A DNA stretch of 64,000 nt from Bdellovibrionales bacterium (GCA_965203275.1 OZ241865.1:352001-416000), one strand, 5' to 3'; positions 1-64,000 are shown, counted from the first letter of the stretch. Notes: generated from the sequence alone by a model not told the origin. Translations and numbers: made by a program.

Positions 1-2
1 GC

Positions 3-485
3 GGTAGATTTAAAACCTTCATTGCTCAAGAACTTCATGTTTCTGTTAAAGATGTACATGCTTTTGTTTTAGGAGGACATGGGGATACTATGGTCCCTTT
101 ACCACGTCTTTGCTCTGTGGGAGGTATTCCTTTATTAGAGCTACTCAGTCAAAATCAGGTGGATGCTTTAGTAGAGAGAACACGTAAGGGAGGGGCTGAA
201 ATTGTTAGGCTTTTAAAAACAGGTTCGGCTTATTATGCTCCCTCTGCCAGTGCTGTGCAAATGGCTGAAGCTATTTTAAAAGGACAAAATCGCCTTTTAC
301 CTTGTACTGCTTATTTAAAAGGGGAATTTGCTGTCCATGATCTTTTTATTGGAGTGCTTTGTGTTTTAGGTGCAAATGGATTAGAAAGAGTCATTGAGTT
401 TCAATTAACACCAGAAGAACAAAAACACTTTGATCATTCTGTTCGTGCTGTCAAAGAGCTTGTCAACAAACTTGAAACCTTTTAA
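3..485 (+). CDS. mdh: Malate dehydrogenase (LDH-like), 5'-truncated by the window edge
   Basis: Frame is open from base 3: [43 protein letters not shown], typical of the LDH-like MDH C-terminal domain. Confidence 0.93.
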
Positions 486-552
486 TATGTGTGCTTTTTA
501 AATATTTCTAATATGCAATAACTTTTAGACAGAAAAATAAAGCACATCTTAA

Positions 553-2405
<1,853 letters not shown>

Positions 2406-2469
2406 GATATAAGTTCCTCTCTATTTTTGTTTGTCTTGTTTGTCATAACTTTGTCATAACCATAAATGA

Positions 2470-2769
2470 TTAGTTATGTTTTTTACGGGCTATCGTTTTA
2501 TTTAAATCGTTTCTTAACTCCTTGCCCACTTTAAAAAAAGGTAACTTTTTTTGCTTAATAGAAATCACACGGCCTGTCCTAGGATTTCTCCCTTTATAGG
2601 CATTGTATTGACGATTGGCAAAAGAGCCAAACCCTCTAATTTCAATGCGAGCATTTTTTAATATAGCATCTTTCATGGTATTAAAAATAGTATCTACCAC
2701 TAATTCTGCCTTCCCCTTTGTGATCTTTGCCTTTTGAGCAATGACTTGCACCAAATCTGATTTGTTCAT
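2470..2769 (-). CDS. HU/IHF-family DNA-binding protein (IHF-beta-like)
   Basis: MNKSDL, IEIRGFGSF, GRNPRTG, PFFKVGKELR. Confidence 0.93.
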   Translation of the reverse strand: MNKSDLVQVIAQKAKITKGKAELVVDTIFNTMKDAILKNARIEIRGFGSFANRQYNAYKGRNPRTGRVISIKQKKLPFFKVGKELRNDLNKTIARKKHN

Positions 2770-3090
2770 TGTAACCTTCCTCTCTGTTTGAAATTAAATA
2801 TTTCATAAGTTTATTCTTATCTTAATCTATATATTTTCTAAAATATAGCATCTTTCATTATAAATATCACATCTATTAAAATATAAAGTGTTTATTTTGT
2901 AAACAGAATATGTCTATTATGTAGTCACATTTAAGTTATTGAAAATATTATGCTTTTGCAAAATACCCCTATTTAAAGGCTTTATTATAGTCACTTTAAA
3001 TTTTATCTCGTCATAGAGATATTTGAGGGTCTGTGTTTAAAACATAATAATTTTAAGTACTTATATGTTTTTTTTAATATTCTAAAAGTT

Positions 3091-3106
3091 TGGCAACTTC
3101 TTTGCA
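3091..3106 (+). promoter_or_regulatory. Putative sigma54 (-24/-12) promoter
   Basis: TGGCAACTTCTTTGCA fits GG-N10-GC, about 85 nt upstream of the 3190 start. Confidence 0.55.
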
Positions 3107-3189
3107 ACATAATTTTTTGAGGAGAATTGTATTTTTTGCGAGCCGTTTTTGCGGGTTGCTGTAACAAACCATAAGAGAAGGGGTAAATC

Positions 3190-5097
3190 ATGAAAAATAA
3201 ATTATATGTCTTTTTATTAATTCCAATGGCTTTTGCTATGACATCTTTTAATATACAAACCCTTAACCATGAGGGAAGATCTGAAATGGCTAGTAATAGT
3301 GATCCAAATGCATTAAAACATGCCTTAAGAGCATCAAGAGGAGCATCAGGCGGTCTTATTTCTGCTCCTTCTTTATTAACACAACAAACTGGAACAACTA
3401 TAGAAACTCCTGTTTTAGAAAGCCGTAGCATTGTATCAGGAAATCCAGCACCAGCACCAGCAGAAGTAGCTGAACCTGAAACAGTTGAACAAGATGCAGA
3501 AGCTTCAGATGCAGGTGCAAATGAAGTAGGTGGACAAAATGTAGGAACTTCAAGTGTAGCTGAAGGTACTACAGCAGTAGAGGTTGCAGATGAACAACCA
3601 GAAGAACCAGCAGAAGCTACTACAGTAGAGGTTGCAGATGCAGATGAACCAGAAGAACCAGCAGCAGACAATAACCCTACTACTACAGCTCCAGCAAATA
3701 CACCTATAGCTGAGCTAATCCAAAATATGCAAAAGGTTGTTTCCGGCATTGGTCCTACAGATCTTCCTTTTGATGTAAATGGAGATAGAAAAGCAGATAC
3801 TCATTTAAAGGTAAGTTTTGAAGAAGTCACATCTTCTGGTCCGCGTCCTCTCAATGTTAATAGTGGAAATGATGAGGATAAGGTTATTTTAAAGGTTGAA
3901 TCTAACACTTTTGAAAGTATTGGTTTAGAGGCAGAATCAGGAGTTTCTTGTGAATGCGATAATGAACAGAGCTTTCAGATAGAATTGACACGGAGTGATC
4001 TTGGTTTAGAACCTGGTGAAGATTTAGATGAAGAAAAAATCAAAAAAATTGTAACTAATCATGCTGATCAAATCATTGCTCAGATCAACAATAATAGAAA
4101 TGCACAACATCAGGCCAGCCTGGAAGAGCAAGATTGTAGCAAAAAAGGACATAAAAGTGCAAAACTAAGATGTTTTATTAAGCAAGTTAAAGACAATAAA
4201 GATAAAGATGAATCTTTAGCTACCATTGAGGAGATATTAGATGATCTAGCTTACAGTACAAAAAAGTCAGACGAGAGGCTTTTTGAACAGACTTTAAAGA
4301 AGCTAAAAGGTGATGAGGACCTTGTGGCATTAAAAGAGAAGTTTGAAAAAAGCCAAGAGGTGAGAGTTGCTGCTGATGAGCATAAAGAAAAAATGCATAA
4401 TTGGAATAAAGAGATCACAGAAGCGACAGAAGCTTATAACACAGCAGAAAATTATATGGCTCAGATAGAAATGCGTGGTTTTAGTACTCCTATGGATCAA
4501 CATAATTATCAAATAGCACTTCAGAATATGCGTCATGCTGAAACAGTGATGTACTCCACACAGCTTAAGATGCATACAGCTCGAAGAGCTTTTAACACTC
4601 ACTTTAACAGCATTGTTGGAAATTTAAGTTCAAGTCAAGTCACTGCTGCTAGAAATTATGCTTTCCCTAAGAGCCTCAGAAACAATATGGCTGTTATACC
4701 TTCAAGTAGCCGATTTGGACTTTCTACAACATTGGGAGGAGGCCCTCTTTCAAGACGACCTCTCCGTTCAAGAAACTTTAGAGATGGTTCTTTTATGGAT
4801 AGAAGAGATCGTTACTCTTTAAGAACTCCTTCAATTCTTTTAGATGATGGGGTATCTCACAGATCAGGTCGTAATGATCTACGCGGTGGTGGTTATAATA
4901 TCAGAAGCAGAAGAGGAAGAGGTGTGCGTACACCGTATCAATTTGATGCTTTGAGTAGACCTAGAGATTTAAATATTGATAGAGTAGCTCCAAGACAACA
5001 AGCCCCAAGAGTTCGTTCACAGAGGAGTCAAAGAGTTCCTAGGAGAAGGGGCGGTGGTTATGTCCAAAGAACAAGTAACAACAACAGAACCCGATAG
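3190..5097 (+). CDS. Hypothetical exported protein: acidic low-complexity N-half, helical middle, Arg-rich C-terminus
   Basis: 635-aa ORF with RBS (GAAGGGG) and N-terminal signal-like segment; no family recognised. Confidence 0.8.
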   Translation: MKNKLYVFLLIPMAFAMTSFNIQTLNHEGRSEMASNSDPNALKHALRASRGASGGLISAPSLLTQQTGTTIETPVLESRSIVSGNPAPAPAEVAEPETVEQDAEASDAGANEVGGQNVGTSSVAEGTTAVEVADEQPEEPAEATTVEVADADEPEEPAADNNPTTTAPANTPIAELIQNMQKVVSGIGPTDLPFDVNGDRKADTHLKVSFEEVTSSGPRPLNVNSGNDEDKVILKVESNTFESIGLEAESGVSCECDNEQSFQIELTRSDLGLEPGEDLDEEKIKKIVTNHADQIIAQINNNRNAQHQASLEEQDCSKKGHKSAKLRCFIKQVKDNKDKDESLATIEEILDDLAYSTKKSDERLFEQTLKKLKGDEDLVALKEKFEKSQEVRVAADEHKEKMHNWNKEITEATEAYNTAENYMAQIEMRGFSTPMDQHNYQIALQNMRHAETVMYSTQLKMHTARRAFNTHFNSIVGNLSSSQVTAARNYAFPKSLRNNMAVIPSSSRFGLSTTLGGGPLSRRPLRSRNFRDGSFMDRRDRYSLRTPSILLDDGVSHRSGRNDLRGGGYNIRSRRGRGVRTPYQFDALSRPRDLNIDRVAPRQQAPRVRSQRSQRVPRRRGGGYVQRTSNNNRTR

Positions 5098-5114
5098 ATA
5101 TTTTCAAAGTGTGA

Positions 5115-5935
5115 CCGACGGTTCAGTGCCGTCGGGCTAACTACCTAGAAAATCCATTTATTTAATTCACTAAAAGTAAACCAGCCTCTGGCTGTTTTTG
5201 GGCATTGGCTCACTAAAAGTGGTCTAGCCTCTGGCTACTTTCTGGTTGCCAGCCGAAGGCTATTCGCCTTCTCAAAAGCTGGCAACCTAGAAAGCTTGAC
5301 CACTTTTAGTAGGAAGGAAACCTTCATTTCTTAACACCATGTTAAGGAAAAAGTTCTTTCTTACACCTTTTGGCTACCGCCGTCGATCAAAGGCTGATTG
5401 CCTCAAAAATCCGTTTACTTTTAGTAATGAGGATCCCTTCGTCTCTTTACACGATGTTAAGGAAAAAGTTCCTTCTGTTTCACTAAAAGTGGTCTAGCCT
5501 CTGTTTCCCTAAAATTGAACTAGCCTCGGCTACTTTTGGGCAGTTAGCCCGACGGCTACTGCCGTCGATCAAAGGCTAACTGCCTAGAAAATCCATTTAT
5601 TTTGAGTAGGGGAGGATCCTTTTTTCTCTTAACAGCATGTTAAGGAAAAAGTTCTTTTTGAACCCGCCAAGGGCTCAGGAGGAAATTTTTTAGATGCAAA
5701 AATTCATTACAATCAATGCTCTGATGCCGGTTTGCTGGATCCCGGATCCTGGATCCCGGATCCCGGTTCCCGGATCCCAGATCCCGGATGAAAATCATGT
5801 TAGGGAAACAAGATGTTTATCGCAATGGCTTTCGCCATTGGCAAAATGGTCATTGCCTCAAAAATCTATACATTTTGAGTAGGGGAGGATCTCCTTGCTT
5901 TTTAACACCATGTTAGGGAAACAAGATATTCGTTT
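5115..5935. repeat. Cluster 1 of the structured intergenic element family, plus GGATCCC heptamers
   Basis: Complete unit at ~5211-5310, several partial units, TGTTAAGGAAA junction motifs. Confidence 0.85.
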
Positions 5936-6002
5936 TTATGGATTTCTTTGAAAAGGTAAGGAATTTAGGTTTGAAAATTAGAAATCAAGTGATTTCAGCT
6001 AT

Positions 6003-6040
6003 TTAATACTGTGACTTTTGTATAAAAGTTACAGTATTAA
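6003..6040. promoter_or_regulatory. Long palindrome, candidate regulator site upstream of the pilin; second copy at 6355-6380
   Basis: TTAATACTGTGACTTTT-GTAT-AAAAGTTACAGTATTAA; core recurs as TGTGACTTTTATACAAAAGTTACAGT. Confidence 0.5.
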
Positions 6041-6414
6041 GTGTTTGTAATTGTTAGACTTTTTTAGGTCGACTTTAGAAATTTCTAATTTTTCGTCTAA
6101 CACAATTCTTATCGTTTATTATGACATAAAACTTTATATTTTTGTTAAAAAAAATCAAAAAAAGTGACATTTTGTATCAAAAAGAATCACTTTTTTTAAT
6201 TTTTGTATCATCTTGAAACACTTTACTAATCTTTAAGACATAAGATCAGAAAAATGAGCAATGGTTTTTCATTTTTGTTTTATAACTTTTGATTTGTTTG
6301 ATTTTTCAAAACAATTTTCTTGCAAAAAATTGCCTGTTTTTTGCTCTTTCAAATTGTGACTTTTATACAAAAGTTACAGTGCTAAGTCATTGAAATCACT
6401 AGGTCGTTTAGGAT

Positions 6415-6931
6415 GGGTTCATTAAAAGTGGCCAGAAGCTGGTTTACTTTTAGTGAAAAGGAAATCAATAGAAGGAAATCTTTTTCCTTAACATTGTGTA
6501 GAGGAGTAAAAGGATCCTTCTCTACTCAAAATAAACAGACTTTTGAGACATTGCTCTTTTTGGACAGCGATAGCTGTCAGAGCAAACGTCAGAAGGAGAT
6601 CTTTTTCCTTAACATCGTGTCAAAAGAGGAAAGGATCCTTCCTACTAAAAGTGGTCAGGCTTTTGAGGCAATGACCATTTTGTCAAAGGCGAAAGCCTTT
6701 GCGGTCATTGCCCAAGGTGTAAGAAGGAACTTTTTCCTTAACATCTTGTTAAAAAACGAGGAGATCCTCTCTACTAAAAGTAAACGGACTTTTGAGATAG
6801 CCAGCCTTTGATCGACGGTGAGAGCCGTCGGGCTGGCTATCCAAAAGTGACCAGAGGTCAGTTTACTTTTAGTGAAACAGAGGCTAGACCACTTTTAGTG
6901 AAACAGAGGCATGATTTATTTTGAGTGAAAC
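6415..6931. repeat. Cluster 2 of the structured element family, ending directly before the pilin RBS
   Basis: Complete unit at ~6773-6875, truncated units and three stacked end modules. Confidence 0.85.
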
Positions 6932-6948
6932 AAACCGTGGAGGTTATT

Positions 6949-7641
6949 ATGGAACGTTTAATTAAGAATCAAAAAGGTTTTAGTTTAATTGAATTAATGG
7001 TCGTCGTGGCTATTATTGGATTATTGGCCGCTATTGCTATACCACAGTATAGTCGGTTTCAAAAAAGGGCAATTCAAACAGAGGCAAAAAGTGGTTTAAG
7101 TGGTTTATTTGTAGCACAAAAGGCATTTATAACAGAATGGAATTATGCAACATCCGATATGGACCAGCTAGGTTATGATATTGATGGAAATCAAAATAAT
7201 TATACTATTGGCTTTGCAGGAGCAACTACCAGCACAAGAGATGCAGAGTCGAATCCAGCTAATTATAGAGGACCAAAAGCAGAATCTAATAACGCAAATC
7301 AAAATTTCAATGTGGGTAAAACTATGCCTGCAACAGTAACAGCTAATAATGACGCAGCTTTTAGCGGTACGGCAGGACATGCATGTGCTGATAATGCAGG
7401 CGGTACAGCTTGTGATGCTGCTTCTGTCGCTGCAAACTGTGTTTGGCGAGGTGGCTCTTGTCAAGCACCACTTCAAAATGGTCTATATATAAGTGGAACA
7501 AGCGGGATAAATTATTTAGCTGGAGCTGTGGGATACCTGGGAACAAAAGACACAGGTATAGTTGATGATGATCTTGATGTTTGGACTATTAACCATGAGC
7601 GTACGTTAGTGGTTAGTCAGGACGGAACAGATAAAGATTAA
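6949..7641 (+). CDS. pilA: Type IVa pilin
   Basis: Class III signal QKG/FSLIELMVVVAIIGLLAAIAIPQY; GGAGG RBS before ATG 6949. Confidence 0.9.
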   Translation: MERLIKNQKGFSLIELMVVVAIIGLLAAIAIPQYSRFQKRAIQTEAKSGLSGLFVAQKAFITEWNYATSDMDQLGYDIDGNQNNYTIGFAGATTSTRDAESNPANYRGPKAESNNANQNFNVGKTMPATVTANNDAAFSGTAGHACADNAGGTACDAASVAANCVWRGGSCQAPLQNGLYISGTSGINYLAGAVGYLGTKDTGIVDDDLDVWTINHERTLVVSQDGTDKD

Positions 7642-7681
7642 TCACATAATCCTTTAATTTTAAGGTTTAAGCATGATGAGT

Positions 7682-7717
7682 ATATGGGTCGTTTGCTACG
7701 GCCCATATATTTTTTTT
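7682..7717 (+). terminator. Rho-independent terminator after the pilin gene
   Basis: ATATGGGTCGT-TTGCT-ACGGCCCATAT hairpin followed by a T run. Confidence 0.75.
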
Positions 7718-7788
7718 AACAATAAGGGTTTAACGGCCCTTTTATTTTAGTTTTATTAATTTTTAACCAAACCATAAGGGGGTAAATT

Positions 7789-8022
7789 ATGCCAGTACAA
7801 GTTTTATATTTTTTAACAGGTTTTGCACTTAGCGAACTTAGACATATTCATTATCATGGAGGCCTAAACGAATGCAAAAGGGCAGGCGGTGACTTTAATA
7901 AAGTTAGACCATTACACAAAAACCAGGATGTAATGGATTCTATAAAAGACATGTTCAGACAGACAGCGTTTCTTTACAAGTCATTTGAAGGATTTTTCTC
8001 TAAGAAATCTTTTAAGAAGTAA
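7789..8022 (+). CDS. Small hypothetical protein
   Basis: 77-aa ORF with AAGGGGG RBS, flanked by two similar AAGGG..CCCTT hairpins (~7724 and ~8041). Confidence 0.5.
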   Translation: MPVQVLYFLTGFALSELRHIHYHGGLNECKRAGGDFNKVRPLHKNQDVMDSIKDMFRQTAFLYKSFEGFFSKKSFKK

Positions 8023-8119
8023 AGTGGAAAACATGTTTTTAAGGGCTTAACCGCCCTTTTGTTTTTTTATCATTTTGATACAAATCACTGATATTTCTTA
8101 AAAAATTCTCAAATAATAG

Positions 8120-8146
8120 TTAAGTCCCTTGAAAAGATGCCGATAC
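8120..8146 (+). promoter_or_regulatory. Putative sigma28 (FliA) promoter
   Basis: TTAA-N15-GCCGATAC. Confidence 0.55.
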
Positions 8147-8181
8147 AGTACTTAAGGCTATTAAGTAGCTTAGAGAAGTAT

Positions 8182-9306
8182 ATGTATCTTAGAATAACCA
8201 TTATCTTATTGTGTTTGTCTTTATTTGGATGCGGTGGGAGCAAGTCATCCACTTCCATAACACCAACACCATCACCAGACAAGTCAGGACCCGGAGTAAA
8301 TCAAAGCCCGAGTCCAGTAGCAAGTCCAAGCCCGACATTGCCAAATTGCAATTCAAAGTTTATTGGCTTGCCTATTCTTAATATAAGAAAACCATTAATC
8401 AATGAAGCCACTGTTGATGATGGAGAGGCTTTAAGACGAGCTAGTGAAGATGGACATGTAGAAAATGTAAAGGCATTGCTAGAAAAGGGTACAGATATAA
8501 ATAGTCAAGACAGCAAATATGGCAAGACGGCCTTAATGTTGGCTAGTCAGTCTAATCATATAGAGATTGTAGGGTTATTGCTAGCGACTGATGCCAATGT
8601 GAACATTCAAGACAACTATGGCACGACGGCTTTAATGTATGCTAGCAATGGTCGTAAACACCATCACCAACACCAGACTGAGATTGTAAAGCTATTGCTA
8701 GCGACCGATGCCAATGTGAACATTCAAGACAACTATGGCATGACGGCTTTAATGTTGGCTAGTCGTGAGGGCTATGGCTATATAGAGATTGTAAAGCTAT
8801 TGCTAGCGACTTGTGCTGATGTCAATCATCAAGACAAATATGGCACGACGGCTTTAATGTATGCTAGCAATGGTCGTACTGAGATTGTAAAGCTATTGCT
8901 AGAGGCCGGAGCGAACGTCAATCATCAAACAAAAAAAGGATGGACGGCTTTAATGCATGCTAGTCGTACTGAGATTGTAAAGCTATTGCTAGCGGCCGGA
9001 GCTGATACCGACTTTCAAGACAGAAGAGGCCGAACAGCTTTAATATGGGCAAGCTTATATGGCCATGTTGAGCTTGTAAGGCTATTGCTAGCGGCCGGAG
9101 CTAACGTCAATATTCGAAATAATGAAGGGAATACGGCTTTAATAGCCGGTTTAAGAAGAGATATTGAGATTGTAAGGTTATTGTTAGAGGCCGGTGCTGA
9201 CGTTAACCTTCAAAACAAAGCAGGGAAAACGGCTTTATATTATGCAAGACAGGATGGTCGTACTGAAGTTGTAAGGTTATTGCTAGCGGCCGGAGCTACA
9301 GAATAA
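8182..9306 (+). CDS. Ankyrin-repeat lipoprotein
   Basis: LFGC lipobox, Pro/Ser linker, about 8 G.TALM.AS..G..EIVKLLL..GA.VN repeats; start moved from 8137 to the Met of the signal peptide. Confidence 0.92.
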   Translation: MYLRITIILLCLSLFGCGGSKSSTSITPTPSPDKSGPGVNQSPSPVASPSPTLPNCNSKFIGLPILNIRKPLINEATVDDGEALRRASEDGHVENVKALLEKGTDINSQDSKYGKTALMLASQSNHIEIVGLLLATDANVNIQDNYGTTALMYASNGRKHHHQHQTEIVKLLLATDANVNIQDNYGMTALMLASREGYGYIEIVKLLLATCADVNHQDKYGTTALMYASNGRTEIVKLLLEAGANVNHQTKKGWTALMHASRTEIVKLLLAAGADTDFQDRRGRTALIWASLYGHVELVRLLLAAGANVNIRNNEGNTALIAGLRRDIEIVRLLLEAGADVNLQNKAGKTALYYARQDGRTEVVRLLLAAGATE

Positions 9307-9370
9307 TACCAATTCTATATTTGTCTCAAAGTGAGAATCTTTTTTTTTATCTTTTTTTCACATAAATCAT

Positions 9371-9397
9371 TAAGTCAGACTAAAGTCATACCGATAT
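9371..9397 (+). promoter_or_regulatory. Putative sigma28 promoter
   Basis: TAAG-N15-ACCGATAT. Confidence 0.45.
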
Positions 9398-9398
9398 T

Positions 9399-10169
9399 AT
9401 GCTTATGGCAGGTTTTATTATTATTTCTCTAGCAATATTTTTTTGTTTTTTGATCTTTGGCAATCGGTCAGATCCCAGGAAACAATTATTGTATGCTTGT
9501 GATAACGGACATACAGATGTTGTAGGGATATTGATAGAAAGTAAAGCTGATATTGACATTAAAGGAGAAGCTGGCCAGAGGGGTTTAATGATGGCAAGCT
9601 ATAACGGATATACAGATATTGTATTGTTATTGCTAGAGGCTGGAGTCGATGTCAATATTCAAAGCCAAGATGGCTGGACGGCTTTATTATTTGCTAGTAC
9701 AAACGGCCACGAGGAAATTGTAAGGCTTTTATTATTATCAAATGCAAATGCTGATATTCAAACTTATAAAGAAGGCTTTACGGCTTTACTAGTAGCAAGT
9801 GCTAAAGGTCATATAAAGATTGTAAGGCTTTTATTAGCAGATGGTGCAAATCCAGATATTCAAGACAATGACAATGGAACAGCTTTATTGGGAGCTTGTA
9901 TATTTGGTCATATAGGGATTATAAGGCTTTTATTGGACTTTGGAGCAAACATCGACGTCCAGGGGAAAAAAGGTATGACAGCTTTAATGTTGGCTAGTTA
10001 TTTAGGACGTACAGAGATAGTAAGGATGTTGCTAGAAGACAATGCAGACGTAGAAATAAAAACCAGAGATGGGTGGTCGGCTATAAGCATAGCTCTTTCA
10101 AAGAATTACAAAGACATATATGATATGTTGTTTATGGCTATGGTTAGAAAATATAAATTAATAAGTTAG
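9399..10169 (+). CDS. Ankyrin-repeat protein with N-terminal membrane anchor
   Basis: Hydrophobic N-terminus followed by about 6-7 ankyrin repeats. Confidence 0.92.
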   Translation: MLMAGFIIISLAIFFCFLIFGNRSDPRKQLLYACDNGHTDVVGILIESKADIDIKGEAGQRGLMMASYNGYTDIVLLLLEAGVDVNIQSQDGWTALLFASTNGHEEIVRLLLLSNANADIQTYKEGFTALLVASAKGHIKIVRLLLADGANPDIQDNDNGTALLGACIFGHIGIIRLLLDFGANIDVQGKKGMTALMLASYLGRTEIVRMLLEDNADVEIKTRDGWSAISIALSKNYKDIYDMLFMAMVRKYKLIS

Positions 10170-10342
10170 CTATTATATATTGAGATTTGTCTCACATATC
10201 AATCTTTATTCTTATATTGATTGCCATGCCTTCTTTGAAGTCTCAAACATCGAAACTTTACAAACCATTCTATTAAACCCACTGGATGATACTTGATTGT
10301 TTTTTTCTATAAAACCATGTATCTTTTGACTTTTTTAAAGCT

Positions 10343-10531
10343 GTGTTGCACTTTGAAGTAAACCAGAGTGGGAGACACAGCTTGAATATCAAACAATATG
10401 TAGCTTATTATAGAGTATCAACATCAAGGCAAACTATTGGCTTGCAAGCTCAGGAGACAATGGTCAAAGCCTATCTTAAAGATCAATGCCCCCCTATCAA
10501 ATCATTCACAGAAAAGGAAAGTGGCAAGTAA
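10343..10531 (+). pseudogene. Truncated serine recombinase (resolvase/invertase) N-terminal fragment
   Basis: YVAYYRVST.RQ..GL.AQ...F.EKESGK then a stop; the rest of the catalytic domain is missing. Confidence 0.75.
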
Positions 10532-10707
10532 TACAGGGACTCAATCAAGAGTAGCCGACTTTAATCATTATGATAAATTCTGACAACAATAAAAATATCG
10601 ACACGAAGGGTCAAAGGAGTTGACTTCGATGATGATCTTTTACGTTCTGTGTGGTAGGTAAATAAATATTTAAATATTCCAAAGAAATATCCTTTATAGG
10701 AGGTAAA

Positions 10708-11130
10708 ATGGAAAAGAAATTAATAACAGTTTTGATTTTCACAGTGACTTTGCTGAATCAAAGTCTTACATGGGCTACCTGGGGCTATCTGGATAGATAT
10801 CCAAATCATGGTTTTGAGCCTAAAGCCATTACAGATGTTAGCATTAAGGCAAACTGGACGTGTTGCGAAAGAACGCAGTTAATGTATCATAGCTCCGAAG
10901 GCAATACCAGTAAGGTAAAGGAATTGCTAGAGACCGGTGCCGATCCAAATGTTCAAGATGATAATGGCTGGACACCTTTAAATTATGCTACTTATAACGG
11001 ACATATTGAAATTGTAAAGCTACTGCTAGATGCTGAAGTAGACATCAGGCCTCAAGACATAAGGTTATCTAGAGAGGGCGGGCATGAGGATATTGAAAAT
11101 CTCTTATTAGATGCCATTGATACAGAATAA
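10708..11130 (+). CDS. Short secreted ankyrin-repeat protein
   Basis: AGGAGG RBS, signal peptide, GADPNVQDDNGWTPLNYATYNGHIEIVKLLL. Confidence 0.88.
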   Translation: MEKKLITVLIFTVTLLNQSLTWATWGYLDRYPNHGFEPKAITDVSIKANWTCCERTQLMYHSSEGNTSKVKELLETGADPNVQDDNGWTPLNYATYNGHIEIVKLLLDAEVDIRPQDIRLSREGGHEDIENLLLDAIDTE

Positions 11131-11644
11131 GACCAAAGATTGGTAGGACTCCCACTTATAGTTTTTATTAAAATAGGTATTAAGGCTTGACATTAAAACA
11201 AAATAGGTTATAGATAATTGCCAAACAGGGGAGGAAGCAGAAGGATAGTTAATTGATTTTAAAGATTCTTAAATGTTTTCATAATGGATTTTATCACAGG
11301 CATACATTAAAGCGGTCTTACCTTTATTTTCAGTCATAGTTCATCTCCTCTCTGTTTGTTAAAAAAATCATTTTAAACTTTGAAAGTGAGTTTATTTGAG
11401 TTTCATAATTTTTTTATGTTTTTTATTGTCTCTTTTAGAGACACTTAAATAAAAACGTCTATCTTTTCTCTAAAGTTTATGCTACGAAATCCCGACTAAA
11501 TAGACGTGCATGCTCTAAAGGCTAAATCACTATCGAAACCAATTTATATTCATGAATAAAAAATAAACATAAATAATAAAAAAACATGGATAATAAAAGA
11601 GAGAGGAAAACACTTTATGAATTGATCCATCAGTAGATATTAAT

Positions 11645-11995
11645 TTGATCTTGGATTTTTTTGTAAAACATCCTATATTTTCCCTTATTATATTATTTAT
11701 TGCAGGGATGATATGGTTCTGTTTTTGGACTTTATATCGACAGCTATCTAACCATTTATCTACACAAATCAAAGAGATTAAGGAAGATATTAAAGAAGTG
11801 AAACAAGAGGTTAAAGAAAAGATTAACGAGGTTAAGGAAGATATAAGAAGGTTCAAGATGATAATGTAAAAATAAAAGAAGATAATGTAAAAATAATAGA
11901 AACCATAAATATATTGGGTAAAAACGTTGAGAAGTTAATGACAATCCAAGAAAAGACAGTATCTTTGCTTAAAAAAAATAATATACTATAATTAA
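11645..11995 (+). pseudogene. Probably frameshifted membrane-anchored coiled-coil protein
   Basis: TM segment then IKE/VKE heptads to 11869; similar coiled-coil sequence (VQDDNVKIKEDNVKII..) continues in another frame to ~11995. Confidence 0.4.
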
Positions 11996-12109
11996 TTTCT
12001 ACTGTTGTAGATGCTTCGCCTACTACTTCTTTGGTTTTTGCTATTCTGTATATAGAATTTCTACTTCCGCAGACTCCGCTTGCTCCTTAAAAACATTTTA
12101 GAAGTATAT

Positions 12110-13440
12110 CTTGTTTCTTTAACATGGTATTTATCCGGGATCCCGGGATCTGGGATCCGGCAGTCAGGCAAGGATAAAACGAACGCTTTCTTTCCTTAAC
12201 ATTTCACTCAAAATGAGCCACACCGCTGGTGTGTTTTTTGGTGTTGCCTGCAAAGGCTTTCGCCTTTGACAAAATAGGCAACACCTAAAAAATCCGCTCA
12301 TTTTGAGTAGAGAAGGATCCTTTTATTCTTTTACACCATGTTAAGGAAATTTTTCTTTTATTGTCTTTACAATGAAGGAACTTTTTCCTTAATATTTCAC
12401 TCAAAATGAGCCACACCGCTGGTGTGTTTTTTGGTGTTGCCTGCAAAGGCTTTCGCCTTTGACAAAATAGGCAACACCTAAAAAATCCGCTCATTTTGAG
12501 TAGAGGAGGATCCTTTTATTTTTTTACACCATGTTAAGGAAATTTTTCTTTTATTGTCTTTACAATGAAGGAACTTTTTCCTTAACATTTCACTCAAAAT
12601 GAGCCACACCGCTGGTGTGTTTTTTGGTGTTGCCTGCAAAGGCTTTCGCCTTTGACAAAATAGGCAACACCTAAAAAATCTGCTCATTTTGAGTAGAGAA
12701 GGATCCTTTTATTCTTTTACACCATGTTAAGGAAATTTTTCTTTTATTGTCTTTACAATGAAGGAACTTTTTCCTTAACATGGAGTTAAGGGACGAAGGG
12801 ATCCTCCCTACTAAAAGTAAACGGACTTTTGAGGTAGCCAGCCTTTGATCGACGGCGGTAGCCGTCGGGCTGGCTACCCAAAAGTGACCAGAGGTCAGTT
12901 TACTTTTAGTGCAAAATAGAAGGTCCAAAAAGTAAGAATGATATATACAAAGAAATTGAAGTAAAAACAAATTTTAGTAGTGAGCGTCTAGCCGATCGCC
13001 TCAAAATTGACCTTTCGTTTCTCTGAAAAGGGCTTGACCTGGTGGATATATGAAATTAGAAATAGAATATTCAAGGAAAGGAAATTTTTCCTTAACATTT
13101 CACTCAAAATGAGCCACACCGCTGGTGTGTTTTTTGGTGTTGCCTGCAAAGGCTTTCGCCTTTGACAAAATAGGCAACACCTAAAAAATCCGCTCATTTT
13201 GAGTAGAGGAGGATCCTTTTATTCTTTTACACCATGTTAAGGAAATTTTTCTTTTATTGTCTTAAGAGCAAGCTCAATGCAATGAAGGAACTTTTTCCTT
13301 AACATGGAGTAAAAAAATGAGGAGATCCTCCCTACTAAAAGTAAACGGACTTTTGAGGTAGCCAGCCTTTGATCGACGGCGGTAGCCGTCGGGCTGGCTA
13401 CCCAAAAGTGACCAGAGGTCAGTTTACTTTTAGTGCAAAA
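12110..13440. repeat. Cluster 3 of the structured element family, including three tandem 193-bp units and a ~350-bp duplication
   Basis: Near-identical units with 193-bp period at ~12190-12780; ~12575-12928 is repeated at ~13085-13456. Confidence 0.9.
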
Positions 13441-13456
13441 TAGATAGAAGGTCCAA

Positions 13457-14041
13457 ATGTCGTTTGTAAATTATAATGCAAAAGAAATTCATTGTAAGAT
13501 TGTCTACTATGGTCCGTCTTTAGGGGGCAAGACCACCAATGTGCAGTGGATTTTCCAAAAGACCACACAAGATCCTAAATCTAAATTAATGAGTTTAAAT
13601 ATAGAAAATGAAAGAACAGTTTTTTTTGATTTCTTACCTTTATCACTTGGTGATATTCGGGGTTTTAAAACACGCTTTCATCTTTATTCTGTTCCTGGGC
13701 AAATGGTGTATGATGCTAGTCGAAAGCTTATTTTAAAGGGGCTGGATGGTGTTATCTTTGTAGCTGATAGTCAAATAGAGAGGATGGAAGAAAACTTACA
13801 ATCTCTTGAAAATCTTAAAACCAATTTAGAACAACAAGGTTATAATATTCATCAAATTCCCTTAATTTTTCAATACAATAAAAGAGATTTACCTAATATT
13901 ATGCTTGTCAATGAGTTGCGATCGCAACTGAATAAATACAATGCTCCTGATTTTGAAGCCAGTGCAGTGCAAGGGGTTGGAGTTTTTGAATCTCTTAAAC
14001 CTCTTTCTAAAAAAATCATTAATATTTTAAAGGGTGGGTAG
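13457..14041 (+). CDS. mglA: Small GTPase MglA
   Basis: KIVYYGPSLGGKTTN, RTVFFDFLP, VPGQ, LKGLDGVIFVADSQ, YNKRD. Confidence 0.95.
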   Translation: MSFVNYNAKEIHCKIVYYGPSLGGKTTNVQWIFQKTTQDPKSKLMSLNIENERTVFFDFLPLSLGDIRGFKTRFHLYSVPGQMVYDASRKLILKGLDGVIFVADSQIERMEENLQSLENLKTNLEQQGYNIHQIPLIFQYNKRDLPNIMLVNELRSQLNKYNAPDFEASAVQGVGVFESLKPLSKKIINILKGG

Positions 14042-14057
14042 TTTTGTCTCACTTGAT

Positions 14058-15728
14058 CTAGGTATTTTTATATTGAGGTCCTCCGCCTCCTTCTGGAGGA
14101 GTCCATGAAATATTATCAAAGGGACACTTAATATCGCAGGTTTTACAGTGAATGCAATTGGTATAGTTGATTTGAAGTCTTTTTTGATTTGTTTTTTGTC
14201 CTGAATTATTTTCTTGAGGGACCATTTCATAGACATGGGCAGGGCAGAAAAAATGACAAGGGGAGCCAAATTTTTCATAACAGGTCTGGCTACAAATATT
14301 TGTATCTTGAACAAGTAAATGATTGGGTGAATCTTCTTCGTGTTGAGTACCGGTTAAATAGACACTAGAGAGTTTATCAAAAAAAAGCTTTCCATCTGGG
14401 GGTGGTAACTGATTGTCTGGATGTTTCTCTCTATCGGACCCCCATATATCTAAAATAGGTGCTGTCGTTTGAAAATCTTTTGGAATAACATGCTTTACCA
14501 TAGAACGACCTTTCATCAATGTTTGCATGGCTAATAGAGGGGCTGATACAAAGAGACCTTGACTGAGGGTGTGATGAAAGTTACGCACTTTATAAAGTTC
14601 TTTTTGAATATAACTGCTGGCAACCTTTGCTTGGTAAGATTTTAATGTTTGTTGAGAAAAGTCATTTTGAACAAGAGCATCACAGGCTACTTCTGCTGCT
14701 AACATACCTGATTTCATAGCCAGATGAATACCTTTAAGTTTTTGATCGTCTACCATTCCAGCCGTATCTCCAACGACCATCATGCTGTCATGGTAAAGTT
14801 GAGGCATAGAATGCCATCCTCCAGCGGGGATGACTCTTCCTCCATACTCGATGACTTCTCCTCCTTGGATCATTTTATAAATAAAGGGATGCTTTTTAAA
14901 TTTTTGAAGTTCTCTATGAGGATCAAACAAAGGGTCTTGTGTTGACAAGTATCCTACGAGGCCAATAATGATGCGATCTTCTTTCAATGTATAGATAAAC
15001 GTGCCACCCATAGACTCTTTGAGTGGGTATCCAAGTGTATGAATGACTTGACCGGGGGGTGTAGTGCCTTGAGGCATTTGGATTATTTCCTTAACTCCTT
15101 CAGAATAGGTGTCAGGAGCTTTGTTTTTTCTGAGATGAAGTTGTGTTGCTACTTTTTTAAAAAGGGAACCTCTAGGACCTTCTGCAAAGATAGTTATTTT
15201 AGCTTTTAGGTCCATACCCATTTCAAAGTTAGATTTTTTAAGCCCTTTTTTATCCCGCCCTTTATCGCCAGTTCTGACACCTACGATTCGGTTGTTTTCA
15301 TAAAGGGCTTGAGTGGCAGCAAAGCCAGGTAAAACATCAATGCCTAAGTTTTCTGCCTTTTGAGCTAACCATTGATTGAGTAAAGAAAGAGAGATAATAA
15401 AATAGCCTTTGTTATTGAGTGGAGGAGGTATGAAAGGAAATTTTATTTTACAGTGATCTGTTAAATAATAGATGGCTTCTTTTTTTACGGGTGTGGCTAG
15501 GCAAGCTGATAGAGCTTCAGAGATTTCTTGAGGTTCAAGGAGTTCTTTTAAGGCTATGGTATTGAGTATAGCTCCTGAAAGGCTATGGTTACCTATTTGA
15601 CAGCCTTTTTCTAAAACCAAAATAGAAGGCTGATCTATGTGCTTATTGCGTTTAATTAATTGTTGAAGGTGAATGGCTGTTGATAAACCAGCAACCCCTC
15701 CACCTATAATAAGAATGTCAACTTCCAT
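14058..15728 (-). CDS. Electron transfer flavoprotein-ubiquinone oxidoreductase
   Basis: GGGVAG FAD motif, HSLSGA, KLKGIHLAMKSG, C-terminal FCPA..NCIHCKTCDIKCP..WTPPEGGGGP. Confidence 0.95.
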   Translation of the reverse strand: MEVDILIIGGGVAGLSTAIHLQQLIKRNKHIDQPSILVLEKGCQIGNHSLSGAILNTIALKELLEPQEISEALSACLATPVKKEAIYYLTDHCKIKFPFIPPPLNNKGYFIISLSLLNQWLAQKAENLGIDVLPGFAATQALYENNRIVGVRTGDKGRDKKGLKKSNFEMGMDLKAKITIFAEGPRGSLFKKVATQLHLRKNKAPDTYSEGVKEIIQMPQGTTPPGQVIHTLGYPLKESMGGTFIYTLKEDRIIIGLVGYLSTQDPLFDPHRELQKFKKHPFIYKMIQGGEVIEYGGRVIPAGGWHSMPQLYHDSMMVVGDTAGMVDDQKLKGIHLAMKSGMLAAEVACDALVQNDFSQQTLKSYQAKVASSYIQKELYKVRNFHHTLSQGLFVSAPLLAMQTLMKGRSMVKHVIPKDFQTTAPILDIWGSDREKHPDNQLPPPDGKLFFDKLSSVYLTGTQHEEDSPNHLLVQDTNICSQTCYEKFGSPCHFFCPAHVYEMVPQENNSGQKTNQKRLQINYTNCIHCKTCDIKCPFDNISWTPPEGGGGPQYKNT

Positions 15729-15733
15729 AATAT

Positions 15734-16021
15734 TTAGCTTAGATTGTTTAGTTTTTTCTGTATTTCTCGTATTTTGTTCTCTGTGGACTCTGTGATTTTT
15801 GCAATGGTTGAAATATCCATGTTATTTTTAAGCATTTTTAAGATAATATCTTGCCTACCTTCTTGCCTACCTTCTTGCCTACCTTCTTGCCTACCTTCTT
15901 GCCTACCTTTCTCTCGGCCAATCTGAATGCCTTTCTCTTGGCCAATCTGAATGCCTTCTTCTCGGCCAATCTGAATGCCTTTTTTCATAGTTCCTTCTAT
16001 GGTAAAATCAAATGCTTCCAT
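15734..16021 (-). CDS. Putative in-frame internal small protein (RpnS-like antitoxin, 95 aa)
   Basis: AGGAGGAG-AAAATATT-ATG strong RBS inside the rpn gene, in frame, just before the EGxQ repeat region. Confidence 0.6.
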   Translation of the reverse strand: MEAFDFTIEGTMKKGIQIGREEGIQIGQEKGIQIGREKGRQEGRQEGRQEGRQEGRQDIILKMLKNNMDISTIAKITESTENKIREIQKKLNNLS

Positions 16022-16846
16022 AATATTTTCTCCTCCTAATTGTTGGGTCACTTCTTTTGAAGCTGATTGAACAACTTCTTTACTTAACTGATTATTGTAC
16101 TGATAAAAATAAGTCATCGCTTTAGTGATGAGTTCTATTATATACTTTTTATCGGTACTTTGCGACACTTTTTTCACAAATGAAAAAAATTTTATGAAAA
16201 AATCATGCTGTTCCTTTGTACTTTTTCTACTATCTAAAGACCAAATACCCTGAAATAAATGCAAAATAGGGCTGATCATTGAACCTTTTGCCTTCGCTTC
16301 TATATCATAAACCGATAGATCAAATGGTACATAAGAAAAATTCATAAGGTAAGGAGCAATAAGACTGCGAGAATGATCAGGAAAATAACCTTGAGATTCT
16401 AAGTAATCATGGAAAGAAATAGGCACTGTCCATTTTTTCATCCCGTGATAAAAAACAATAGGAATTACTGGATAACCATATTTTTCATAGACTGTAGCCT
16501 GATATTTTAACAATTGTTTTAAGACATTATGGTCTGGCCAGCTTTTGTGTTCTAAGAGAAAGATAAATTTGACTGTTTTTTGAGAGTTTTTAAGGGTCAA
16601 TGAAATAAGAAGATCTATTTGCATTTCTATACCTGCTATTAAAACATTCTTTTCTATTTTGAGCGAATCAAGGTTAAAAAGATTTAGAAATGCCTGAGAA
16701 AAAACAAGTTTTAGAAAAGCTAATATGTTCTCTACATTATCAAAAAATCTCTTGAAAGACAAGTCATGGACATGAGCTTGAGAAATAGCTTGTTGCCTTT
16801 CTTTTTGAGCTTGATTCTTAAGATGATTTTGTTTCACTTGATTCAT
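15734..16846 (-). CDS. Rpn/YhgA-like PD-(D/E)XK nuclease
   Basis: HD..FK, IDLL, LLEHKS, PVIPIVFYHG, C-terminal EGRQ repeats and small helical domain; the ORF extension to 16924 lies in repeat DNA. Confidence 0.9.
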   Translation of the reverse strand: MNQVKQNHLKNQAQKERQQAISQAHVHDLSFKRFFDNVENILAFLKLVFSQAFLNLFNLDSLKIEKNVLIAGIEMQIDLLISLTLKNSQKTVKFIFLLEHKSWPDHNVLKQLLKYQATVYEKYGYPVIPIVFYHGMKKWTVPISFHDYLESQGYFPDHSRSLIAPYLMNFSYVPFDLSVYDIEAKAKGSMISPILHLFQGIWSLDSRKSTKEQHDFFIKFFSFVKKVSQSTDKKYIIELITKAMTYFYQYNNQLSKEVVQSASKEVTQQLGGENIMEAFDFTIEGTMKKGIQIGREEGIQIGQEKGIQIGREKGRQEGRQEGRQEGRQEGRQDIILKMLKNNMDISTIAKITESTENKIREIQKKLNNLS

Positions 16847-16897
16847 TTTGCATAGAATAAACATATCTTGATGGAATGTCAAATACGTTTGTTTCAT

Positions 16898-17710
16898 TGT
16901 TTCACTAAAAGTGGGCTGTTTCACTAAAAGTGGTCTAGCCTCTGGCTACTTTTGGGCAATGACCGCAAAGGCTTTCGCCTTTGACAAAATGGTCATTGCC
17001 TCATTTGATTTGCACTAAAAGTAAACTAGCCTCTGGCTACTTTTGGACATTGCTCTGACAGCTATCGCTGTCCAAAAAGAGCAATGTCTCAAAAGTCCGT
17101 TTACTTTTAGTAGGGAAAGATCCTCTTGTCTCTTAACATGATGTTAAGGAAAAAGTTCCTTCATTGTAACCCGCTTGCTCTTAAGACAATAAAAGAAAAA
17201 TTTCCTTAACATGGTGTAAAGGAATAAAAAGATCCTTTTCTACTCAAAATAAATGGATTTTCTAGGTAGTTAGCCTTTGATCGACGGCGACAGCCGTCGG
17301 GCTAACTGCCAGAAAACATGCCAGAGGCATGATTTATTTTGAGTGAAATGTTAAGGAAAAAGTCGTCCTCTTTCTACCGCCCACACACGGGCGAGGTTGG
17401 CTCACTAAAAGTGGTCTAGCCTCTGGCTACTTTTGGGCAATGACCGCAAAGGCTTTCGCCTTTGACAAAATGGTCATTGCCTCAAAAGCCTGACCACTTT
17501 TAGTAATGAGGATCCTCTCGTCTCTTAACCACATGTTAAGGAAAAATTTCCTTAACATGGTGTCAGAAGCAAGGAGATCCGCTCTACTCAAAATGAGCAG
17601 ATTTTTGAGGCATTGCTCTTTTGGGACAGCGTGAGCTGTCAGAGCAATGCCCAAAAACACACCAGAGGTGTGGCTCATTTTGAGTGAAATGTTAAGGAAA
17701 AAGTCGTCCT
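16898..17710. repeat. Cluster 4 of the structured element family, between rpn and the CRISPR array
   Basis: Four complete units in both orientations (~17013, 17242, 17403, 17585) plus stubs. Confidence 0.88.
17370..17393 (-). CRISPR. Orphan truncated CRISPR repeat (24 of 28 nt)
   Basis: CTTTCTACCGCCCACACACGGGCG, identical to the array repeat but lacking TAAC. Confidence 0.85.
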
Positions 17711-18461
17711 CTTTCTACCGCCCACACACGGGCGTAACATAATGAGGCTCTAACTAAAACCCTTAAAGTTCTTTCTACCGCCCACACACGGGCGTAACAC
17801 GTTCCTAGTGAGACAATTAATGACGTTAAACTTTCTACCGCCCACACACGGGCGTAACAATTACCTCTCAGTGTAATATCCTCGTCCATTCTTTCTACCG
17901 CCCACACACGGGCGTAACAATTACCTCTCAGTGTAATATCCTCGTCCATTCTTTCTACCGCCCACACACGGGCGTAACAATTACCTCTCAGTGTAATATC
18001 CTCGTCCATTCTTTCTACCGCCCACACACGGGCGTAACTTAAAGACGATGAGTTTAGGATTCAAGTGCTTGCTTTCTACCGCCCACACACGGGCGTAACT
18101 TAAAGACGATGAGTTTAGGATTCAAGTGCTTGCTTTCTACCGCCCACACACGGGCGTAACTTAAAGACGATGAGTTTAGGATTCAAGTGCTTGCTTTCTA
18201 CCGCCCACACACGGGCGTAACGAGGTACTCTAGTCATTGCTTCTTCTTTTACACTTTCTACCGCCCACACACGGGCGTAACTCACACTCACTGCCAAAGT
18301 TGGCACACTTCTTCTTTCTACCGCCCACACACGGGCGTAACAAATTCTAAGAGAGTTTTGGAAAAAAGAAAAACTTTCTACCGCCCACACACGGGCGTAA
18401 CAAAAATCACATTGTAAGTGAAGATAGCCGGTTCTTTCTACCGCCCACACACGGGCGTAAC
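17711..18461 (-). CRISPR. CRISPR array: 13 identical 28-bp repeats, 12 spacers (32-33 bp, 8 unique)
   Basis: Repeat on the - strand GTTACGCCCGTGTGTGGGCGGTAGAAAG with a CGCCC/GGGCG stem; repeats start at 17711, 17771, 17831, 17891, 17951, 18011, 18072, 18133, 18194, 18254, 18314, 18374, 18434. Confidence 0.99.
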
Positions 18462-18503
18462 ACTTCTATAAAAACATTTAACAATAACAAATAGTTAAAC
18501 ATT
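18462..18503 (-). promoter_or_regulatory. Short AT-rich CRISPR leader with an IHF-like site
   Basis: 42 bp between cas2 and the first repeat; TAACAAATAGTTA (18485-18497) has one mismatch to WATCAANNNNTTR. Confidence 0.55.
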
Positions 18504-18788
18504 TCAATTTATTTCTATTAAATGATTAAAAATACCTTCATCAGTTTGACGGCTCTTTAAATCACCAAAAACATAAGAGCGAAACCCTAAGTGATGAGTC
18601 CCATCAGACCATATAAACACCACTCTAAAATCTTCATTATTTTTTCTTAACTCTTTTAAAATATCTTCTCTAATACCATTTTTAGGCCAAACCCATACAT
18701 CCATTGCAATTCTCCAGCAATATCTGCCAATGATCCCACGGGCTTTATGACTTTTTTCTTTTAAAGCATCATTAATAATAACAATCAT
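18504..18788 (-). CDS. cas2: Stand-alone Cas2 (I-E-like pattern)
   Basis: 94 aa between cas1 and the array; RG.I.RY..RI..DVWV..IRE.I..VVFIW..GF..FG resembles Cas2e. Confidence 0.78.
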   Translation of the reverse strand: MIVIINDALKEKSHKARGIIGRYCWRIAMDVWVWPKNGIREDILKELRKNNEDFRVVFIWSDGTHHLGFRSYVFGDLKSRQTDEGIFNHLIEIN

Positions 18789-19657
18789 TTGCTTTCTTGC
18801 TTAAAAACTTCATTCAATGTTTTGACTAAATAATCTAAAACATCTATTCCTAAAACTAATTTCATAAACTGATTCTTTATTTCTGTTAAACTCCACTCTT
18901 TTTTAACAGCAAGAAAAGACAACTCTAAAGCAATCACAGGTTTAACCACATCAGCGAGATCGTAAGACAAACCTCCTCCTTTTGTCCTGCCATGCAGTAT
19001 GCCAATATTAGGATCATAACCTAAATGTAAAATTGTTAAATCTGCAAGTGAATAAGACAAAAAGTTTAAAAAAGTCAGAGGATCTTTTTTACCTCTATAA
19101 GGCTTTCCTCTTTTCACAAAAGGCACTCCATAATCAATAGCTAATAACTTATAAGCCTCTCTAGCCCATGCTCCTTCCTTTGCTAAAAGGGTATTAATAT
19201 TGTCCCCTTCTTGAGCAGATGGAAATTCAAGTAATTTCACAGAAGAATATTTTTTTATAAAAGTAGCTCTCTTTTGAAAAAGAATCTTTGCAACATTTAT
19301 TCTTCTTTTCTCATCAAATATGACATCATGTTGCCTGATACGAGGAGAAGGAGATCTATGCTGTGTAGAGCATAAATAAAGAGGAGCAGCATTCCCACCC
19401 ATCACACCAATCAAGCAACCTCTCGATGAGATAATTCTCATAGATTCTGATGTGATACTTGTCCCTGGCCCTAAAAACAACCCCCCTATTCCACACACAG
19501 GAATAGAATACTCCTCTTTTAAACCCTTCTTGAAAATTCTTATATCGTTATCCTTTCTCTTGATCTTACTATATTCTATATAATAAAAAGGAATTCTTCT
19601 CGATAGAGGAATCAAGGGTTGTACTTCATCAATACTTATATACTTTCTTTTATTCAT
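18785..19657 (-). CDS. cas1: Cas1 integrase (I-F-like motifs)
   Basis: IPV...LFLGPGTSIT, EG...R..Y, ILHGRTKGGGLSYDLAD. Confidence 0.94.
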   Translation of the reverse strand: MNKRKYISIDEVQPLIPLSRRIPFYYIEYSKIKRKDNDIRIFKKGLKEEYSIPVCGIGGLFLGPGTSITSESMRIISSRGCLIGVMGGNAAPLYLCSTQHRSPSPRIRQHDVIFDEKRRINVAKILFQKRATFIKKYSSVKLLEFPSAQEGDNINTLLAKEGAWAREAYKLLAIDYGVPFVKRGKPYRGKKDPLTFLNFLSYSLADLTILHLGYDPNIGILHGRTKGGGLSYDLADVVKPVIALELSFLAVKKEWSLTEIKNQFMKLVLGIDVLDYLVKTLNEVFKQESK

Positions 19658-19674
19658 TTTTTAATTAACATATT

Positions 19675-22173
19675 TTATTTCTTTAAAATTTTTAATAAAT
19701 CTTCTTTAACCAATCCAAACTTTTTATGATACACCCGATGCTCTGTTTTATTGTTATCTTGATCTTTGAGATGTTCTGATAAGCATTGATTAATTTCTTC
19801 ATCAACATGAGAACACAATAAAGGTCTCTCTAACTTAAAGCCATAAATCTTAATGTACTTATTAAATTCAAAAACTTCTTCACTATTATTGATTTGATTA
19901 GCCTTTTGACATTTACTTTTTGTTTCTAAACATACCCTCATAGCTTCTGTTATTTTTGTAATAAACCAGTCTCTACTTTCACTGAGCAAACAGACTCCTT
20001 GCAATTGCTTGACTGGTTGGCCATCATCATCTACAACACAGGCACTTAAAAGCCGAGATTCCCCTCTAAATAAACTATTAAACACTTGTGCTTTTTTGTT
20101 TTTCCCTGATAAAGACCTTTTTGGAATATACTTATTCAAATCTTTAATAGCTTCTGTTTGTTGTCGCTCTAAAATTTCACAAGATACTTTGATATTTTCA
20201 TCAGTCCAAAAATTATCATAAGCTTTCATAAGATCTCTTATGGTGATAAAATTTCCATCCTGCTGTTGAATAAAATCTAAAAGATAACCCTGCCATTTTT
20301 TATGAATTTCTTGAAAATCAGCTTTTCTTTTATTAAAAAACTTTTCTGTCTCATCATTGTAGATAAAACATATCTGTGCATCTTTTTTATTCTCAAATCG
20401 ATTGATTCTTCCAGCAGTTTGACAGTCCGCATGAGGTTGCGATAATTCTACAAGAGCTTTTTGAAAGCTTAAGTTATAAGAAGATTGCAACATCTTTGAT
20501 GTGATCACTGATTTGTCACTGATGAGTATCTTTTTTGATCCATGCTCTTGCAAAATAGATTCTAATAATTCTTTTTTATCCTCATCAGTGAAATAAGAAT
20601 GAATAAGTTTTATTTGATCTGTCTGTGCTTTTAAAAGTTTAGCAAAAATTTCTTGGCTATTTTCTACTCTTAAAAAAGAATACAAACAATCAGGTTTAAA
20701 TGTATTGATTTTTTCTATTTTCATGCTTTGAGCAGAGATTTTAAATTTATGGTTCTCTCTGGCTGAAAGCTGATCTCTTTTAAAAACACAGCTATCTTCT
20801 ACAGAGATGTATTTTAATAAAGAAGGGTCTGGTGTGCCACTCAACATCAACGTTTTAACTTCTGAGTGAAGCCAACGGCTCCTTATTGTGAGTATTTCTT
20901 TTAAAGCAGGGATCATTTTAGGGTGTTCTTTAAACTCATGGAATTCATCTAAAACCAAATGAGAGCGAAGCATCTTAATAAATTCAGAAGACTGGCTCCT
21001 CTTATAATAAGGGCTTAAAAACCTATCAAAAACCATAATATTAATATCTGAAGTTAAAAGCTCGCTACTTTTTTCTGCCTCCGGATTACAACGTTTTCTT
21101 TCTCCATTAAAAACACCTTCTATTTTGATATTATGATATTTACCATAAATTCTTTTACAATCTTCCTTAATGGAATAAAACAAACCTGTCACCTGATGTT
21201 GTCTTGGCAAAGCTATGATCAATGGATGTTTATTTTGACAGTGATGCCACCAATAAAGAGCAATGCTGGTCTTACCTCCAGCAGGATCAACTCCACAAAC
21301 AGCAAGTTTTTTATTAGACTTAGACATTTTATAAGCTAAATCATTTTGTTCTTTGCTCTTTGAGTTTTTATTAAGATTTTCCATAATATGAAATGGTAGC
21401 TTTTTTTCTGCAAAAATTGATTTTCTATCTTTCCAGTTTTGTAAAAACTCTTGAAGTTCAGTGATATCCCATAAAGACACAGCTCTATCAGATTCAAGAA
21501 GTAAGTTAAGACAAATTTGTTTAAAGGCATTATCATAAACAGTTTCTGATTCGTGTTTGAAAAACTTAGGACATTGTATTTCTTCAATATCATCATTGGG
21601 TTCTTCTAAATCAGGTTTATTGCTATTCTGATCATACAAAGGAAAAGAATCAAAAAGCTCTTTAACAAACTTATATATATTCTGTTTTATATTGTCTTCT
21701 TCTATTTTCTCAAATATGACTTTAGAATTTTCAAATCTTAATGTATCTTCTTTATCATTACAATTAGCAGGATGATGCCAATAAACAGAATGACGAACAA
21801 TATCTTTAATTTTTCCATTATTAAATCTTACAAAGTTAGCAATGTAGGCCCATGAAATTTCATTATGAAATGGTCCTTTAAAACTTTTTGGCCTAAAAGA
21901 TTCAGCATCCATGGGTATCTCTTTGAAATCATCTTTGACGTTTGATTTGCTGTGAATATATTTTTGAAAATCTTTTGAGACCTTCCCTATATCATGGAGC
22001 AGGCCAGCAGAGATCAAACATTTATTGAGTTGTCTTTCTTTATCAGGTTTGAAGTTTAATGATTTGAGCAGTAAGTGACCATAAAGGGCTACAGCCATAG
22101 AATGCTCTTTTAAAGGTTGCCCTTTTGTGTTAGCTAATAAAGTGCTTTCATTATTTTTTTGCTTTTGATTCAT
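19675..22173 (-). CDS. cas3: Cas3 HD nuclease-helicase, not fused to Cas2
   Basis: EHS..LLHDIGK..HNEIS..WHH..ESD HD domain; GGKT, LDEFH, LSGT, IHS.F, QTAGRINR helicase motifs; alternative start 22191. Confidence 0.93.
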   Translation of the reverse strand: MNQKQKNNESTLLANTKGQPLKEHSMAVALYGHLLLKSLNFKPDKERQLNKCLISAGLLHDIGKVSKDFQKYIHSKSNVKDDFKEIPMDAESFRPKSFKGPFHNEISWAYIANFVRFNNGKIKDIVRHSVYWHHPANCNDKEDTLRFENSKVIFEKIEEDNIKQNIYKFVKELFDSFPLYDQNSNKPDLEEPNDDIEEIQCPKFFKHESETVYDNAFKQICLNLLLESDRAVSLWDITELQEFLQNWKDRKSIFAEKKLPFHIMENLNKNSKSKEQNDLAYKMSKSNKKLAVCGVDPAGGKTSIALYWWHHCQNKHPLIIALPRQHQVTGLFYSIKEDCKRIYGKYHNIKIEGVFNGERKRCNPEAEKSSELLTSDINIMVFDRFLSPYYKRSQSSEFIKMLRSHLVLDEFHEFKEHPKMIPALKEILTIRSRWLHSEVKTLMLSGTPDPSLLKYISVEDSCVFKRDQLSARENHKFKISAQSMKIEKINTFKPDCLYSFLRVENSQEIFAKLLKAQTDQIKLIHSYFTDEDKKELLESILQEHGSKKILISDKSVITSKMLQSSYNLSFQKALVELSQPHADCQTAGRINRFENKKDAQICFIYNDETEKFFNKRKADFQEIHKKWQGYLLDFIQQQDGNFITIRDLMKAYDNFWTDENIKVSCEILERQQTEAIKDLNKYIPKRSLSGKNKKAQVFNSLFRGESRLLSACVVDDDGQPVKQLQGVCLLSESRDWFITKITEAMRVCLETKSKCQKANQINNSEEVFEFNKYIKIYGFKLERPLLCSHVDEEINQCLSEHLKDQDNNKTEHRVYHKKFGLVKEDLLKILKK

Positions 22174-23311
22174 TGTCTTTTTCCCAATCATATTTTTTAA
22201 ATTCTTTTATTCCTGCTTTTCTTAATTGATATATCTCTACAAAAATTGGATCTTTTGTCTCATAACCACGTCCCATTTCCTCAAGGCCATCATAATCCAC
22301 AAAAACCACACCTCCTTCGCCCCATCTAGCTAGGTTTGGCCCTTGTTTGAACTTTTGGATCATATCTTCCCAAGCCGAGGAATTTTGGTTTTCTTCAAAA
22401 GCTTCTTGTGATAAATAAATATCAAAATCCACACAAGCAATATAAGCCGGTGTCCCCCTCACAACAGAATAATATTGTTTATCTATCCATTGTTTGGTAT
22501 TATTCAAATCAGTAAAAACACTAAATTTGCCATAACGAGATTTTTTTATTTGATCTAAAAAATCAGTATCTAAGTCACATAAATGGCAAATTTTTTCTAT
22601 CAGCTTTAAAACTTGTGTACTTATAGATTTTTCATCTTGTATTCTTTTTAAAGCTGTATTGATACCATCTTTTAATTTTGATTGAGGGATTTTTTCATCT
22701 ATAATTTGACTTAGTTTGAGTGCATCTTGTTTTAACTTTTCATATTCTTCTTTATTTTTCTTATATGTAATAACAGTTTCTTGAAAGAGAGAATAAATAT
22801 TTGAAAGAGATAAAGACAAGGAAGCAGATTGTAATATCTTCACTAAAGGCTTTCCTAAAAGTTTTATTGTGGGATCCGCATGTTCAAAAGGATGGTTATG
22901 GAGATTCACTTTAGGGTGATCAGAAAATTCAGATTTTTTATAATGGGTGTCTTTCCTTTCAAAAAAAGTCGTGATATGAGGTTCTGATATTTTTTTAATA
23001 GCTACTGTTTGTACTATGGCATCTAAGGTAGAATTAAGCTTTTGAATAGACGGCTTTTGACTATCTTCTATTTTCTTTATCTTTTGCGTCTCCCCCATAA
23101 GGTAAGAAAATAATCCCTTGAGAGAACTCTCCCTGACAAGAGATAAGACTTTTTGAGAGCTATGTTTGGGGTGAGGAATTAATTTAATATCCTTTTCTCC
23201 TGTCTCTTGTGGTGGATAAAGAAATAATTTGCCAATTTTTATTCTCTCCCATGCTTTGTCTTGCCTGATATAAATACCGCCTGACCGGACTTTTAATTTA
23301 ATGTATGACAT
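22151..23311 (-). CDS. cas5: Large divergent Cas5 (Cas5fv-like)
   Basis: Lies between cas7 and cas3; SSLKGLFSYLMGE N-terminal helix, C-terminal G-rich ARWGEGGVVFV, large central helical insert. Confidence 0.65.
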   Translation of the reverse strand: MSYIKLKVRSGGIYIRQDKAWERIKIGKLFLYPPQETGEKDIKLIPHPKHSSQKVLSLVRESSLKGLFSYLMGETQKIKKIEDSQKPSIQKLNSTLDAIVQTVAIKKISEPHITTFFERKDTHYKKSEFSDHPKVNLHNHPFEHADPTIKLLGKPLVKILQSASLSLSLSNIYSLFQETVITYKKNKEEYEKLKQDALKLSQIIDEKIPQSKLKDGINTALKRIQDEKSISTQVLKLIEKICHLCDLDTDFLDQIKKSRYGKFSVFTDLNNTKQWIDKQYYSVVRGTPAYIACVDFDIYLSQEAFEENQNSSAWEDMIQKFKQGPNLARWGEGGVVFVDYDGLEEMGRGYETKDPIFVEIYQLRKAGIKEFKKYDWEKDNESKAKK

Positions 23312-23313
23312 AA

Positions 23314-24246
23314 TCAATCCTCAGTTACTTCTTTAAATTCTTTGAAAAAATGATGAAATTCTATCTTACTTAATTCTTCTTTCAGTTTAGACTCTTCAGC
23401 ATCTATTGTATCTTCACCATCAAAAAAAGAAACTTTAAGTGATCCCTTTTGATAAGCTAATCTGGATCCTGCTTTTAACCCATGAATACTACGTATTCTT
23501 AGAAAAACAACTTTCACAAGGTGCCTTATTTGTTTTTGATTCAATAAAATCCCCTCTCTTGGAACTTTATAAATAGCATCTTTGTCAATGTATTTTTTGA
23601 TTTCAAGAGCAGAGTCGACACCATGTTTTTCAAAATACTCTTTAAGAAGCTCTAAACATTTATCTTTATCTTTTTTGTTGATCATAGAAAAATCGTTATC
23701 TACCCCATAGAGAGATAAAAATTGAAGCTCTTTAAGATTTATCCCACCTAAAAGCTTTTGTTTCCTATAGGGCAGGTTATCTTTTGAAAACATGGACGTA
23801 TCACTTTTATCTTCACCCTTTTTATTTTTCTCTTTTCCTTCTTTTGGCTTAGAACTACTCCCTTGATCAAAAACAATATCTAAATGATCAGTAGTTACCG
23901 CATCTGCTATATGTAAAGGAGAACATTTTTTAAATCCATCATCGGGTGATAAATAACCTCTTAAAAGCCCTACTTCTGAGGCTACCATTTCAATAAATTT
24001 ATCAGCAAAAATTTTATTTGAAGGTTGTCTGGGTTGAAGGTCTTTAAATATCTCATGCCTCAAACAACGCGAAGATGTGTAATCTTTTCTTCTCTTTTGA
24101 CTTTGATCTACATTTTGAATTTCAGTGAAAGTCTTTGCACACAAATGATTCTCATGTCCATCTCTTTTACCAACTTTGTTGTAATTATAGACACCCCAAA
24201 CATCTAAAAGACCTTCAAAGGTAATAGTTTTAATTGATTGACTCAT
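23314..24246 (-). CDS. cas7: Cas7 backbone protein (Cas7fv-like)
   Basis: YTSSRCLRHEIF, ASEVGLLRGYL, KKCSPL, DTSMFSK, ELQFLSL, EGILLN match in order the motifs I recall for I-F2 Cas7fv. Confidence 0.82.
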   Translation of the reverse strand: MSQSIKTITFEGLLDVWGVYNYNKVGKRDGHENHLCAKTFTEIQNVDQSQKRRKDYTSSRCLRHEIFKDLQPRQPSNKIFADKFIEMVASEVGLLRGYLSPDDGFKKCSPLHIADAVTTDHLDIVFDQGSSSKPKEGKEKNKKGEDKSDTSMFSKDNLPYRKQKLLGGINLKELQFLSLYGVDNDFSMINKKDKDKCLELLKEYFEKHGVDSALEIKKYIDKDAIYKVPREGILLNQKQIRHLVKVVFLRIRSIHGLKAGSRLAYQKGSLKVSFFDGEDTIDAEESKLKEELSKIEFHHFFKEFKEVTED

Positions 24247-24257
24247 AATAATCCTCC

Positions 24258-24815
24258 TTATTTCATTAAAATTAATCCATAGCCGTAGGATTTTCTAGAT
24301 CCTACGCCCTTACTTAAAGCTTGATTGAATTTATGATGATCTAAAATATGAAATTTTCCCTCAATGCTAAAAATATTGTGAATAGTAAAATAAATATCCT
24401 TTTTATCTTCTCTCCGAGGTCCAAGAAACTGACAGGATACCTGATCTCCCTTGAGACCTGTCATAAAGCAAAACTTCTCTAAGGCTTTATCTTGGTTTAT
24501 TTGAGGATAGATGTTTTTTTGTCCTCTTTTATTTTCCGGAATAATATTTTTTTTGTGTCTATTGCAAAACGAAACATGAGTTTCTAATGCCACTGTCTTA
24601 TCATCCTCATTGATTAGACTCATTTTTTGAGTGCTGTGATGTAATGGTTTAGCAGGTGGAAGTGTGGAAAGAACATACAGCAAATCACCTTGAGACAGTG
24701 ACGGACAGATATTTTGAGGAGAATTAAATAACTCTCTAATCAATGAATGAACAGAAGAATAACCAGCTTCAAATAAAGAAAAACAATAAATATTTACTTG
24801 ATTTTTCAATGTCAA
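24258..24815 (-). CDS. cas6: Cas6 endoribonuclease (Cas6e-like)
   Basis: C-terminal glycine loop ALSKGVGSRKSYGYGLI; N-terminal H..I..LF helix. Confidence 0.85.
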   Translation of the reverse strand: MTLKNQVNIYCFSLFEAGYSSVHSLIRELFNSPQNICPSLSQGDLLYVLSTLPPAKPLHHSTQKMSLINEDDKTVALETHVSFCNRHKKNIIPENKRGQKNIYPQINQDKALEKFCFMTGLKGDQVSCQFLGPRREDKKDIYFTIHNIFSIEGKFHILDHHKFNQALSKGVGSRKSYGYGLILMK

Positions 24816-24844
24816 AATGACCTCACTTTAAATTGAGAAAAAAA

Positions 24845-24889
24845 CTGAACAGAAATATTCTGAGCAGAAATATTCTGAACAGAAAGATT
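24845..24889. repeat. Three tandem 15-bp repeats upstream of the cas operon
   Basis: CTGAACAGAAATATT-CTGAGCAGAAATATT-CTGAACAGAAAGATT. Confidence 0.75.
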
Positions 24890-25321
24890 TAAGTTTCTTC
24901 TTTCAAATTTTTCTTGGAACTCTTTTCCTTGTTTTTTGTCAAAGTTTGATGAGGGGATGGATTGTCAAACTACATTAAAATATTTTCCTAACCACATTAA
25001 CCTCTCCCCCTTTTCATAATCTATCGTCATAGTCAGACCAAGACTTTAGTCTTTATGAAAGGAAATTTTATTTATATGAAAAGTGTTTCATATTGAGGCA
25101 AAAAAGCAGGGCAGGACTCTTTAAACCCTTAAGTGCTAGATTCTAAATGCTCGATTTACTGCAATGAACAAAGAGAATACAAAGAGCGTCATTATAATAA
25201 TACTGAAAATCTACATGAACATTTGAAGGTTGTTAAGCTCAGGCAAACTCAGGAAAAAACAGATATTGTCATCCCTAACCTAAACTGAGAGGCCCCAAAA
25301 AAGCTTTGCTGGTATTTTTAT

Positions 25322-26721
25322 GAGCTTGTCCCTGATATCGGTGAAAATAGACGGCTCATAAATTAGTTTTTAATTGTTTTTTCTTTTTGTCAATAATAAT
25401 TTTTTTTAAACTTTGTTCTAATTGTTCTAAATCTTTAAATCCTTTAATGCTTTTGAAATGTTTTTCTGCTTCCAATAGACTCACAGCAGACCATCTTAAA
25501 ACTTGATCTGAAGAAGAACTCCAATTCTTTACCCTCCGAACTTTTTCCCTCACAACTGAAAAAACAGACTCAATAGGATTTGTCGATGATAATGACCTCC
25601 TTAAAAGTAATGAAACTCCAAGCTTGATCGTTGTCAGTGTCTCCATCTCTGCCTCTTTTAAAGATGTGAATGCTGAATGATTGACCCGCTTTAACCAGCT
25701 TAATAAAGACTCATGCTCTAACTTCGATGACAACTCATCTGGCATACCATGTAACTTCTTCCAACGACTCTTAAACTCTATGTGACGACTTGGAGGTAAG
25801 CAACTCAGAATATTTCTCTCTTTATGCTGAATACAACGCTGAACTACTGAACGACCTGAAAATACTCTATCTATTCCCTTCCTTAATGCTTTGCTACCAT
25901 CAATCACAAAAAGATAACCCTTCTCTTTATCAAGACCACGACCTATAAGTCCCTCCAGAAGATCACGGCAAACTTCCCAACTCTCTGTATTGCCTTCTTT
26001 AAGACCTAATATAACCTTCTTACCTTGATCTGTGATTCCTAAGGCCACTATAACCAGCGTAGAACCAATACCCACTCCATCTATCATTATCGCTGGAAAC
26101 CTGTACTTACTTAAATCACGATTGTTAATCGACTCAAGGGCTTGTTTAGATGACTTATTAAAAACTCTACTCACACTACTCCTAGAAAGTTTAAGCCCTC
26201 CTGAAATATCATCTAAAAGATGATTGTAATTCCGTGATGAAACTCCACTCATGGCATGTTTTAAAACACGATCACTGAGTATGTCATAGTGTTGAAGGGC
26301 TGAATAGATCTTAAGCCTCACTTCACGACCTGACTGCTTAACACGAGGCTTCCTAACCTGCAACTTTTGACCACCTGCAAGTATGCTACCTTTATCACTA
26401 CCAGCTCTATGATATGGTGTATCTCTATGACGACCATAACGCTCACCGCAAAGCTCTAATAGCTCTGCTTCAAAAAAACCATAGACCGAACAAAGAATAG
26501 ATGACTTGATCTCATCCTCTACAATCTGACGAATTTCTGACAAAGTATTGGCTGAAACTTGAAATGAATGACTATTTTTGGTACACTTCATAATGGCTCC
26601 TTTCTTTTTATTTTTAAAAGTTAATTGTTAATAAAATTTGGTTGGCTGAAATATGCCAACCAGGAGCCTTCTATCTTAACATCTTCTCTAAGAAAAATTC
26701 ACCGAATTATAGGACATGCTC
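25322..26721 (-). mobile_element. IS256-family insertion sequence, 1400 bp, intact
   Basis: Imperfect terminal IRs GAGCTTGTCCCTGATATCGGTGAA / GAGCATGTCCTATAATTCGGTGAA; 8-bp target duplication ATTTTTAT at 25314-25321 and 26722-26729. Confidence 0.92.
25356..26591 (-). CDS. IS256-family DDE transposase
   Basis: GVSSR, IMIDG, FVIDGSKAL, QRCIQHKERN, STNPIES. Confidence 0.93.
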   Translation of the reverse strand: MKCTKNSHSFQVSANTLSEIRQIVEDEIKSSILCSVYGFFEAELLELCGERYGRHRDTPYHRAGSDKGSILAGGQKLQVRKPRVKQSGREVRLKIYSALQHYDILSDRVLKHAMSGVSSRNYNHLLDDISGGLKLSRSSVSRVFNKSSKQALESINNRDLSKYRFPAIMIDGVGIGSTLVIVALGITDQGKKVILGLKEGNTESWEVCRDLLEGLIGRGLDKEKGYLFVIDGSKALRKGIDRVFSGRSVVQRCIQHKERNILSCLPPSRHIEFKSRWKKLHGMPDELSSKLEHESLLSWLKRVNHSAFTSLKEAEMETLTTIKLGVSLLLRRSLSSTNPIESVFSVVREKVRRVKNWSSSSDQVLRWSAVSLLEAEKHFKSIKGFKDLEQLEQSLKKIIIDKKKKQLKTNL

Positions 26722-26725
26722 ATTT

Positions 26726-28039
26726 TTATTCTTTTGAAGGAGTGTAGGGGCTAATATAAAGGGTTAAATTTTCTATTTTTTTAACTATCACTTCCTGATC
26801 TAATGTGACTTGAGAGTCACTGATGGCATTCCAAATACTTCCACCTAGGGCTACTTTGCATTTTCTATCTGAAATATTAGAAACCTGTACAACCACCCCT
26901 TTATCCATTAACACACTTTCTTGACCATAGTGAAAACCAGGAAGGCTACGTGTTTTTAATGCAATACGCCCTAACAAAATCATCAACAAACCAAAGCCTA
27001 TAGCAACAGGGATCATACTGATCAAAGGAAGTTCATAGCCAAATTTATTTTCATCAAATAAAAAAACACCTCCCATCACAAAAGACACAATGCCACCTAT
27101 TCCTAAAGCTCCAAAGCTAGGAACAAAAGCTTCCCCTATCATAAATCCAATGCCAACTAACATAAGCAGTAATCCTGCCCAAGAAACATCTAACTTATGA
27201 AAACTCATTAAAGAGATGACAAGTCCTATAATCCCTGCCACCCCTGGGACAAGAGTTCCTGGATGAGTGATCTCATAATATAAAAGCAGTAGACTCCCCA
27301 TAAATATAAAATAAATAAGAAAAGGCTCTGTGAAAATATCTAAAAGTTTGAAGCGAAAGCCTATATGAAATGGTTTAATGGATGATGTTTTTACAGATGT
27401 GACCTGACCTGATACCATTTGCACCTCTTTCCCTGAAGCTTGCTGTAAAAAGTCTGCCTTTGATATGGCTACAAAATCAATAGCCCCCATTTCAAGAGCT
27501 TCTTTTGCTCCTACAGATTTGGCTTCTGTGACCATATCTCTGCCAAATTTTTGACTGCGACCACGTTTTTCTATTAAGCCCTCAATCCAGCTGAGGGTAT
27601 CATTGATAACCTTTTTTTTCATATCTTCGGGTATATCTTGACCTCCAGCTTGTATGGGAGTTGCAGCTCCTATATTGGTAGATTCCATTGCCCCTGCTAT
27701 GTGGCAAGCTTGCATAATAATAGCTCCAGCACTGGCTGCATGAGCTCCTGCAGGATAAATTAAGCAAAGGTAAGGGATAGGAGAATTGAGAATTTGCTCT
27801 ACAATCAAACGGGTTGTTTGCATCACTCCACCCGGAGTATTCACTAATAAAAGAATGCTAGAACAAGATTCTGAGATAGCCTTTTGTTGTCCCCTTTCAA
27901 TATAATCATAAACAGCTACACCAATGCTACTTTCTATTTTCATCTCTAAGGTGCAATTAGCCTGCACTTGTATGGGGAAAATAAACAAATAAAGTCCTAT
28001 TAAATAAAAAAATATTATTTTAAAACACATTTTGTGCAT
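26726..28039 (-). CDS. nfeD: Long NfeD-family membrane-bound serine protease
   Basis: NTPGG, AASAG, TNIGAATP protease domain; TM bundle; C-terminal OB domain (G.IWNA). Confidence 0.92.
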   Translation of the reverse strand: MHKMCFKIIFFYLIGLYLFIFPIQVQANCTLEMKIESSIGVAVYDYIERGQQKAISESCSSILLLVNTPGGVMQTTRLIVEQILNSPIPYLCLIYPAGAHAASAGAIIMQACHIAGAMESTNIGAATPIQAGGQDIPEDMKKKVINDTLSWIEGLIEKRGRSQKFGRDMVTEAKSVGAKEALEMGAIDFVAISKADFLQQASGKEVQMVSGQVTSVKTSSIKPFHIGFRFKLLDIFTEPFLIYFIFMGSLLLLYYEITHPGTLVPGVAGIIGLVISLMSFHKLDVSWAGLLLMLVGIGFMIGEAFVPSFGALGIGGIVSFVMGGVFLFDENKFGYELPLISMIPVAIGFGLLMILLGRIALKTRSLPGFHYGQESVLMDKGVVVQVSNISDRKCKVALGGSIWNAISDSQVTLDQEVIVKKIENLTLYISPYTPSKE

Positions 28040-28293
28040 TTTATGCTTTCACCTCAATGATCATTTTTATGCGTTTTGCTTGAATAAATAAAGGTTCTAT
28101 AAAATATTCATATTTCTTACCTTACCTATATTATCTTATACTTTGAGGAGTAAATAAAATAAAATCTTATTATAAGTATAAGCAATATTTATTTTCTAAC
28201 TTTTTGTTTTTGTTTTGAATCTATAAGATATTTTCTCTTAAAGGATACATCGGCTTTATGGATTCTTATTTTGAGACAAATATAGAATTGATA

Positions 28294-29574
28294 TTATTCT
28301 GTAGCTCCGGCCTCTTGCAATAACCTTGCAATTTCAGTACGGTTATGTCCACTAGATTGACGTCTAGTAGTCCATAATAAAGCCGTACGGCCATTATTGT
28401 CTTGATGATTGACGTTAGCTCCGGCCGCTATCAATAACTTTACAATCTCTACATGGCCTCTATCACTAAAAACATTTCTTATCCAGTCTATAGATTCGTT
28501 ATAATGATCGATTGAAGACACCACTATTGGATACTTTCCTTTCTGTAGGAGTCCATTAACAGCATGCATTAAAGGTGTCTCCCCATCTGCATTTGCTCGA
28601 TTGACGTTAGCTCCGGCCGCTATCAATAGCTTTACAATCTCTGTATGGCCCCACTTACTAGCCAGCAATAAAGCTGTCTCGTCCTTCTTTGAGAAATAAC
28701 GCACAAATCGACTTCTAATGTTTGGATCGGCTCCAGCCGCTAGCAATAACTTTACAACCTCTGTATAGCCATCCTTACTAGCCCACATTAAAGCCGTATA
28801 GCCACCATAGCCTTGATAATTGACGTTAGCTCCGGCCGCTATCAATAACTTTACAGATTCAATGGTTTCAAGCATGAAGGGAGTCTTGCCACTAGCATAC
28901 ATTAAAAGTGTATTGTGGGTTTTGTCCACCGGCATATTAACATTCATACAAGTACTTTTTAAAAATAGCTTTAAAATTTCTGTATTTTTGACAAGGGACT
29001 TTCTAAACAAAGAATACCCTTTATAAGAAACCTTGTTATTATGTATAAAACCACCCTCAGAGTCTCCAGCCTCGTCCTCTTTAGTATACGAAAGACTACC
29101 AGGGTCTGCTCCGGCCGCTAGCAAATTCTTTATACCCTCTATATCACCATTAATAACAGCCTGTTTTAAATTTGCACGACCATGACGAGGCCTGCAAGTG
29201 TATGTTGTTGGAGTTGGTCTTAAAACTACCTGTGGAGCTGGAGTTGGTCCTGGAATCAGAGTTGCCGTTGGTTCTGGAATCCGATCTGGAGTTGGTCCTG
29301 GAATTGGAGCTGTAGATGGTCCCGGAGTTGGAGATGGTCCGGGAGTCGGAGCTGGAGTTGCCGTTGGTCCTGGAGTCGAAGTTGTAGATGGTCCTGGAAC
29401 CGGAACTGGAATCGAAGCTGGCTTTTGTTCTATTTGAGAACTGGACGTCTTACTGTCAAAACGGCTTTTCGCACAGTTGTTAAAACTGAATACCAAACAA
29501 GACAAAATAAGCAATGCTAACGATAAATAAGCAAGCCTTTTTTTAGATTTTAGATTTTTAAACATTTTAAACAT
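28294..29574 (-). CDS. Ankyrin-repeat lipoprotein with Pro/Thr/Gly linker
   Basis: FNNC lipoprotein motif, PGPT repeats, ankyrin repeats ending in AGATE like the 8182 paralogue. Confidence 0.92.
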   Translation of the reverse strand: MFKMFKNLKSKKRLAYLSLALLILSCLVFSFNNCAKSRFDSKTSSSQIEQKPASIPVPVPGPSTTSTPGPTATPAPTPGPSPTPGPSTAPIPGPTPDRIPEPTATLIPGPTPAPQVVLRPTPTTYTCRPRHGRANLKQAVINGDIEGIKNLLAAGADPGSLSYTKEDEAGDSEGGFIHNNKVSYKGYSLFRKSLVKNTEILKLFLKSTCMNVNMPVDKTHNTLLMYASGKTPFMLETIESVKLLIAAGANVNYQGYGGYTALMWASKDGYTEVVKLLLAAGADPNIRSRFVRYFSKKDETALLLASKWGHTEIVKLLIAAGANVNRANADGETPLMHAVNGLLQKGKYPIVVSSIDHYNESIDWIRNVFSDRGHVEIVKLLIAAGANVNHQDNNGRTALLWTTRRQSSGHNRTEIARLLQEAGATE

Positions 29575-29622
29575 GTTGTACCGACCTTAATAAAGATTGA
29601 TTTATTTATTTATCTAAATACC

Positions 29623-29649
29623 TTATCGGCAGGTTTTAAAATTTACTTA
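29623..29649 (-). promoter_or_regulatory. Putative sigma28 promoter
   Basis: TAAG-N15-GCCGATAA on the - strand, 48 nt before the ankyrin gene. Confidence 0.68.
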
Positions 29650-29669
29650 AAAAAATATAGGGAAATTAA

Positions 29670-30800
29670 CTTAAAATGCATAGATTTTTGAGACAATGAC
29701 CATTTTAGTGACCATTTTATTGACAGCGTGAGCCGTTAACGTTTTTCCGGGATCCGGGATCTGGCATCCGGCAACCGGCAACCCGGGATCCGGGATCTGG
29801 GATCTGGGATCCGGCAACCGGCAACCCGGGATCCGGCAGTCAGGCATCAGGCAACAGATCCCGGAACCCGGAATGCCTGCTTGCCTGATCCCGGATCCCG
29901 GGACCCGGGATCTGGGATCTGGGAACCGGCAACCCGGCATCAAAATGACTTTTTCCTTAACATGTAGTTAAGAGATGAGGAGATCCTCCTTACTAAAAAT
30001 AAACGGATTTTTGAGGCAATCAGCCTTTGATCGACGATCCTTTTATTCCTCTACACCATGTTAGGGAAACAAGATATTCGAGAGCCGTCGGGCTGATTGC
30101 CCAAAAACAGCCAGAGGCTGGTTTATTTTTAGTGAAACAACTCCTTAACATTGTGTTTATCCGGAATCTAGGATCCGGGATCTGGCAACCGGCAACCCGG
30201 CATCAGAAAGAACTCTTTTTCCTTAACATGGTGTCAAAAAACGAAGAGATTCTTCCTACTAAAAATAAACGGATTTTTGAGGTTGCCAGCATTTAAGAAG
30301 GCGAATAGCCTTCGGCTGGCAACCCAAAAGTGACCAGAGGTCAGTTTACTTTTAGTGAAACAAACTCCTTAACATCGTGTTTTTCCGGGATACGGGATCA
30401 GGAAACCGGCAACCCGGCATCAGAAAGAACTCTTTTTCCTTAACATGGTGTCAAAAAACGAAGAGATTCTTCCTACTAAAAATAAACGGATTTTTGAGGC
30501 AATCAGCCTTTGATCGACGACGAAAGTCGTCGGGCTGATTGCCCAAAAACAGCCAGAGGCTGGTTTATTTTTAGTGAAACAACTCCTTAACATCGTGTTT
30601 TTCCGGGATACGGGATCAGGAAACCGGCAACCCGGCATCAGAAGGAAATCTTTTTCCTTAACATGGTGTCAAAAAACGAAGAGATCCTCCTCTACTCAAA
30701 ATAAATGAATTTTCTAGGCAGTTAGCCTTTGATCGACGACGACAGTCGTCGGGCTAACTGCCAGAAAACATGCCAGAGGCATGATTTATTTTGAGTGAAA
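29670..30800. repeat. Cluster 5 of the structured element family with long GGATCC(C/G) heptamer tracts
   Basis: Heptamer tract at 29747-29938; units at ~29992 (interrupted), 30258, 30475, 30693. Confidence 0.9.
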
Positions 30801-30929
30801 ATAATACAAACTATAAGAAAAATTTATGCATAGAGGATTTTTTATTTTACATACTTCATTTATTATATTATGACTTTTTTAAAATTAAAAACAGCAATTC
30901 AAACATAACAAAAACAGGAGGATTAAAAT

Positions 30930-32318
30930 ATGAGAAAACAACTTAGATGGACTATAACTGATCCAACAAGACCTATGCTTTATCTATATCCTATAGATAG
31001 CGTAAGTCTTTCACCTATGACTATTTTAAATCGTATATCTATTGGTCAAAGTTCAAGCAATCATTTGCAATTACCTTGCTCTGGTGTGTCAAAATACCAT
31101 TTGTGCATTGAAAAAAGCGATAAAGGCTTTCTTGCTAGAGATTTAGGGAGTGAGACAGGCACTTACTTAAACGGAACTCATATCAATGAAGCCTATTTAT
31201 CTGAAGGAGATCGCTTAAGGATAGGTCATCAAGAATGGCTGATCTCTTTTATCCATAAAGACAATCACTTCCAAGAAGAAAATAATACTTATCTTCAATC
31301 TCAAAACGAAGTATGGAATAAAAGTCTACAATGCTTATCAAGGTATAGTAAAAAAGACTTACCTATTTTACTTCAAGGAGAATCAGGTGTAGGCAAGGAA
31401 GTCATTGCAAGGCATATCCATGACAAGTCTCCTCGCCGGCATGGTTTATTTGTTGCTGTGAATTGTAGTTCTCTTAAAGATTCTTTGATAGAAAGTGAAC
31501 TTTTTGGCCATATTAAAGGTAGTTTTACAGGAGCTACTTCTAATCGAAAAGGAGCATTTGAAGCAGCTCGCAGGGGAACTTTGTTTTTAGATGAAATAGG
31601 AGATCTTGATATTCATCTTCAACCTAAACTTTTAAGAGCTATTGAAAACAAAGAAATCCGTCCTGTAGGAAGTGATTCTACAATTAAAACAGACGTAAGA
31701 ATCATTGCAGCCACTCATAGAGATCTACCATCATTGATTCTACAGGATAAATTTCGATCTGATCTTTTCTTTAGATTAAATGTGATTCAAATAAAGATCC
31801 CAGCTCTAAGAGAACGTATGGAAGATTTTGAAAGCATTTTATTCAAATTTGCAAGAGAGATGCAGGTAAAATTCCATCAACCTGTGATTCAAAAAATTAA
31901 AGGATATCATTGGCCGGGTAATATCAGGGAGTTAAAGAACTTTGTAGCTCGTGCATCTGTTGTATGCAAAGATAAAGTGTGTGTTACTGATTTACCATAT
32001 TTGATTAACAGCCCTCTTATACGACCTCCCCTATCATCAAGTTCAACAAGCCTGATAGATAAACTGATCTCTGAACAATTGTTATCTCTTGACAAATTAC
32101 AAAATGATTCTATTCTAAGAGAGGTGGAAAAAATCATTATAACAGATGCTCTTATAAAACATAAAGGTCATCAAACTTCCACTGCAAAGTTCTTAGGAGT
32201 TTCAAGAAGTACACTGCATTCACGTATACAACAACATAGAATTAACATTGATAAAAAAATAGAAGAAATCAAATCAGATATGCAAAATGTTCAAAATGAA
32301 AACAACATCTTAAAATAA
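30930..32318 (+). CDS. FHA-domain sigma54-dependent transcriptional activator
   Basis: FHA (VSKYH..DLGSETGTYLNG), GESGVGKE, ESELFGH.KGSFTGA, LFLDEIG, WPGNIREL, Fis-type HTH. Confidence 0.94.
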   Translation: MRKQLRWTITDPTRPMLYLYPIDSVSLSPMTILNRISIGQSSSNHLQLPCSGVSKYHLCIEKSDKGFLARDLGSETGTYLNGTHINEAYLSEGDRLRIGHQEWLISFIHKDNHFQEENNTYLQSQNEVWNKSLQCLSRYSKKDLPILLQGESGVGKEVIARHIHDKSPRRHGLFVAVNCSSLKDSLIESELFGHIKGSFTGATSNRKGAFEAARRGTLFLDEIGDLDIHLQPKLLRAIENKEIRPVGSDSTIKTDVRIIAATHRDLPSLILQDKFRSDLFFRLNVIQIKIPALRERMEDFESILFKFAREMQVKFHQPVIQKIKGYHWPGNIRELKNFVARASVVCKDKVCVTDLPYLINSPLIRPPLSSSSTSLIDKLISEQLLSLDKLQNDSILREVEKIIITDALIKHKGHQTSTAKFLGVSRSTLHSRIQQHRINIDKKIEEIKSDMQNVQNENNILK

Positions 32319-32350
32319 AGCTTTATAATTATTGTTTGCAAAGGGTTATT

Positions 32351-32596
32351 ATGTTGAATATTGGTCTTATGGAATGGATTTTTTTATTCATAATAGTTCT
32401 TCTAGTTATAGGACCTGAGCAACTTCCTCAAATGACACAAATGATATTACGCACAATCAATGAACTCAAAAGAGCTATAAATTCCATCAAAATACATGAT
32501 TTTACAAAAGACTTTAACAAGAATACATCCAGTACAAATACAAAGTCTTCTATTAAAAAAAATCTTCCACCTCATTTCAAAATAACCAAAGAATAA
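32351..32596 (+). CDS. tatB: Twin-arginine translocase TatB/TatA-family subunit
   Basis: MLNIG..E......LLVIGPEQLP, directly upstream of tatC. Confidence 0.8.
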   Translation: MLNIGLMEWIFLFIIVLLVIGPEQLPQMTQMILRTINELKRAINSIKIHDFTKDFNKNTSSTNTKSSIKKNLPPHFKITKE

Positions 32597-32621
32597 CAAC
32601 TTAAATTATTTAAGATATGCC

Positions 32622-33362
32622 ATGACTGGACAAAATGATCCTTTAAACTCAACAAGTCAAGATACATTGATTGGTCATTTAATTCAATTGAGAAAAAGAC
32701 TGATTTACTCTTTATATGGGATATTCATTGGTTGTTTGCTGTGTTGGCTAGGGAGTGATTTTTTATTTGCTATCATTAGAATGCCCATAGAGCCTTTTCT
32801 TACCACAGATTCCAAAGGTTTGATCTATACTGGTGTGATGGATAAATTTATGGCCTATATAAAGATTTCTTTTTTAGGAGGTATTATTTTTACCTGTCCT
32901 TATTGGCTTTATCATGTATGGATTTTCATAGCCCCTGGACTTTATCTCAAAGAAAAAACATATACATTTATATTTGTGATCTTAGGGAGTCTTCTTTTTT
33001 TAACAGGTGTGGCTTTTGTTTACTTTATTGTTTATGATTTGGTATTTTATTTTTTAATGAATTTTGGAGACCCTCAAGATGTTCCGCTTATTTCTATAGA
33101 TAAATATCTTTCCTTTTTCATCACGACCACACTTGTCTTTGGTTTAGCTTTTGAGCTACCACTTATTTTGACTTTTTTATCTTTGATGGGCATATTATCT
33201 CGAAAAGACCTTATAGAAAAAAGACCTTATGCTATTGTTTTACTAGCTATTTTATCAGCACTGCTCACCCCTCCAGATGTGATCAGCATGGCTCTTATGA
33301 TGGGTCCATTGCTTTTACTCTACGAAATATCTATTTTTGCAGTAGGAGTTATCTCAAAATGA
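32622..33362 (+). CDS. tatC: Twin-arginine translocase TatC
   Basis: HL..LRKRL, W.FIAPGLY..E, FELP, LTPPD. Confidence 0.96.
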   Translation: MTGQNDPLNSTSQDTLIGHLIQLRKRLIYSLYGIFIGCLLCWLGSDFLFAIIRMPIEPFLTTDSKGLIYTGVMDKFMAYIKISFLGGIIFTCPYWLYHVWIFIAPGLYLKEKTYTFIFVILGSLLFLTGVAFVYFIVYDLVFYFLMNFGDPQDVPLISIDKYLSFFITTTLVFGLAFELPLILTFLSLMGILSRKDLIEKRPYAIVLLAILSALLTPPDVISMALMMGPLLLLYEISIFAVGVISK

Positions 33363-33656
33363 ACAACACTATTCTTTTTAAAATATTTAAGTGGTTGTTG
33401 GCTATCCTTTTAGGCAGTCTCCTTTTAGCAAGCTTCTATAAAAGTATACTCTGATCTTTTACTATGAAAATAAATAGCTTGAGATTATTGTTATAATTAT
33501 TTAAAATAATTGTATTTTTTAACTTTAAGCAATATTTATTTTTTACATATTTGTATTTATAGTTGATCTAATATCAAGGTATAAAATAATTATTATAAGA
33601 AAAGTTTTTTGACAATATGTTTAAAATATGTCAGTTTAAAATACGTTATTATAAAA

Positions 33657-36353
33657 ATGAAAAATAATAACGACAAAGAAAAAGTGAGAAGTCTCGTGCC
33701 GGTAAAATCATCCCACAAAAAACTTGTCATTGTAGAGTCTCCCACAAAGGCTCGCACTATACGTAAGTTTTTAGGACAAAACTTTGATGTGATCTCTTGT
33801 ATGGGACATGTCAGAGACCTTCCTAGCAGTGCTAAAGATATTCCAGAAAAATACAGAAAAGAATCTTGGTCTAAACTAGGTGTTAATGTGGATAGAGATT
33901 TTTCACCTCTTTATTGTGTTCCTCCAAAAAAGAAAAAAACTATTACAGAGCTTAAACAAAAGCTCAAAAATGCTTCTGAGCTTTATTTAGCAACAGATGA
34001 AGATAGAGAAGGTGAAAGTATCTCATGGCATCTTTTAGAAATTTTAAAACCTAAGGTGCCTGTTAAAAGGATGGTTTTCCACGAAATCACTCGCAAAGCT
34101 ATTTTAGAATCTTTAGAAAGTACTAGACAAATTAACGAAGATTTAGTCAGAGCCCAAGAGGCTCGTCGCATATTAGATCGCTTAGTTGGCTACACCATTT
34201 CACCCCTTTTATGGAAAAAAATTGCTTATGGTTTATCTGCTGGTAGGGTGCAATCAGTTGTTGTGCAAATTCTCACAGAAAGAGAACTTGAAAGAATGAA
34301 ATTTATTTCCGCAGATTATTGGAACTTGCTTGCTGAGCTTTCACCTCAATCTTCTCAGACTCAAGAGACACCACTTCCTGAAAAGCAAACATTTCAGGCT
34401 AAACTGCTCAGTCTTGACAATAAAAAAATAGCCAAAGGTCAAGACTTTGATCCAGAGACAGGGAAGCTTTTTAAAAATAAACAAGTAGACACACTATGGC
34501 TCTCAAAAGAAAAAGCTGAGAAATTAAGACAAGAAATCCAATCTGCTACTTGGAAAGTGATAGAAGTTAATAAAAAAACACTTTATCGAAAGCCCCCTTC
34601 TCCATTTATTACTTCTACTTTGCAACAAGATGCCAGTCGTCGTTTCAGATGGGGAGCTACCCATGTTATGAGAGTAGCTCAGGCTCTTTATGAACAAGGG
34701 CATATCACTTATATGAGGACAGATAGCACTTTTATTTCTAGTCAAGCTATTAACACTGTCAGACAGTCTATACAAAAACTTTATGGTAAAGAGTATTTAC
34801 CAGATCGGCCTAGAAGTTATGCCTCAAAAAAAGTCAAAGGGGCTCAAGAAGCCCACGAAGCTATTCGCCCTTCCGGCACAGACTTTCAACATCCCAGTCA
34901 AATGAAACTTGAAAAAGACCAATTAAAACTTTACGATTTGATATGGAGACGAACCATAGCCTCTCAAATGACTGACTCAAAACAAAGACAAGTTAGTTTC
35001 AGGATTCAAGCTCATCAAGCTATTTTTTCAGTATCAGGTACAACTATTGAATTTCTTGGCTTTTTAAAAGCTTATGAGGAGGGCCGAGATGAAGCTAAAG
35101 ATGAAGAAAACATTATCTTACCTGATCTCCAAGAAGGGGATCTTTTGACCTGCCATAAAATAGAGTCTACTTTGCATAAGACCAAACCTGCTGCTAGATA
35201 CACAGAAGCTAGTATTATTCAAACTATGGAGAAAAGAGGCATTGGCCGTCCTTCTACGTATGCACCCACCATCTCTACCATCACGCAGAGGGGATATGTG
35301 ATCAAGCAAAACTCTGTTTTGATCCCGACCTTTACAGCATTGGTTGTCTCACAATTACTTAAAAGTCATTTACCGGATTATGTAGAATCAGAATTTACTT
35401 CTGAGATGGAAGAATCTTTAGATAATATTGCAGAGGGCCGGTTAGATTGGGTGAAATATTTAAAAGGCATTTATTTTGGAGATGCTGGACTGAAAGATCT
35501 CGTCAAGAAGCAAGAAGAAGAAATTGACCCAAATGAAGCACGATCGCTTAATGGCATTGAAGAGTTTAAACAAAAAGACTTAGATCAATTTGAATTTCGA
35601 GTGGGTAAATATGGAGCCTATGTGTGTAAGGAAGGCACAGAAGGCAAAGTCTGTGCTTCTATTCCAGATGTGCAACCTCCCGCAGAAGTCGATGCAGAGT
35701 GGATCAATAAACTCATAGAGAAAAAGCTAACAGGAGCAGATGCCTTTGGCAAAGACCCTCAAACTGGCCAACCTATTTATTTATTAGAAGGTAGGTATGG
35801 ACCTTACATTCAGTTGGGGGAATTAGGAGATGCCTTAGGACTTAGTAAAACTTCTATTAAAAGAGCTTCTATTCCTAAGCATCTATCCTCTGAAGATCTC
35901 ACCCTAGAGCAAGCTCTTTTTTTATTATCTCTCCCTAAAACTCTAGGCCATCATCCTCAAGATAAAAAACCCATCAAAGTAGGGAATGGACAATTTGGTC
36001 CTTATATAGTGCATGAAAAAGATTACAGATCTATACCTAAAGAAGACAATCTTTTTAGTATTGATTTGAAAAGAGCTTTAGAGTTACTTGCTCAGGAAAA
36101 AAGAGGCCGAGGGCGAAAAGCTCAAACACCTTTAAAAGAATTAGGCCGCCATGAAGAAAAACCTCTGGCTATTTATGAGGGTCGGTATGGTCCTTATATC
36201 AAGTGGGACAAAAAAAACTATGCCCTGCCAAAAGATGTACCACTTGAAAAAGTCAACTTAAAGAAAGCTATTGAAATTATAGACAATAAAATAAAAGAAG
36301 ACCCTAAATTCAAAAGTAAAAAAAGTTATAAGAAAAAAGCAAGTAAAAAGTAA
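33657..36353 (+). CDS. topA: DNA topoisomerase I with C-terminal Topo_C repeats
   Basis: IVESPTKA, ATDEDREGE, SAGRVQS, ITYMRTD, GIGRPSTY; repeated GRYGPY modules. Confidence 0.97.
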   Translation: MKNNNDKEKVRSLVPVKSSHKKLVIVESPTKARTIRKFLGQNFDVISCMGHVRDLPSSAKDIPEKYRKESWSKLGVNVDRDFSPLYCVPPKKKKTITELKQKLKNASELYLATDEDREGESISWHLLEILKPKVPVKRMVFHEITRKAILESLESTRQINEDLVRAQEARRILDRLVGYTISPLLWKKIAYGLSAGRVQSVVVQILTERELERMKFISADYWNLLAELSPQSSQTQETPLPEKQTFQAKLLSLDNKKIAKGQDFDPETGKLFKNKQVDTLWLSKEKAEKLRQEIQSATWKVIEVNKKTLYRKPPSPFITSTLQQDASRRFRWGATHVMRVAQALYEQGHITYMRTDSTFISSQAINTVRQSIQKLYGKEYLPDRPRSYASKKVKGAQEAHEAIRPSGTDFQHPSQMKLEKDQLKLYDLIWRRTIASQMTDSKQRQVSFRIQAHQAIFSVSGTTIEFLGFLKAYEEGRDEAKDEENIILPDLQEGDLLTCHKIESTLHKTKPAARYTEASIIQTMEKRGIGRPSTYAPTISTITQRGYVIKQNSVLIPTFTALVVSQLLKSHLPDYVESEFTSEMEESLDNIAEGRLDWVKYLKGIYFGDAGLKDLVKKQEEEIDPNEARSLNGIEEFKQKDLDQFEFRVGKYGAYVCKEGTEGKVCASIPDVQPPAEVDAEWINKLIEKKLTGADAFGKDPQTGQPIYLLEGRYGPYIQLGELGDALGLSKTSIKRASIPKHLSSEDLTLEQALFLLSLPKTLGHHPQDKKPIKVGNGQFGPYIVHEKDYRSIPKEDNLFSIDLKRALELLAQEKRGRGRKAQTPLKELGRHEEKPLAIYEGRYGPYIKWDKKNYALPKDVPLEKVNLKKAIEIIDNKIKEDPKFKSKKSYKKKASKK

Positions 36354-36425
36354 AATATGTGTTATAATAAATAAATAGGCTACTTTTGTAGGCAACAGCA
36401 TAATTATTGTATCGGAGATAATCAA

Positions 36426-38525
36426 ATGAAGTTTCATCAATACTATTGGCAGCATTGGCAACAAAAATGTTCAAATCAAATGAAAAAGGCCTCTCAAGGG
36501 CTTTTAAAATATTTATACAAATGCAAGTTCTTGTTTATATTACTCATCTTTGTTTATCTTTTCAGTGTTCATCTTTTAAACAGCAATAAAGCTATTGCAG
36601 CTTCTTTAGATTGTCCCTTTTTGCATCCTATTATCACGGCTATGCTTCAAGATCATATTATACATAGTCAGATCACAGTCAATTTAGAGCATAAGACAAT
36701 CGATCAATATATTAAATTTTTAGATAGCTCTAAAATTTACCTTCTCCAATCGGATGTCAATAGGATTAAAAGATTAATGAAAGGCATTTATAAAAACTTA
36801 CAGCAACAGTCCTGTCAAACACTTATGACTATTCAGCAGATTTATTTGAAAAGAACAAAAGAGCGTATGGAATTTGCTCAAAGATTTTTAGGTAAAAACT
36901 ACAAATTGAACTCAAAAGAGCAAATTCATTTAGATGCTTCTAAAAGAAAGTATCCTAAAACAAAAGCTCAATTAGAGAATTTTCAAAAAAAGTATATTCA
37001 TTTCCAGATGGCTAATTTTATGGTTGCTGATATGAATCTTAATGAAGCGAAACAGCAAGTTCTTAAGAGGTATCAAAGGGAATTTAACCAGCTTTCTAGT
37101 AGAAAGCCAGAAATTCTTTACGCTAATTTTTTGTATGCAGTCGCCAGAAGTCTTGATCCACACTCTGACTTTCTCTCTAAAGATCGCTTAGAGGATTTTG
37201 AAATGCAGATGAAGTTATTTTTAGAAGGCATAGGAGCTTCTTTAAGCTCTGAAAATGGTTACACTGTGATAGAAAATCTTATAAAAGGTGGAGCTGCGGA
37301 AGCTTCTGGTCTTTTAGAAGTAGAAGATAAAATTTTAGCTGTTGCTCAAGGAACCAAAGGTTCTTTTGTCCCTATTATTGACATGCCCCTCAACGAGGTT
37401 GTGCAGTTGATTCGAGGACCTAAAGGCACAAAAGTACGTTTAAAGATTCTACGCCCTGTACCGGGTAAAAAGCCAAAACATTTTCAAATCACACTCATAC
37501 GTCGCAAAATTAACTTAGAAGAAAATGCTGCAAGTATTCGCTATGTTGATCATGTCAATAAAACTTCTAAAAAGAGAAAAAAGAAAATTTCTGTTTTAGA
37601 TTTACCTTCATTTTACCTGGATTCTCAGAGAAAAGGCCGGTCCTCCTATAAGGATGTTAAAAAACTTCTTCAACAAGTAAGAAAAAGAAAAGCTGATGGC
37701 TTGGTTTTGGATTTATCTTCAAATGGTGGTGGCAGTTTGACAGAAGCAGTGAAGGTGGCAGGGCTTTTCTTTAAAACTGGTAATGTCGTAAAAACATCTG
37801 GGAAAACTCGAAATATGACAACATCCGAAATATTAAGTGACAAGGATACTCAGGTCGATTATGCAGGACCTCTTGTGATTTTAACCAGCCGATTGAGTGC
37901 CAGTGCCTCTGAAATTGTTGCAGGAGCTTTACAAGATTATGGACGTGCTGTGATTGCAGGAGCTGATCATACGTATGGCAAAGGAAGTGTGCAGTCTGTG
38001 ATCAATTTATCTAAAGACATTGGAGCTTTTAAAATTACAATGGGTATGTTTTTTATCCCAGGGGGAGGATCCACACAGCATACAGGAGTGATCTCTGATA
38101 TTATTTTCCCCAGTGTTTATGCCAGAGAAGATGTTGGAGAGCAGTATTTAGATTATTCTTTACCTCCTAAAAAAATTAAACCTTTTATTTCTCAAACAGC
38201 TTTTGTAGATAAAGGGCGTCAAGCTTGGAAAAAAGTGACAAAAAGTATTTTAAAAAAATTAGCTCATCAATCTCAAAGACGAATAGGTAAGAGCAAGGAT
38301 TTTAAGGAAATTCAAGATGAAATTAAAAAGAATAAAGAACGTGATCATATTATTCATATATCAGAAATTTTAAATGAAAATGAAGACTTGAAAGAGAAAA
38401 AAGAAATTGCAAAACAAAAACGACGTGATCCTGATTTTAAAGAGAAAGAATACATGAAAAGAGCCGATATTAAAGAAGCTGTCAATATTGCAGCAGATCT
38501 TGCTGACTTATTGCATTCAAAGTAG
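36426..38525 (+). CDS. prc: Tail-specific (carboxy-terminal processing) S41 protease, Prc/Tsp-like
   Basis: LDPHS, EGIGA PDZ, DLSSNGGGSL, SASASEIVAGALQDYGRA, TYGKGSVQ; exact start uncertain. Confidence 0.93.
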   Translation: MKFHQYYWQHWQQKCSNQMKKASQGLLKYLYKCKFLFILLIFVYLFSVHLLNSNKAIAASLDCPFLHPIITAMLQDHIIHSQITVNLEHKTIDQYIKFLDSSKIYLLQSDVNRIKRLMKGIYKNLQQQSCQTLMTIQQIYLKRTKERMEFAQRFLGKNYKLNSKEQIHLDASKRKYPKTKAQLENFQKKYIHFQMANFMVADMNLNEAKQQVLKRYQREFNQLSSRKPEILYANFLYAVARSLDPHSDFLSKDRLEDFEMQMKLFLEGIGASLSSENGYTVIENLIKGGAAEASGLLEVEDKILAVAQGTKGSFVPIIDMPLNEVVQLIRGPKGTKVRLKILRPVPGKKPKHFQITLIRRKINLEENAASIRYVDHVNKTSKKRKKKISVLDLPSFYLDSQRKGRSSYKDVKKLLQQVRKRKADGLVLDLSSNGGGSLTEAVKVAGLFFKTGNVVKTSGKTRNMTTSEILSDKDTQVDYAGPLVILTSRLSASASEIVAGALQDYGRAVIAGADHTYGKGSVQSVINLSKDIGAFKITMGMFFIPGGGSTQHTGVISDIIFPSVYAREDVGEQYLDYSLPPKKIKPFISQTAFVDKGRQAWKKVTKSILKKLAHQSQRRIGKSKDFKEIQDEIKKNKERDHIIHISEILNENEDLKEKKEIAKQKRRDPDFKEKEYMKRADIKEAVNIAADLADLLHSK

Positions 38526-38547
38526 TTTGATGTCTCATTGCTTTTTT

Positions 38548-38650
38548 AGGGGAGGGGGGTGAGAAAAAAGGGGAGTGGGGTAGATAAGAAAAAGGGGGAT
38601 GAGAAAAGGGGGATGAGAAAAAAGGGGGATGAGAAAAAAAGGGAGTGAGG
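38548..38650 (+). repeat. Purine-rich G-run tandem tract
   Basis: Repeated GGGGGATGAGAAAA(A) units; no C on the + strand. Confidence 0.8.
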
Positions 38651-38721
38651 AATACAAATCAAAAGTATAGAATTTGAAATTTATAAAGCCAAGCTCTTCT
38701 TAAAACTTATAAAATGCAACT

Positions 38722-39078
38722 ATGAATGAGCAAAATCACACAAATAAATTATTTGGATATTTTCCAAACGAATTTGTCAAGAAAGATAGCATCAAACCTA
38801 TTATTAGCTGTCTTATAGTTATCTCTACTATGATGCTGATAGTTTTTGCTAAAATGGAAGTTCGTAGGCTTGGGTATGCTGTTTTTAAACTCACAAAAAC
38901 AGAACACCAAATGACAGATGCCTACCGTAAAAAACAAATTTTTCTGGCAGGACTGAATAGACCTGAACGTATTGAACACCTTGCTCGTGAAAAACTTCAT
39001 CTTAAAAAAGCTAGAAAAGATCAAATCATCCAGCTTGTTGCAGAACAAACAGCCCTCAGATACTCAACAGATCATTAA
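38722..39078 (+). CDS. FtsL-like cell division protein
   Basis: Single TM, coiled coil, L.RPERIE.LA..KL.L motif. Confidence 0.65.
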   Translation: MNEQNHTNKLFGYFPNEFVKKDSIKPIISCLIVISTMMLIVFAKMEVRRLGYAVFKLTKTEHQMTDAYRKKQIFLAGLNRPERIEHLAREKLHLKKARKDQIIQLVAEQTALRYSTDH

Positions 39079-39087
39079 CTCTTTTTC

Positions 39088-39720
39088 TCTCACTAAAAAT
39101 AAACCAGCCTCTGGCTGTTTTTGGGCATTGCTCTGACAGCTTACGCTGTCTAAAAAGAGCAATGTCGTTGCTTCACTAAAAGTGGTCTGACCTCTGGTCA
39201 CTTTCTGGCGATGACCACGATGGCTTTCGCCATCGGTAAAATGGTCATCGCCTAGAAAGCTTGACCACTTTTAGTAGGAAGGATATCTTCGTTCCTTAAC
39301 TCCATGTTAAGGAAAACGTTCTTTCTTACACCTGCTTGCCGGGTTGCCGGATCCCAGATCCCGGATAAACACGATGTTAAGGAAACAGAGTTTCATTTTT
39401 TTATTTTTTTTTTATTCTCTTTTAGATTCTGCGTAACTCTCAAAAAAAAGTAATTAAGAGGAGGATGGGGCAACGGGAGGCTGAAGATCTTCCGCAAATT
39501 GAGCTTGCTCCTTAAAAGCAAGCTCAATTGAGGACTTCGGAAGGCTCCCGTTGCCCCATCCTCAAGTAAAAACAAAATGGAAAAGCAGAATCGAAGGGCG
39601 GTGGGTGGGGTTAGGGAGAATCCTCTTGTCTCTTGACTACATGTTAGGGAAACAAAACGCCTTTCCTGCCTGATGCCGGGTTGCCGGATCTCAGATCCCG
39701 GATAAACACGCAAGATGTTC
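39088..39720. repeat. Cluster 6 of the structured element family plus a second module type
   Basis: Complete unit at ~39174-39275; 39395-39520 is homologous to the reverse complement of ~60505-60620. Confidence 0.8.
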
Positions 39721-40024
39721 ACTTCTTTTTATTTTTGCTCTCTTGACTCCTTTTACTTTTATTTTTTGCTTCTTTGATAGCTGCTAACATTCTGCTACTG
39801 GGTACAGTTGCAGAAACGTTGTTGCCTGCTTCAATTTTGAAGTACTCAGGAATTGATTTTCTTGAGACAACTGTGCGACGACCTCCTCTTTGAGAAAGAG
39901 TTACTGTATCTTTATCAAATTTTATAATCCTTCCTGTAATTGTCGCATTTTTATAAATTCCTGCAAAAACAGGAGTTATACACAAAATAATTCCTCCGGT
40001 AATTAAAATTATTAAAGTCTTCAT
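39719..40024 (-). CDS. Small secreted hypothetical protein
   Basis: AAGGAGG RBS, signal peptide ending VFA. Confidence 0.75.
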   Translation of the reverse strand: MKTLIILITGGIILCITPVFAGIYKNATITGRIIKFDKDTVTLSQRGGRRTVVSRKSIPEYFKIEAGNNVSATVPSSRMLAAIKEAKNKSKRSQESKNKKK

Positions 40025-40057
40025 TGTTTAATCCTCCTTAGGTTGTTTCTTCGTTTG

Positions 40058-41011
40058 TTAAAAAGCTCCCCTTCCCCTTCTTCTACTTGGAGTTTCTGGC
40101 CATGAAGGTGGTTGTGCTACTATTGCATCTTCTTCTACTACTCCTCTATCAACTTTTGTTCCTGCTTCATGTATACAATCAATTGCTGTTGGACATTTAC
40201 CATTTCTAAGACGAGAACATGAAGCAAAATTAGAATACGCATTCCTTCCCTCACGAGTGAATCCAATATCACACTGAACGTATGAAGCACATAACTGAGT
40301 TGTTCCACAGCCATTGTTGCTAATAAGATAAGGATCTATATCAATAGTGTCTATACTATAAGGAATATCATACCCAATATAACGACAGTTAATGAGATCT
40401 CTAGTTGAACTGGGGGTACGATTACGAGTTGGACTAGAGTTATTATTACTGATAATATCGCGTATTGTACCCATTCGGCTACTGGGAAGGAGATCTTTCT
40501 TGCTGTAAAAGTATGTATCATTCCTTAGTCCATATCCCCCTTCTGCAACTTCAATTTGATCTTCACGGTCTAATATTATGTCTTTTTCTGCTAGTTGATC
40601 CATAACCCACCGATTTTCGCGTAAGGGAATATTATAATAATTCTTGATTGGCCCTGCTACGTCTGCATCTCTTTTGCCAATGTTAAGATGAACGATCTCT
40701 CTTTTTCTAGTACGAGGATTAGTGATTAGCAGTCCTAAACTACTAAGCTTTGTCTCATTATCAATATAGCCACTCGCACCTTCACAGTTCATTCTCACCG
40801 ATCTCGATGATGACGACGCACAAGAAGATGTCGAACCTATGAGTCTAGGACATCTTGACTGGACTACATCAACATATTCATCACAATACACAGCACTTAC
40901 TCTTGCCTGTACAACAGAACTCAAACCCACTACACTGCAAAATGACAGAATAGCTGGTAATAAAGATTTTGATTGCATTATTTTCCAAAATAAATATTTT
41001 AACTTTTTCAT
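40058..41011 (-). CDS. Secreted Cys-rich hypothetical protein
   Basis: GAGGA RBS, signal peptide ending VQA, Cys clusters at both termini. Confidence 0.78.
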   Translation of the reverse strand: MKKLKYLFWKIMQSKSLLPAILSFCSVVGLSSVVQARVSAVYCDEYVDVVQSRCPRLIGSTSSCASSSSRSVRMNCEGASGYIDNETKLSSLGLLITNPRTRKREIVHLNIGKRDADVAGPIKNYYNIPLRENRWVMDQLAEKDIILDREDQIEVAEGGYGLRNDTYFYSKKDLLPSSRMGTIRDIISNNNSSPTRNRTPSSTRDLINCRYIGYDIPYSIDTIDIDPYLISNNGCGTTQLCASYVQCDIGFTREGRNAYSNFASCSRLRNGKCPTAIDCIHEAGTKVDRGVVEEDAIVAQPPSWPETPSRRRGRGAF

Positions 41012-41024
41012 TTTTAAATCCTCC

Positions 41025-41475
41025 TTTGGCTCACTAAAAGTAAACTAGCCGCTGGCTACTTTTGGGTAGCCAGCCCGACGACTCTCGTCGTCGATCAAAG
41101 GCTGGCTACCTCAAAAGTCCGTTTACTTTTAGTAGAAAGGATCCTTTCGTCTCTTAACACCATGTTAAGGAGTTTGTTTCACTAAAAGTAAACCAACCTC
41201 TGGTTGCTTTTGGACATTGCTCTGACAGCTATCGCTGTCTAAAAAGAGCAATGTCTCAAAAGTCCGTTTACTTTTAGTAGAAAGGATACTTTCCTCTTTT
41301 AACTACATGTTAAGGAAACAATTCCTTCTTACACCTGCTTACCGGATCCCAGATCCCGGATAAACATCATGTTAAGGAAACAAGGTGTTCGTTTCATCTT
41401 CCTTTTCCTTTTATTGCCGGACTGCCTGTCTACCGGATCCCGGATGAACACTATGTTAAGGAAAAAGTTCCTTCA
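41025..41475. repeat. Cluster 7 of the structured element family
   Basis: Two adjacent complete units with different inner stems (~41032 and ~41180). Confidence 0.88.
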
Positions 41476-41612
41476 TCAGATATGTTTCATTTTGAAACAT
41501 ACTCATTAAGAATGATCTTTGATTAAGTAAGAAATATAATAAGAAATAAGAAATAGTTTGCTGGTGGATAAATTATAAAAAAAGGCTAAATACCTAGAAA
41601 ACCCTTTATTGC

Positions 41613-41658
<46 letters not shown>

Positions 41659-41784
41659 AACCTTTCAGTGAAATTTGTTGTCATAAATAAACCACCTTTC
41701 ACTATTATTATCGGCTAAAATACTTTTACCACTTTAATTTTATTTAAAATTTAGGCTTTTGTCTTACTTAAAAGCATGTCTTGT

Positions 41785-42150
41785 CTCACTAAAAATAAAC
41801 CAGCCGTTTGCTTCACTAAAAGTAAACCAACCTCTGGTTGCTTTTTGGCGATGACCACGACGACTTTCGTCGTCGATAAAATGGTCATCACCTCAAAAGT
41901 CCGTTTACTTTTAGTAGAAAGGATCCTCTCCTCTTTTAACACCATGTTAAGGAAAAAGAACTTCATTCGTAAACCCGCTTGCTCTTGAGGTAATAAAAGA
42001 AATTTTCCTTAACATAGTGTAAAGGAATAAAAGGATCCTCCCTACTCAAAATAAATAGATTTTCTAGGCAGTTAGCCTTTGATCGACGGCGGTAGCCGTC
42101 GGGCTAACTGCCATAAAACATGCCAGAGGCATGATTTATTTTGAGTGAAA
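41785..42150. repeat. Cluster 8 of the structured element family
   Basis: Two complete units in opposite orientation (~41814 and ~42043). Confidence 0.88.
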
Positions 42151-42162
42151 TGTTATTGCTGA

Positions 42163-45100
42163 CTATCCTCTAGGTATTCCATCAGGCATTTCACTTGGTA
42201 TATTGGGGCGATTATCATGCCATATAATACAGCGGAAAATATGAAGTCGACATATTAAAGCCCGACGACAACTCACACTACTTCCTCCATGTTGCCCTAC
42301 ACATTTCCATCTATGAAACTCATCACGTTCAGTTACATCCTGAATAGCTCCTGAGCGACAACCATGACCTCTTGGTTTTGTGTTACATTTACCATTGATA
42401 GGTCTATTTCTCTGACAAGATTGATTTGTGCCACCATTGAGTCCTTCACAAGTCCATCTAAATAGATCATCTGTATCTGCATGTCCGTTGGGATTAGATC
42501 TTCCTGCAGAACAAGCATATTTTTGAGCGGTATTACATACACCGTTTATAGTTTTAGGTTTTTGACAATTCGTCGCTGTTGTTCCACCATGTTCTCCTAC
42601 ACAATGCCACTTATAATCTGTGCGGGTATCGGCAATGGCATTGTCATTGGCTTGCCCACTTTGACAACCATTGCGTACTTCGTTGTTGCAAGCCCCATTG
42701 ACAGGTTTGTGTTTTTGACAATTCGTCGCTGTTGTTCCACCATGCTGTCCCACACATTGCCACTTATAATGCATATCTGTATCTTCAATGGCACCATCGT
42801 TAGCCTGTCCGGCTTGACAACCATTGCGTACATCATTATTGCAAGCTCCATTGACAGGTTTGCGTTTTTGACAATTCGTCGCTGTTGTTCCACCATGTTG
42901 CCCTACACAATGCCACTTATAATCTGTGCGGGTATCAGCAATAGCGTTGTCATTGGCCTGTCCAGTTCGGCAACTATTTCTAACAGCATTATTGCAAGCC
43001 CCATTGACAGGTTTTAGTTTTTGACAATTACTGACTGTTGTTCCACCATGTTGTCCTACACATTGCCATTTATAATGCAGGTCTGTATCGGCAATGGCAT
43101 TGTCATTGGCTTGCCCTACTCGACAACCATTTCGAACAGCATTATTGCAAGCTCCATTGACAGGTTTGCGTTTTTGACAATTCGTCGCAGTTGTTCCACC
43201 ATATTGTCCTACACATTGCCATTTATAATGCATGTCTGTATCTGCTGCATCTTTGAGCGAACCACTTTGACAACTATTTCGGACAGCGTTATGGCAGGCA
43301 CCATTGACAGGTTTGCGTTTTTGACAATTAGTCGCTGACGTTCCACCATGTTGTCCTACACATTGCCATTTATAATGCAGGTCTGTATCTGCTACATCTT
43401 TGAGCGAACCACTTTGACAACTATTTCGAACAGCATTATTGCAGGCACCATTAACAGGTTTGAGTTTTTGACAATTAGTCGCTGTTGTTCCGCCATGTTG
43501 TCCTACACATTGCCATTGATAATGTGTATCTGAATCTGCTAGATCTTTAAGCAGACCAGTTTGACAACGATTTTGAATAGCATTGTTACAAGCTCCATTG
43601 ATTGGTTTAAGTTTTTGGCAATTTGTAACTGTTTGTCCGCCATGTTGTCCTATACACTGCCATTGATAATGTGTATCTGAATCTGCTACATCTTTGAGCA
43701 AACCAGTTTGACAACGATTTTGAACAGCATTATTGCAAGCCCCATTAACAGGTTTGCGTTTTTGACAATTAGTCGCCGTTGTTCCACCATGTTGCCCTAC
43801 ACAATGCCACTTATAATCTGTGCGGGTATCAGCAATGGCATTGTCATTGGCCTGTCCAGTTCGACAGCCATTTTGAACAGCATTATTGCAAGCTCCATTA
43901 ACAGGTTTGCGTTTTTGACAATTCGTCGCCGTTGTTCCGCCATGTTGTCCTACACAATGCCACTTATAATGCAGGTCTGTATCTGCAATGGCATTGTCAT
44001 TGGCCTGCCCAGCTTGACAACCATTTTGGAGGGCATTATTGCAAGCCCCATTGACAGGTTTGCGTTTTTGACAGGTTGTAGCTGTTCCACCATGTTGTCC
44101 TATACATTGCCACTTATAATGCATATCTGTACTAGCTATATTACGACTACTGGCTTGTCCAGCTTGACAACCATTGCGTATGTTATTATTGCAAGCCCCA
44201 TTGACAGGTTTGAGTTTCTGGCAGTTAGTGGCACTTCTTCCGCCGTGTTGTCCTACACATTGCCATTGATAATGTGTATCTGAATCTGCTACATCTTTGA
44301 GCGAACCACTTTGACAACCATTTCGAACAGCATTATTACAAGCCCCATTGACGGGTTTAAGTTTTTGGCAATTTGTAACTGTTTGTCCGCCATGTTGTCC
44401 TACACAATGCCACTTATAATGTGTGTTGCTATCGGCAATGGCATTGTCATTGGCTTGCCCTGTTCGACAGCCATTTTGAACTGCATTATTGCAAGCTCCA
44501 TTGACAGGTTTGAGTTTTTGACAGGTGGTGGCTGTTGTTCCACCATGTTGCCCTACACAATGCCACTTATAATGTGTGTTGCTATCGGCAATGGCGTTGT
44601 CATTGGCTTGCCCTGTTCGGCAACCATTTTGAACAGCATTATTACATGCTCCATTGACAGGTTTTAGTTTTTGACAGGTAGTGACTGTTGTTCCCCCATG
44701 TTGCCCTATACATTGCCATTGATAATGTGTATCTGTACTAGCTATGTTACGGGCTTGTCCAGCTTGACAACCATTGCGTACGTTATTATTACAAGCCCCA
44801 TTGACAGGTTTTGATTTTTGACAATTAGTCGCCGTTGTTCCGCCATGTTGCCCTACACAATGCCACTTATAATCTGTGCGGGTATCGGCAATGGCATTGT
44901 CATTGGCTTGCCCTGTTCGGCAACCATTTTGAACAGCATTATTACATGCTCCATTGACAGGTTTTAGTTTTTGACAATTAGTTGCTGTTGTTCCACCATG
45001 TTGCCCTACACAATGCCATTTATAATCTGTGCTGGTATCGGCAATAGCATTGCTATTGGCTTGTCCAGTTCGACAGCCATTTTGAACAGCATTATTGCAA

Positions 45101-48100
45101 GCTCCATTGATTGGTTTGAGTTTTTGACAGGTGGTGGCTGTTGTTCCGCCATGTTGTCCTACACATTGCCACTTATAATGTGTGCTACTGTCGGCAATGG
45201 CATTGCTATTGGCTTGCCCTGTTCGGCAACCATTTTGAACAGTATTATTACAAGCTCCATTGACAGGTTTTAGTTTTTGACAATTACTAGCCGTTGTTCC
45301 GCCATGTTGCCCTACACAATGCCACTTATAATGTGTGTTGCTGTCAGCAATAGCATTGCTATTGGCTTGTCCAGTTCGACAGCCATTTTGAACGGCATTG
45401 TTACAAGCTCCATTGACAGGTTTGAATTTCTGGCAGTTAGTGGCACTTCTTCCGCCATGTTGTCCTACGCACTGCCATTTATAATGTGTATCTGAATCTG
45501 CCACATCTTTAAGCAAGCCAGCTTGACAACGATTTTGAACAGCATTATTACAAGCTCCATTGATGGGTTTAAGTTTTTGACAGGTAGTGACTGTTGTTCC
45601 ACCATGTTGCCCTATACATTGCCATTTATAATGTGTATCTGAATCTGCTACATCCTTGAGCAGACCAGTTTGGCAACGATTTCGAACTGCATTATTGCAA
45701 GCTCCATTGATGGGTTTGAGTTTTTGACAAGTGGTGACATTTGTTCCGCCGTGTTGTCCTACACAATGCCACTTATAATGTGTGTTGGTATCAGCAATAG
45801 CATTGCTATTAGCTTGTCCAGTTCGACAGCCATTTCGAACTGCATTATTGCAGGCTCCATTAACAGGTTTTGCTTTTTGGCAATCTGTAGCTGCTCTTCC
45901 TCCATGTTGCCCTACACATTGCCACTTATAATGTGTATCTGAATCTGCTACATCCTTGAGCAGGCCAGTTTGACAACGATTTTGAACAGCATTATTGCAA
46001 GCCCCATTGATAGGCTTGAGTTTTTGACAATTAGTAACAGTTGTTCCACCATGTTGCCCTAAACAATGCCACTTATAATGTGTATTGGTGTCAGCAATAG
46101 CATTGTCATTGGCTTGTCCTACTCGGCAACCATTTTGAACAGCATTATTGCAAGCCCCATTGACAGGCTTAATTTTTTGACAATTTTCTGCATTTTGTCC
46201 ATTTCGGCCCACACACTGCCATTTATAATGTGTGTCGGTATCGTGTGTGTCATTTAATTTGCCTGCTTGACAATCATTTGTAATGGCATTATTACATTGT
46301 CCATGTTCAGATATAGAAAACTGACAATTACTATCCGTTGTTCCACCATTTCTGCCAACACAATCCCACTTATGAAATCCATTAGCATTGGGTTTGCGTT
46401 GAGCCGTACCTGATAAACAACGATCTCTTTGTGTATTGTCACAACGGCCATTATTTGTGTTCCATTGACAGGAGGCAGTTGTTCCACCACGTTGTCCTTC
46501 ACAAGACCACTTCTTTATATTAGGATTTTGACGATCAAAACCTGCATTGACGAATTTACCACTTTGGCAATTAAGAGTTAAATAATTACAGGCTCCATGT
46601 ACTGGTTTTATTTTTTGACAATTAATGGCTGTTGTTCCGCCATGTTGCCCCAGACATTTCCATCTATAATGTGTACTGGTATCATCAATGGCACTGTCAT
46701 CAGCTTGCCCAACTCGGCAACCATTTTGAACAGTATTATTGCAAGCCCCATTGACAGGTTTTATTTTTTGACAATTAATGGCCGTTGTTCCGCCATGTAA
46801 ACCTGCACAATGCCACCTATAATGTGTGTTGGTATCAGCAATAGCATTGTCATTGGCTTGCCCTGCTCGACAACCATTTTGAACAGCATTATTACAAACT
46901 CCATTGCTTGGCTTTAATTTTTGACAATTAATGGCTGTTGTTCCGCCATGTTGCCCTACACATTGCCATCTATAATGAGTGTTGGTATCAGCAATAGCAT
47001 TGTCATTGGCTTGTCCTACCCGACAACCATTTTGAACGGCATTATTGCAAGTTCCATTAATTGGTTTTATTTTTTGACAATTAATGGCTGTTGTTCCACC
47101 ATGTTGTCCTACACAATGCCACTTATAATGTGTGCGGGTATCAGCAAGAGCATTGTCATTAGCTTGCCCTGCCCGACAACCATTTTGAACAGCATTATTA
47201 CAAACTCCATTGATTGCTTTTAGTTTTTGACAATTGGTAGCCGTTGTTCCGCCATGTTGCCCTACACAATGCCATCTGTAATGAGTGTCTGTATCAGCAA
47301 TGACATTGTCATTTGATTGCCCTTTTTGACAGCCATTTTGAACGGCATTATTACAAGCTCCATGGACAGCTTTAAATTTTTGACAATTGGTAGCTGTTGT
47401 TCCGCCATGTTGCCCTACACAATGCCACCTGTAATGGGTGTCTGTGTCAACAACAGCATTGTCATTGGCTTGACCTTTTTGACAGCCATTTTGAACGGCA
47501 TTGTGACAGACTCCATTAATTGGTTCATTTTCACTATTAAGTGCAACAGATCCCCTTTGACATGTATGATGACTTGGTCTGTCTTCTGCAGTTCCAAAAA
47601 AGCAAATATCTTCATCTGTCGGACAATAACTATAATAAGCTTGCTGGTAAGATGAATCTCCTTTGATGGCTGTGACCTCTATTTCAAATTCTTGACATTC
47701 TCTGCTTGATATAGAATATAAAGGAGCAAAATTCTGCTTGGGATCTTCTATAGATCTTCTTTTGTCATCACCTGTTGTAGTTGTAGGAAACATATCAACT
47801 CTGCCATTAACACAGTTGATAGGGTATATCTGTGAGCCTTTTTGAAAAGAACAACTATCTGCTGCTGCAATATCAACTGCTATATACTGAGAAGATAATC
47901 TATCGTGTTTATAGATGGCATTACTTTCTAAAGACATAATAGCATTCTGTCCATCACTATCTAAAATAAGAGGCGGATTAAAATAAGGAGATGTATCTTC
48001 AGTGACTTGAAGTGTTTTTTGTCTGTAAACAGTACATTGACTCTCTGAAGATTCTACAGGATTGGCTTTGACTTCTAGGATTAAATCAGAACCTACAGAA

Positions 48101-48831
48101 GCTGTCGTAGGGATATTAAAAGTAACAGTTCCAGCTTCTGAAGTGATCACCTGTTGAGATGGTAATGTGACCCTCCACCGAATAGAAGAAAATAAAAGAG
48201 GATCTCGAATAGTGAAAGTTGCTGATTGACCTACATTTACTGCACCGCTTTGTAACTTAATTTCTAAAATATCAGTTTGGGAACAAGTTTCTCCTATAAC
48301 AACTATTTTGTTAAATTGACCTAGTAGGTTATTCATGTCCACTGTTTTATATGATTTTGCAAAGATATTATAAATTCCAGGTTGAACAAAACGGTGTTTA
48401 TAAGTAGCAGTGCTACTAGTGGCTTTATTCACAATTGTTTCAAAACCTTTCTTGATAGTCCATTGAAAGTAATTAGAGAGAGGATCTGCGTGAATGACCT
48501 GCATATTCACATTGGTATTAATAGGAAAATAATTAACAGGATCTATTTCATTCCCCTGTTCATTGATAAAGACTATACTTCCTTTATTACTATTAGGAGA
48601 AGATCTTATTTCATCATCATCATCTTCTTCATCACTCTGCTCCTTTTGCTGTTGTTGCTGTTGCTGTTGTTGTCGCTGTCGTTGTGGATTTTCATTATCT
48701 GAAGATACAAGAGAATTAGGCTCACAATTTTGAAATAACAAAATACATGTCAAGGTCAATAAAACCATAAAAGCTATGACATGTACCTTTCCATAAAGAT
48801 GGCTTATAAGTTTATCATTTTGTGTTGACAT
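42163..48831 (-). CDS. Giant Cys-rich repeat lipoprotein (putative adhesin), 2222 aa
   Basis: FQNC lipoprotein motif, polyQ/acidic stretch, beta-rich (PKD/Ig-like) region, then about 35 repeats of ~50 aa NG.C-x7-C..G..W.C.G..GG....C. Confidence 0.92.
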   Translation of the reverse strand: MSTQNDKLISHLYGKVHVIAFMVLLTLTCILLFQNCEPNSLVSSDNENPQRQRQQQQQQQQQKEQSDEEDDDDEIRSSPNSNKGSIVFINEQGNEIDPVNYFPINTNVNMQVIHADPLSNYFQWTIKKGFETIVNKATSSTATYKHRFVQPGIYNIFAKSYKTVDMNNLLGQFNKIVVIGETCSQTDILEIKLQSGAVNVGQSATFTIRDPLLFSSIRWRVTLPSQQVITSEAGTVTFNIPTTASVGSDLILEVKANPVESSESQCTVYRQKTLQVTEDTSPYFNPPLILDSDGQNAIMSLESNAIYKHDRLSSQYIAVDIAAADSCSFQKGSQIYPINCVNGRVDMFPTTTTGDDKRRSIEDPKQNFAPLYSISSRECQEFEIEVTAIKGDSSYQQAYYSYCPTDEDICFFGTAEDRPSHHTCQRGSVALNSENEPINGVCHNAVQNGCQKGQANDNAVVDTDTHYRWHCVGQHGGTTATNCQKFKAVHGACNNAVQNGCQKGQSNDNVIADTDTHYRWHCVGQHGGTTATNCQKLKAINGVCNNAVQNGCRAGQANDNALADTRTHYKWHCVGQHGGTTAINCQKIKPINGTCNNAVQNGCRVGQANDNAIADTNTHYRWQCVGQHGGTTAINCQKLKPSNGVCNNAVQNGCRAGQANDNAIADTNTHYRWHCAGLHGGTTAINCQKIKPVNGACNNTVQNGCRVGQADDSAIDDTSTHYRWKCLGQHGGTTAINCQKIKPVHGACNYLTLNCQSGKFVNAGFDRQNPNIKKWSCEGQRGGTTASCQWNTNNGRCDNTQRDRCLSGTAQRKPNANGFHKWDCVGRNGGTTDSNCQFSISEHGQCNNAITNDCQAGKLNDTHDTDTHYKWQCVGRNGQNAENCQKIKPVNGACNNAVQNGCRVGQANDNAIADTNTHYKWHCLGQHGGTTVTNCQKLKPINGACNNAVQNRCQTGLLKDVADSDTHYKWQCVGQHGGRAATDCQKAKPVNGACNNAVRNGCRTGQANSNAIADTNTHYKWHCVGQHGGTNVTTCQKLKPINGACNNAVRNRCQTGLLKDVADSDTHYKWQCIGQHGGTTVTTCQKLKPINGACNNAVQNRCQAGLLKDVADSDTHYKWQCVGQHGGRSATNCQKFKPVNGACNNAVQNGCRTGQANSNAIADSNTHYKWHCVGQHGGTTASNCQKLKPVNGACNNTVQNGCRTGQANSNAIADSSTHYKWQCVGQHGGTTATTCQKLKPINGACNNAVQNGCRTGQANSNAIADTSTDYKWHCVGQHGGTTATNCQKLKPVNGACNNAVQNGCRTGQANDNAIADTRTDYKWHCVGQHGGTTATNCQKSKPVNGACNNNVRNGCQAGQARNIASTDTHYQWQCIGQHGGTTVTTCQKLKPVNGACNNAVQNGCRTGQANDNAIADSNTHYKWHCVGQHGGTTATTCQKLKPVNGACNNAVQNGCRTGQANDNAIADSNTHYKWHCVGQHGGQTVTNCQKLKPVNGACNNAVRNGCQSGSLKDVADSDTHYQWQCVGQHGGRSATNCQKLKPVNGACNNNIRNGCQAGQASSRNIASTDMHYKWQCIGQHGGTATTCQKRKPVNGACNNALQNGCQAGQANDNAIADTDLHYKWHCVGQHGGTTATNCQKRKPVNGACNNAVQNGCRTGQANDNAIADTRTDYKWHCVGQHGGTTATNCQKRKPVNGACNNAVQNRCQTGLLKDVADSDTHYQWQCIGQHGGQTVTNCQKLKPINGACNNAIQNRCQTGLLKDLADSDTHYQWQCVGQHGGTTATNCQKLKPVNGACNNAVRNSCQSGSLKDVADTDLHYKWQCVGQHGGTSATNCQKRKPVNGACHNAVRNSCQSGSLKDAADTDMHYKWQCVGQYGGTTATNCQKRKPVNGACNNAVRNGCRVGQANDNAIADTDLHYKWQCVGQHGGTTVSNCQKLKPVNGACNNAVRNSCRTGQANDNAIADTRTDYKWHCVGQHGGTTATNCQKRKPVNGACNNDVRNGCQAGQANDGAIEDTDMHYKWQCVGQHGGTTATNCQKHKPVNGACNNEVRNGCQSGQANDNAIADTRTDYKWHCVGEHGGTTATNCQKPKTINGVCNTAQKYACSAGRSNPNGHADTDDLFRWTCEGLNGGTNQSCQRNRPINGKCNTKPRGHGCRSGAIQDVTERDEFHRWKCVGQHGGSSVSCRRALICRLHIFRCIIWHDNRPNIPSEMPDGIPRG

Positions 48832-48900
48832 TCTGCTTCCTATTCTATCTTTAACAAAATTCGCTTTATCATCTATGAATATTTTTTATGTATACTCTAG

Positions 48901-48927
48901 TCATCGGCAGGAAGTTTTTAAAACTTA
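48901..48927 (-). promoter_or_regulatory. Putative sigma28 promoter
   Basis: TAAG-N15-GCCGATGA on the - strand, about 70 nt before the giant gene. Confidence 0.65.
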
Positions 48928-49258
48928 AGACCTACTTAAAAAAAAATTATATCTAATGCTTTCCAAAAATAAAGTTGATAGATTTCAATGATTTACAAAA
49001 ATAAAAAAAATATGTTACGGCAGTTTGAGTATTTGTGGTGAGGTTTTAGACAGTTCATTAAAATTGCTAAATGCAAAATTTGCATAAAATAAACAACAAG
49101 GTCTTGCTTTATAAATGGCTTTCAATTAAAGTGGCTTTTAAAATAGTTATAAGAGCAGTCAATTTGTATTTTTTAAGCTATAAACTATTTTGATGTTTTA
49201 CATTATTAGATGTTTAATTGGTTTTAACTTTTTAATTAATTAATAAGAGGAGTGTCAT

Positions 49259-50335
49259 GTGAGCCAAGCAAGTAAAAAGTTAAATTTTGCGGAATACATT
49301 TGGTTAGATGGGGCCAGCCCTGTTCAAGAGTTGCGTTCTAAAACCAAAATGTTATTTTATAAGGAAGATCGAGATTTAAGTTCTTTCCCTGAATGGAGTT
49401 TTGATGGTTCTTCAACTTGGCAAGCTTTAGGTAGAAATTCTGATTGTATCTTAAAGCCTGTCTTTTCAGCACCAGATCCATTAAGAGATGGAGAACACTA
49501 TCTTGTTCTTTGTGAAGTTTTAAATGCAGATGGCACCCCACACCCTACAAACAAAAGGGTTGGTTTGTCTGATCTGATAAAAAAGGTGTCTGATCAAGAC
49601 CCTTATATTGGTTTTGAGCAAGAGTACACTCTCTTTTCAGGAGAGTTGGAGTCAGAAATGTGGCCAGTGGGTTGGCCTAAAGGAGGTTATCCTATTCCTC
49701 AAGGTCCTTTTTATTGTGGTGTAGGAGCAGGTCGTGTCTATGGGCGTGAAATTGCAGAAGAACATGCTCAAGCGTGTGCCTTAGCCAACTTAAATATTTA
49801 TGGTATCAATGCAGAAGTGATGCTTTCTCAATGGGAGTTTCAAGTAGGTTATCGTGGTCGAAAAGACGAACCATCTGATCCTCTCACAATAGCAGATCAC
49901 CTTTGGATTGCTCGCTATCTTCTCAAGCGTATTGCTGAAAGTTGTGATGTTTCTGTTTCTTTTTACAATAAACCTATTTTAGGAGATTGGAATGGAGCAG
50001 GTATGCATACAAACTTTTCTACAAAAGCTATGCGAAGCAAAGGTCAAGGTCAGGGAATAGAGGCTATTCATGCAGCTATTGCCAAATTAGAAGCTCATCA
50101 TCATGACCATATCAAGAATTATGGTCATAACTTAAAACTGCGTTTGACAGGTCTTCACGAGACTTGCCATATTGATGAGTTCAAAGCAGGGGTTTCTAAT
50201 CGAGGAGCTTCTATACGTATTCCTTTGTCAACGCATCAAGCTGGTTGTGGTTATTTTGAAGATAGAAGACCTGGTGCAAATGCTGACCCTTATGTCGTTG
50301 CAACACAAATTGTCAGTACAGTTTGTGGCAATTAA
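49259..50335 (+). CDS. glnII: Glutamine synthetase type II
   Basis: 358 aa; AEYIWLDG, LRSKT, PEWSFDGSST.QA, QGPFYCGVG, GINAEVM..QWEFQVG, GDWNGAG.H.NFST, RLTG.HET, GYFEDRRP. Confidence 0.94.
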   Translation: MSQASKKLNFAEYIWLDGASPVQELRSKTKMLFYKEDRDLSSFPEWSFDGSSTWQALGRNSDCILKPVFSAPDPLRDGEHYLVLCEVLNADGTPHPTNKRVGLSDLIKKVSDQDPYIGFEQEYTLFSGELESEMWPVGWPKGGYPIPQGPFYCGVGAGRVYGREIAEEHAQACALANLNIYGINAEVMLSQWEFQVGYRGRKDEPSDPLTIADHLWIARYLLKRIAESCDVSVSFYNKPILGDWNGAGMHTNFSTKAMRSKGQGQGIEAIHAAIAKLEAHHHDHIKNYGHNLKLRLTGLHETCHIDEFKAGVSNRGASIRIPLSTHQAGCGYFEDRRPGANADPYVVATQIVSTVCGN

Positions 50336-50450
50336 TTTTAAGTACAACAGTTTAAATTTTGACAAGTGGCCCTTTAAATAAATATAAGGGTCTTTTTTTA
50401 TATTTTCTCTAATTTTAACTTCTAAAATAACAGGTCATTAAAAAGAAATT

Positions 50451-50609
50451 TTAAGAATAAAATGATCGTTTCTGTCTTGCAGTATGGATGGACTTCCATT
50501 TATCAACAGATGACATACTGTTTTTATTTTTAACTTTTGTGTCTATTATAGATAAAACTATATACCAAACTATAGATGCTAAACTTGTTGCAAAAAGTAT
50601 TTTAAGCAT
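50451..50609 (-). CDS. Small membrane peptide (52 aa), not in the ORF track
   Basis: MLKILFATSLASIVWYIVLSIIDTK..; AAGGAGG RBS; sigma54 motif upstream. Confidence 0.55.
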   Translation of the reverse strand: MLKILFATSLASIVWYIVLSIIDTKVKNKNSMSSVDKWKSIHTARQKRSFYS

Positions 50610-50659
50610 AAATGTAAATACCTCCTTAATTCTGATAACCCTCTATAATATATTATAGC

Positions 50660-50674
50660 AATTACTATGCCAAA
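50660..50674 (-). promoter_or_regulatory. Putative sigma54 promoter
   Basis: TGGCATAGTAATTGC (GG-N10-GC); palindrome TGTCTAA-TCT-TTAGACA at 50702-50718. Confidence 0.65.
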
Positions 50675-50938
50675 TAATAATGCACTTATTGGCTATAACA
50701 GTGTCTAATCTTTAGACAAGTGTTAATATCTTTTAAACACTTACAACTGTAGCAAATATTTTGACTTAAAAGAGAGCCGCTCATCTCTCAAGTATTAAAA
50801 TATTTTACCTTCAGTGTTTGTTGTATATTATTCATACAATAAGGCTATAGACTTTTGTAGAGAATTATCTTCTGCCCTTCAAAAAATCTTTATGCAAAAG
50901 CTATACTAAAGTATGAATTTACATTAAAGAGGTGTCCC

Positions 50939-51361
50939 TTGTTTAAAACTCTACATATTTGTCTTGAAGTCTATGGTTGTTGCACCTTAGAAATAGATAA
51001 TGTTTTTAGTTCCCTCTACGACCATATCAAACCTTGGACTCTTATTCCTAGTCCACCTCACAAAACCAATCTTTTAATTGTATCAGGTTGGCTTGCTCCA
51101 CAACTTCAAACACATATTAAATTAGTTTATGAAAAACTTCTCACAGATAAAAAAGTTATTGCTATAGGTGTTTGCTCTCTTTCAGGTGTTGTTTATCAAA
51201 CAAAACAGCAAACAAATGTATCAGTGGATCAAATTTTACCTGTATCTGTTTTTGTTCCTGGTTGTCCTCCTTCGCCAGAGCAAATTATATCAGGAATCAA
51301 GCTCGCTTTAGATACTAAAATACCCAGCAAAAGTAAGGATAACTTTTTAAATGTTTACTGA
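50939..51361 (+). CDS. NuoB-like Fe-S subunit (divergent)
   Basis: GCC.LE, KVIAIG.C..SG, VD.ILPV.VFVPGCPP.PE. Confidence 0.85.
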   Translation: MFKTLHICLEVYGCCTLEIDNVFSSLYDHIKPWTLIPSPPHKTNLLIVSGWLAPQLQTHIKLVYEKLLTDKKVIAIGVCSLSGVVYQTKQQTNVSVDQILPVSVFVPGCPPSPEQIISGIKLALDTKIPSKSKDNFLNVY

Positions 51362-52646
51362 CGTTCACCCAAAGACTTCTTTAAACTTCTTTAAAAAGTC
51401 TGAATTACAGACTTCAGAAATTTCATATATTCAAGAGGATGATTTTTGGAATATATTTGTAAAGCTTAAAGAAATGAGACTTTGTCATCCGTTGATTCTT
51501 CTTAAAGTTCCTCAAGGTGTTTTTCTCTGTTTAAAACTTTTAAGGCCTTTTTTAGAATATCATTTTTTAGTTCAAACTTCAGAAAAGCACACTTTTTGTA
51601 AGAAACTGCAATCTTTTTTTGTTAAAGAAAATTCTTTTATAAAAAATCACTTCAATTTAAATATACAACATATCCAACAGGAAGCTCTTTTAAACAAAAT
51701 GCAAACATTACCTCCTAACATGAGCCTTCACTGGTCTAGCAAAATAGATCCTTTTGAAGGAGTTGCTCTCAGTTGGGCTTTGGCCGGTGTTTATGAAAAT
51801 GCTTGGCAAATTGTTCCTCCTTTTAAAGCGATCCTCTTGCGTACTTTTGCTTGTGAACTGCAAAGAGTTTTATGGGGACTGCAATATTTAAAAGGTATTT
51901 GTCAACAACTTCAGTGGGATTTTTGGAAAGATCTGTGGTTAGATTACAGAGAATGTTTTTTTCAAATACAAGAGCTGGCTTTTCATCATCGTATTTTTCC
52001 TCATTTTATTGTCATAGGAGGGGTCCATCAAGAGATCAATCAAGGCCATCAAAGACTTATTGAAAAATATCTTTTAGAAATCACTCCATCTCTGTCTGAT
52101 CACATCCGTCAGTTTGTAGAAAAAACAAAATACCCATTAAAAGATTTTCTTCCTCTGGATAGAGATGAATTAGAAAAGGCGACATGGGGAGGAATGGTGG
52201 CTAAAGCATCACAAAGTTTTTGGGATGCTCGTCTTTTTGCTTCTTATGGATTAGAAAAGTATGCCCCTCTTTTACTTCCATCAAATAAACCTCCATTAGG
52301 CGACGCATTCGATCGTTTGCAATGTGTAGCAGACAATATCTTGTATTCTTTAAGACATCTTACAGTATTGCTTTTTGACTTATCAAAACAAAGCAACGCA
52401 CCTCTTGCTATAGCCATCTGTCAAGAACAAATGAAAGATCCTAAGGGATGTGTTTTTGTTGTAGAAGGATCGAGTGGTCCTATTTATGCATCAGTATTTA
52501 ATTGGCAAATAGATATTTCAACATCAAGGACGAGAGGTTATAAGTATTTACCTCATTTCTTATCAAAAATAGCAGATAAAAAAATACCTTTAGCTCTAGC
52601 TTCGTTGGGTTTCTTTGACAGAATAAATAAAGGAGAGCCGTTATGA
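51351..52646 (+). CDS. Highly divergent NuoD / group 4 hydrogenase large-subunit-like protein
   Basis: LRT..CELQR, RE....E....R......GGV, GDAFDR, VEG..G; no Ni-binding CxxC pairs seen. Confidence 0.7.
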   Translation: MFTDVHPKTSLNFFKKSELQTSEISYIQEDDFWNIFVKLKEMRLCHPLILLKVPQGVFLCLKLLRPFLEYHFLVQTSEKHTFCKKLQSFFVKENSFIKNHFNLNIQHIQQEALLNKMQTLPPNMSLHWSSKIDPFEGVALSWALAGVYENAWQIVPPFKAILLRTFACELQRVLWGLQYLKGICQQLQWDFWKDLWLDYRECFFQIQELAFHHRIFPHFIVIGGVHQEINQGHQRLIEKYLLEITPSLSDHIRQFVEKTKYPLKDFLPLDRDELEKATWGGMVAKASQSFWDARLFASYGLEKYAPLLLPSNKPPLGDAFDRLQCVADNILYSLRHLTVLLFDLSKQSNAPLAIAICQEQMKDPKGCVFVVEGSSGPIYASVFNWQIDISTSRTRGYKYLPHFLSKIADKKIPLALASLGFFDRINKGEPL

Positions 52647-53026
52647 AAATCTTTAAATTATTAAAACCTCAAAAGCCAATTTTTTTAAGGAAGCTACCTA
52701 GGCAACGCCCTTTTTTATATGGACTTGCAAAAAATAAATGTACAGAATGCCTGCAATGTGAAGTGGTCTGCCCTGTTAAAGCTATAGATATTATAGCCTT
52801 TCCTGAAACAGCACAAAAAAAAACACAATCTTCATCTCTGCCCGATAAAAAAAATATTTATAAATTTTATATGGATTTTTCAAAATGTATTTATTGCAAT
52901 CTCTGTGTTCAAACATGTCCATCCCAAGCTTTGTTCGTACAACAAGGTGAAATACCTGTTGCATGTAAAAAGAGCCAACTCAAAAAAGACCTTTTAACAG
53001 AAAAAACCATTATCTCAAAAACTTAA
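52643..53026 (+). CDS. NuoI-like 2[4Fe-4S] ferredoxin
   Basis: CTECLQCEVVCP and CIYCNLCVQTCP. Confidence 0.88.
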   Translation: MKIFKLLKPQKPIFLRKLPRQRPFLYGLAKNKCTECLQCEVVCPVKAIDIIAFPETAQKKTQSSSLPDKKNIYKFYMDFSKCIYCNLCVQTCPSQALFVQQGEIPVACKKSQLKKDLLTEKTIISKT

Positions 53027-53274
53027 AATTTCTATTGAAATTTTCATCTTATAAAAAATGCTCTTTGTTTTTTTATAATGGGTCGTAATTTGTCACCTTC
53101 TATATATAGGGGCCTATTTTGTCTAACATGTTAAAATAACTTGTATTTTTATAAGATATATCTTTCGAGATATTTGATCTGTCTAAAAAAACGACATATT
53201 GATCTCTTATTGTTCACTCTTTAAAAAATACAAAAAGCTAAGCAATTTTAATAATTTAGCTATATTAAGCCACT

Positions 53275-53290
53275 TGGAACAATTTCTGCT
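53275..53290 (+). promoter_or_regulatory. Putative sigma54 promoter
   Basis: TGGAACAATTTCTGCT (GG-N10-GC). Confidence 0.45.
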
Positions 53291-53348
53291 TTGAATATTA
53301 TTAGAAGGTTTATTTTTATAAAAAATAATTATTAAAGGAGTGATTCTA

Positions 53349-54491
53349 ATGGATCTTATAAGGCAAAACAAATGGCTATGGGTAGGTATTGTTTTGATAT
53401 TCGTCGTCACGGGTTATACTTTTGGTTTTTTTACTTCTCAGTCAGATCTTGACAATCCCCGTCAATCTCAAACTCATATAGATCATTTATTAGATGAACC
53501 TTTAAGTTTAGATACAAGAGCACAATTTGGAACTTTAGTAACTAAGAAAAAAACTCTTAAAAGAGGAGCTCAGTGGGGCAGTCTTAAAAATATGATGAAA
53601 GGAAAGATTGCTCACACAACAGATAAAAAGAAAAAAGACAAAAAAGATAAAAAAGACGACAAGAAAAAAGATGAAGAAAAAAAGGATAAAGACGAAGAAA
53701 AGAAAGAAGATGAAGAAAAAGAATTAGATTTTGAAGAAGATTATTATGCTCAAGAAGAAAGAGAAGAAGTAGAAGATGATCATACAGACACAGGCTCAGG
53801 TTTATTTCCAGCAGCTTATGCTCGAGGAGGTCGTTTGAATAACCAGACACCTACAACAGTAGATGATTGGATATCTTATTTGACGGGTAGCCCTTCTTTA
53901 CAAAAAACAAATCAATTCATTAATGAGCATCAATCAGGTCAAGTGTCAGCTAATGTTTTTCATCCTGTGGTAGATGCTTTAATAGAAAGTTCTGTTCAGG
54001 AAGTGAAAAGATTTGGTTTTCTTGCTTTATCCAGTACTCCAAGTCTTGAAACTTTTAATCATCTTGTGCGTATTTCTGTCAGTAATCATTCTGCAGACCA
54101 AAAAAGATCTGAAGACATCTTAAAAAACTATACAGAATTCCAACAACTTTCTGTTTTAATGAGAGCTATTCATTCTCCAGAAGACAATATAAGGCTAAAA
54201 GTAGCTGTACTTGCTGCGGAGTCTGCCACTAGGAATTTAAAACCTTCTGAAGCGACTGCACCTAAAGAAGGCTCTAATATTTCATCTAATACAGATGCGG
54301 TTTTGCAAGCCAATCAGTTAGTGTCATTGAAAAGGCAGAACCAAAATGAGAGTAGAATACTCTATGAAAGTTTTAGACAACAGCTTCAACGTCTAGCACA
54401 AAGTGACCCCAACCCTCAAGTCCGTCAGCAAGCTGAACACGCTGTAGGCATTATTGTAGGGTTACTACAACCTACTCAAATCCTTGAATAA
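53349..54491 (+). CDS. Membrane-anchored hypothetical protein with K/D/E-rich linker and HEAT-like helical C-terminus
   Basis: AAAGGAG RBS, N-terminal TM, LAQSDPNPQVRQQAEHA HEAT-like motif. Confidence 0.8.
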   Translation: MDLIRQNKWLWVGIVLIFVVTGYTFGFFTSQSDLDNPRQSQTHIDHLLDEPLSLDTRAQFGTLVTKKKTLKRGAQWGSLKNMMKGKIAHTTDKKKKDKKDKKDDKKKDEEKKDKDEEKKEDEEKELDFEEDYYAQEEREEVEDDHTDTGSGLFPAAYARGGRLNNQTPTTVDDWISYLTGSPSLQKTNQFINEHQSGQVSANVFHPVVDALIESSVQEVKRFGFLALSSTPSLETFNHLVRISVSNHSADQKRSEDILKNYTEFQQLSVLMRAIHSPEDNIRLKVAVLAAESATRNLKPSEATAPKEGSNISSNTDAVLQANQLVSLKRQNQNESRILYESFRQQLQRLAQSDPNPQVRQQAEHAVGIIVGLLQPTQILE

Positions 54492-54572
54492 AAACTGACT
54501 TTATTCTGAAATTTAGCACAATTATTTTTAAGATATTTTTTAAGAAATAACTATTTGTCATTCCATACTTTT

Positions 54573-55169
54573 TTAAAAAGAAGAACGAAGACTGTTAGGT
54601 AAAGTAGGATTAACTTTATCTACATGTGAATCTAAATGTGATTTTGATTTTTGATTTTTTGGAGTCGTTTGGTTTTTTTTATTTTGCATTGGAGGATTTT
54701 TATAAGAAACAGGGCCTTTTTCTGCCATTAAGTCATAAACATATTCTTTAACGGGAGCTTCTTGTTTCAAATGAGAAGGGGTAATTAATTTTGACAAATA
54801 AGAAGACATACTGCCATTTTCCGTTTGGATTATTTTAAATAAAATGGGAAGAGGAGCATAGACGCCCATTTTCCTTTCTTTTTCAAAAATAATTTGAGTG
54901 AGAGTGGATGCTGTGATGTCTGTTTTGGTTTTATTATCGACAACTCTGACATTTTTGCGAGTGCGTACCATATTGGCAATATCATTTAAAGTGACATAAC
55001 GACTCCTTTGGGTATCATAAAGCTTTCTATTCTGGTAACGCTTAATGATTTTAAGGGGCATGGGTTGTCTGTGATCCTGAGGAGGATTTCTTTGAAGCAT
55101 TTTTGATGGAGCGGACGGAGCGGGTGGAGCGTTTTGATTGTAGATATTTTGTTTTTTAACTGGATCCAA
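54573..55169 (-). CDS. PhaR-like polyhydroxyalkanoate synthesis regulator (DNA-binding domain)
   Basis: IIKRYQNRKLYDT..SRYVTL.DI..MV......V.DNKT..DIT..TL.QII. Confidence 0.88.
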   Translation of the reverse strand: MDPVKKQNIYNQNAPPAPSAPSKMLQRNPPQDHRQPMPLKIIKRYQNRKLYDTQRSRYVTLNDIANMVRTRKNVRVVDNKTKTDITASTLTQIIFEKERKMGVYAPLPILFKIIQTENGSMSSYLSKLITPSHLKQEAPVKEYVYDLMAEKGPVSYKNPPMQNKKNQTTPKNQKSKSHLDSHVDKVNPTLPNSLRSSF

Positions 55170-55586
55170 AATAGACCTCCTTCATTACTTTGTTTTCACT
55201 ATTTCCTCTATTCCTATTATAGAAGATTTTATTTTTTTAATTCTTATATTTCTTACTTATATTTTAAAATTCTATTTTAAAATTCTTATGCTTATAAAAT
55301 CTTCTCTTTCTATAAACTTAAAAACTCTTGTAAACTTCAAAGACTCTTACATAATCTATGTCTAAATGTATGCTCTTATTTAACCTACAGTTATAGAAAA
55401 GTCAAATCTTTCTAAAAATATATCTAATTTTTAATATACCTGACGCATGCTGTCAATATTTATTTTGTATTTTTGAAAATTTTACAGGGTTTACAGAGAA
55501 CAAATGGAATATTTTTGAAGTTTAAATGGGTATTTTTAATATCTTGGTATTCTTAATACCTTGGTATTTTTAATACCTTGGTATTC

Positions 55587-56564
55587 TTAATACCTTTTGA
55601 GTTGAATCATAAGGGAGCAGACCACTAAAATGATACCACCGGTGATTTGGATGCCACTTAAAGGTTTACCTAAAAATATCCAGCTCACACTGACAGCTAG
55701 GAGAGGAAAGAATAGTTCTGCCACAGCTCCTATGCGGGCTTTAACAAGGCTAAGCCCTAGATAATAAAAGTACATACCAGAGAGGGCAAAGCCAAAAACC
55801 AAAAGGGCAATACGAGAGCCTGTATTAACAGTGATAGATGGTAAAAAAGTCAGAGTTTCTATTTTAATAAAGGGGATCATAGCTATCAATCCCCAAAAAA
55901 ATCTACCTGCTATAATTTCTTTTTCTGTATAGCCACAAAGAGATAGCTTTTTAGCAAAAACTATAGCTGTTCCCCATCCTCCCACAGCAATAAGGGCATA
56001 GAGATAGCCCCATACTTGATCTTGGGAAAAAATAGCAAATCCTTCTTCTAAAAAGGGTTTTAGCTCATGGTAAGAAACGAGAAAAGCCCCTAGCATAGCT
56101 AGGCTACTCCAGAGAAGAAATTCTTTTCTAATTTTTTCTTTCAGAACAAGATAAGAGAGGCTAACAGCAATAATCAACTGTAGTTTTGAAATAAGGATGA
56201 TGGCAGAGGGGTTGGCTATACCAATAGCTTTGGAAAAGAACAAATTCCCTATCCCTGAACCCCATGCTCCTACAATGATGAAGCAAAAAAGATGGCTCAA
56301 AGGTAAACTTTGGATTCTTTTGTAATGTTTAATGGCAAAGGGAATAAAAAGTAATGTGACGAAGAGATGTTCGTAGAAAACAATAATGGCAGGGCTTACT
56401 CCGCTTGCAATCAAAGGATATCTGATGAGAACATCAATAGACCATAGCAAGCATGCTAAGAGAATAAATAAAAATCCTTTAGCCTTTGAGTCATAAGCCA
56501 AATAACGCACAGGAGTTCCAAGGGCTACTTTAGTTACATCCATGACTTTTTGAGAACTGATCAT
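55587..56564 (-). CDS. EamA/DMT-family transporter
   Basis: About 10 TM segments in two EamA-like halves. Confidence 0.88.
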   Translation of the reverse strand: MISSQKVMDVTKVALGTPVRYLAYDSKAKGFLFILLACLLWSIDVLIRYPLIASGVSPAIIVFYEHLFVTLLFIPFAIKHYKRIQSLPLSHLFCFIIVGAWGSGIGNLFFSKAIGIANPSAIILISKLQLIIAVSLSYLVLKEKIRKEFLLWSSLAMLGAFLVSYHELKPFLEEGFAIFSQDQVWGYLYALIAVGGWGTAIVFAKKLSLCGYTEKEIIAGRFFWGLIAMIPFIKIETLTFLPSITVNTGSRIALLVFGFALSGMYFYYLGLSLVKARIGAVAELFFPLLAVSVSWIFLGKPLSGIQITGGIILVVCSLMIQLKRY

Positions 56565-57026
56565 TGTATCCTTTTTATTTTTAATCTTCTTTTAGTTTTG
56601 ATATTTTTTCTTGCTATATTGGGGTATTTCTCATTGTTTCCCTTACATGGTTTCCCTTACATGGTTTCCCTTACATGATTGTCTTGATTATTTTTTCTGG
56701 CATAGTTTTTTAATGAAAGCTTTTCTTTTAGATATGATATTTGTTTAAAAAGCTATTATTAAAGGAAGTCTACTTAAAAATCAATAATGATTTTAATTTA
56801 TTATAATGCACCTCAGAAGATTTCTTTATAGAGCGTTAAAAAATATTGTCGCTTGGAATGAAATAAAGATTATGAAATCTTGACTTGAGTCTTTTAATGC
56901 TTTAGATCATCTAGTATTTAAAAGGATATGTTGATATGTCTGTTAAAAATAATATTGTCAGTATTTACAACGATAAATAATGATGATCATAACAAAATCA
57001 ATGTATAATATAAAAGGAGCATCTTA

Positions 57027-57794
57027 ATGAAATATCAATGTCTTAAGGGGAAAAAGGCACTTATTTTTGGAGTAGCTAATGATAAAAGCCTTGCATGGGG
57101 TATTGCTAAGTCTTTACATCAAAGAGCTTGCGAGCTGGGTTTCAGTTATCTTAATGATAGGTTCAAACAGCGTATGTTACCTTTAGCAGAAAGTATCAAT
57201 GCAAAGTTTATAGAAGAGTTAGATGTCAATAATCCTCAGCAAGCTGAGGCCTTTTTTCAAAAAAGCAAAGAGATGTTTGGTCATATAGATATTCTTGTTC
57301 ATTCTTTAGCTTTTGCACAAAGGGATGATTTAGAAGGTCGTTTTATAGACACCAGTCAAGAAGGATTTTTAACAGCAATGCAGACAAGTGTTTATTCTTT
57401 AATACGTCTTGCCAGGTTAGCAGAGCCTCTTATGCCCAATGGAGGTAGAATTATTACTCTGACTTATTTAGGTTCTCAAAAGGTGATCCCCCATTACAAT
57501 GTTATGGGTGTAGCTAAAGCTGCCCTTGAGGCTTCTGTGCGTTACTTGGCTTATGACTTAGGACCCAAATCTATTTGTGTTAATGCTATTTCAGCAGGCC
57601 CTGTTAAAACTCTTTCTGCACTTGGTATTCGTGATTTTAAAGAGATGCTTGGACAAAATAAAAACAAGTCCCCCTTAAGAGAAAATATCACAATTGAAGA
57701 TGTGGGTGAAATGGCTGCTTATCTCTGTAGTGATGGTGGGAAGCATGTCACTGGTACAACCATGTATGTCGATAGTGGGACTCATATTTTATGA
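57027..57794 (+). CDS. fabI: Enoyl-ACP reductase
   Basis: GVANDKSLAWGIA, YNVMGVAKAALE, VNAISAGPVKT. Confidence 0.96.
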   Translation: MKYQCLKGKKALIFGVANDKSLAWGIAKSLHQRACELGFSYLNDRFKQRMLPLAESINAKFIEELDVNNPQQAEAFFQKSKEMFGHIDILVHSLAFAQRDDLEGRFIDTSQEGFLTAMQTSVYSLIRLARLAEPLMPNGGRIITLTYLGSQKVIPHYNVMGVAKAALEASVRYLAYDLGPKSICVNAISAGPVKTLSALGIRDFKEMLGQNKNKSPLRENITIEDVGEMAAYLCSDGGKHVTGTTMYVDSGTHIL

Positions 57795-58534
57795 ACATTA
57801 TGAATATTATGAACATTCAAAATAAGGCTATTTTTTTAAAAATATTATCCCTTATGCTTAAATATTATAAGATCTGTGGGGTATGTCGTTTAGGTTATAG
57901 TTTTTTAAATAGGCAACCTATAGATTGGTTATGCCCATCTTGTCAGGAATATTTTTTACAAGAAGCTCAATTGAGATCACATAAAGCTCCTGCGTATCAG
58001 GATGGACCTGTTTACTCTTTAATGAAGTGGGATGAACACAACCATGATTTTATATCTCGATTGCTTCAAAGCTTAAAAGGCAATTATAATAAAATAGGCT
58101 GGTCTCTGGTTATCAAGGTTTTTATGCAAGAAATACTATTTAATAATGCAGTTTCTTGGTGGAAACAGGCAGAGGTTATTGTACCTGCTCCTTCTCACAC
58201 ACACGATCGTCAACATGCTCAAGTTTTAGCAGAGGCTTTAGGTCAACACTTACATTTGCCAGTAGCATCAGAGCTTTTAAGCTTTGAACCCGTCGACGAA
58301 AAGTCATGGTTTAGGTTTAAAAGACAAGGGTCTTATAGACAGGCTTTTAAATCTAAAAGCCAGAGGTCTCAGGTATCTATAATTGCTCAACCGTCTAAAT
58401 ATAAAAAAATCTTATTTGTAGATGATATTTGCACTACAGGATCGACTATACTTGCAGCTCGAAAGGCATTTGGTCGGTTGATTTACTTTCAACCTTTTGT
58501 ATTTGCTTGTAAAATGCAAACAATCAGTTTATAA
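57791..58534 (+). CDS. comF: ComF-family protein
   Basis: N-terminal CxxC..CxxC, PRTase motif ILFVDDICTTGST; start uncertain. Confidence 0.85.
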   Translation: MNIMNIMNIQNKAIFLKILSLMLKYYKICGVCRLGYSFLNRQPIDWLCPSCQEYFLQEAQLRSHKAPAYQDGPVYSLMKWDEHNHDFISRLLQSLKGNYNKIGWSLVIKVFMQEILFNNAVSWWKQAEVIVPAPSHTHDRQHAQVLAEALGQHLHLPVASELLSFEPVDEKSWFRFKRQGSYRQAFKSKSQRSQVSIIAQPSKYKKILFVDDICTTGSTILAARKAFGRLIYFQPFVFACKMQTISL

Positions 58535-58541
58535 TTGATAT

Positions 58542-59732
58542 ATGATGCAAGTTTATATTGAATTTAAAATGTATTTTTTACTATTATTTGCTGTTGTTTT
58601 ATTGCAAAGTTCTTTAGCTTTCAGTAAAGTAAATACACTGGATTTTACACCTTCTCAAACAGCTTCTACTTCACCTACTCTGGTGCGTCCACTGGATCAA
58701 ATGGATCATTCGGATCATTCGGATCATTTGGATCAGCAAAGTGTGGAAAGTACATCTGTTGATGAAGATAAAAATCAGCAAAGTGCGGAAAGTATACCTG
58801 TTGATGAGGATAAAAATCAGCAGAGTGTGGAAAGTATACCTGTTGATGAAAATAAAAATCAGCAAAGTGTGGAAACTATATCTGTTGATGAAAATAAAAA
58901 TCAGCAAAGTGCGGAAAGTATATCTGTTGATGAAAATAAAAATCAGCAAAGTGTGAAAAGTACATCTGTTGATGAAGATAAAAATCAGCAAAGTGCGGAA
59001 AGTACATCTGTTGATGAAAATAAAAGTCAGCAAAGTGCAGAAAGTATATCTGTTGATGAAAATAAAAGTCAGCAGAGTGTGGAAAGTATACCTGTTGATG
59101 AGGATAAAAAAGATCTTGATAAGGCAGAGGATGATTTTTCTGATATACTCAATGCTGTTGAAGCAAAATATACTCAAATGCAAACCCTGCAATCAAAGGT
59201 GACAAAAACAAATATTCTTAAGCTTTTGCAAAGGCAAAACGTTCATAAAGGGGAACTTCAAATCAAAAAAGGGGGCTTGATGCGTTTGGAGTTTAAAACG
59301 CCAGTTAGGTCTATTTTATTGATTAATACAAAAGGAAGTTGGCATATACAGTATCCTGATACTCCTGCATTTGATGATACTATTCGAGTGATCAGTTCTA
59401 AAACAAGGTCTATTTTAGAGCAGGCTTTATTATCTATTTTAGAGTTGGGTGATATTCTAAAATACTTTAACCTTTTAGAAGCTCAAAAAACAAAAGCTTC
59501 ACAAGAAGATTCATCGTATGTTTTTAAATTAAAACCTCATAAAGATGTAGCATCTCTTCATCAATTAGAAGTAGAGATCAATGATCAATTTTTGATCACA
59601 AGGGTTACTTATCAGGATGCATTAGAAAACAAAACATCACTTCATTTTTCTGAAATTTCAATAAATAAAAAGATCAAAGATGCTGTTTTTATTTTTAAAA
59701 AGCCAAAGGATGCTGAGGTGATTGCAAGATAA
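58542..59732 (+). CDS. lolA: LolA-family lipoprotein carrier with N-terminal acidic tandem repeats
   Basis: Signal peptide; G.L.IKK.G.MR.E...P...; D.LEN.T.L.FS....N..I....F.FK.PKDAEVI C-terminus. Confidence 0.8.
   Translation: MMQVYIEFKMYFLLLFAVVLLQSSLAFSKVNTLDFTPSQTASTSPTLVRPLDQMDHSDHSDHLDQQSVESTSVDEDKNQQSAESIPVDEDKNQQSVESIPVDENKNQQSVETISVDENKNQQSAESISVDENKNQQSVKSTSVDEDKNQQSAESTSVDENKSQQSAESISVDENKSQQSVESIPVDEDKKDLDKAEDDFSDILNAVEAKYTQMQTLQSKVTKTNILKLLQRQNVHKGELQIKKGGLMRLEFKTPVRSILLINTKGSWHIQYPDTPAFDDTIRVISSKTRSILEQALLSILELGDILKYFNLLEAQKTKASQEDSSYVFKLKPHKDVASLHQLEVEINDQFLITRVTYQDALENKTSLHFSEISINKKIKDAVFIFKKPKDAEVIAR
58734..59111 (+). repeat. Nine tandem 42-bp coding repeats (QQSVESISVDENKN)
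   Basis: Directly visible in DNA and protein. Confidence 0.93.
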
Positions 59733-59747
59733 AGACAGTTAATGTCA

Positions 59748-60970
59748 TTAACATCATGTTTATCTGGGATCTGGGATCTGGGATCCGGGATCCGGGATCT
59801 GGGATCCGGGATCGGGATCCGGGATGGGATCCGGGATCCGGGATCCGGGATCTGGGATCCGGGATCTGGGATCCGGCAACCCGCCATCAGGCAGGAAAGG
59901 CGTTTTGTTTCCCTAACATTTCACTCAAAATGCATCATGCCGTCTGTTTCACTTGAAATGAGCCACACCGCTGGTGTGTTTTTTGGTGTTGCCTGCAAAG
60001 GCTTTCGCCTTTGACAAAATAGGCAACACCTAAAAAATCCGCTCATTTCAAGTAGGGCGGATCTCCTTGCTTCTTTACACCATGTTAGGGAAAAAGTGTT
60101 TTTATTGTCTTGGAAGCAAGCGGGCTACAATAAAGGAACTTTTTCCCTAACATCATGTTAAGAGACGAGGAGATCCTCCCCTACTCAAAATGAGCAGTTT
60201 TTTGCGGCATTGCTCTTTTTGGACAGCGATAGCTGTCAGAGCAATCGTCAGAAGGAAATCTTTTTCCTTAACATCGTGTCAAAAGAGGAAAGGATCCTTC
60301 CTACTAAAAGTGGTCAGGCTTTTGAGGCAATGACCATTTTGTCAAAGGCGAAAGCCTTTGCGGTCATTGCCCAAAAGTAGCCAGAGGCTAGACCACTTTT
60401 AGTGAAACAGAGGTGTGGCTCATTTTGAGTGAAACAACTATTTTGAGTAGAGGAGGATCCTTTTATTCCTCTACACCATGTTAGGGAAAAAGTGCTTTTA
60501 TTACTTTAGGAGCAAGCGGGTCTGCGGAAGATCTCCAGCCTGCCCCCGCCTCCCACTCATAATATTCTTCATTTTTTTGAGAGTTACGCAGAATCTAAAA
60601 AAATAAAAAAAACAAAAAAAACGAACATCTTGTTTCCCTAACATCGTATTGATTTTTTCTGGGATCCGGGATCTGGGATCCGGGATCCGGCAACCCGGCA
60701 TCAGATCCCAGAATTGACTTTTTCCTTAACATGGTATAAAGAAATGAAAGGATATTTTTCCGGGATCCGTGATCTGGCACCCTGGCATCAAACAGACAGG
60801 CAAGGATGAAGCGAATATCTTGTTTCCCTAACATTGTGTTAAAAGCAAGGAGATCCTTCCTACTAAAAGTAAACGGACTTTTGAGGTAGCCAGCCTTTGA
60901 TCGACGGCGAAAGCCGTCGGGCTGGCTACCCAAAAGTGACCAGAGGTCAGTTTACTTTTAGGGAAACAAA
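59748..60970. repeat. Cluster 9 of the structured element family with heptamer tracts
   Basis: GGGATC(C/T) heptamers at 59763-59880 and 60659-60690; complete units at ~59951, 60303, 60862. Confidence 0.9.
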
Positions 60971-60984
60971 TGAAAACAAAGGAT

Positions 60985-61548
60985 TTAGCAATTTCTTTCA
61001 ACTTCACAGAGAGCTATTTGGGCATATCCTAATACACCTTCATTTCCATTGTTATTGAGATTTATTTCTTCATTTTGGAATACTAATTTGAATTCATAAT
61101 GACCATCTTCAAGCTGTTGTTCTTGATAAAGATAAAGGCTACCATGATCGTCAGTATATAGAGCTGCTCTTTCTTCCGTCACAACACCTTGTTGAAACGT
61201 CAATCGAGTGGTGTGTGGAGCATCTTCATCTATCGCATCTTCATCCCATACACTGACAAAAATATCTTGACCTTGAAATTGGATTTCTATTCGGCTGACT
61301 GTTCCTGTGAGATATTCACCTAAGAAATCTTCTGCTACAGTTTCTATGGGATCGTCTGCATTCTCACTAGGGTCAGGTAACTCAAGAGGAATCCAAACAG
61401 AACGAGATCTTGTCATTGGCTGTATATCATTGCCTGTAGTAGATGGAACAACAACTATACCAGAATGATCAGAACATGCTGTAGTCAACATCAAAGTAAA
61501 AAATAGCAATATTGTATGTAAAATAGATTGGCTTGTTCTTTTATTCAT
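60985..61548 (-). CDS. Acidic hypothetical lipoprotein
   Basis: GAGGAGG RBS before MNKRT, TTAC lipobox; sigma54-like TGGCATGATATTTGAA at 61597-61612 (-). Confidence 0.8.
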   Translation of the reverse strand: MNKRTSQSILHTILLFFTLMLTTACSDHSGIVVVPSTTGNDIQPMTRSRSVWIPLELPDPSENADDPIETVAEDFLGEYLTGTVSRIEIQFQGQDIFVSVWDEDAIDEDAPHTTRLTFQQGVVTEERAALYTDDHGSLYLYQEQQLEDGHYEFKLVFQNEEINLNNNGNEGVLGYAQIALCEVERNC

Positions 61549-61840
61549 TATTCCCTCCTCATTTTTATATTTAATAAACCCTACATAAATTATTACTTCA
61601 AATATCATGCCAAAATATTTTTTAAAAAAGACATTTTTAAAGGTAAAATCCTTACTTTTAAGCCATTTTAAGTGTGAAAAATAAGAAAAAACAAAAATAA
61701 GATTTTAAGTGACAATTCTGGTCCAACAACTGACTGTTTTTTAGACACTTTGCATTTCATAATACTCTAGTGTATTCAGATCAGAAGTCAGTATATGAAA
61801 GCATCTAGCGTCTAGTGTCTAGTGTATAGAAAGATTAAGG

Positions 61841-62095
61841 TTAGATAAGTAATTTATCTAATTGACCTTGGCGATCTAGTTCGGATAGTTCCTGAAAGCC
61901 ACCAATTAAGACATCATCAATGAAAATTTGAGGGACTGTCCTCATGCCTGTTTTTTCTTGAAGCTTCTTGAAATCCTCCATATTATCTTCCTTAAAGCAA
62001 ATTTCTTCAAAGGGTTGGTTTTTAGACTGGAATAAGCTCTTAGCCCTATCACAATAAGGACAATGATCTTTGGAATAAATGATAACTTTAGCCAC
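61841..62095 (-). CDS. grxC: Glutaredoxin 3
   Basis: CPYC, RTVPQIFI, IGG; GTG start with AAGGAG RBS. Confidence 0.93.
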   Translation of the reverse strand: MAKVIIYSKDHCPYCDRAKSLFQSKNQPFEEICFKEDNMEDFKKLQEKTGMRTVPQIFIDDVLIGGFQELSELDRQGQLDKLLI

Positions 62096-62205
62096 TTTTA
62101 TTCTCCTTGTAATAATAAATAAACACTTCTTTCTTGAAAAACCACTTAAAATAATTGTACAATACACCCATCAAAAAAAGACTGCAAGGAAAAGGAAAAA
62201 GTACT

Positions 62206-63255
62206 ATGATCAATTCTTTGTCATCACAATACAAAAAAGCAGGCGTGGATATTCAAGCAGGTGAAAAACTTGTAGAGTGGCTTAAGGATACATCCCATCA
62301 AGTAGATTCTTCTCAATGTCGCTGGCTTGAAAAGCACTTGCTTTCTGGTATTGGTGGTTTTGCTTCTATTTTTAAGCTCCCTTCTGGATATAAAAATCCC
62401 TGCTTGGTTAGTTGTACTGATGGTGTGGGGACAAAACTACTCTTAGGTATTCAAGCAGGAAAACTTCAAGGGTTAGGTGAAGACTTAGTGGCTATGTGCG
62501 TCAATGATTTGATTGTACAGGGAGCAAGGCCATTGTTTTTCTTAGATTATTTTGCTTGTGGACAACTAGACCTTAAGACAACTAAGGATTTTTTATTAGG
62601 AGTGCAATCAGCTTGCAAGCAAGCAGGTTGTCTGCTTGTAGGGGGTGAGACAGCAGAAATGCCTGGCTTTTATTTAAAAGGTCATTTTGACTGTGCAGGT
62701 TTTGCTGTAGGTGTTGTTGAAGAAGATCAAATAATTACAGGCCAAGATATGCAACCAGGGGACTTTGTTTTAGGTATTGAAAGTTCTGGTTTTCATAGCA
62801 ATGGTTACAGTCTTTTAAGAAAGATTTTTCATAATGAACCAAAATATTTACAAGAGTTACTCATTCCTACCCGTATTTATGTAGAGCCGATCCTTAAGCT
62901 TTTAGACAAGCAAATAAAGATTCACGGCATGGCTCATATCACAGGTGGAGGCATGGATAACATACAACGTGTTTTACAAAAGGGAATTTCTTTTACGATA
63001 GACCAATGGACGTGGCCTTCTATTTATAAAGAAATTCAACAGCGTACAGGGATGACAACAACAGAACTGCTTAAAACTTTTAACTGTGGTATTGGCTATG
63101 TTCTGATCGTTCCACCCTCATCAGTGGATGCTCTTAAAAAAGAATTAACCTTGTATGATTGGACTGTCCAGCATTTAGGAGTACTTCAGTCTAGCAACCA
63201 GCTTGATAGTTGTTCTTTAAATTATCATCTTGACGAAAAAATAGAAATGCAATAA
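62206..63255 (+). CDS. purM: Phosphoribosylformylglycinamidine cyclo-ligase
   Basis: Y..AGVD, TDGVGTK, DLVAMCVND, GGETAEMPG, SSGFHSNGYSL, HITGGG, TFNCGIG. Confidence 0.96.
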   Translation: MINSLSSQYKKAGVDIQAGEKLVEWLKDTSHQVDSSQCRWLEKHLLSGIGGFASIFKLPSGYKNPCLVSCTDGVGTKLLLGIQAGKLQGLGEDLVAMCVNDLIVQGARPLFFLDYFACGQLDLKTTKDFLLGVQSACKQAGCLLVGGETAEMPGFYLKGHFDCAGFAVGVVEEDQIITGQDMQPGDFVLGIESSGFHSNGYSLLRKIFHNEPKYLQELLIPTRIYVEPILKLLDKQIKIHGMAHITGGGMDNIQRVLQKGISFTIDQWTWPSIYKEIQQRTGMTTTELLKTFNCGIGYVLIVPPSSVDALKKELTLYDWTVQHLGVLQSSNQLDSCSLNYHLDEKIEMQ

Positions 63256-63364
63256 TTTTTTCATTCTTTATTTATTTTCCATCTGCTTTATCCGATCTGT
63301 TTAAAAATACCAAACAAAAAATCATAACTTTTAAATATATCTTTATAACAGAAAGGATGTTCTT

Positions 63365-63559
63365 ATGAATAATTTTCAAGAAGATATCATACCACCACAA
63401 CATGATCATATCGTTGCAGAATATTATTGTTGTTATTTATGTGGTCACGAATTGGCTTTTTCTTATAAGATAGATGAGCATTATCAAAAGATCACAGAGC
63501 AATCAGCTTGTAAAAGTTGTGGCTTTAAAAACAAACCTCAACAATTCCCTTTACAATAA
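63365..63559 (+). CDS. Small putative Zn-ribbon protein
   Basis: CYLCG..CKSCG; AAGGA RBS. Confidence 0.65.
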   Translation: MNNFQEDIIPPQHDHIVAEYYCCYLCGHELAFSYKIDEHYQKITEQSACKSCGFKNKPQQFPLQ

Positions 63560-63857
63560 AATTTTTTCTAAAATATATTCTGTTGTCTGTGTGGTATGGG
63601 CTATATCCTTATAGACTTTTGTCAGAGCTGAGCTGACTTGATTGGTCTTGAAAACTCTAAAGAAAATCACATTATGACCGATATATGTATTAGACAGTGA
63701 TAGATAACTGTTTATAACTAGACTTTAAATAATTTCAAAACAGGTTAAAAAACATAAATTCTGCACAATGAAATACCATGCCATTTTTAAAATATTTAAC
63801 ATGCATATTATAGACTTGATAAATCTTTGTCTTAATAAATTAAATGCATCTTTTGTA

Positions 63858-64000
63858 ATGATTTCATTCATTTGTCTTGCCTTCCAACATGTTGCTTCAT
63901 GCAAGCAAAAGATAAACTATAAAATATTCTGTCTCTATTTTTTATGTAGTGTTTTCTGTTCAAATGTATTAGCTCAAATAACTGATCCTTGGCAACTCAA
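63858..64000 (+). CDS. Possible 5' end of a gene running out of the window
   Basis: Frame open from ATG 63858 to the window end with a signal-like segment (..CSNVLAQ). Confidence 0.3.
   Translation, partial: MISFICLAFQHVASCKQKINYKIFCLYFLCSVFCSNVLAQITDPWQL

What the first reader, a model, noticed from the sequence alone, without database searches (positions are those of the whole stretch)
5211..60962. Dispersed ~100-nt element whose structure is conserved while its stem sequences are replaced
Seen in sequence: about two dozen complete copies in nine intergenic clusters share one fold. Read in the orientation of 12810-12910, it is P1(13 bp)-3-nt linker-P3(6 bp)-bulged A-P4(10-11 bp)-T-rich 5-7-nt bulge-P5 hairpin-P4'-P3'-P2 hairpin(loop AGA/AGC)-P1'. 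Stems covary. P1 pairs include ACTAAAAGTAAAC/GTTTACTTTTAGT, ACTAAAAGTGGTC/GACCACTTTTAGT, ACTCAAAATGAGC/GCTCATTTTGAGT, ACTTGAAATGAGC/GCTCATTTCAAGT and ACTCAAAATAAAT/ATTTATTTTGAGT. P2 arms include TAGCC, CAGCC, CAACC, TGACC, CACACC and CATGCC, each with its own complement. P3 is CTTTTG/CAAAAG or CTTTCT/AGAAAG. P4 arms include GGTAGCCAGCC, GGCAATCAGCC, GGCAGTTAGCC, GGCAATGACC, GACATTGCTCT, GGTGTTGCCT and GGTTGCCAGC. Stem variants are shuffled between copies. Inference: shape, not sequence, is being maintained, as for integron attC sites or HUH/RAYT substrates, or this is a new structured ncRNA family. I do not recognise it as a described element, and no cognate enzyme is evident in the window.
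Basis: partly seen in the sequence, partly recalled or inferred. Interest (0 to 1): 0.9.

Follow-up and report, generated by a model that had tools for sequence, protein, structure and literature searches.

The report
Abundant fold-conserving three-armed DNA repeat
The window holds 25 full and about a dozen broken copies of a roughly 165-base non-coding DNA unit that folds into the same three-armed hairpin although its stem letters differ; it behaves like a selfish repeat that has filled 6.5% of a small uncultured bacterial genome, and the enzyme that copies it is unknown.

Summary
The window has 24 copies with complementary 13-nt ends, one full-length copy with mismatched ends, and 13 fragments. 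The real unit is longer: a 5' module with two small palindromes, the three-way junction, then a short A-rich tail. Genome-wide there are 1,469 pieces, or 6.5% of 2.57 Mb. Nearly all are intergenic, with no strand bias. Stems come as discrete alleles in 162 combinations. Of stem cells, 99.0% are Watson-Crick, and G.T outnumbers A.C on one strand. Copies replace short target stretches, leave no target duplication, and often land inside older copies. Rfam has no match. The genome has no Y1 or Y2 HUH, reverse transcriptase or IS110 gene. Outside this genome I found the family only in two relatives. The 5' module is interlocked with heptamer-armed cassettes carrying an Avd-like PF05635 gene. Best reading: a REPIN-like selfish structured DNA repeat with an unknown mover. 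This scan had already reported the same family from other windows of this genome.

The parts
12757..12916 (+). Reference full unit: 5' module B, three-way junction A (12810-12910), tail
5206..5362 (-). Full unit (A 5212-5310)
5502..5659 (-). Full-length unit whose two P1 arms come from different alleles and are not complementary
6721..6879 (+). Full unit (A 6773-6873), innermost of a three-deep nest
6475..6715 (+). Two 3'-truncated outer copies (6475-6594, 6594-6715) of the nest; each is cut in P4'/P3' where the next unit begins
6879..6926 (+). Two stacked 21-22-nt 3' ends (second half of the P2 hairpin plus P1') of the two outer copies. Each starts at AGAGG of the P2 loop; their P1' arms match the P1 arms of the truncated copies upstream, one exactly and one with 1 mismatch
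12201..12358 (-). Full unit (A 12206-12308), first of three in a 193-nt tandem
12393..12550 (-). Full unit (A 12399-12501)
12587..12744 (-). Full unit (A 12592-12694), head-to-head with the unit at 12757
13097..13254 (-). Full unit (A 13102-13204)
13281..13440 (+). Full unit (A 13334-13434)
16917..17003 (-). 5'-truncated copy that starts at P4
17010..17165 (-). Full unit (A 17014-17111)
17192..17349 (+). Full unit (A 17242-17344)
17398..17554 (-). Full unit (A 17404-17504)
17538..17690 (+). Full unit (A 17586-17685), abutting the far end of the CRISPR array
29943..30139 (+). Full unit (A 29992-30133) with a 41-nt piece of an inverted module B inside the P5 hairpin
30210..30362 (+). Full unit (A 30258-30356; one A.C mismatch in P1)
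30427..30581 (+). Full unit (A 30475-30575)
30645..30801 (+). Full unit (A 30694-30796)
39087..39166 (-). 5'-truncated copy that starts at P4, directly behind the tail of the next unit
39169..39327 (-). Full unit (A 39175-39275)
41027..41171 (-). Full unit with shortened module B (A 41033-41133), in tandem with the next unit
41174..41330 (-). Full unit (A 41181-41278)
41809..41964 (-). Full unit (A 41815-41915)
41996..42151 (+). Full unit (A 42044-42146)
59944..60104 (-). Full unit (A 59951-60053)
60129..60253 (+). 3'-truncated copy
60257..60409 (+). Full unit (A 60303-60403)
60813..60969 (+). Full unit (A 60862-60962; last base of P1' mismatched)
5163..5474 (-). Further fragments in this cluster: a 3' end piece (5163-5205) and a 3'-truncated copy (5372-5474). 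This range also contains the full unit 5206-5362 listed above
5819..5930 (-). 3'-truncated copy
5661..5801 (-). Heptamer (GGGATCY) array plus leader of a PF05635-type cassette. The gene itself is missing; a unit sits where the ribosome-binding site and start codon would be
29746..29942 (+). Heptamer array of the same cassette type, next to the unit cluster
59740..59893 (+). Heptamer array of the same cassette type, next to the unit cluster

Best explanation
These copies belong to one genome-wide family of selfish, non-coding, structured DNA repeats. The unit is about 165 nt. New copies are made by copy-and-paste of the whole unit, so both arms of every stem travel together. That would explain why pairing and a few unpaired letters stay constant while stem letters drift through G.T intermediates and whole hairpins are exchanged between copies by recombination. 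The constant unpaired letters are the bulged A, the AGA loop of P2, the GNNA loop of P5 and the ACT/AGT ends. Insertion replaces a short stretch of the target and often occurs inside an older copy, with the right-hand junction at a few discrete positions; I infer these are unpaired spots. Shown here: the fold, the covariation, the abundance, the recent spread, the insertion anatomy and the absence of known transposase families. Inferred: that DNA rather than RNA is the folded form, that fold recognition drives copying, and that some protein does it. The mover is unknown.
For: Abundance: 1,469 HMM hits covering 166,115 nt, 6.5% of the genome. 817 are full-length, or 753 after removing both-strand double calls.
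Location: only 16 of 588 copies lie inside long ORFs.
Fold and covariation. Copies from two other genomes keep the fold; 34 matches (26 distinct) are 97.3% paired and 31 of 40 pairs change on both sides. That alignment was fitted to the model.
DNA-like pairing: 24,027 of 24,272 stem cells are Watson-Crick, with 139 G.T, 37 A.C and 69 other. Among distinct mismatched stem variants, G.T outnumbers A.C 46 to 25 (binomial p 0.017), and G.T variants reach higher copy numbers.
Allele structure: 162 stem-allele combinations among 588 copies, Cramer V 0.46-0.60. 82 of 664 parsed full units have P1 arms from two alleles, so recombination occurs yet most copies stay matched.
Recent spread: in one 22-copy subfamily 20 copies are identical over 101 nt, and identical 156-nt units sit at four dispersed loci.
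Insertion anatomy: in 16 filled-versus-empty paralog comparisons, most show the unit replacing a target stretch of about 3-50 nt. No target duplication signal appears in 117 isolated units against shuffled pairs. The ends of 3'-truncated copies spread over HMM positions 85-134, whereas the starts of 5'-truncated copies cluster at about five places, including the P2 loop.
Not an assembly artefact: contig word depth in element bins is about 40-120 times that of neighbouring unique bins in 4 runs from 4 studies.
Same kind of behaviour in print: REPINs show hairpins in ssDNA or mRNA, common compensatory changes, and insertion into or next to existing copies (PMC3116915, abstract and passages).
Against: No copying enzyme was found. 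Y1 HUH gave 0 hits in this genome and in G029. Y2 HUH gave 0 hits in 5 genomes, but no control genome rang either. RVT_1 gave 0 hits in this genome and G029. IS110 gave 0. There are only 2 tyrosine recombinase hits.
No empty-versus-filled site between strains could be shown, because short-read contigs break at the repeats. Mobility therefore rests on within-genome paralogs.
Both strands fold about equally well, and the G.T/A.C asymmetry is modest and partly inherited by copying.
There is no leading/lagging strand bias (298 against 290), unlike IS200/IS605-type ssDNA transposons as I recall them. The origin call from the weak GC skew is uncertain.
The covariation tests do not correct for relatedness of copies.
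Confidence: 0.6

Rival explanations
1. Satellite of the PF05635 cassette. The units are non-autonomous partners of the heptamer-armed cassettes that carry a small Avd-like four-helix-bundle gene (the 23S rRNA intervening-sequence protein family). That protein, alone or with a host enzyme, binds the folded units and mediates their copying.
For: PF05635 hits: 14 in this genome, 19 in G038 and 22 in G029, the three genomes with the element. There are 0 in G019 and G007, the two family members without it.
In this genome, most of the 14 cassettes I read have module B and junction A directly downstream in the same orientation.
Module B contains one copy of the cassette's heptamer GGGATCC. 161 of 230 heptamer arrays have a CCTTAACAT motif within 45 nt, against a background of about 2% per side.
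The protein is 101 aa, matches TIGR02436, and hits PDB 2GSC at E 1e-3.
PF05635 resembles Avd, the nucleic-acid-handling partner of DGR reverse transcriptases (PMC10053308, passage). An old proposal is that the IVS ORF encodes a mobility component (cited in PMC4990558, passage).
Against: PF05635 occurs in 58 of 151 genomes of the order, almost all without this element. Co-occurrence in five related genomes is therefore weak evidence.
In G029, 0 of 5 cassette loci have the junction within 2 kb. In G038, 3 of 5 do, on the opposite strand in 2.
Units also insert into and destroy the PF05635 gene and its ribosome-binding site.
A four-helix bundle has no known catalytic activity (my recollection).
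Confidence: 0.15
2. No dedicated enzyme. The hairpins stall replication or are cut by host structure-specific nucleases. The breaks are repaired by short-homology copying from other copies, which both spreads the units and shuffles their hairpins.
For: No known transposase family was found.
Insertions replace target DNA without a regular duplication.
Left junctions are variable.
The same inner unit with the same junction sits in outer copies of at least three different alleles.
82 full units have arms from two alleles.
The genome has 16 YhgA/Rpn-like PD-(D/E)XK genes. As I recall, the E. coli members of this family promote RecA-independent recombination.
Against: This does not explain why specific unpaired letters and one exact three-way shape are kept, nor why units reach unique, non-repeat sites.
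Rpn-like genes do not track the element: G019 has 16 and no element, G029 has 1.
Confidence: 0.13
3. Retroposon-like element. The unit is transcribed, the stable fold protects the RNA's 3' end, an A-rich tail is added, and the RNA is reverse-transcribed into nicked target DNA.
For: The 3' end is constant and followed by variable A-rich tails. Targets suffer deletions rather than duplications, and left junctions are variable. G.T is tolerated on one strand.
Against: There is no RVT_1 hit in this genome or in G029.
The three reverse transcriptases of G038 are a group II intron type, a 590-aa RT next to a Schlafen/AlbA_2 ATPase-like gene, and a short RT. Only the second has an element nearby, and that element lies beside a tRNA gene.
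G-U pairs are far rarer than in structured RNAs, as I recall them.
Upstream homology lengths are bimodal rather than a continuum of 5' truncations.
Confidence: 0.07
4. A family of structured non-coding RNAs or cis-regulatory RNA elements with a cellular function.
For: Covariation is strong. Element copies are 80-84% identical between two species whose sigma-54 activator genes are 71% identical.
Against: Rfam gives nothing at gathering score, and only sub-threshold miRNA-precursor models on the B-B palindromes.
Orientation is neutral with respect to genes.
There are roughly 750 full copies plus hundreds of fragments.
Copies nest in each other and disrupt genes.
Pairs are almost exclusively Watson-Crick.
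Confidence: 0.05

Closest known systems
REP / REPIN elements mobilised by RAYT (Y1 HUH) transposases (PMC3116915; abstract and passages read)
   Same: Abundant intergenic repeats. They are predicted to form hairpins in ssDNA or mRNA, show compensatory changes across the hairpin, insert into or next to older copies, form clusters, and often occur as inverted doublets. Here 150 neighbouring full-unit pairs are divergent.
   Different: This genome has no RAYT or other Y1 HUH gene. The unit is a three-way junction of about 100 nt plus a second module, not two 20-40-nt palindromes. Stems come as discrete, exchangeable alleles.
Heptamer-armed cassettes carrying a PF05635 (23S rRNA intervening-sequence / Avd-like) gene; ORF-bearing IVS of 23S rRNA (PMC4990558 and PMC10053308, passages read)
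   Same: The cassettes are present in all three element-bearing genomes. They are physically interlocked with module B, which holds one heptamer unit. They are hairpin-forming and of unknown mobility mechanism.
   Different: The three-way junction carries no gene and no heptamer arms. PF05635 cassettes occur in 58 of 151 genomes of the order without it. In G029 the two are not adjacent.
Integron attC sites (recalled, not read here)
   Same: Recognition by folded single-strand shape with extrahelical bases rather than by sequence.
   Different: There are no cassette arrays and no integron integrase; the genome has only 2 tyrosine recombinase hits. The element is branched, and copies are dispersed and nested.
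IS200/IS605-derived palindrome-associated elements and other HUH ssDNA transposons (PMC6006769, search listing and start of abstract only)
   Same: Hairpin substrates. One element end abuts a short, semi-conserved motif (GAAAC in 219 of 588 copies).
   Different: No TnpA. No strand bias relative to replication. Insertions delete target DNA.
Classical bacterial MITEs such as Correia/NEMIS, ERIC, RUP and BOX (PMC3184786 and PMC2229807, search listings only; element names recalled)
   Same: 100-170-nt non-coding units with terminal inverted repeats, often folded, and modular in the case of BOX.
   Different: No target-site duplication. No parent insertion sequence shares the ends: the only multi-copy DDE element, an IS256 type, has different inverted repeats and 8-bp duplications.
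IS91 / ISCR / Helitron rolling-circle elements (recalled)
   Same: One well-defined end next to a short motif and a less defined other end.
   Different: No Y2 HUH hit in any of 5 genomes, though the search had no positive control. The units are far smaller and gene-less.

Membership tests
REP/REPIN-RAYT | A RAYT (Y1 HUH, PF01797) gene in the same genome, flanked by its repeats | tested here: not met
   0 PF01797 hits in this genome and in G029. G038 has 1 and G007 has 3, which does not track the element. The control rang in 6 of 14 genomes.
REP/REPIN-RAYT | Short imperfect palindromes organised as inverted doublets that form one hairpin | tested here: inconclusive
   Divergent doublets are common: 150 of 444 neighbouring full-unit pairs. 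But each single unit already folds on its own into a three-way junction.
IS200/IS605-type ssDNA elements | TnpA Y1 transposase; insertion biased to the lagging-strand template | tested here: not met
   No Y1 HUH. Orientation is 298 against 290 relative to the GC-skew replichores; the skew is weak, so the origin call is uncertain.
Classical MITE | Target-site duplication of fixed length and a parent IS with the same terminal inverted repeats | tested here: not met
   The longest shared flank words in 117 isolated units match the shuffled control. The IS256-type copies have unrelated ends and 8-bp duplications.
Integron attC | Integron integrase (tyrosine recombinase) and arrays of gene cassettes each ending in the site | tested here: not met
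   2 PF00589 hits in this genome and 0 in G029. Copies lie between ordinary genes, in 425 clusters.
Any Rfam family | Match at the family's gathering score | tested here: not met
   0 matches on the 64-kb window. At E<=1 on 12100-13500 there are only miRNA-precursor models at less than half their gathering score.
Retroelement (SINE-like, group II, retron, DGR) | A reverse transcriptase in the genome | tested here: not met
   0 RVT_1 hits in this genome and G029. The G038 reverse transcriptases are unrelated to the element.
IS91/rolling-circle | Y2 HUH transposase (PF04986) | tested here: inconclusive
   0 of 5 genomes have a hit, but none of the 14 control genomes rang, so the search is unvalidated.
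IS110 / bridge-RNA elements | DEDD transposase (PF01548) | tested here: not met
   Only G007, which lacks the element, has a hit.
PF05635 heptamer-armed cassette (IVS type) | A PF05635 gene between complementary arrays of a short repeat | tested here: inconclusive
   The cassettes exist (14 copies) and share the heptamer and module B with the units. The three-way junction itself has neither gene nor arrays.

The most novel reading that the evidence does not exclude
The three-armed units and the PF05635 cassettes are the non-autonomous and autonomous halves of one previously undescribed mobile system. It would lack every known transposase, recognise its DNA (or RNA) by fold, and use the Avd-like four-helix-bundle protein as its specificity factor. 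If so, it would also explain how ORF-bearing intervening sequences reach ribosomal RNA genes and other loci.
Probability: 0.12. Interest if true: 0.9.

Novelty: new variant of a known kind. Interest (0 to 1): 0.62.

Why it matters
Structured intergenic repeats are usually explained by a known partner enzyme, such as RAYT or an insertion-sequence transposase. Here a family occupies 6.5% of a small genome and shows signs of recent spread, yet no hit was found to any of the transposase or reverse-transcriptase families searched. Either an unrecognised enzyme or host repair machinery moves it. Its hundreds of copies with discrete, recombining stem alleles form a natural mutational scan of what the mover reads. 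Its interlocking with the PF05635 cassettes offers a testable handle on a protein family whose role outside diversity-generating retroelements has stayed open since the 1990s. Practically, these repeats break short-read assemblies and can masquerade as structured RNA genes in covariation screens.

Tried and rejected
RNA evidence: 16 runs were listed, 14 of them holding at least part of the stretch, and no RNA holder was listed.

Empty-versus-filled sites between samples: contigs of 4 runs were laid on 4800-18700, but they break at every repeat, so no bridging contig was informative.

A continuum of 5' truncations, as expected for a retroposon: upstream homology to a gene-bearing copy is bimodal (40-55 nt and 80-100 nt), not continuous.

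Target-site duplications: none above the shuffled control. One ~11-nt duplication flanks a composite inserted in an Rpn-like gene and its three later duplicates.

IS256-type element as parent: rejected.

YhgA/Rpn-like genes as a specific partner: they do not track the element.

Reverse transcriptases of G038: unrelated.

TnpB-type domain: single hits inside 1,343- and 1,365-aa ORFs only.

Wider distribution: a motif scan of viral contigs gave 14 loci with 0 true matches. The weak hits in G045 and G132 are generic hairpins that score the same on both strands.

Whether the element-bearing small contigs of G029 are contamination: they are 65-78% identical to this genome, so they are not from it, but their origin stays open.

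CRISPR spacers against the element: none of 8 distinct spacers matches elsewhere in the genome.

A gene-content comparison of G029 against G019 was not run, because the fetch cap does not cover both genomes.

Literature: five full-text searches returned no description of this element. Supplements were not opened.

Full report
**What is in the window**

A 13-bp outer stem runs from ACT to AGT. A 3-nt linker leads into a long arm (P3, a bulged A, P4, a T-rich bulge, then the P5 hairpin). A short P2 hairpin with loop AGA or AGC closes the structure. A script looking for such outer arms returned 29 hits, of which 24 are the element. All 24 fold as drawn on both strands.

On the 23-copy alignment, 27 of 41 pairs change on both sides and almost none on one side only. 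97.5% of cells pair, against 80.8% after column shuffling and 33-47% after sliding partners. Folded as DNA, four strands gave z-scores of -10.5 to -12.6.

**The unit is larger than described**

It contains CCTTAACAT, a partial inverted copy of it, and a GGATCC palindrome. Every copy is followed by GA and an A-rich tail, most often GAAAC (219 of 588 copies). A profile of the whole ~168-nt unit finds 38 pieces in the window: 25 full-length and 13 truncated, together 4,979 nt.

The stretch 6413-6930 is a three-deep nest. Two outer copies are cut in P4'/P3' where the next unit begins. Their missing 3' ends follow the innermost copy as two stacked pieces that each start at AGAGG of the P2 loop. The arms of those pieces match the truncated copies upstream.

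**Genome-wide picture**

The window lies in a single-contig 2.57-Mb genome. My arm scan found 605 hits, of which 588 could be oriented: 307 on the plus strand and 281 on the minus strand. The unit profile finds 1,469 pieces covering 166,115 nt, or 6.5% of the genome. By class they are 817 full-length (753 after removing calls made on both strands of one copy), 311 3'-truncated, 268 5'-truncated and 73 internal. They form 425 clusters.

Only 16 of 588 copies lie in long ORFs. Orientation is neutral relative to flanking genes (162 against 155) and to the GC-skew replichores (298 against 290).

Contig word depth in element-bearing bins is about 40-120 times that of neighbouring unique bins in four runs from four studies. 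This rules out an assembly artefact.

**How the stems vary**

Each stem has a small set of discrete alleles: 8 major for P1, 7 for P2, 5 for P3, about 12 for P4 and about 8 for P5. They occur in 162 combinations among 588 copies and are only partly linked (Cramer V 0.46-0.60).

Counting each distinct mismatched stem variant once, G.T outnumbers A.C 46 to 25 (p 0.017). The G.T variants are also the ones with many copies. Single-step intermediates between alleles exist; for example, both the G.T and the A.C form link the two P1 alleles that differ at one pair.

The P5 loops are GNNA (GAAA in 204 copies). The P2 loop is AGA in 575 of 588 copies, and the bulge is A in 560 of 588. That GCGAAAGC-type loops are unusually stable in DNA is my recollection, not a result here.

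Of 753 full units, 527 have perfectly complementary P1 arms, 55 have one mismatch, 82 have arms from two different alleles and 89 could not be parsed. Recombination between copies therefore happens, yet matched copies dominate. If arms were joined at random only about 16% would match; I computed this from the allele counts.

I read this as follows. Arms are inherited together because the whole unit is copied. One strand has to fold for a copy to be copied again. Hairpins, being contiguous segments, are swapped by recombination.

**Signs of recent spread, and how copies land**

One 22-copy subfamily has 20 identical junctions, and identical 156-nt units sit at four dispersed loci.

I compared filled sites with paralogous empty ones in 16 cases. 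In most, the unit replaces about 3-50 nt of the target. One case has an ~11-nt flanking duplication, and several right junctions fall in A-rich or GA-rich target sequence.

117 isolated units show no target duplication beyond a shuffled control.

Truncated outer copies end anywhere between profile positions 85 and 134 and never beyond 135. The resumed 3' parts start at about five discrete places, including the P2 loop, the bulged A and the GGATCC centre. Some of these junction types are themselves amplified composites, so the counts are not independent events.

The same inner unit with the same left junction sits in outer copies of at least three different alleles. This fits either repeated site-specific insertion or short-homology transfer between copies. 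I cannot tell which.

**The search for a mover**

Pfam on 44 window ORFs shows housekeeping genes, ankyrin proteins and a CRISPR-Cas locus. The only transposase-like genes are an IS256-type transposase and a YhgA/Rpn-like gene.

All-against-all clustering of genome ORFs finds only those two multi-copy transposase-like families. The IS256-type copies have their own inverted repeats and 8-bp duplications, and one sits inside an element. Rpn-like genes number 16, 19, 1, 16 and 0 in G000, G038, G029, G019 and G007, which does not track the element.

Family searches over the same five genomes gave:
- Y1 HUH: none in G000 or G029.
- RVT_1: none in G000 or G029.
- Y2 HUH: none anywhere, but without a positive control.
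- IS110: none except in G007.
- Tyrosine recombinases: two in G000 and none in G029.
- TnpB-type domain: one hit, inside a 1,365-aa ORF.

**Distribution**

A covariance model built from the window copies was run on 151 genomes of the order. It hit G000, G038 (same genus) and G029 (same family). It did not hit G019 or G007, and two weak hits elsewhere proved to be generic hairpins. Motif scans of viral and genome collections added nothing outside G038.

Copies from G038 and G029 keep the fold with different letters: 97.3% paired, and 31 of 40 pairs change on both sides, on a model-fitted alignment. Element copies are 80-84% identical between G000 and G038, while a sigma-54 activator gene is 71% identical.

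In G029 the matches listed lie on small contigs whose origin I could not settle.

**The PF05635 connection**

A lead from earlier notes of this scan was tested. PF05635 genes number 14, 19 and 22 in the three element-bearing genomes and 0 in the two without it. However, the family is in 58 of 151 genomes of the order, so this is weak evidence.

In G000 every copy of the gene sits in a ~700-nt repeat. Its order is: a head of module B, a GGGATCY heptamer array, a leader whose 11-nt inverted repeat covers the ribosome-binding site, the 101-aa gene, a second array, and then usually a complete module B and junction in the same orientation. Module B's GGATCC is one heptamer unit. 161 of 230 heptamer arrays have a CCTTAACAT motif within 45 nt.

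Units also insert into the gene and its leader. In G029 the cassettes stand alone. In G038, three of five loci have junctions nearby.

The protein matches TIGR02436 and PDB 2GSC. PF05635 is said to resemble Avd of diversity-generating retroelements (PMC10053308, passage). The idea that the IVS ORF serves mobility is old (PMC4990558, passage).

The window holds heptamer arrays and one gene-less leader, but no intact PF05635 gene.

**Comparison and verdict**

The element behaves like REPINs, which are hairpin-forming, compensating, self-clustering selfish intergenic DNA (PMC3116915). It fails the defining test of that family and of every other family I could test. Rfam has nothing.

I rate it a new variant of a known kind. 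It stands out for its branched fold, its discrete recombining stem alleles, its abundance, the lack of any known mover, and its interlocking with the PF05635 cassettes.

Earlier agents of this scan reached similar conclusions on other windows of the same genome. My counts (1,469 pieces, 6.5%) agree with theirs.

Noticed in passing
window 17711-18461 and 18785-24815: A CRISPR array of 13 repeats (28 nt) and 12 spacers. Only 8 spacers are distinct because two are each present three times. Next to it lie cas genes: Cas1, a Cas3 with HD and helicase domains, a Cas6e/Cse3-like protein and two unassigned ORFs. No spacer matches elsewhere in the genome.
   Followed up: partly
window 17370-17393: A solitary, slightly truncated copy of the CRISPR repeat lies between two elements. 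It is preceded by the same 25 nt that precede the first repeat of the array at 17711, so an element-plus-repeat block has been duplicated.
   Followed up: no
window 25356-26591 (-): An IS256-type (Mutator family) transposase, one of 7 copies of equal length (411 aa) in the genome, with 8-bp target duplications. Another copy (genome 432252-433487) is inserted inside one of the three-armed elements.
   Followed up: yes
window 15734-16924 (-): A YhgA/Rpn-like PD-(D/E)XK 'putative transposase' gene, one of 16 PF04754 hits in the genome. An element fragment abuts its start codon. Elsewhere a composite unit has split a paralog.
   Followed up: partly
window 42163-48831 (-): A 2,222-aa ORF built of about 27 tandem 153-nt (51-aa) repeats with no Pfam assignment. 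It is one of six large paralogs in the genome.
   Followed up: no
window 8137-11130 and 28294-29574: Several ankyrin-repeat proteins, which suggest a host-associated lifestyle. Runs holding this DNA include sponge and marine metagenomes.
   Followed up: no
window 58690-59194: A 42-nt tandem repeat (about 12 units) inside the LolA-domain ORF at 58542-59732.
   Followed up: no
window 12960-13090; genome 577065 and 756656: Other repeated non-coding modules accompany the elements. One is a ~100-nt block ending in ...ATTCAAGGAA that recurs at several loci. Another is an A-rich block ending in GAATCTAAAA... that often precedes module B. The genome is only about 74% coding by a long-ORF proxy.
   Followed up: no
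G029 and G019 (whole genomes): No PF00589 tyrosine recombinase hit in either 1.6-Mb genome. They may therefore lack XerC/D-type recombinases.
   Followed up: no
window 12692-12811 and 13203-13336: Head-to-head pairs of module B form ~120-nt perfect-looking hairpins. At permissive thresholds these draw sub-threshold hits to plant microRNA-precursor models in Rfam, which is a trap for automated annotation.
   Followed up: yes
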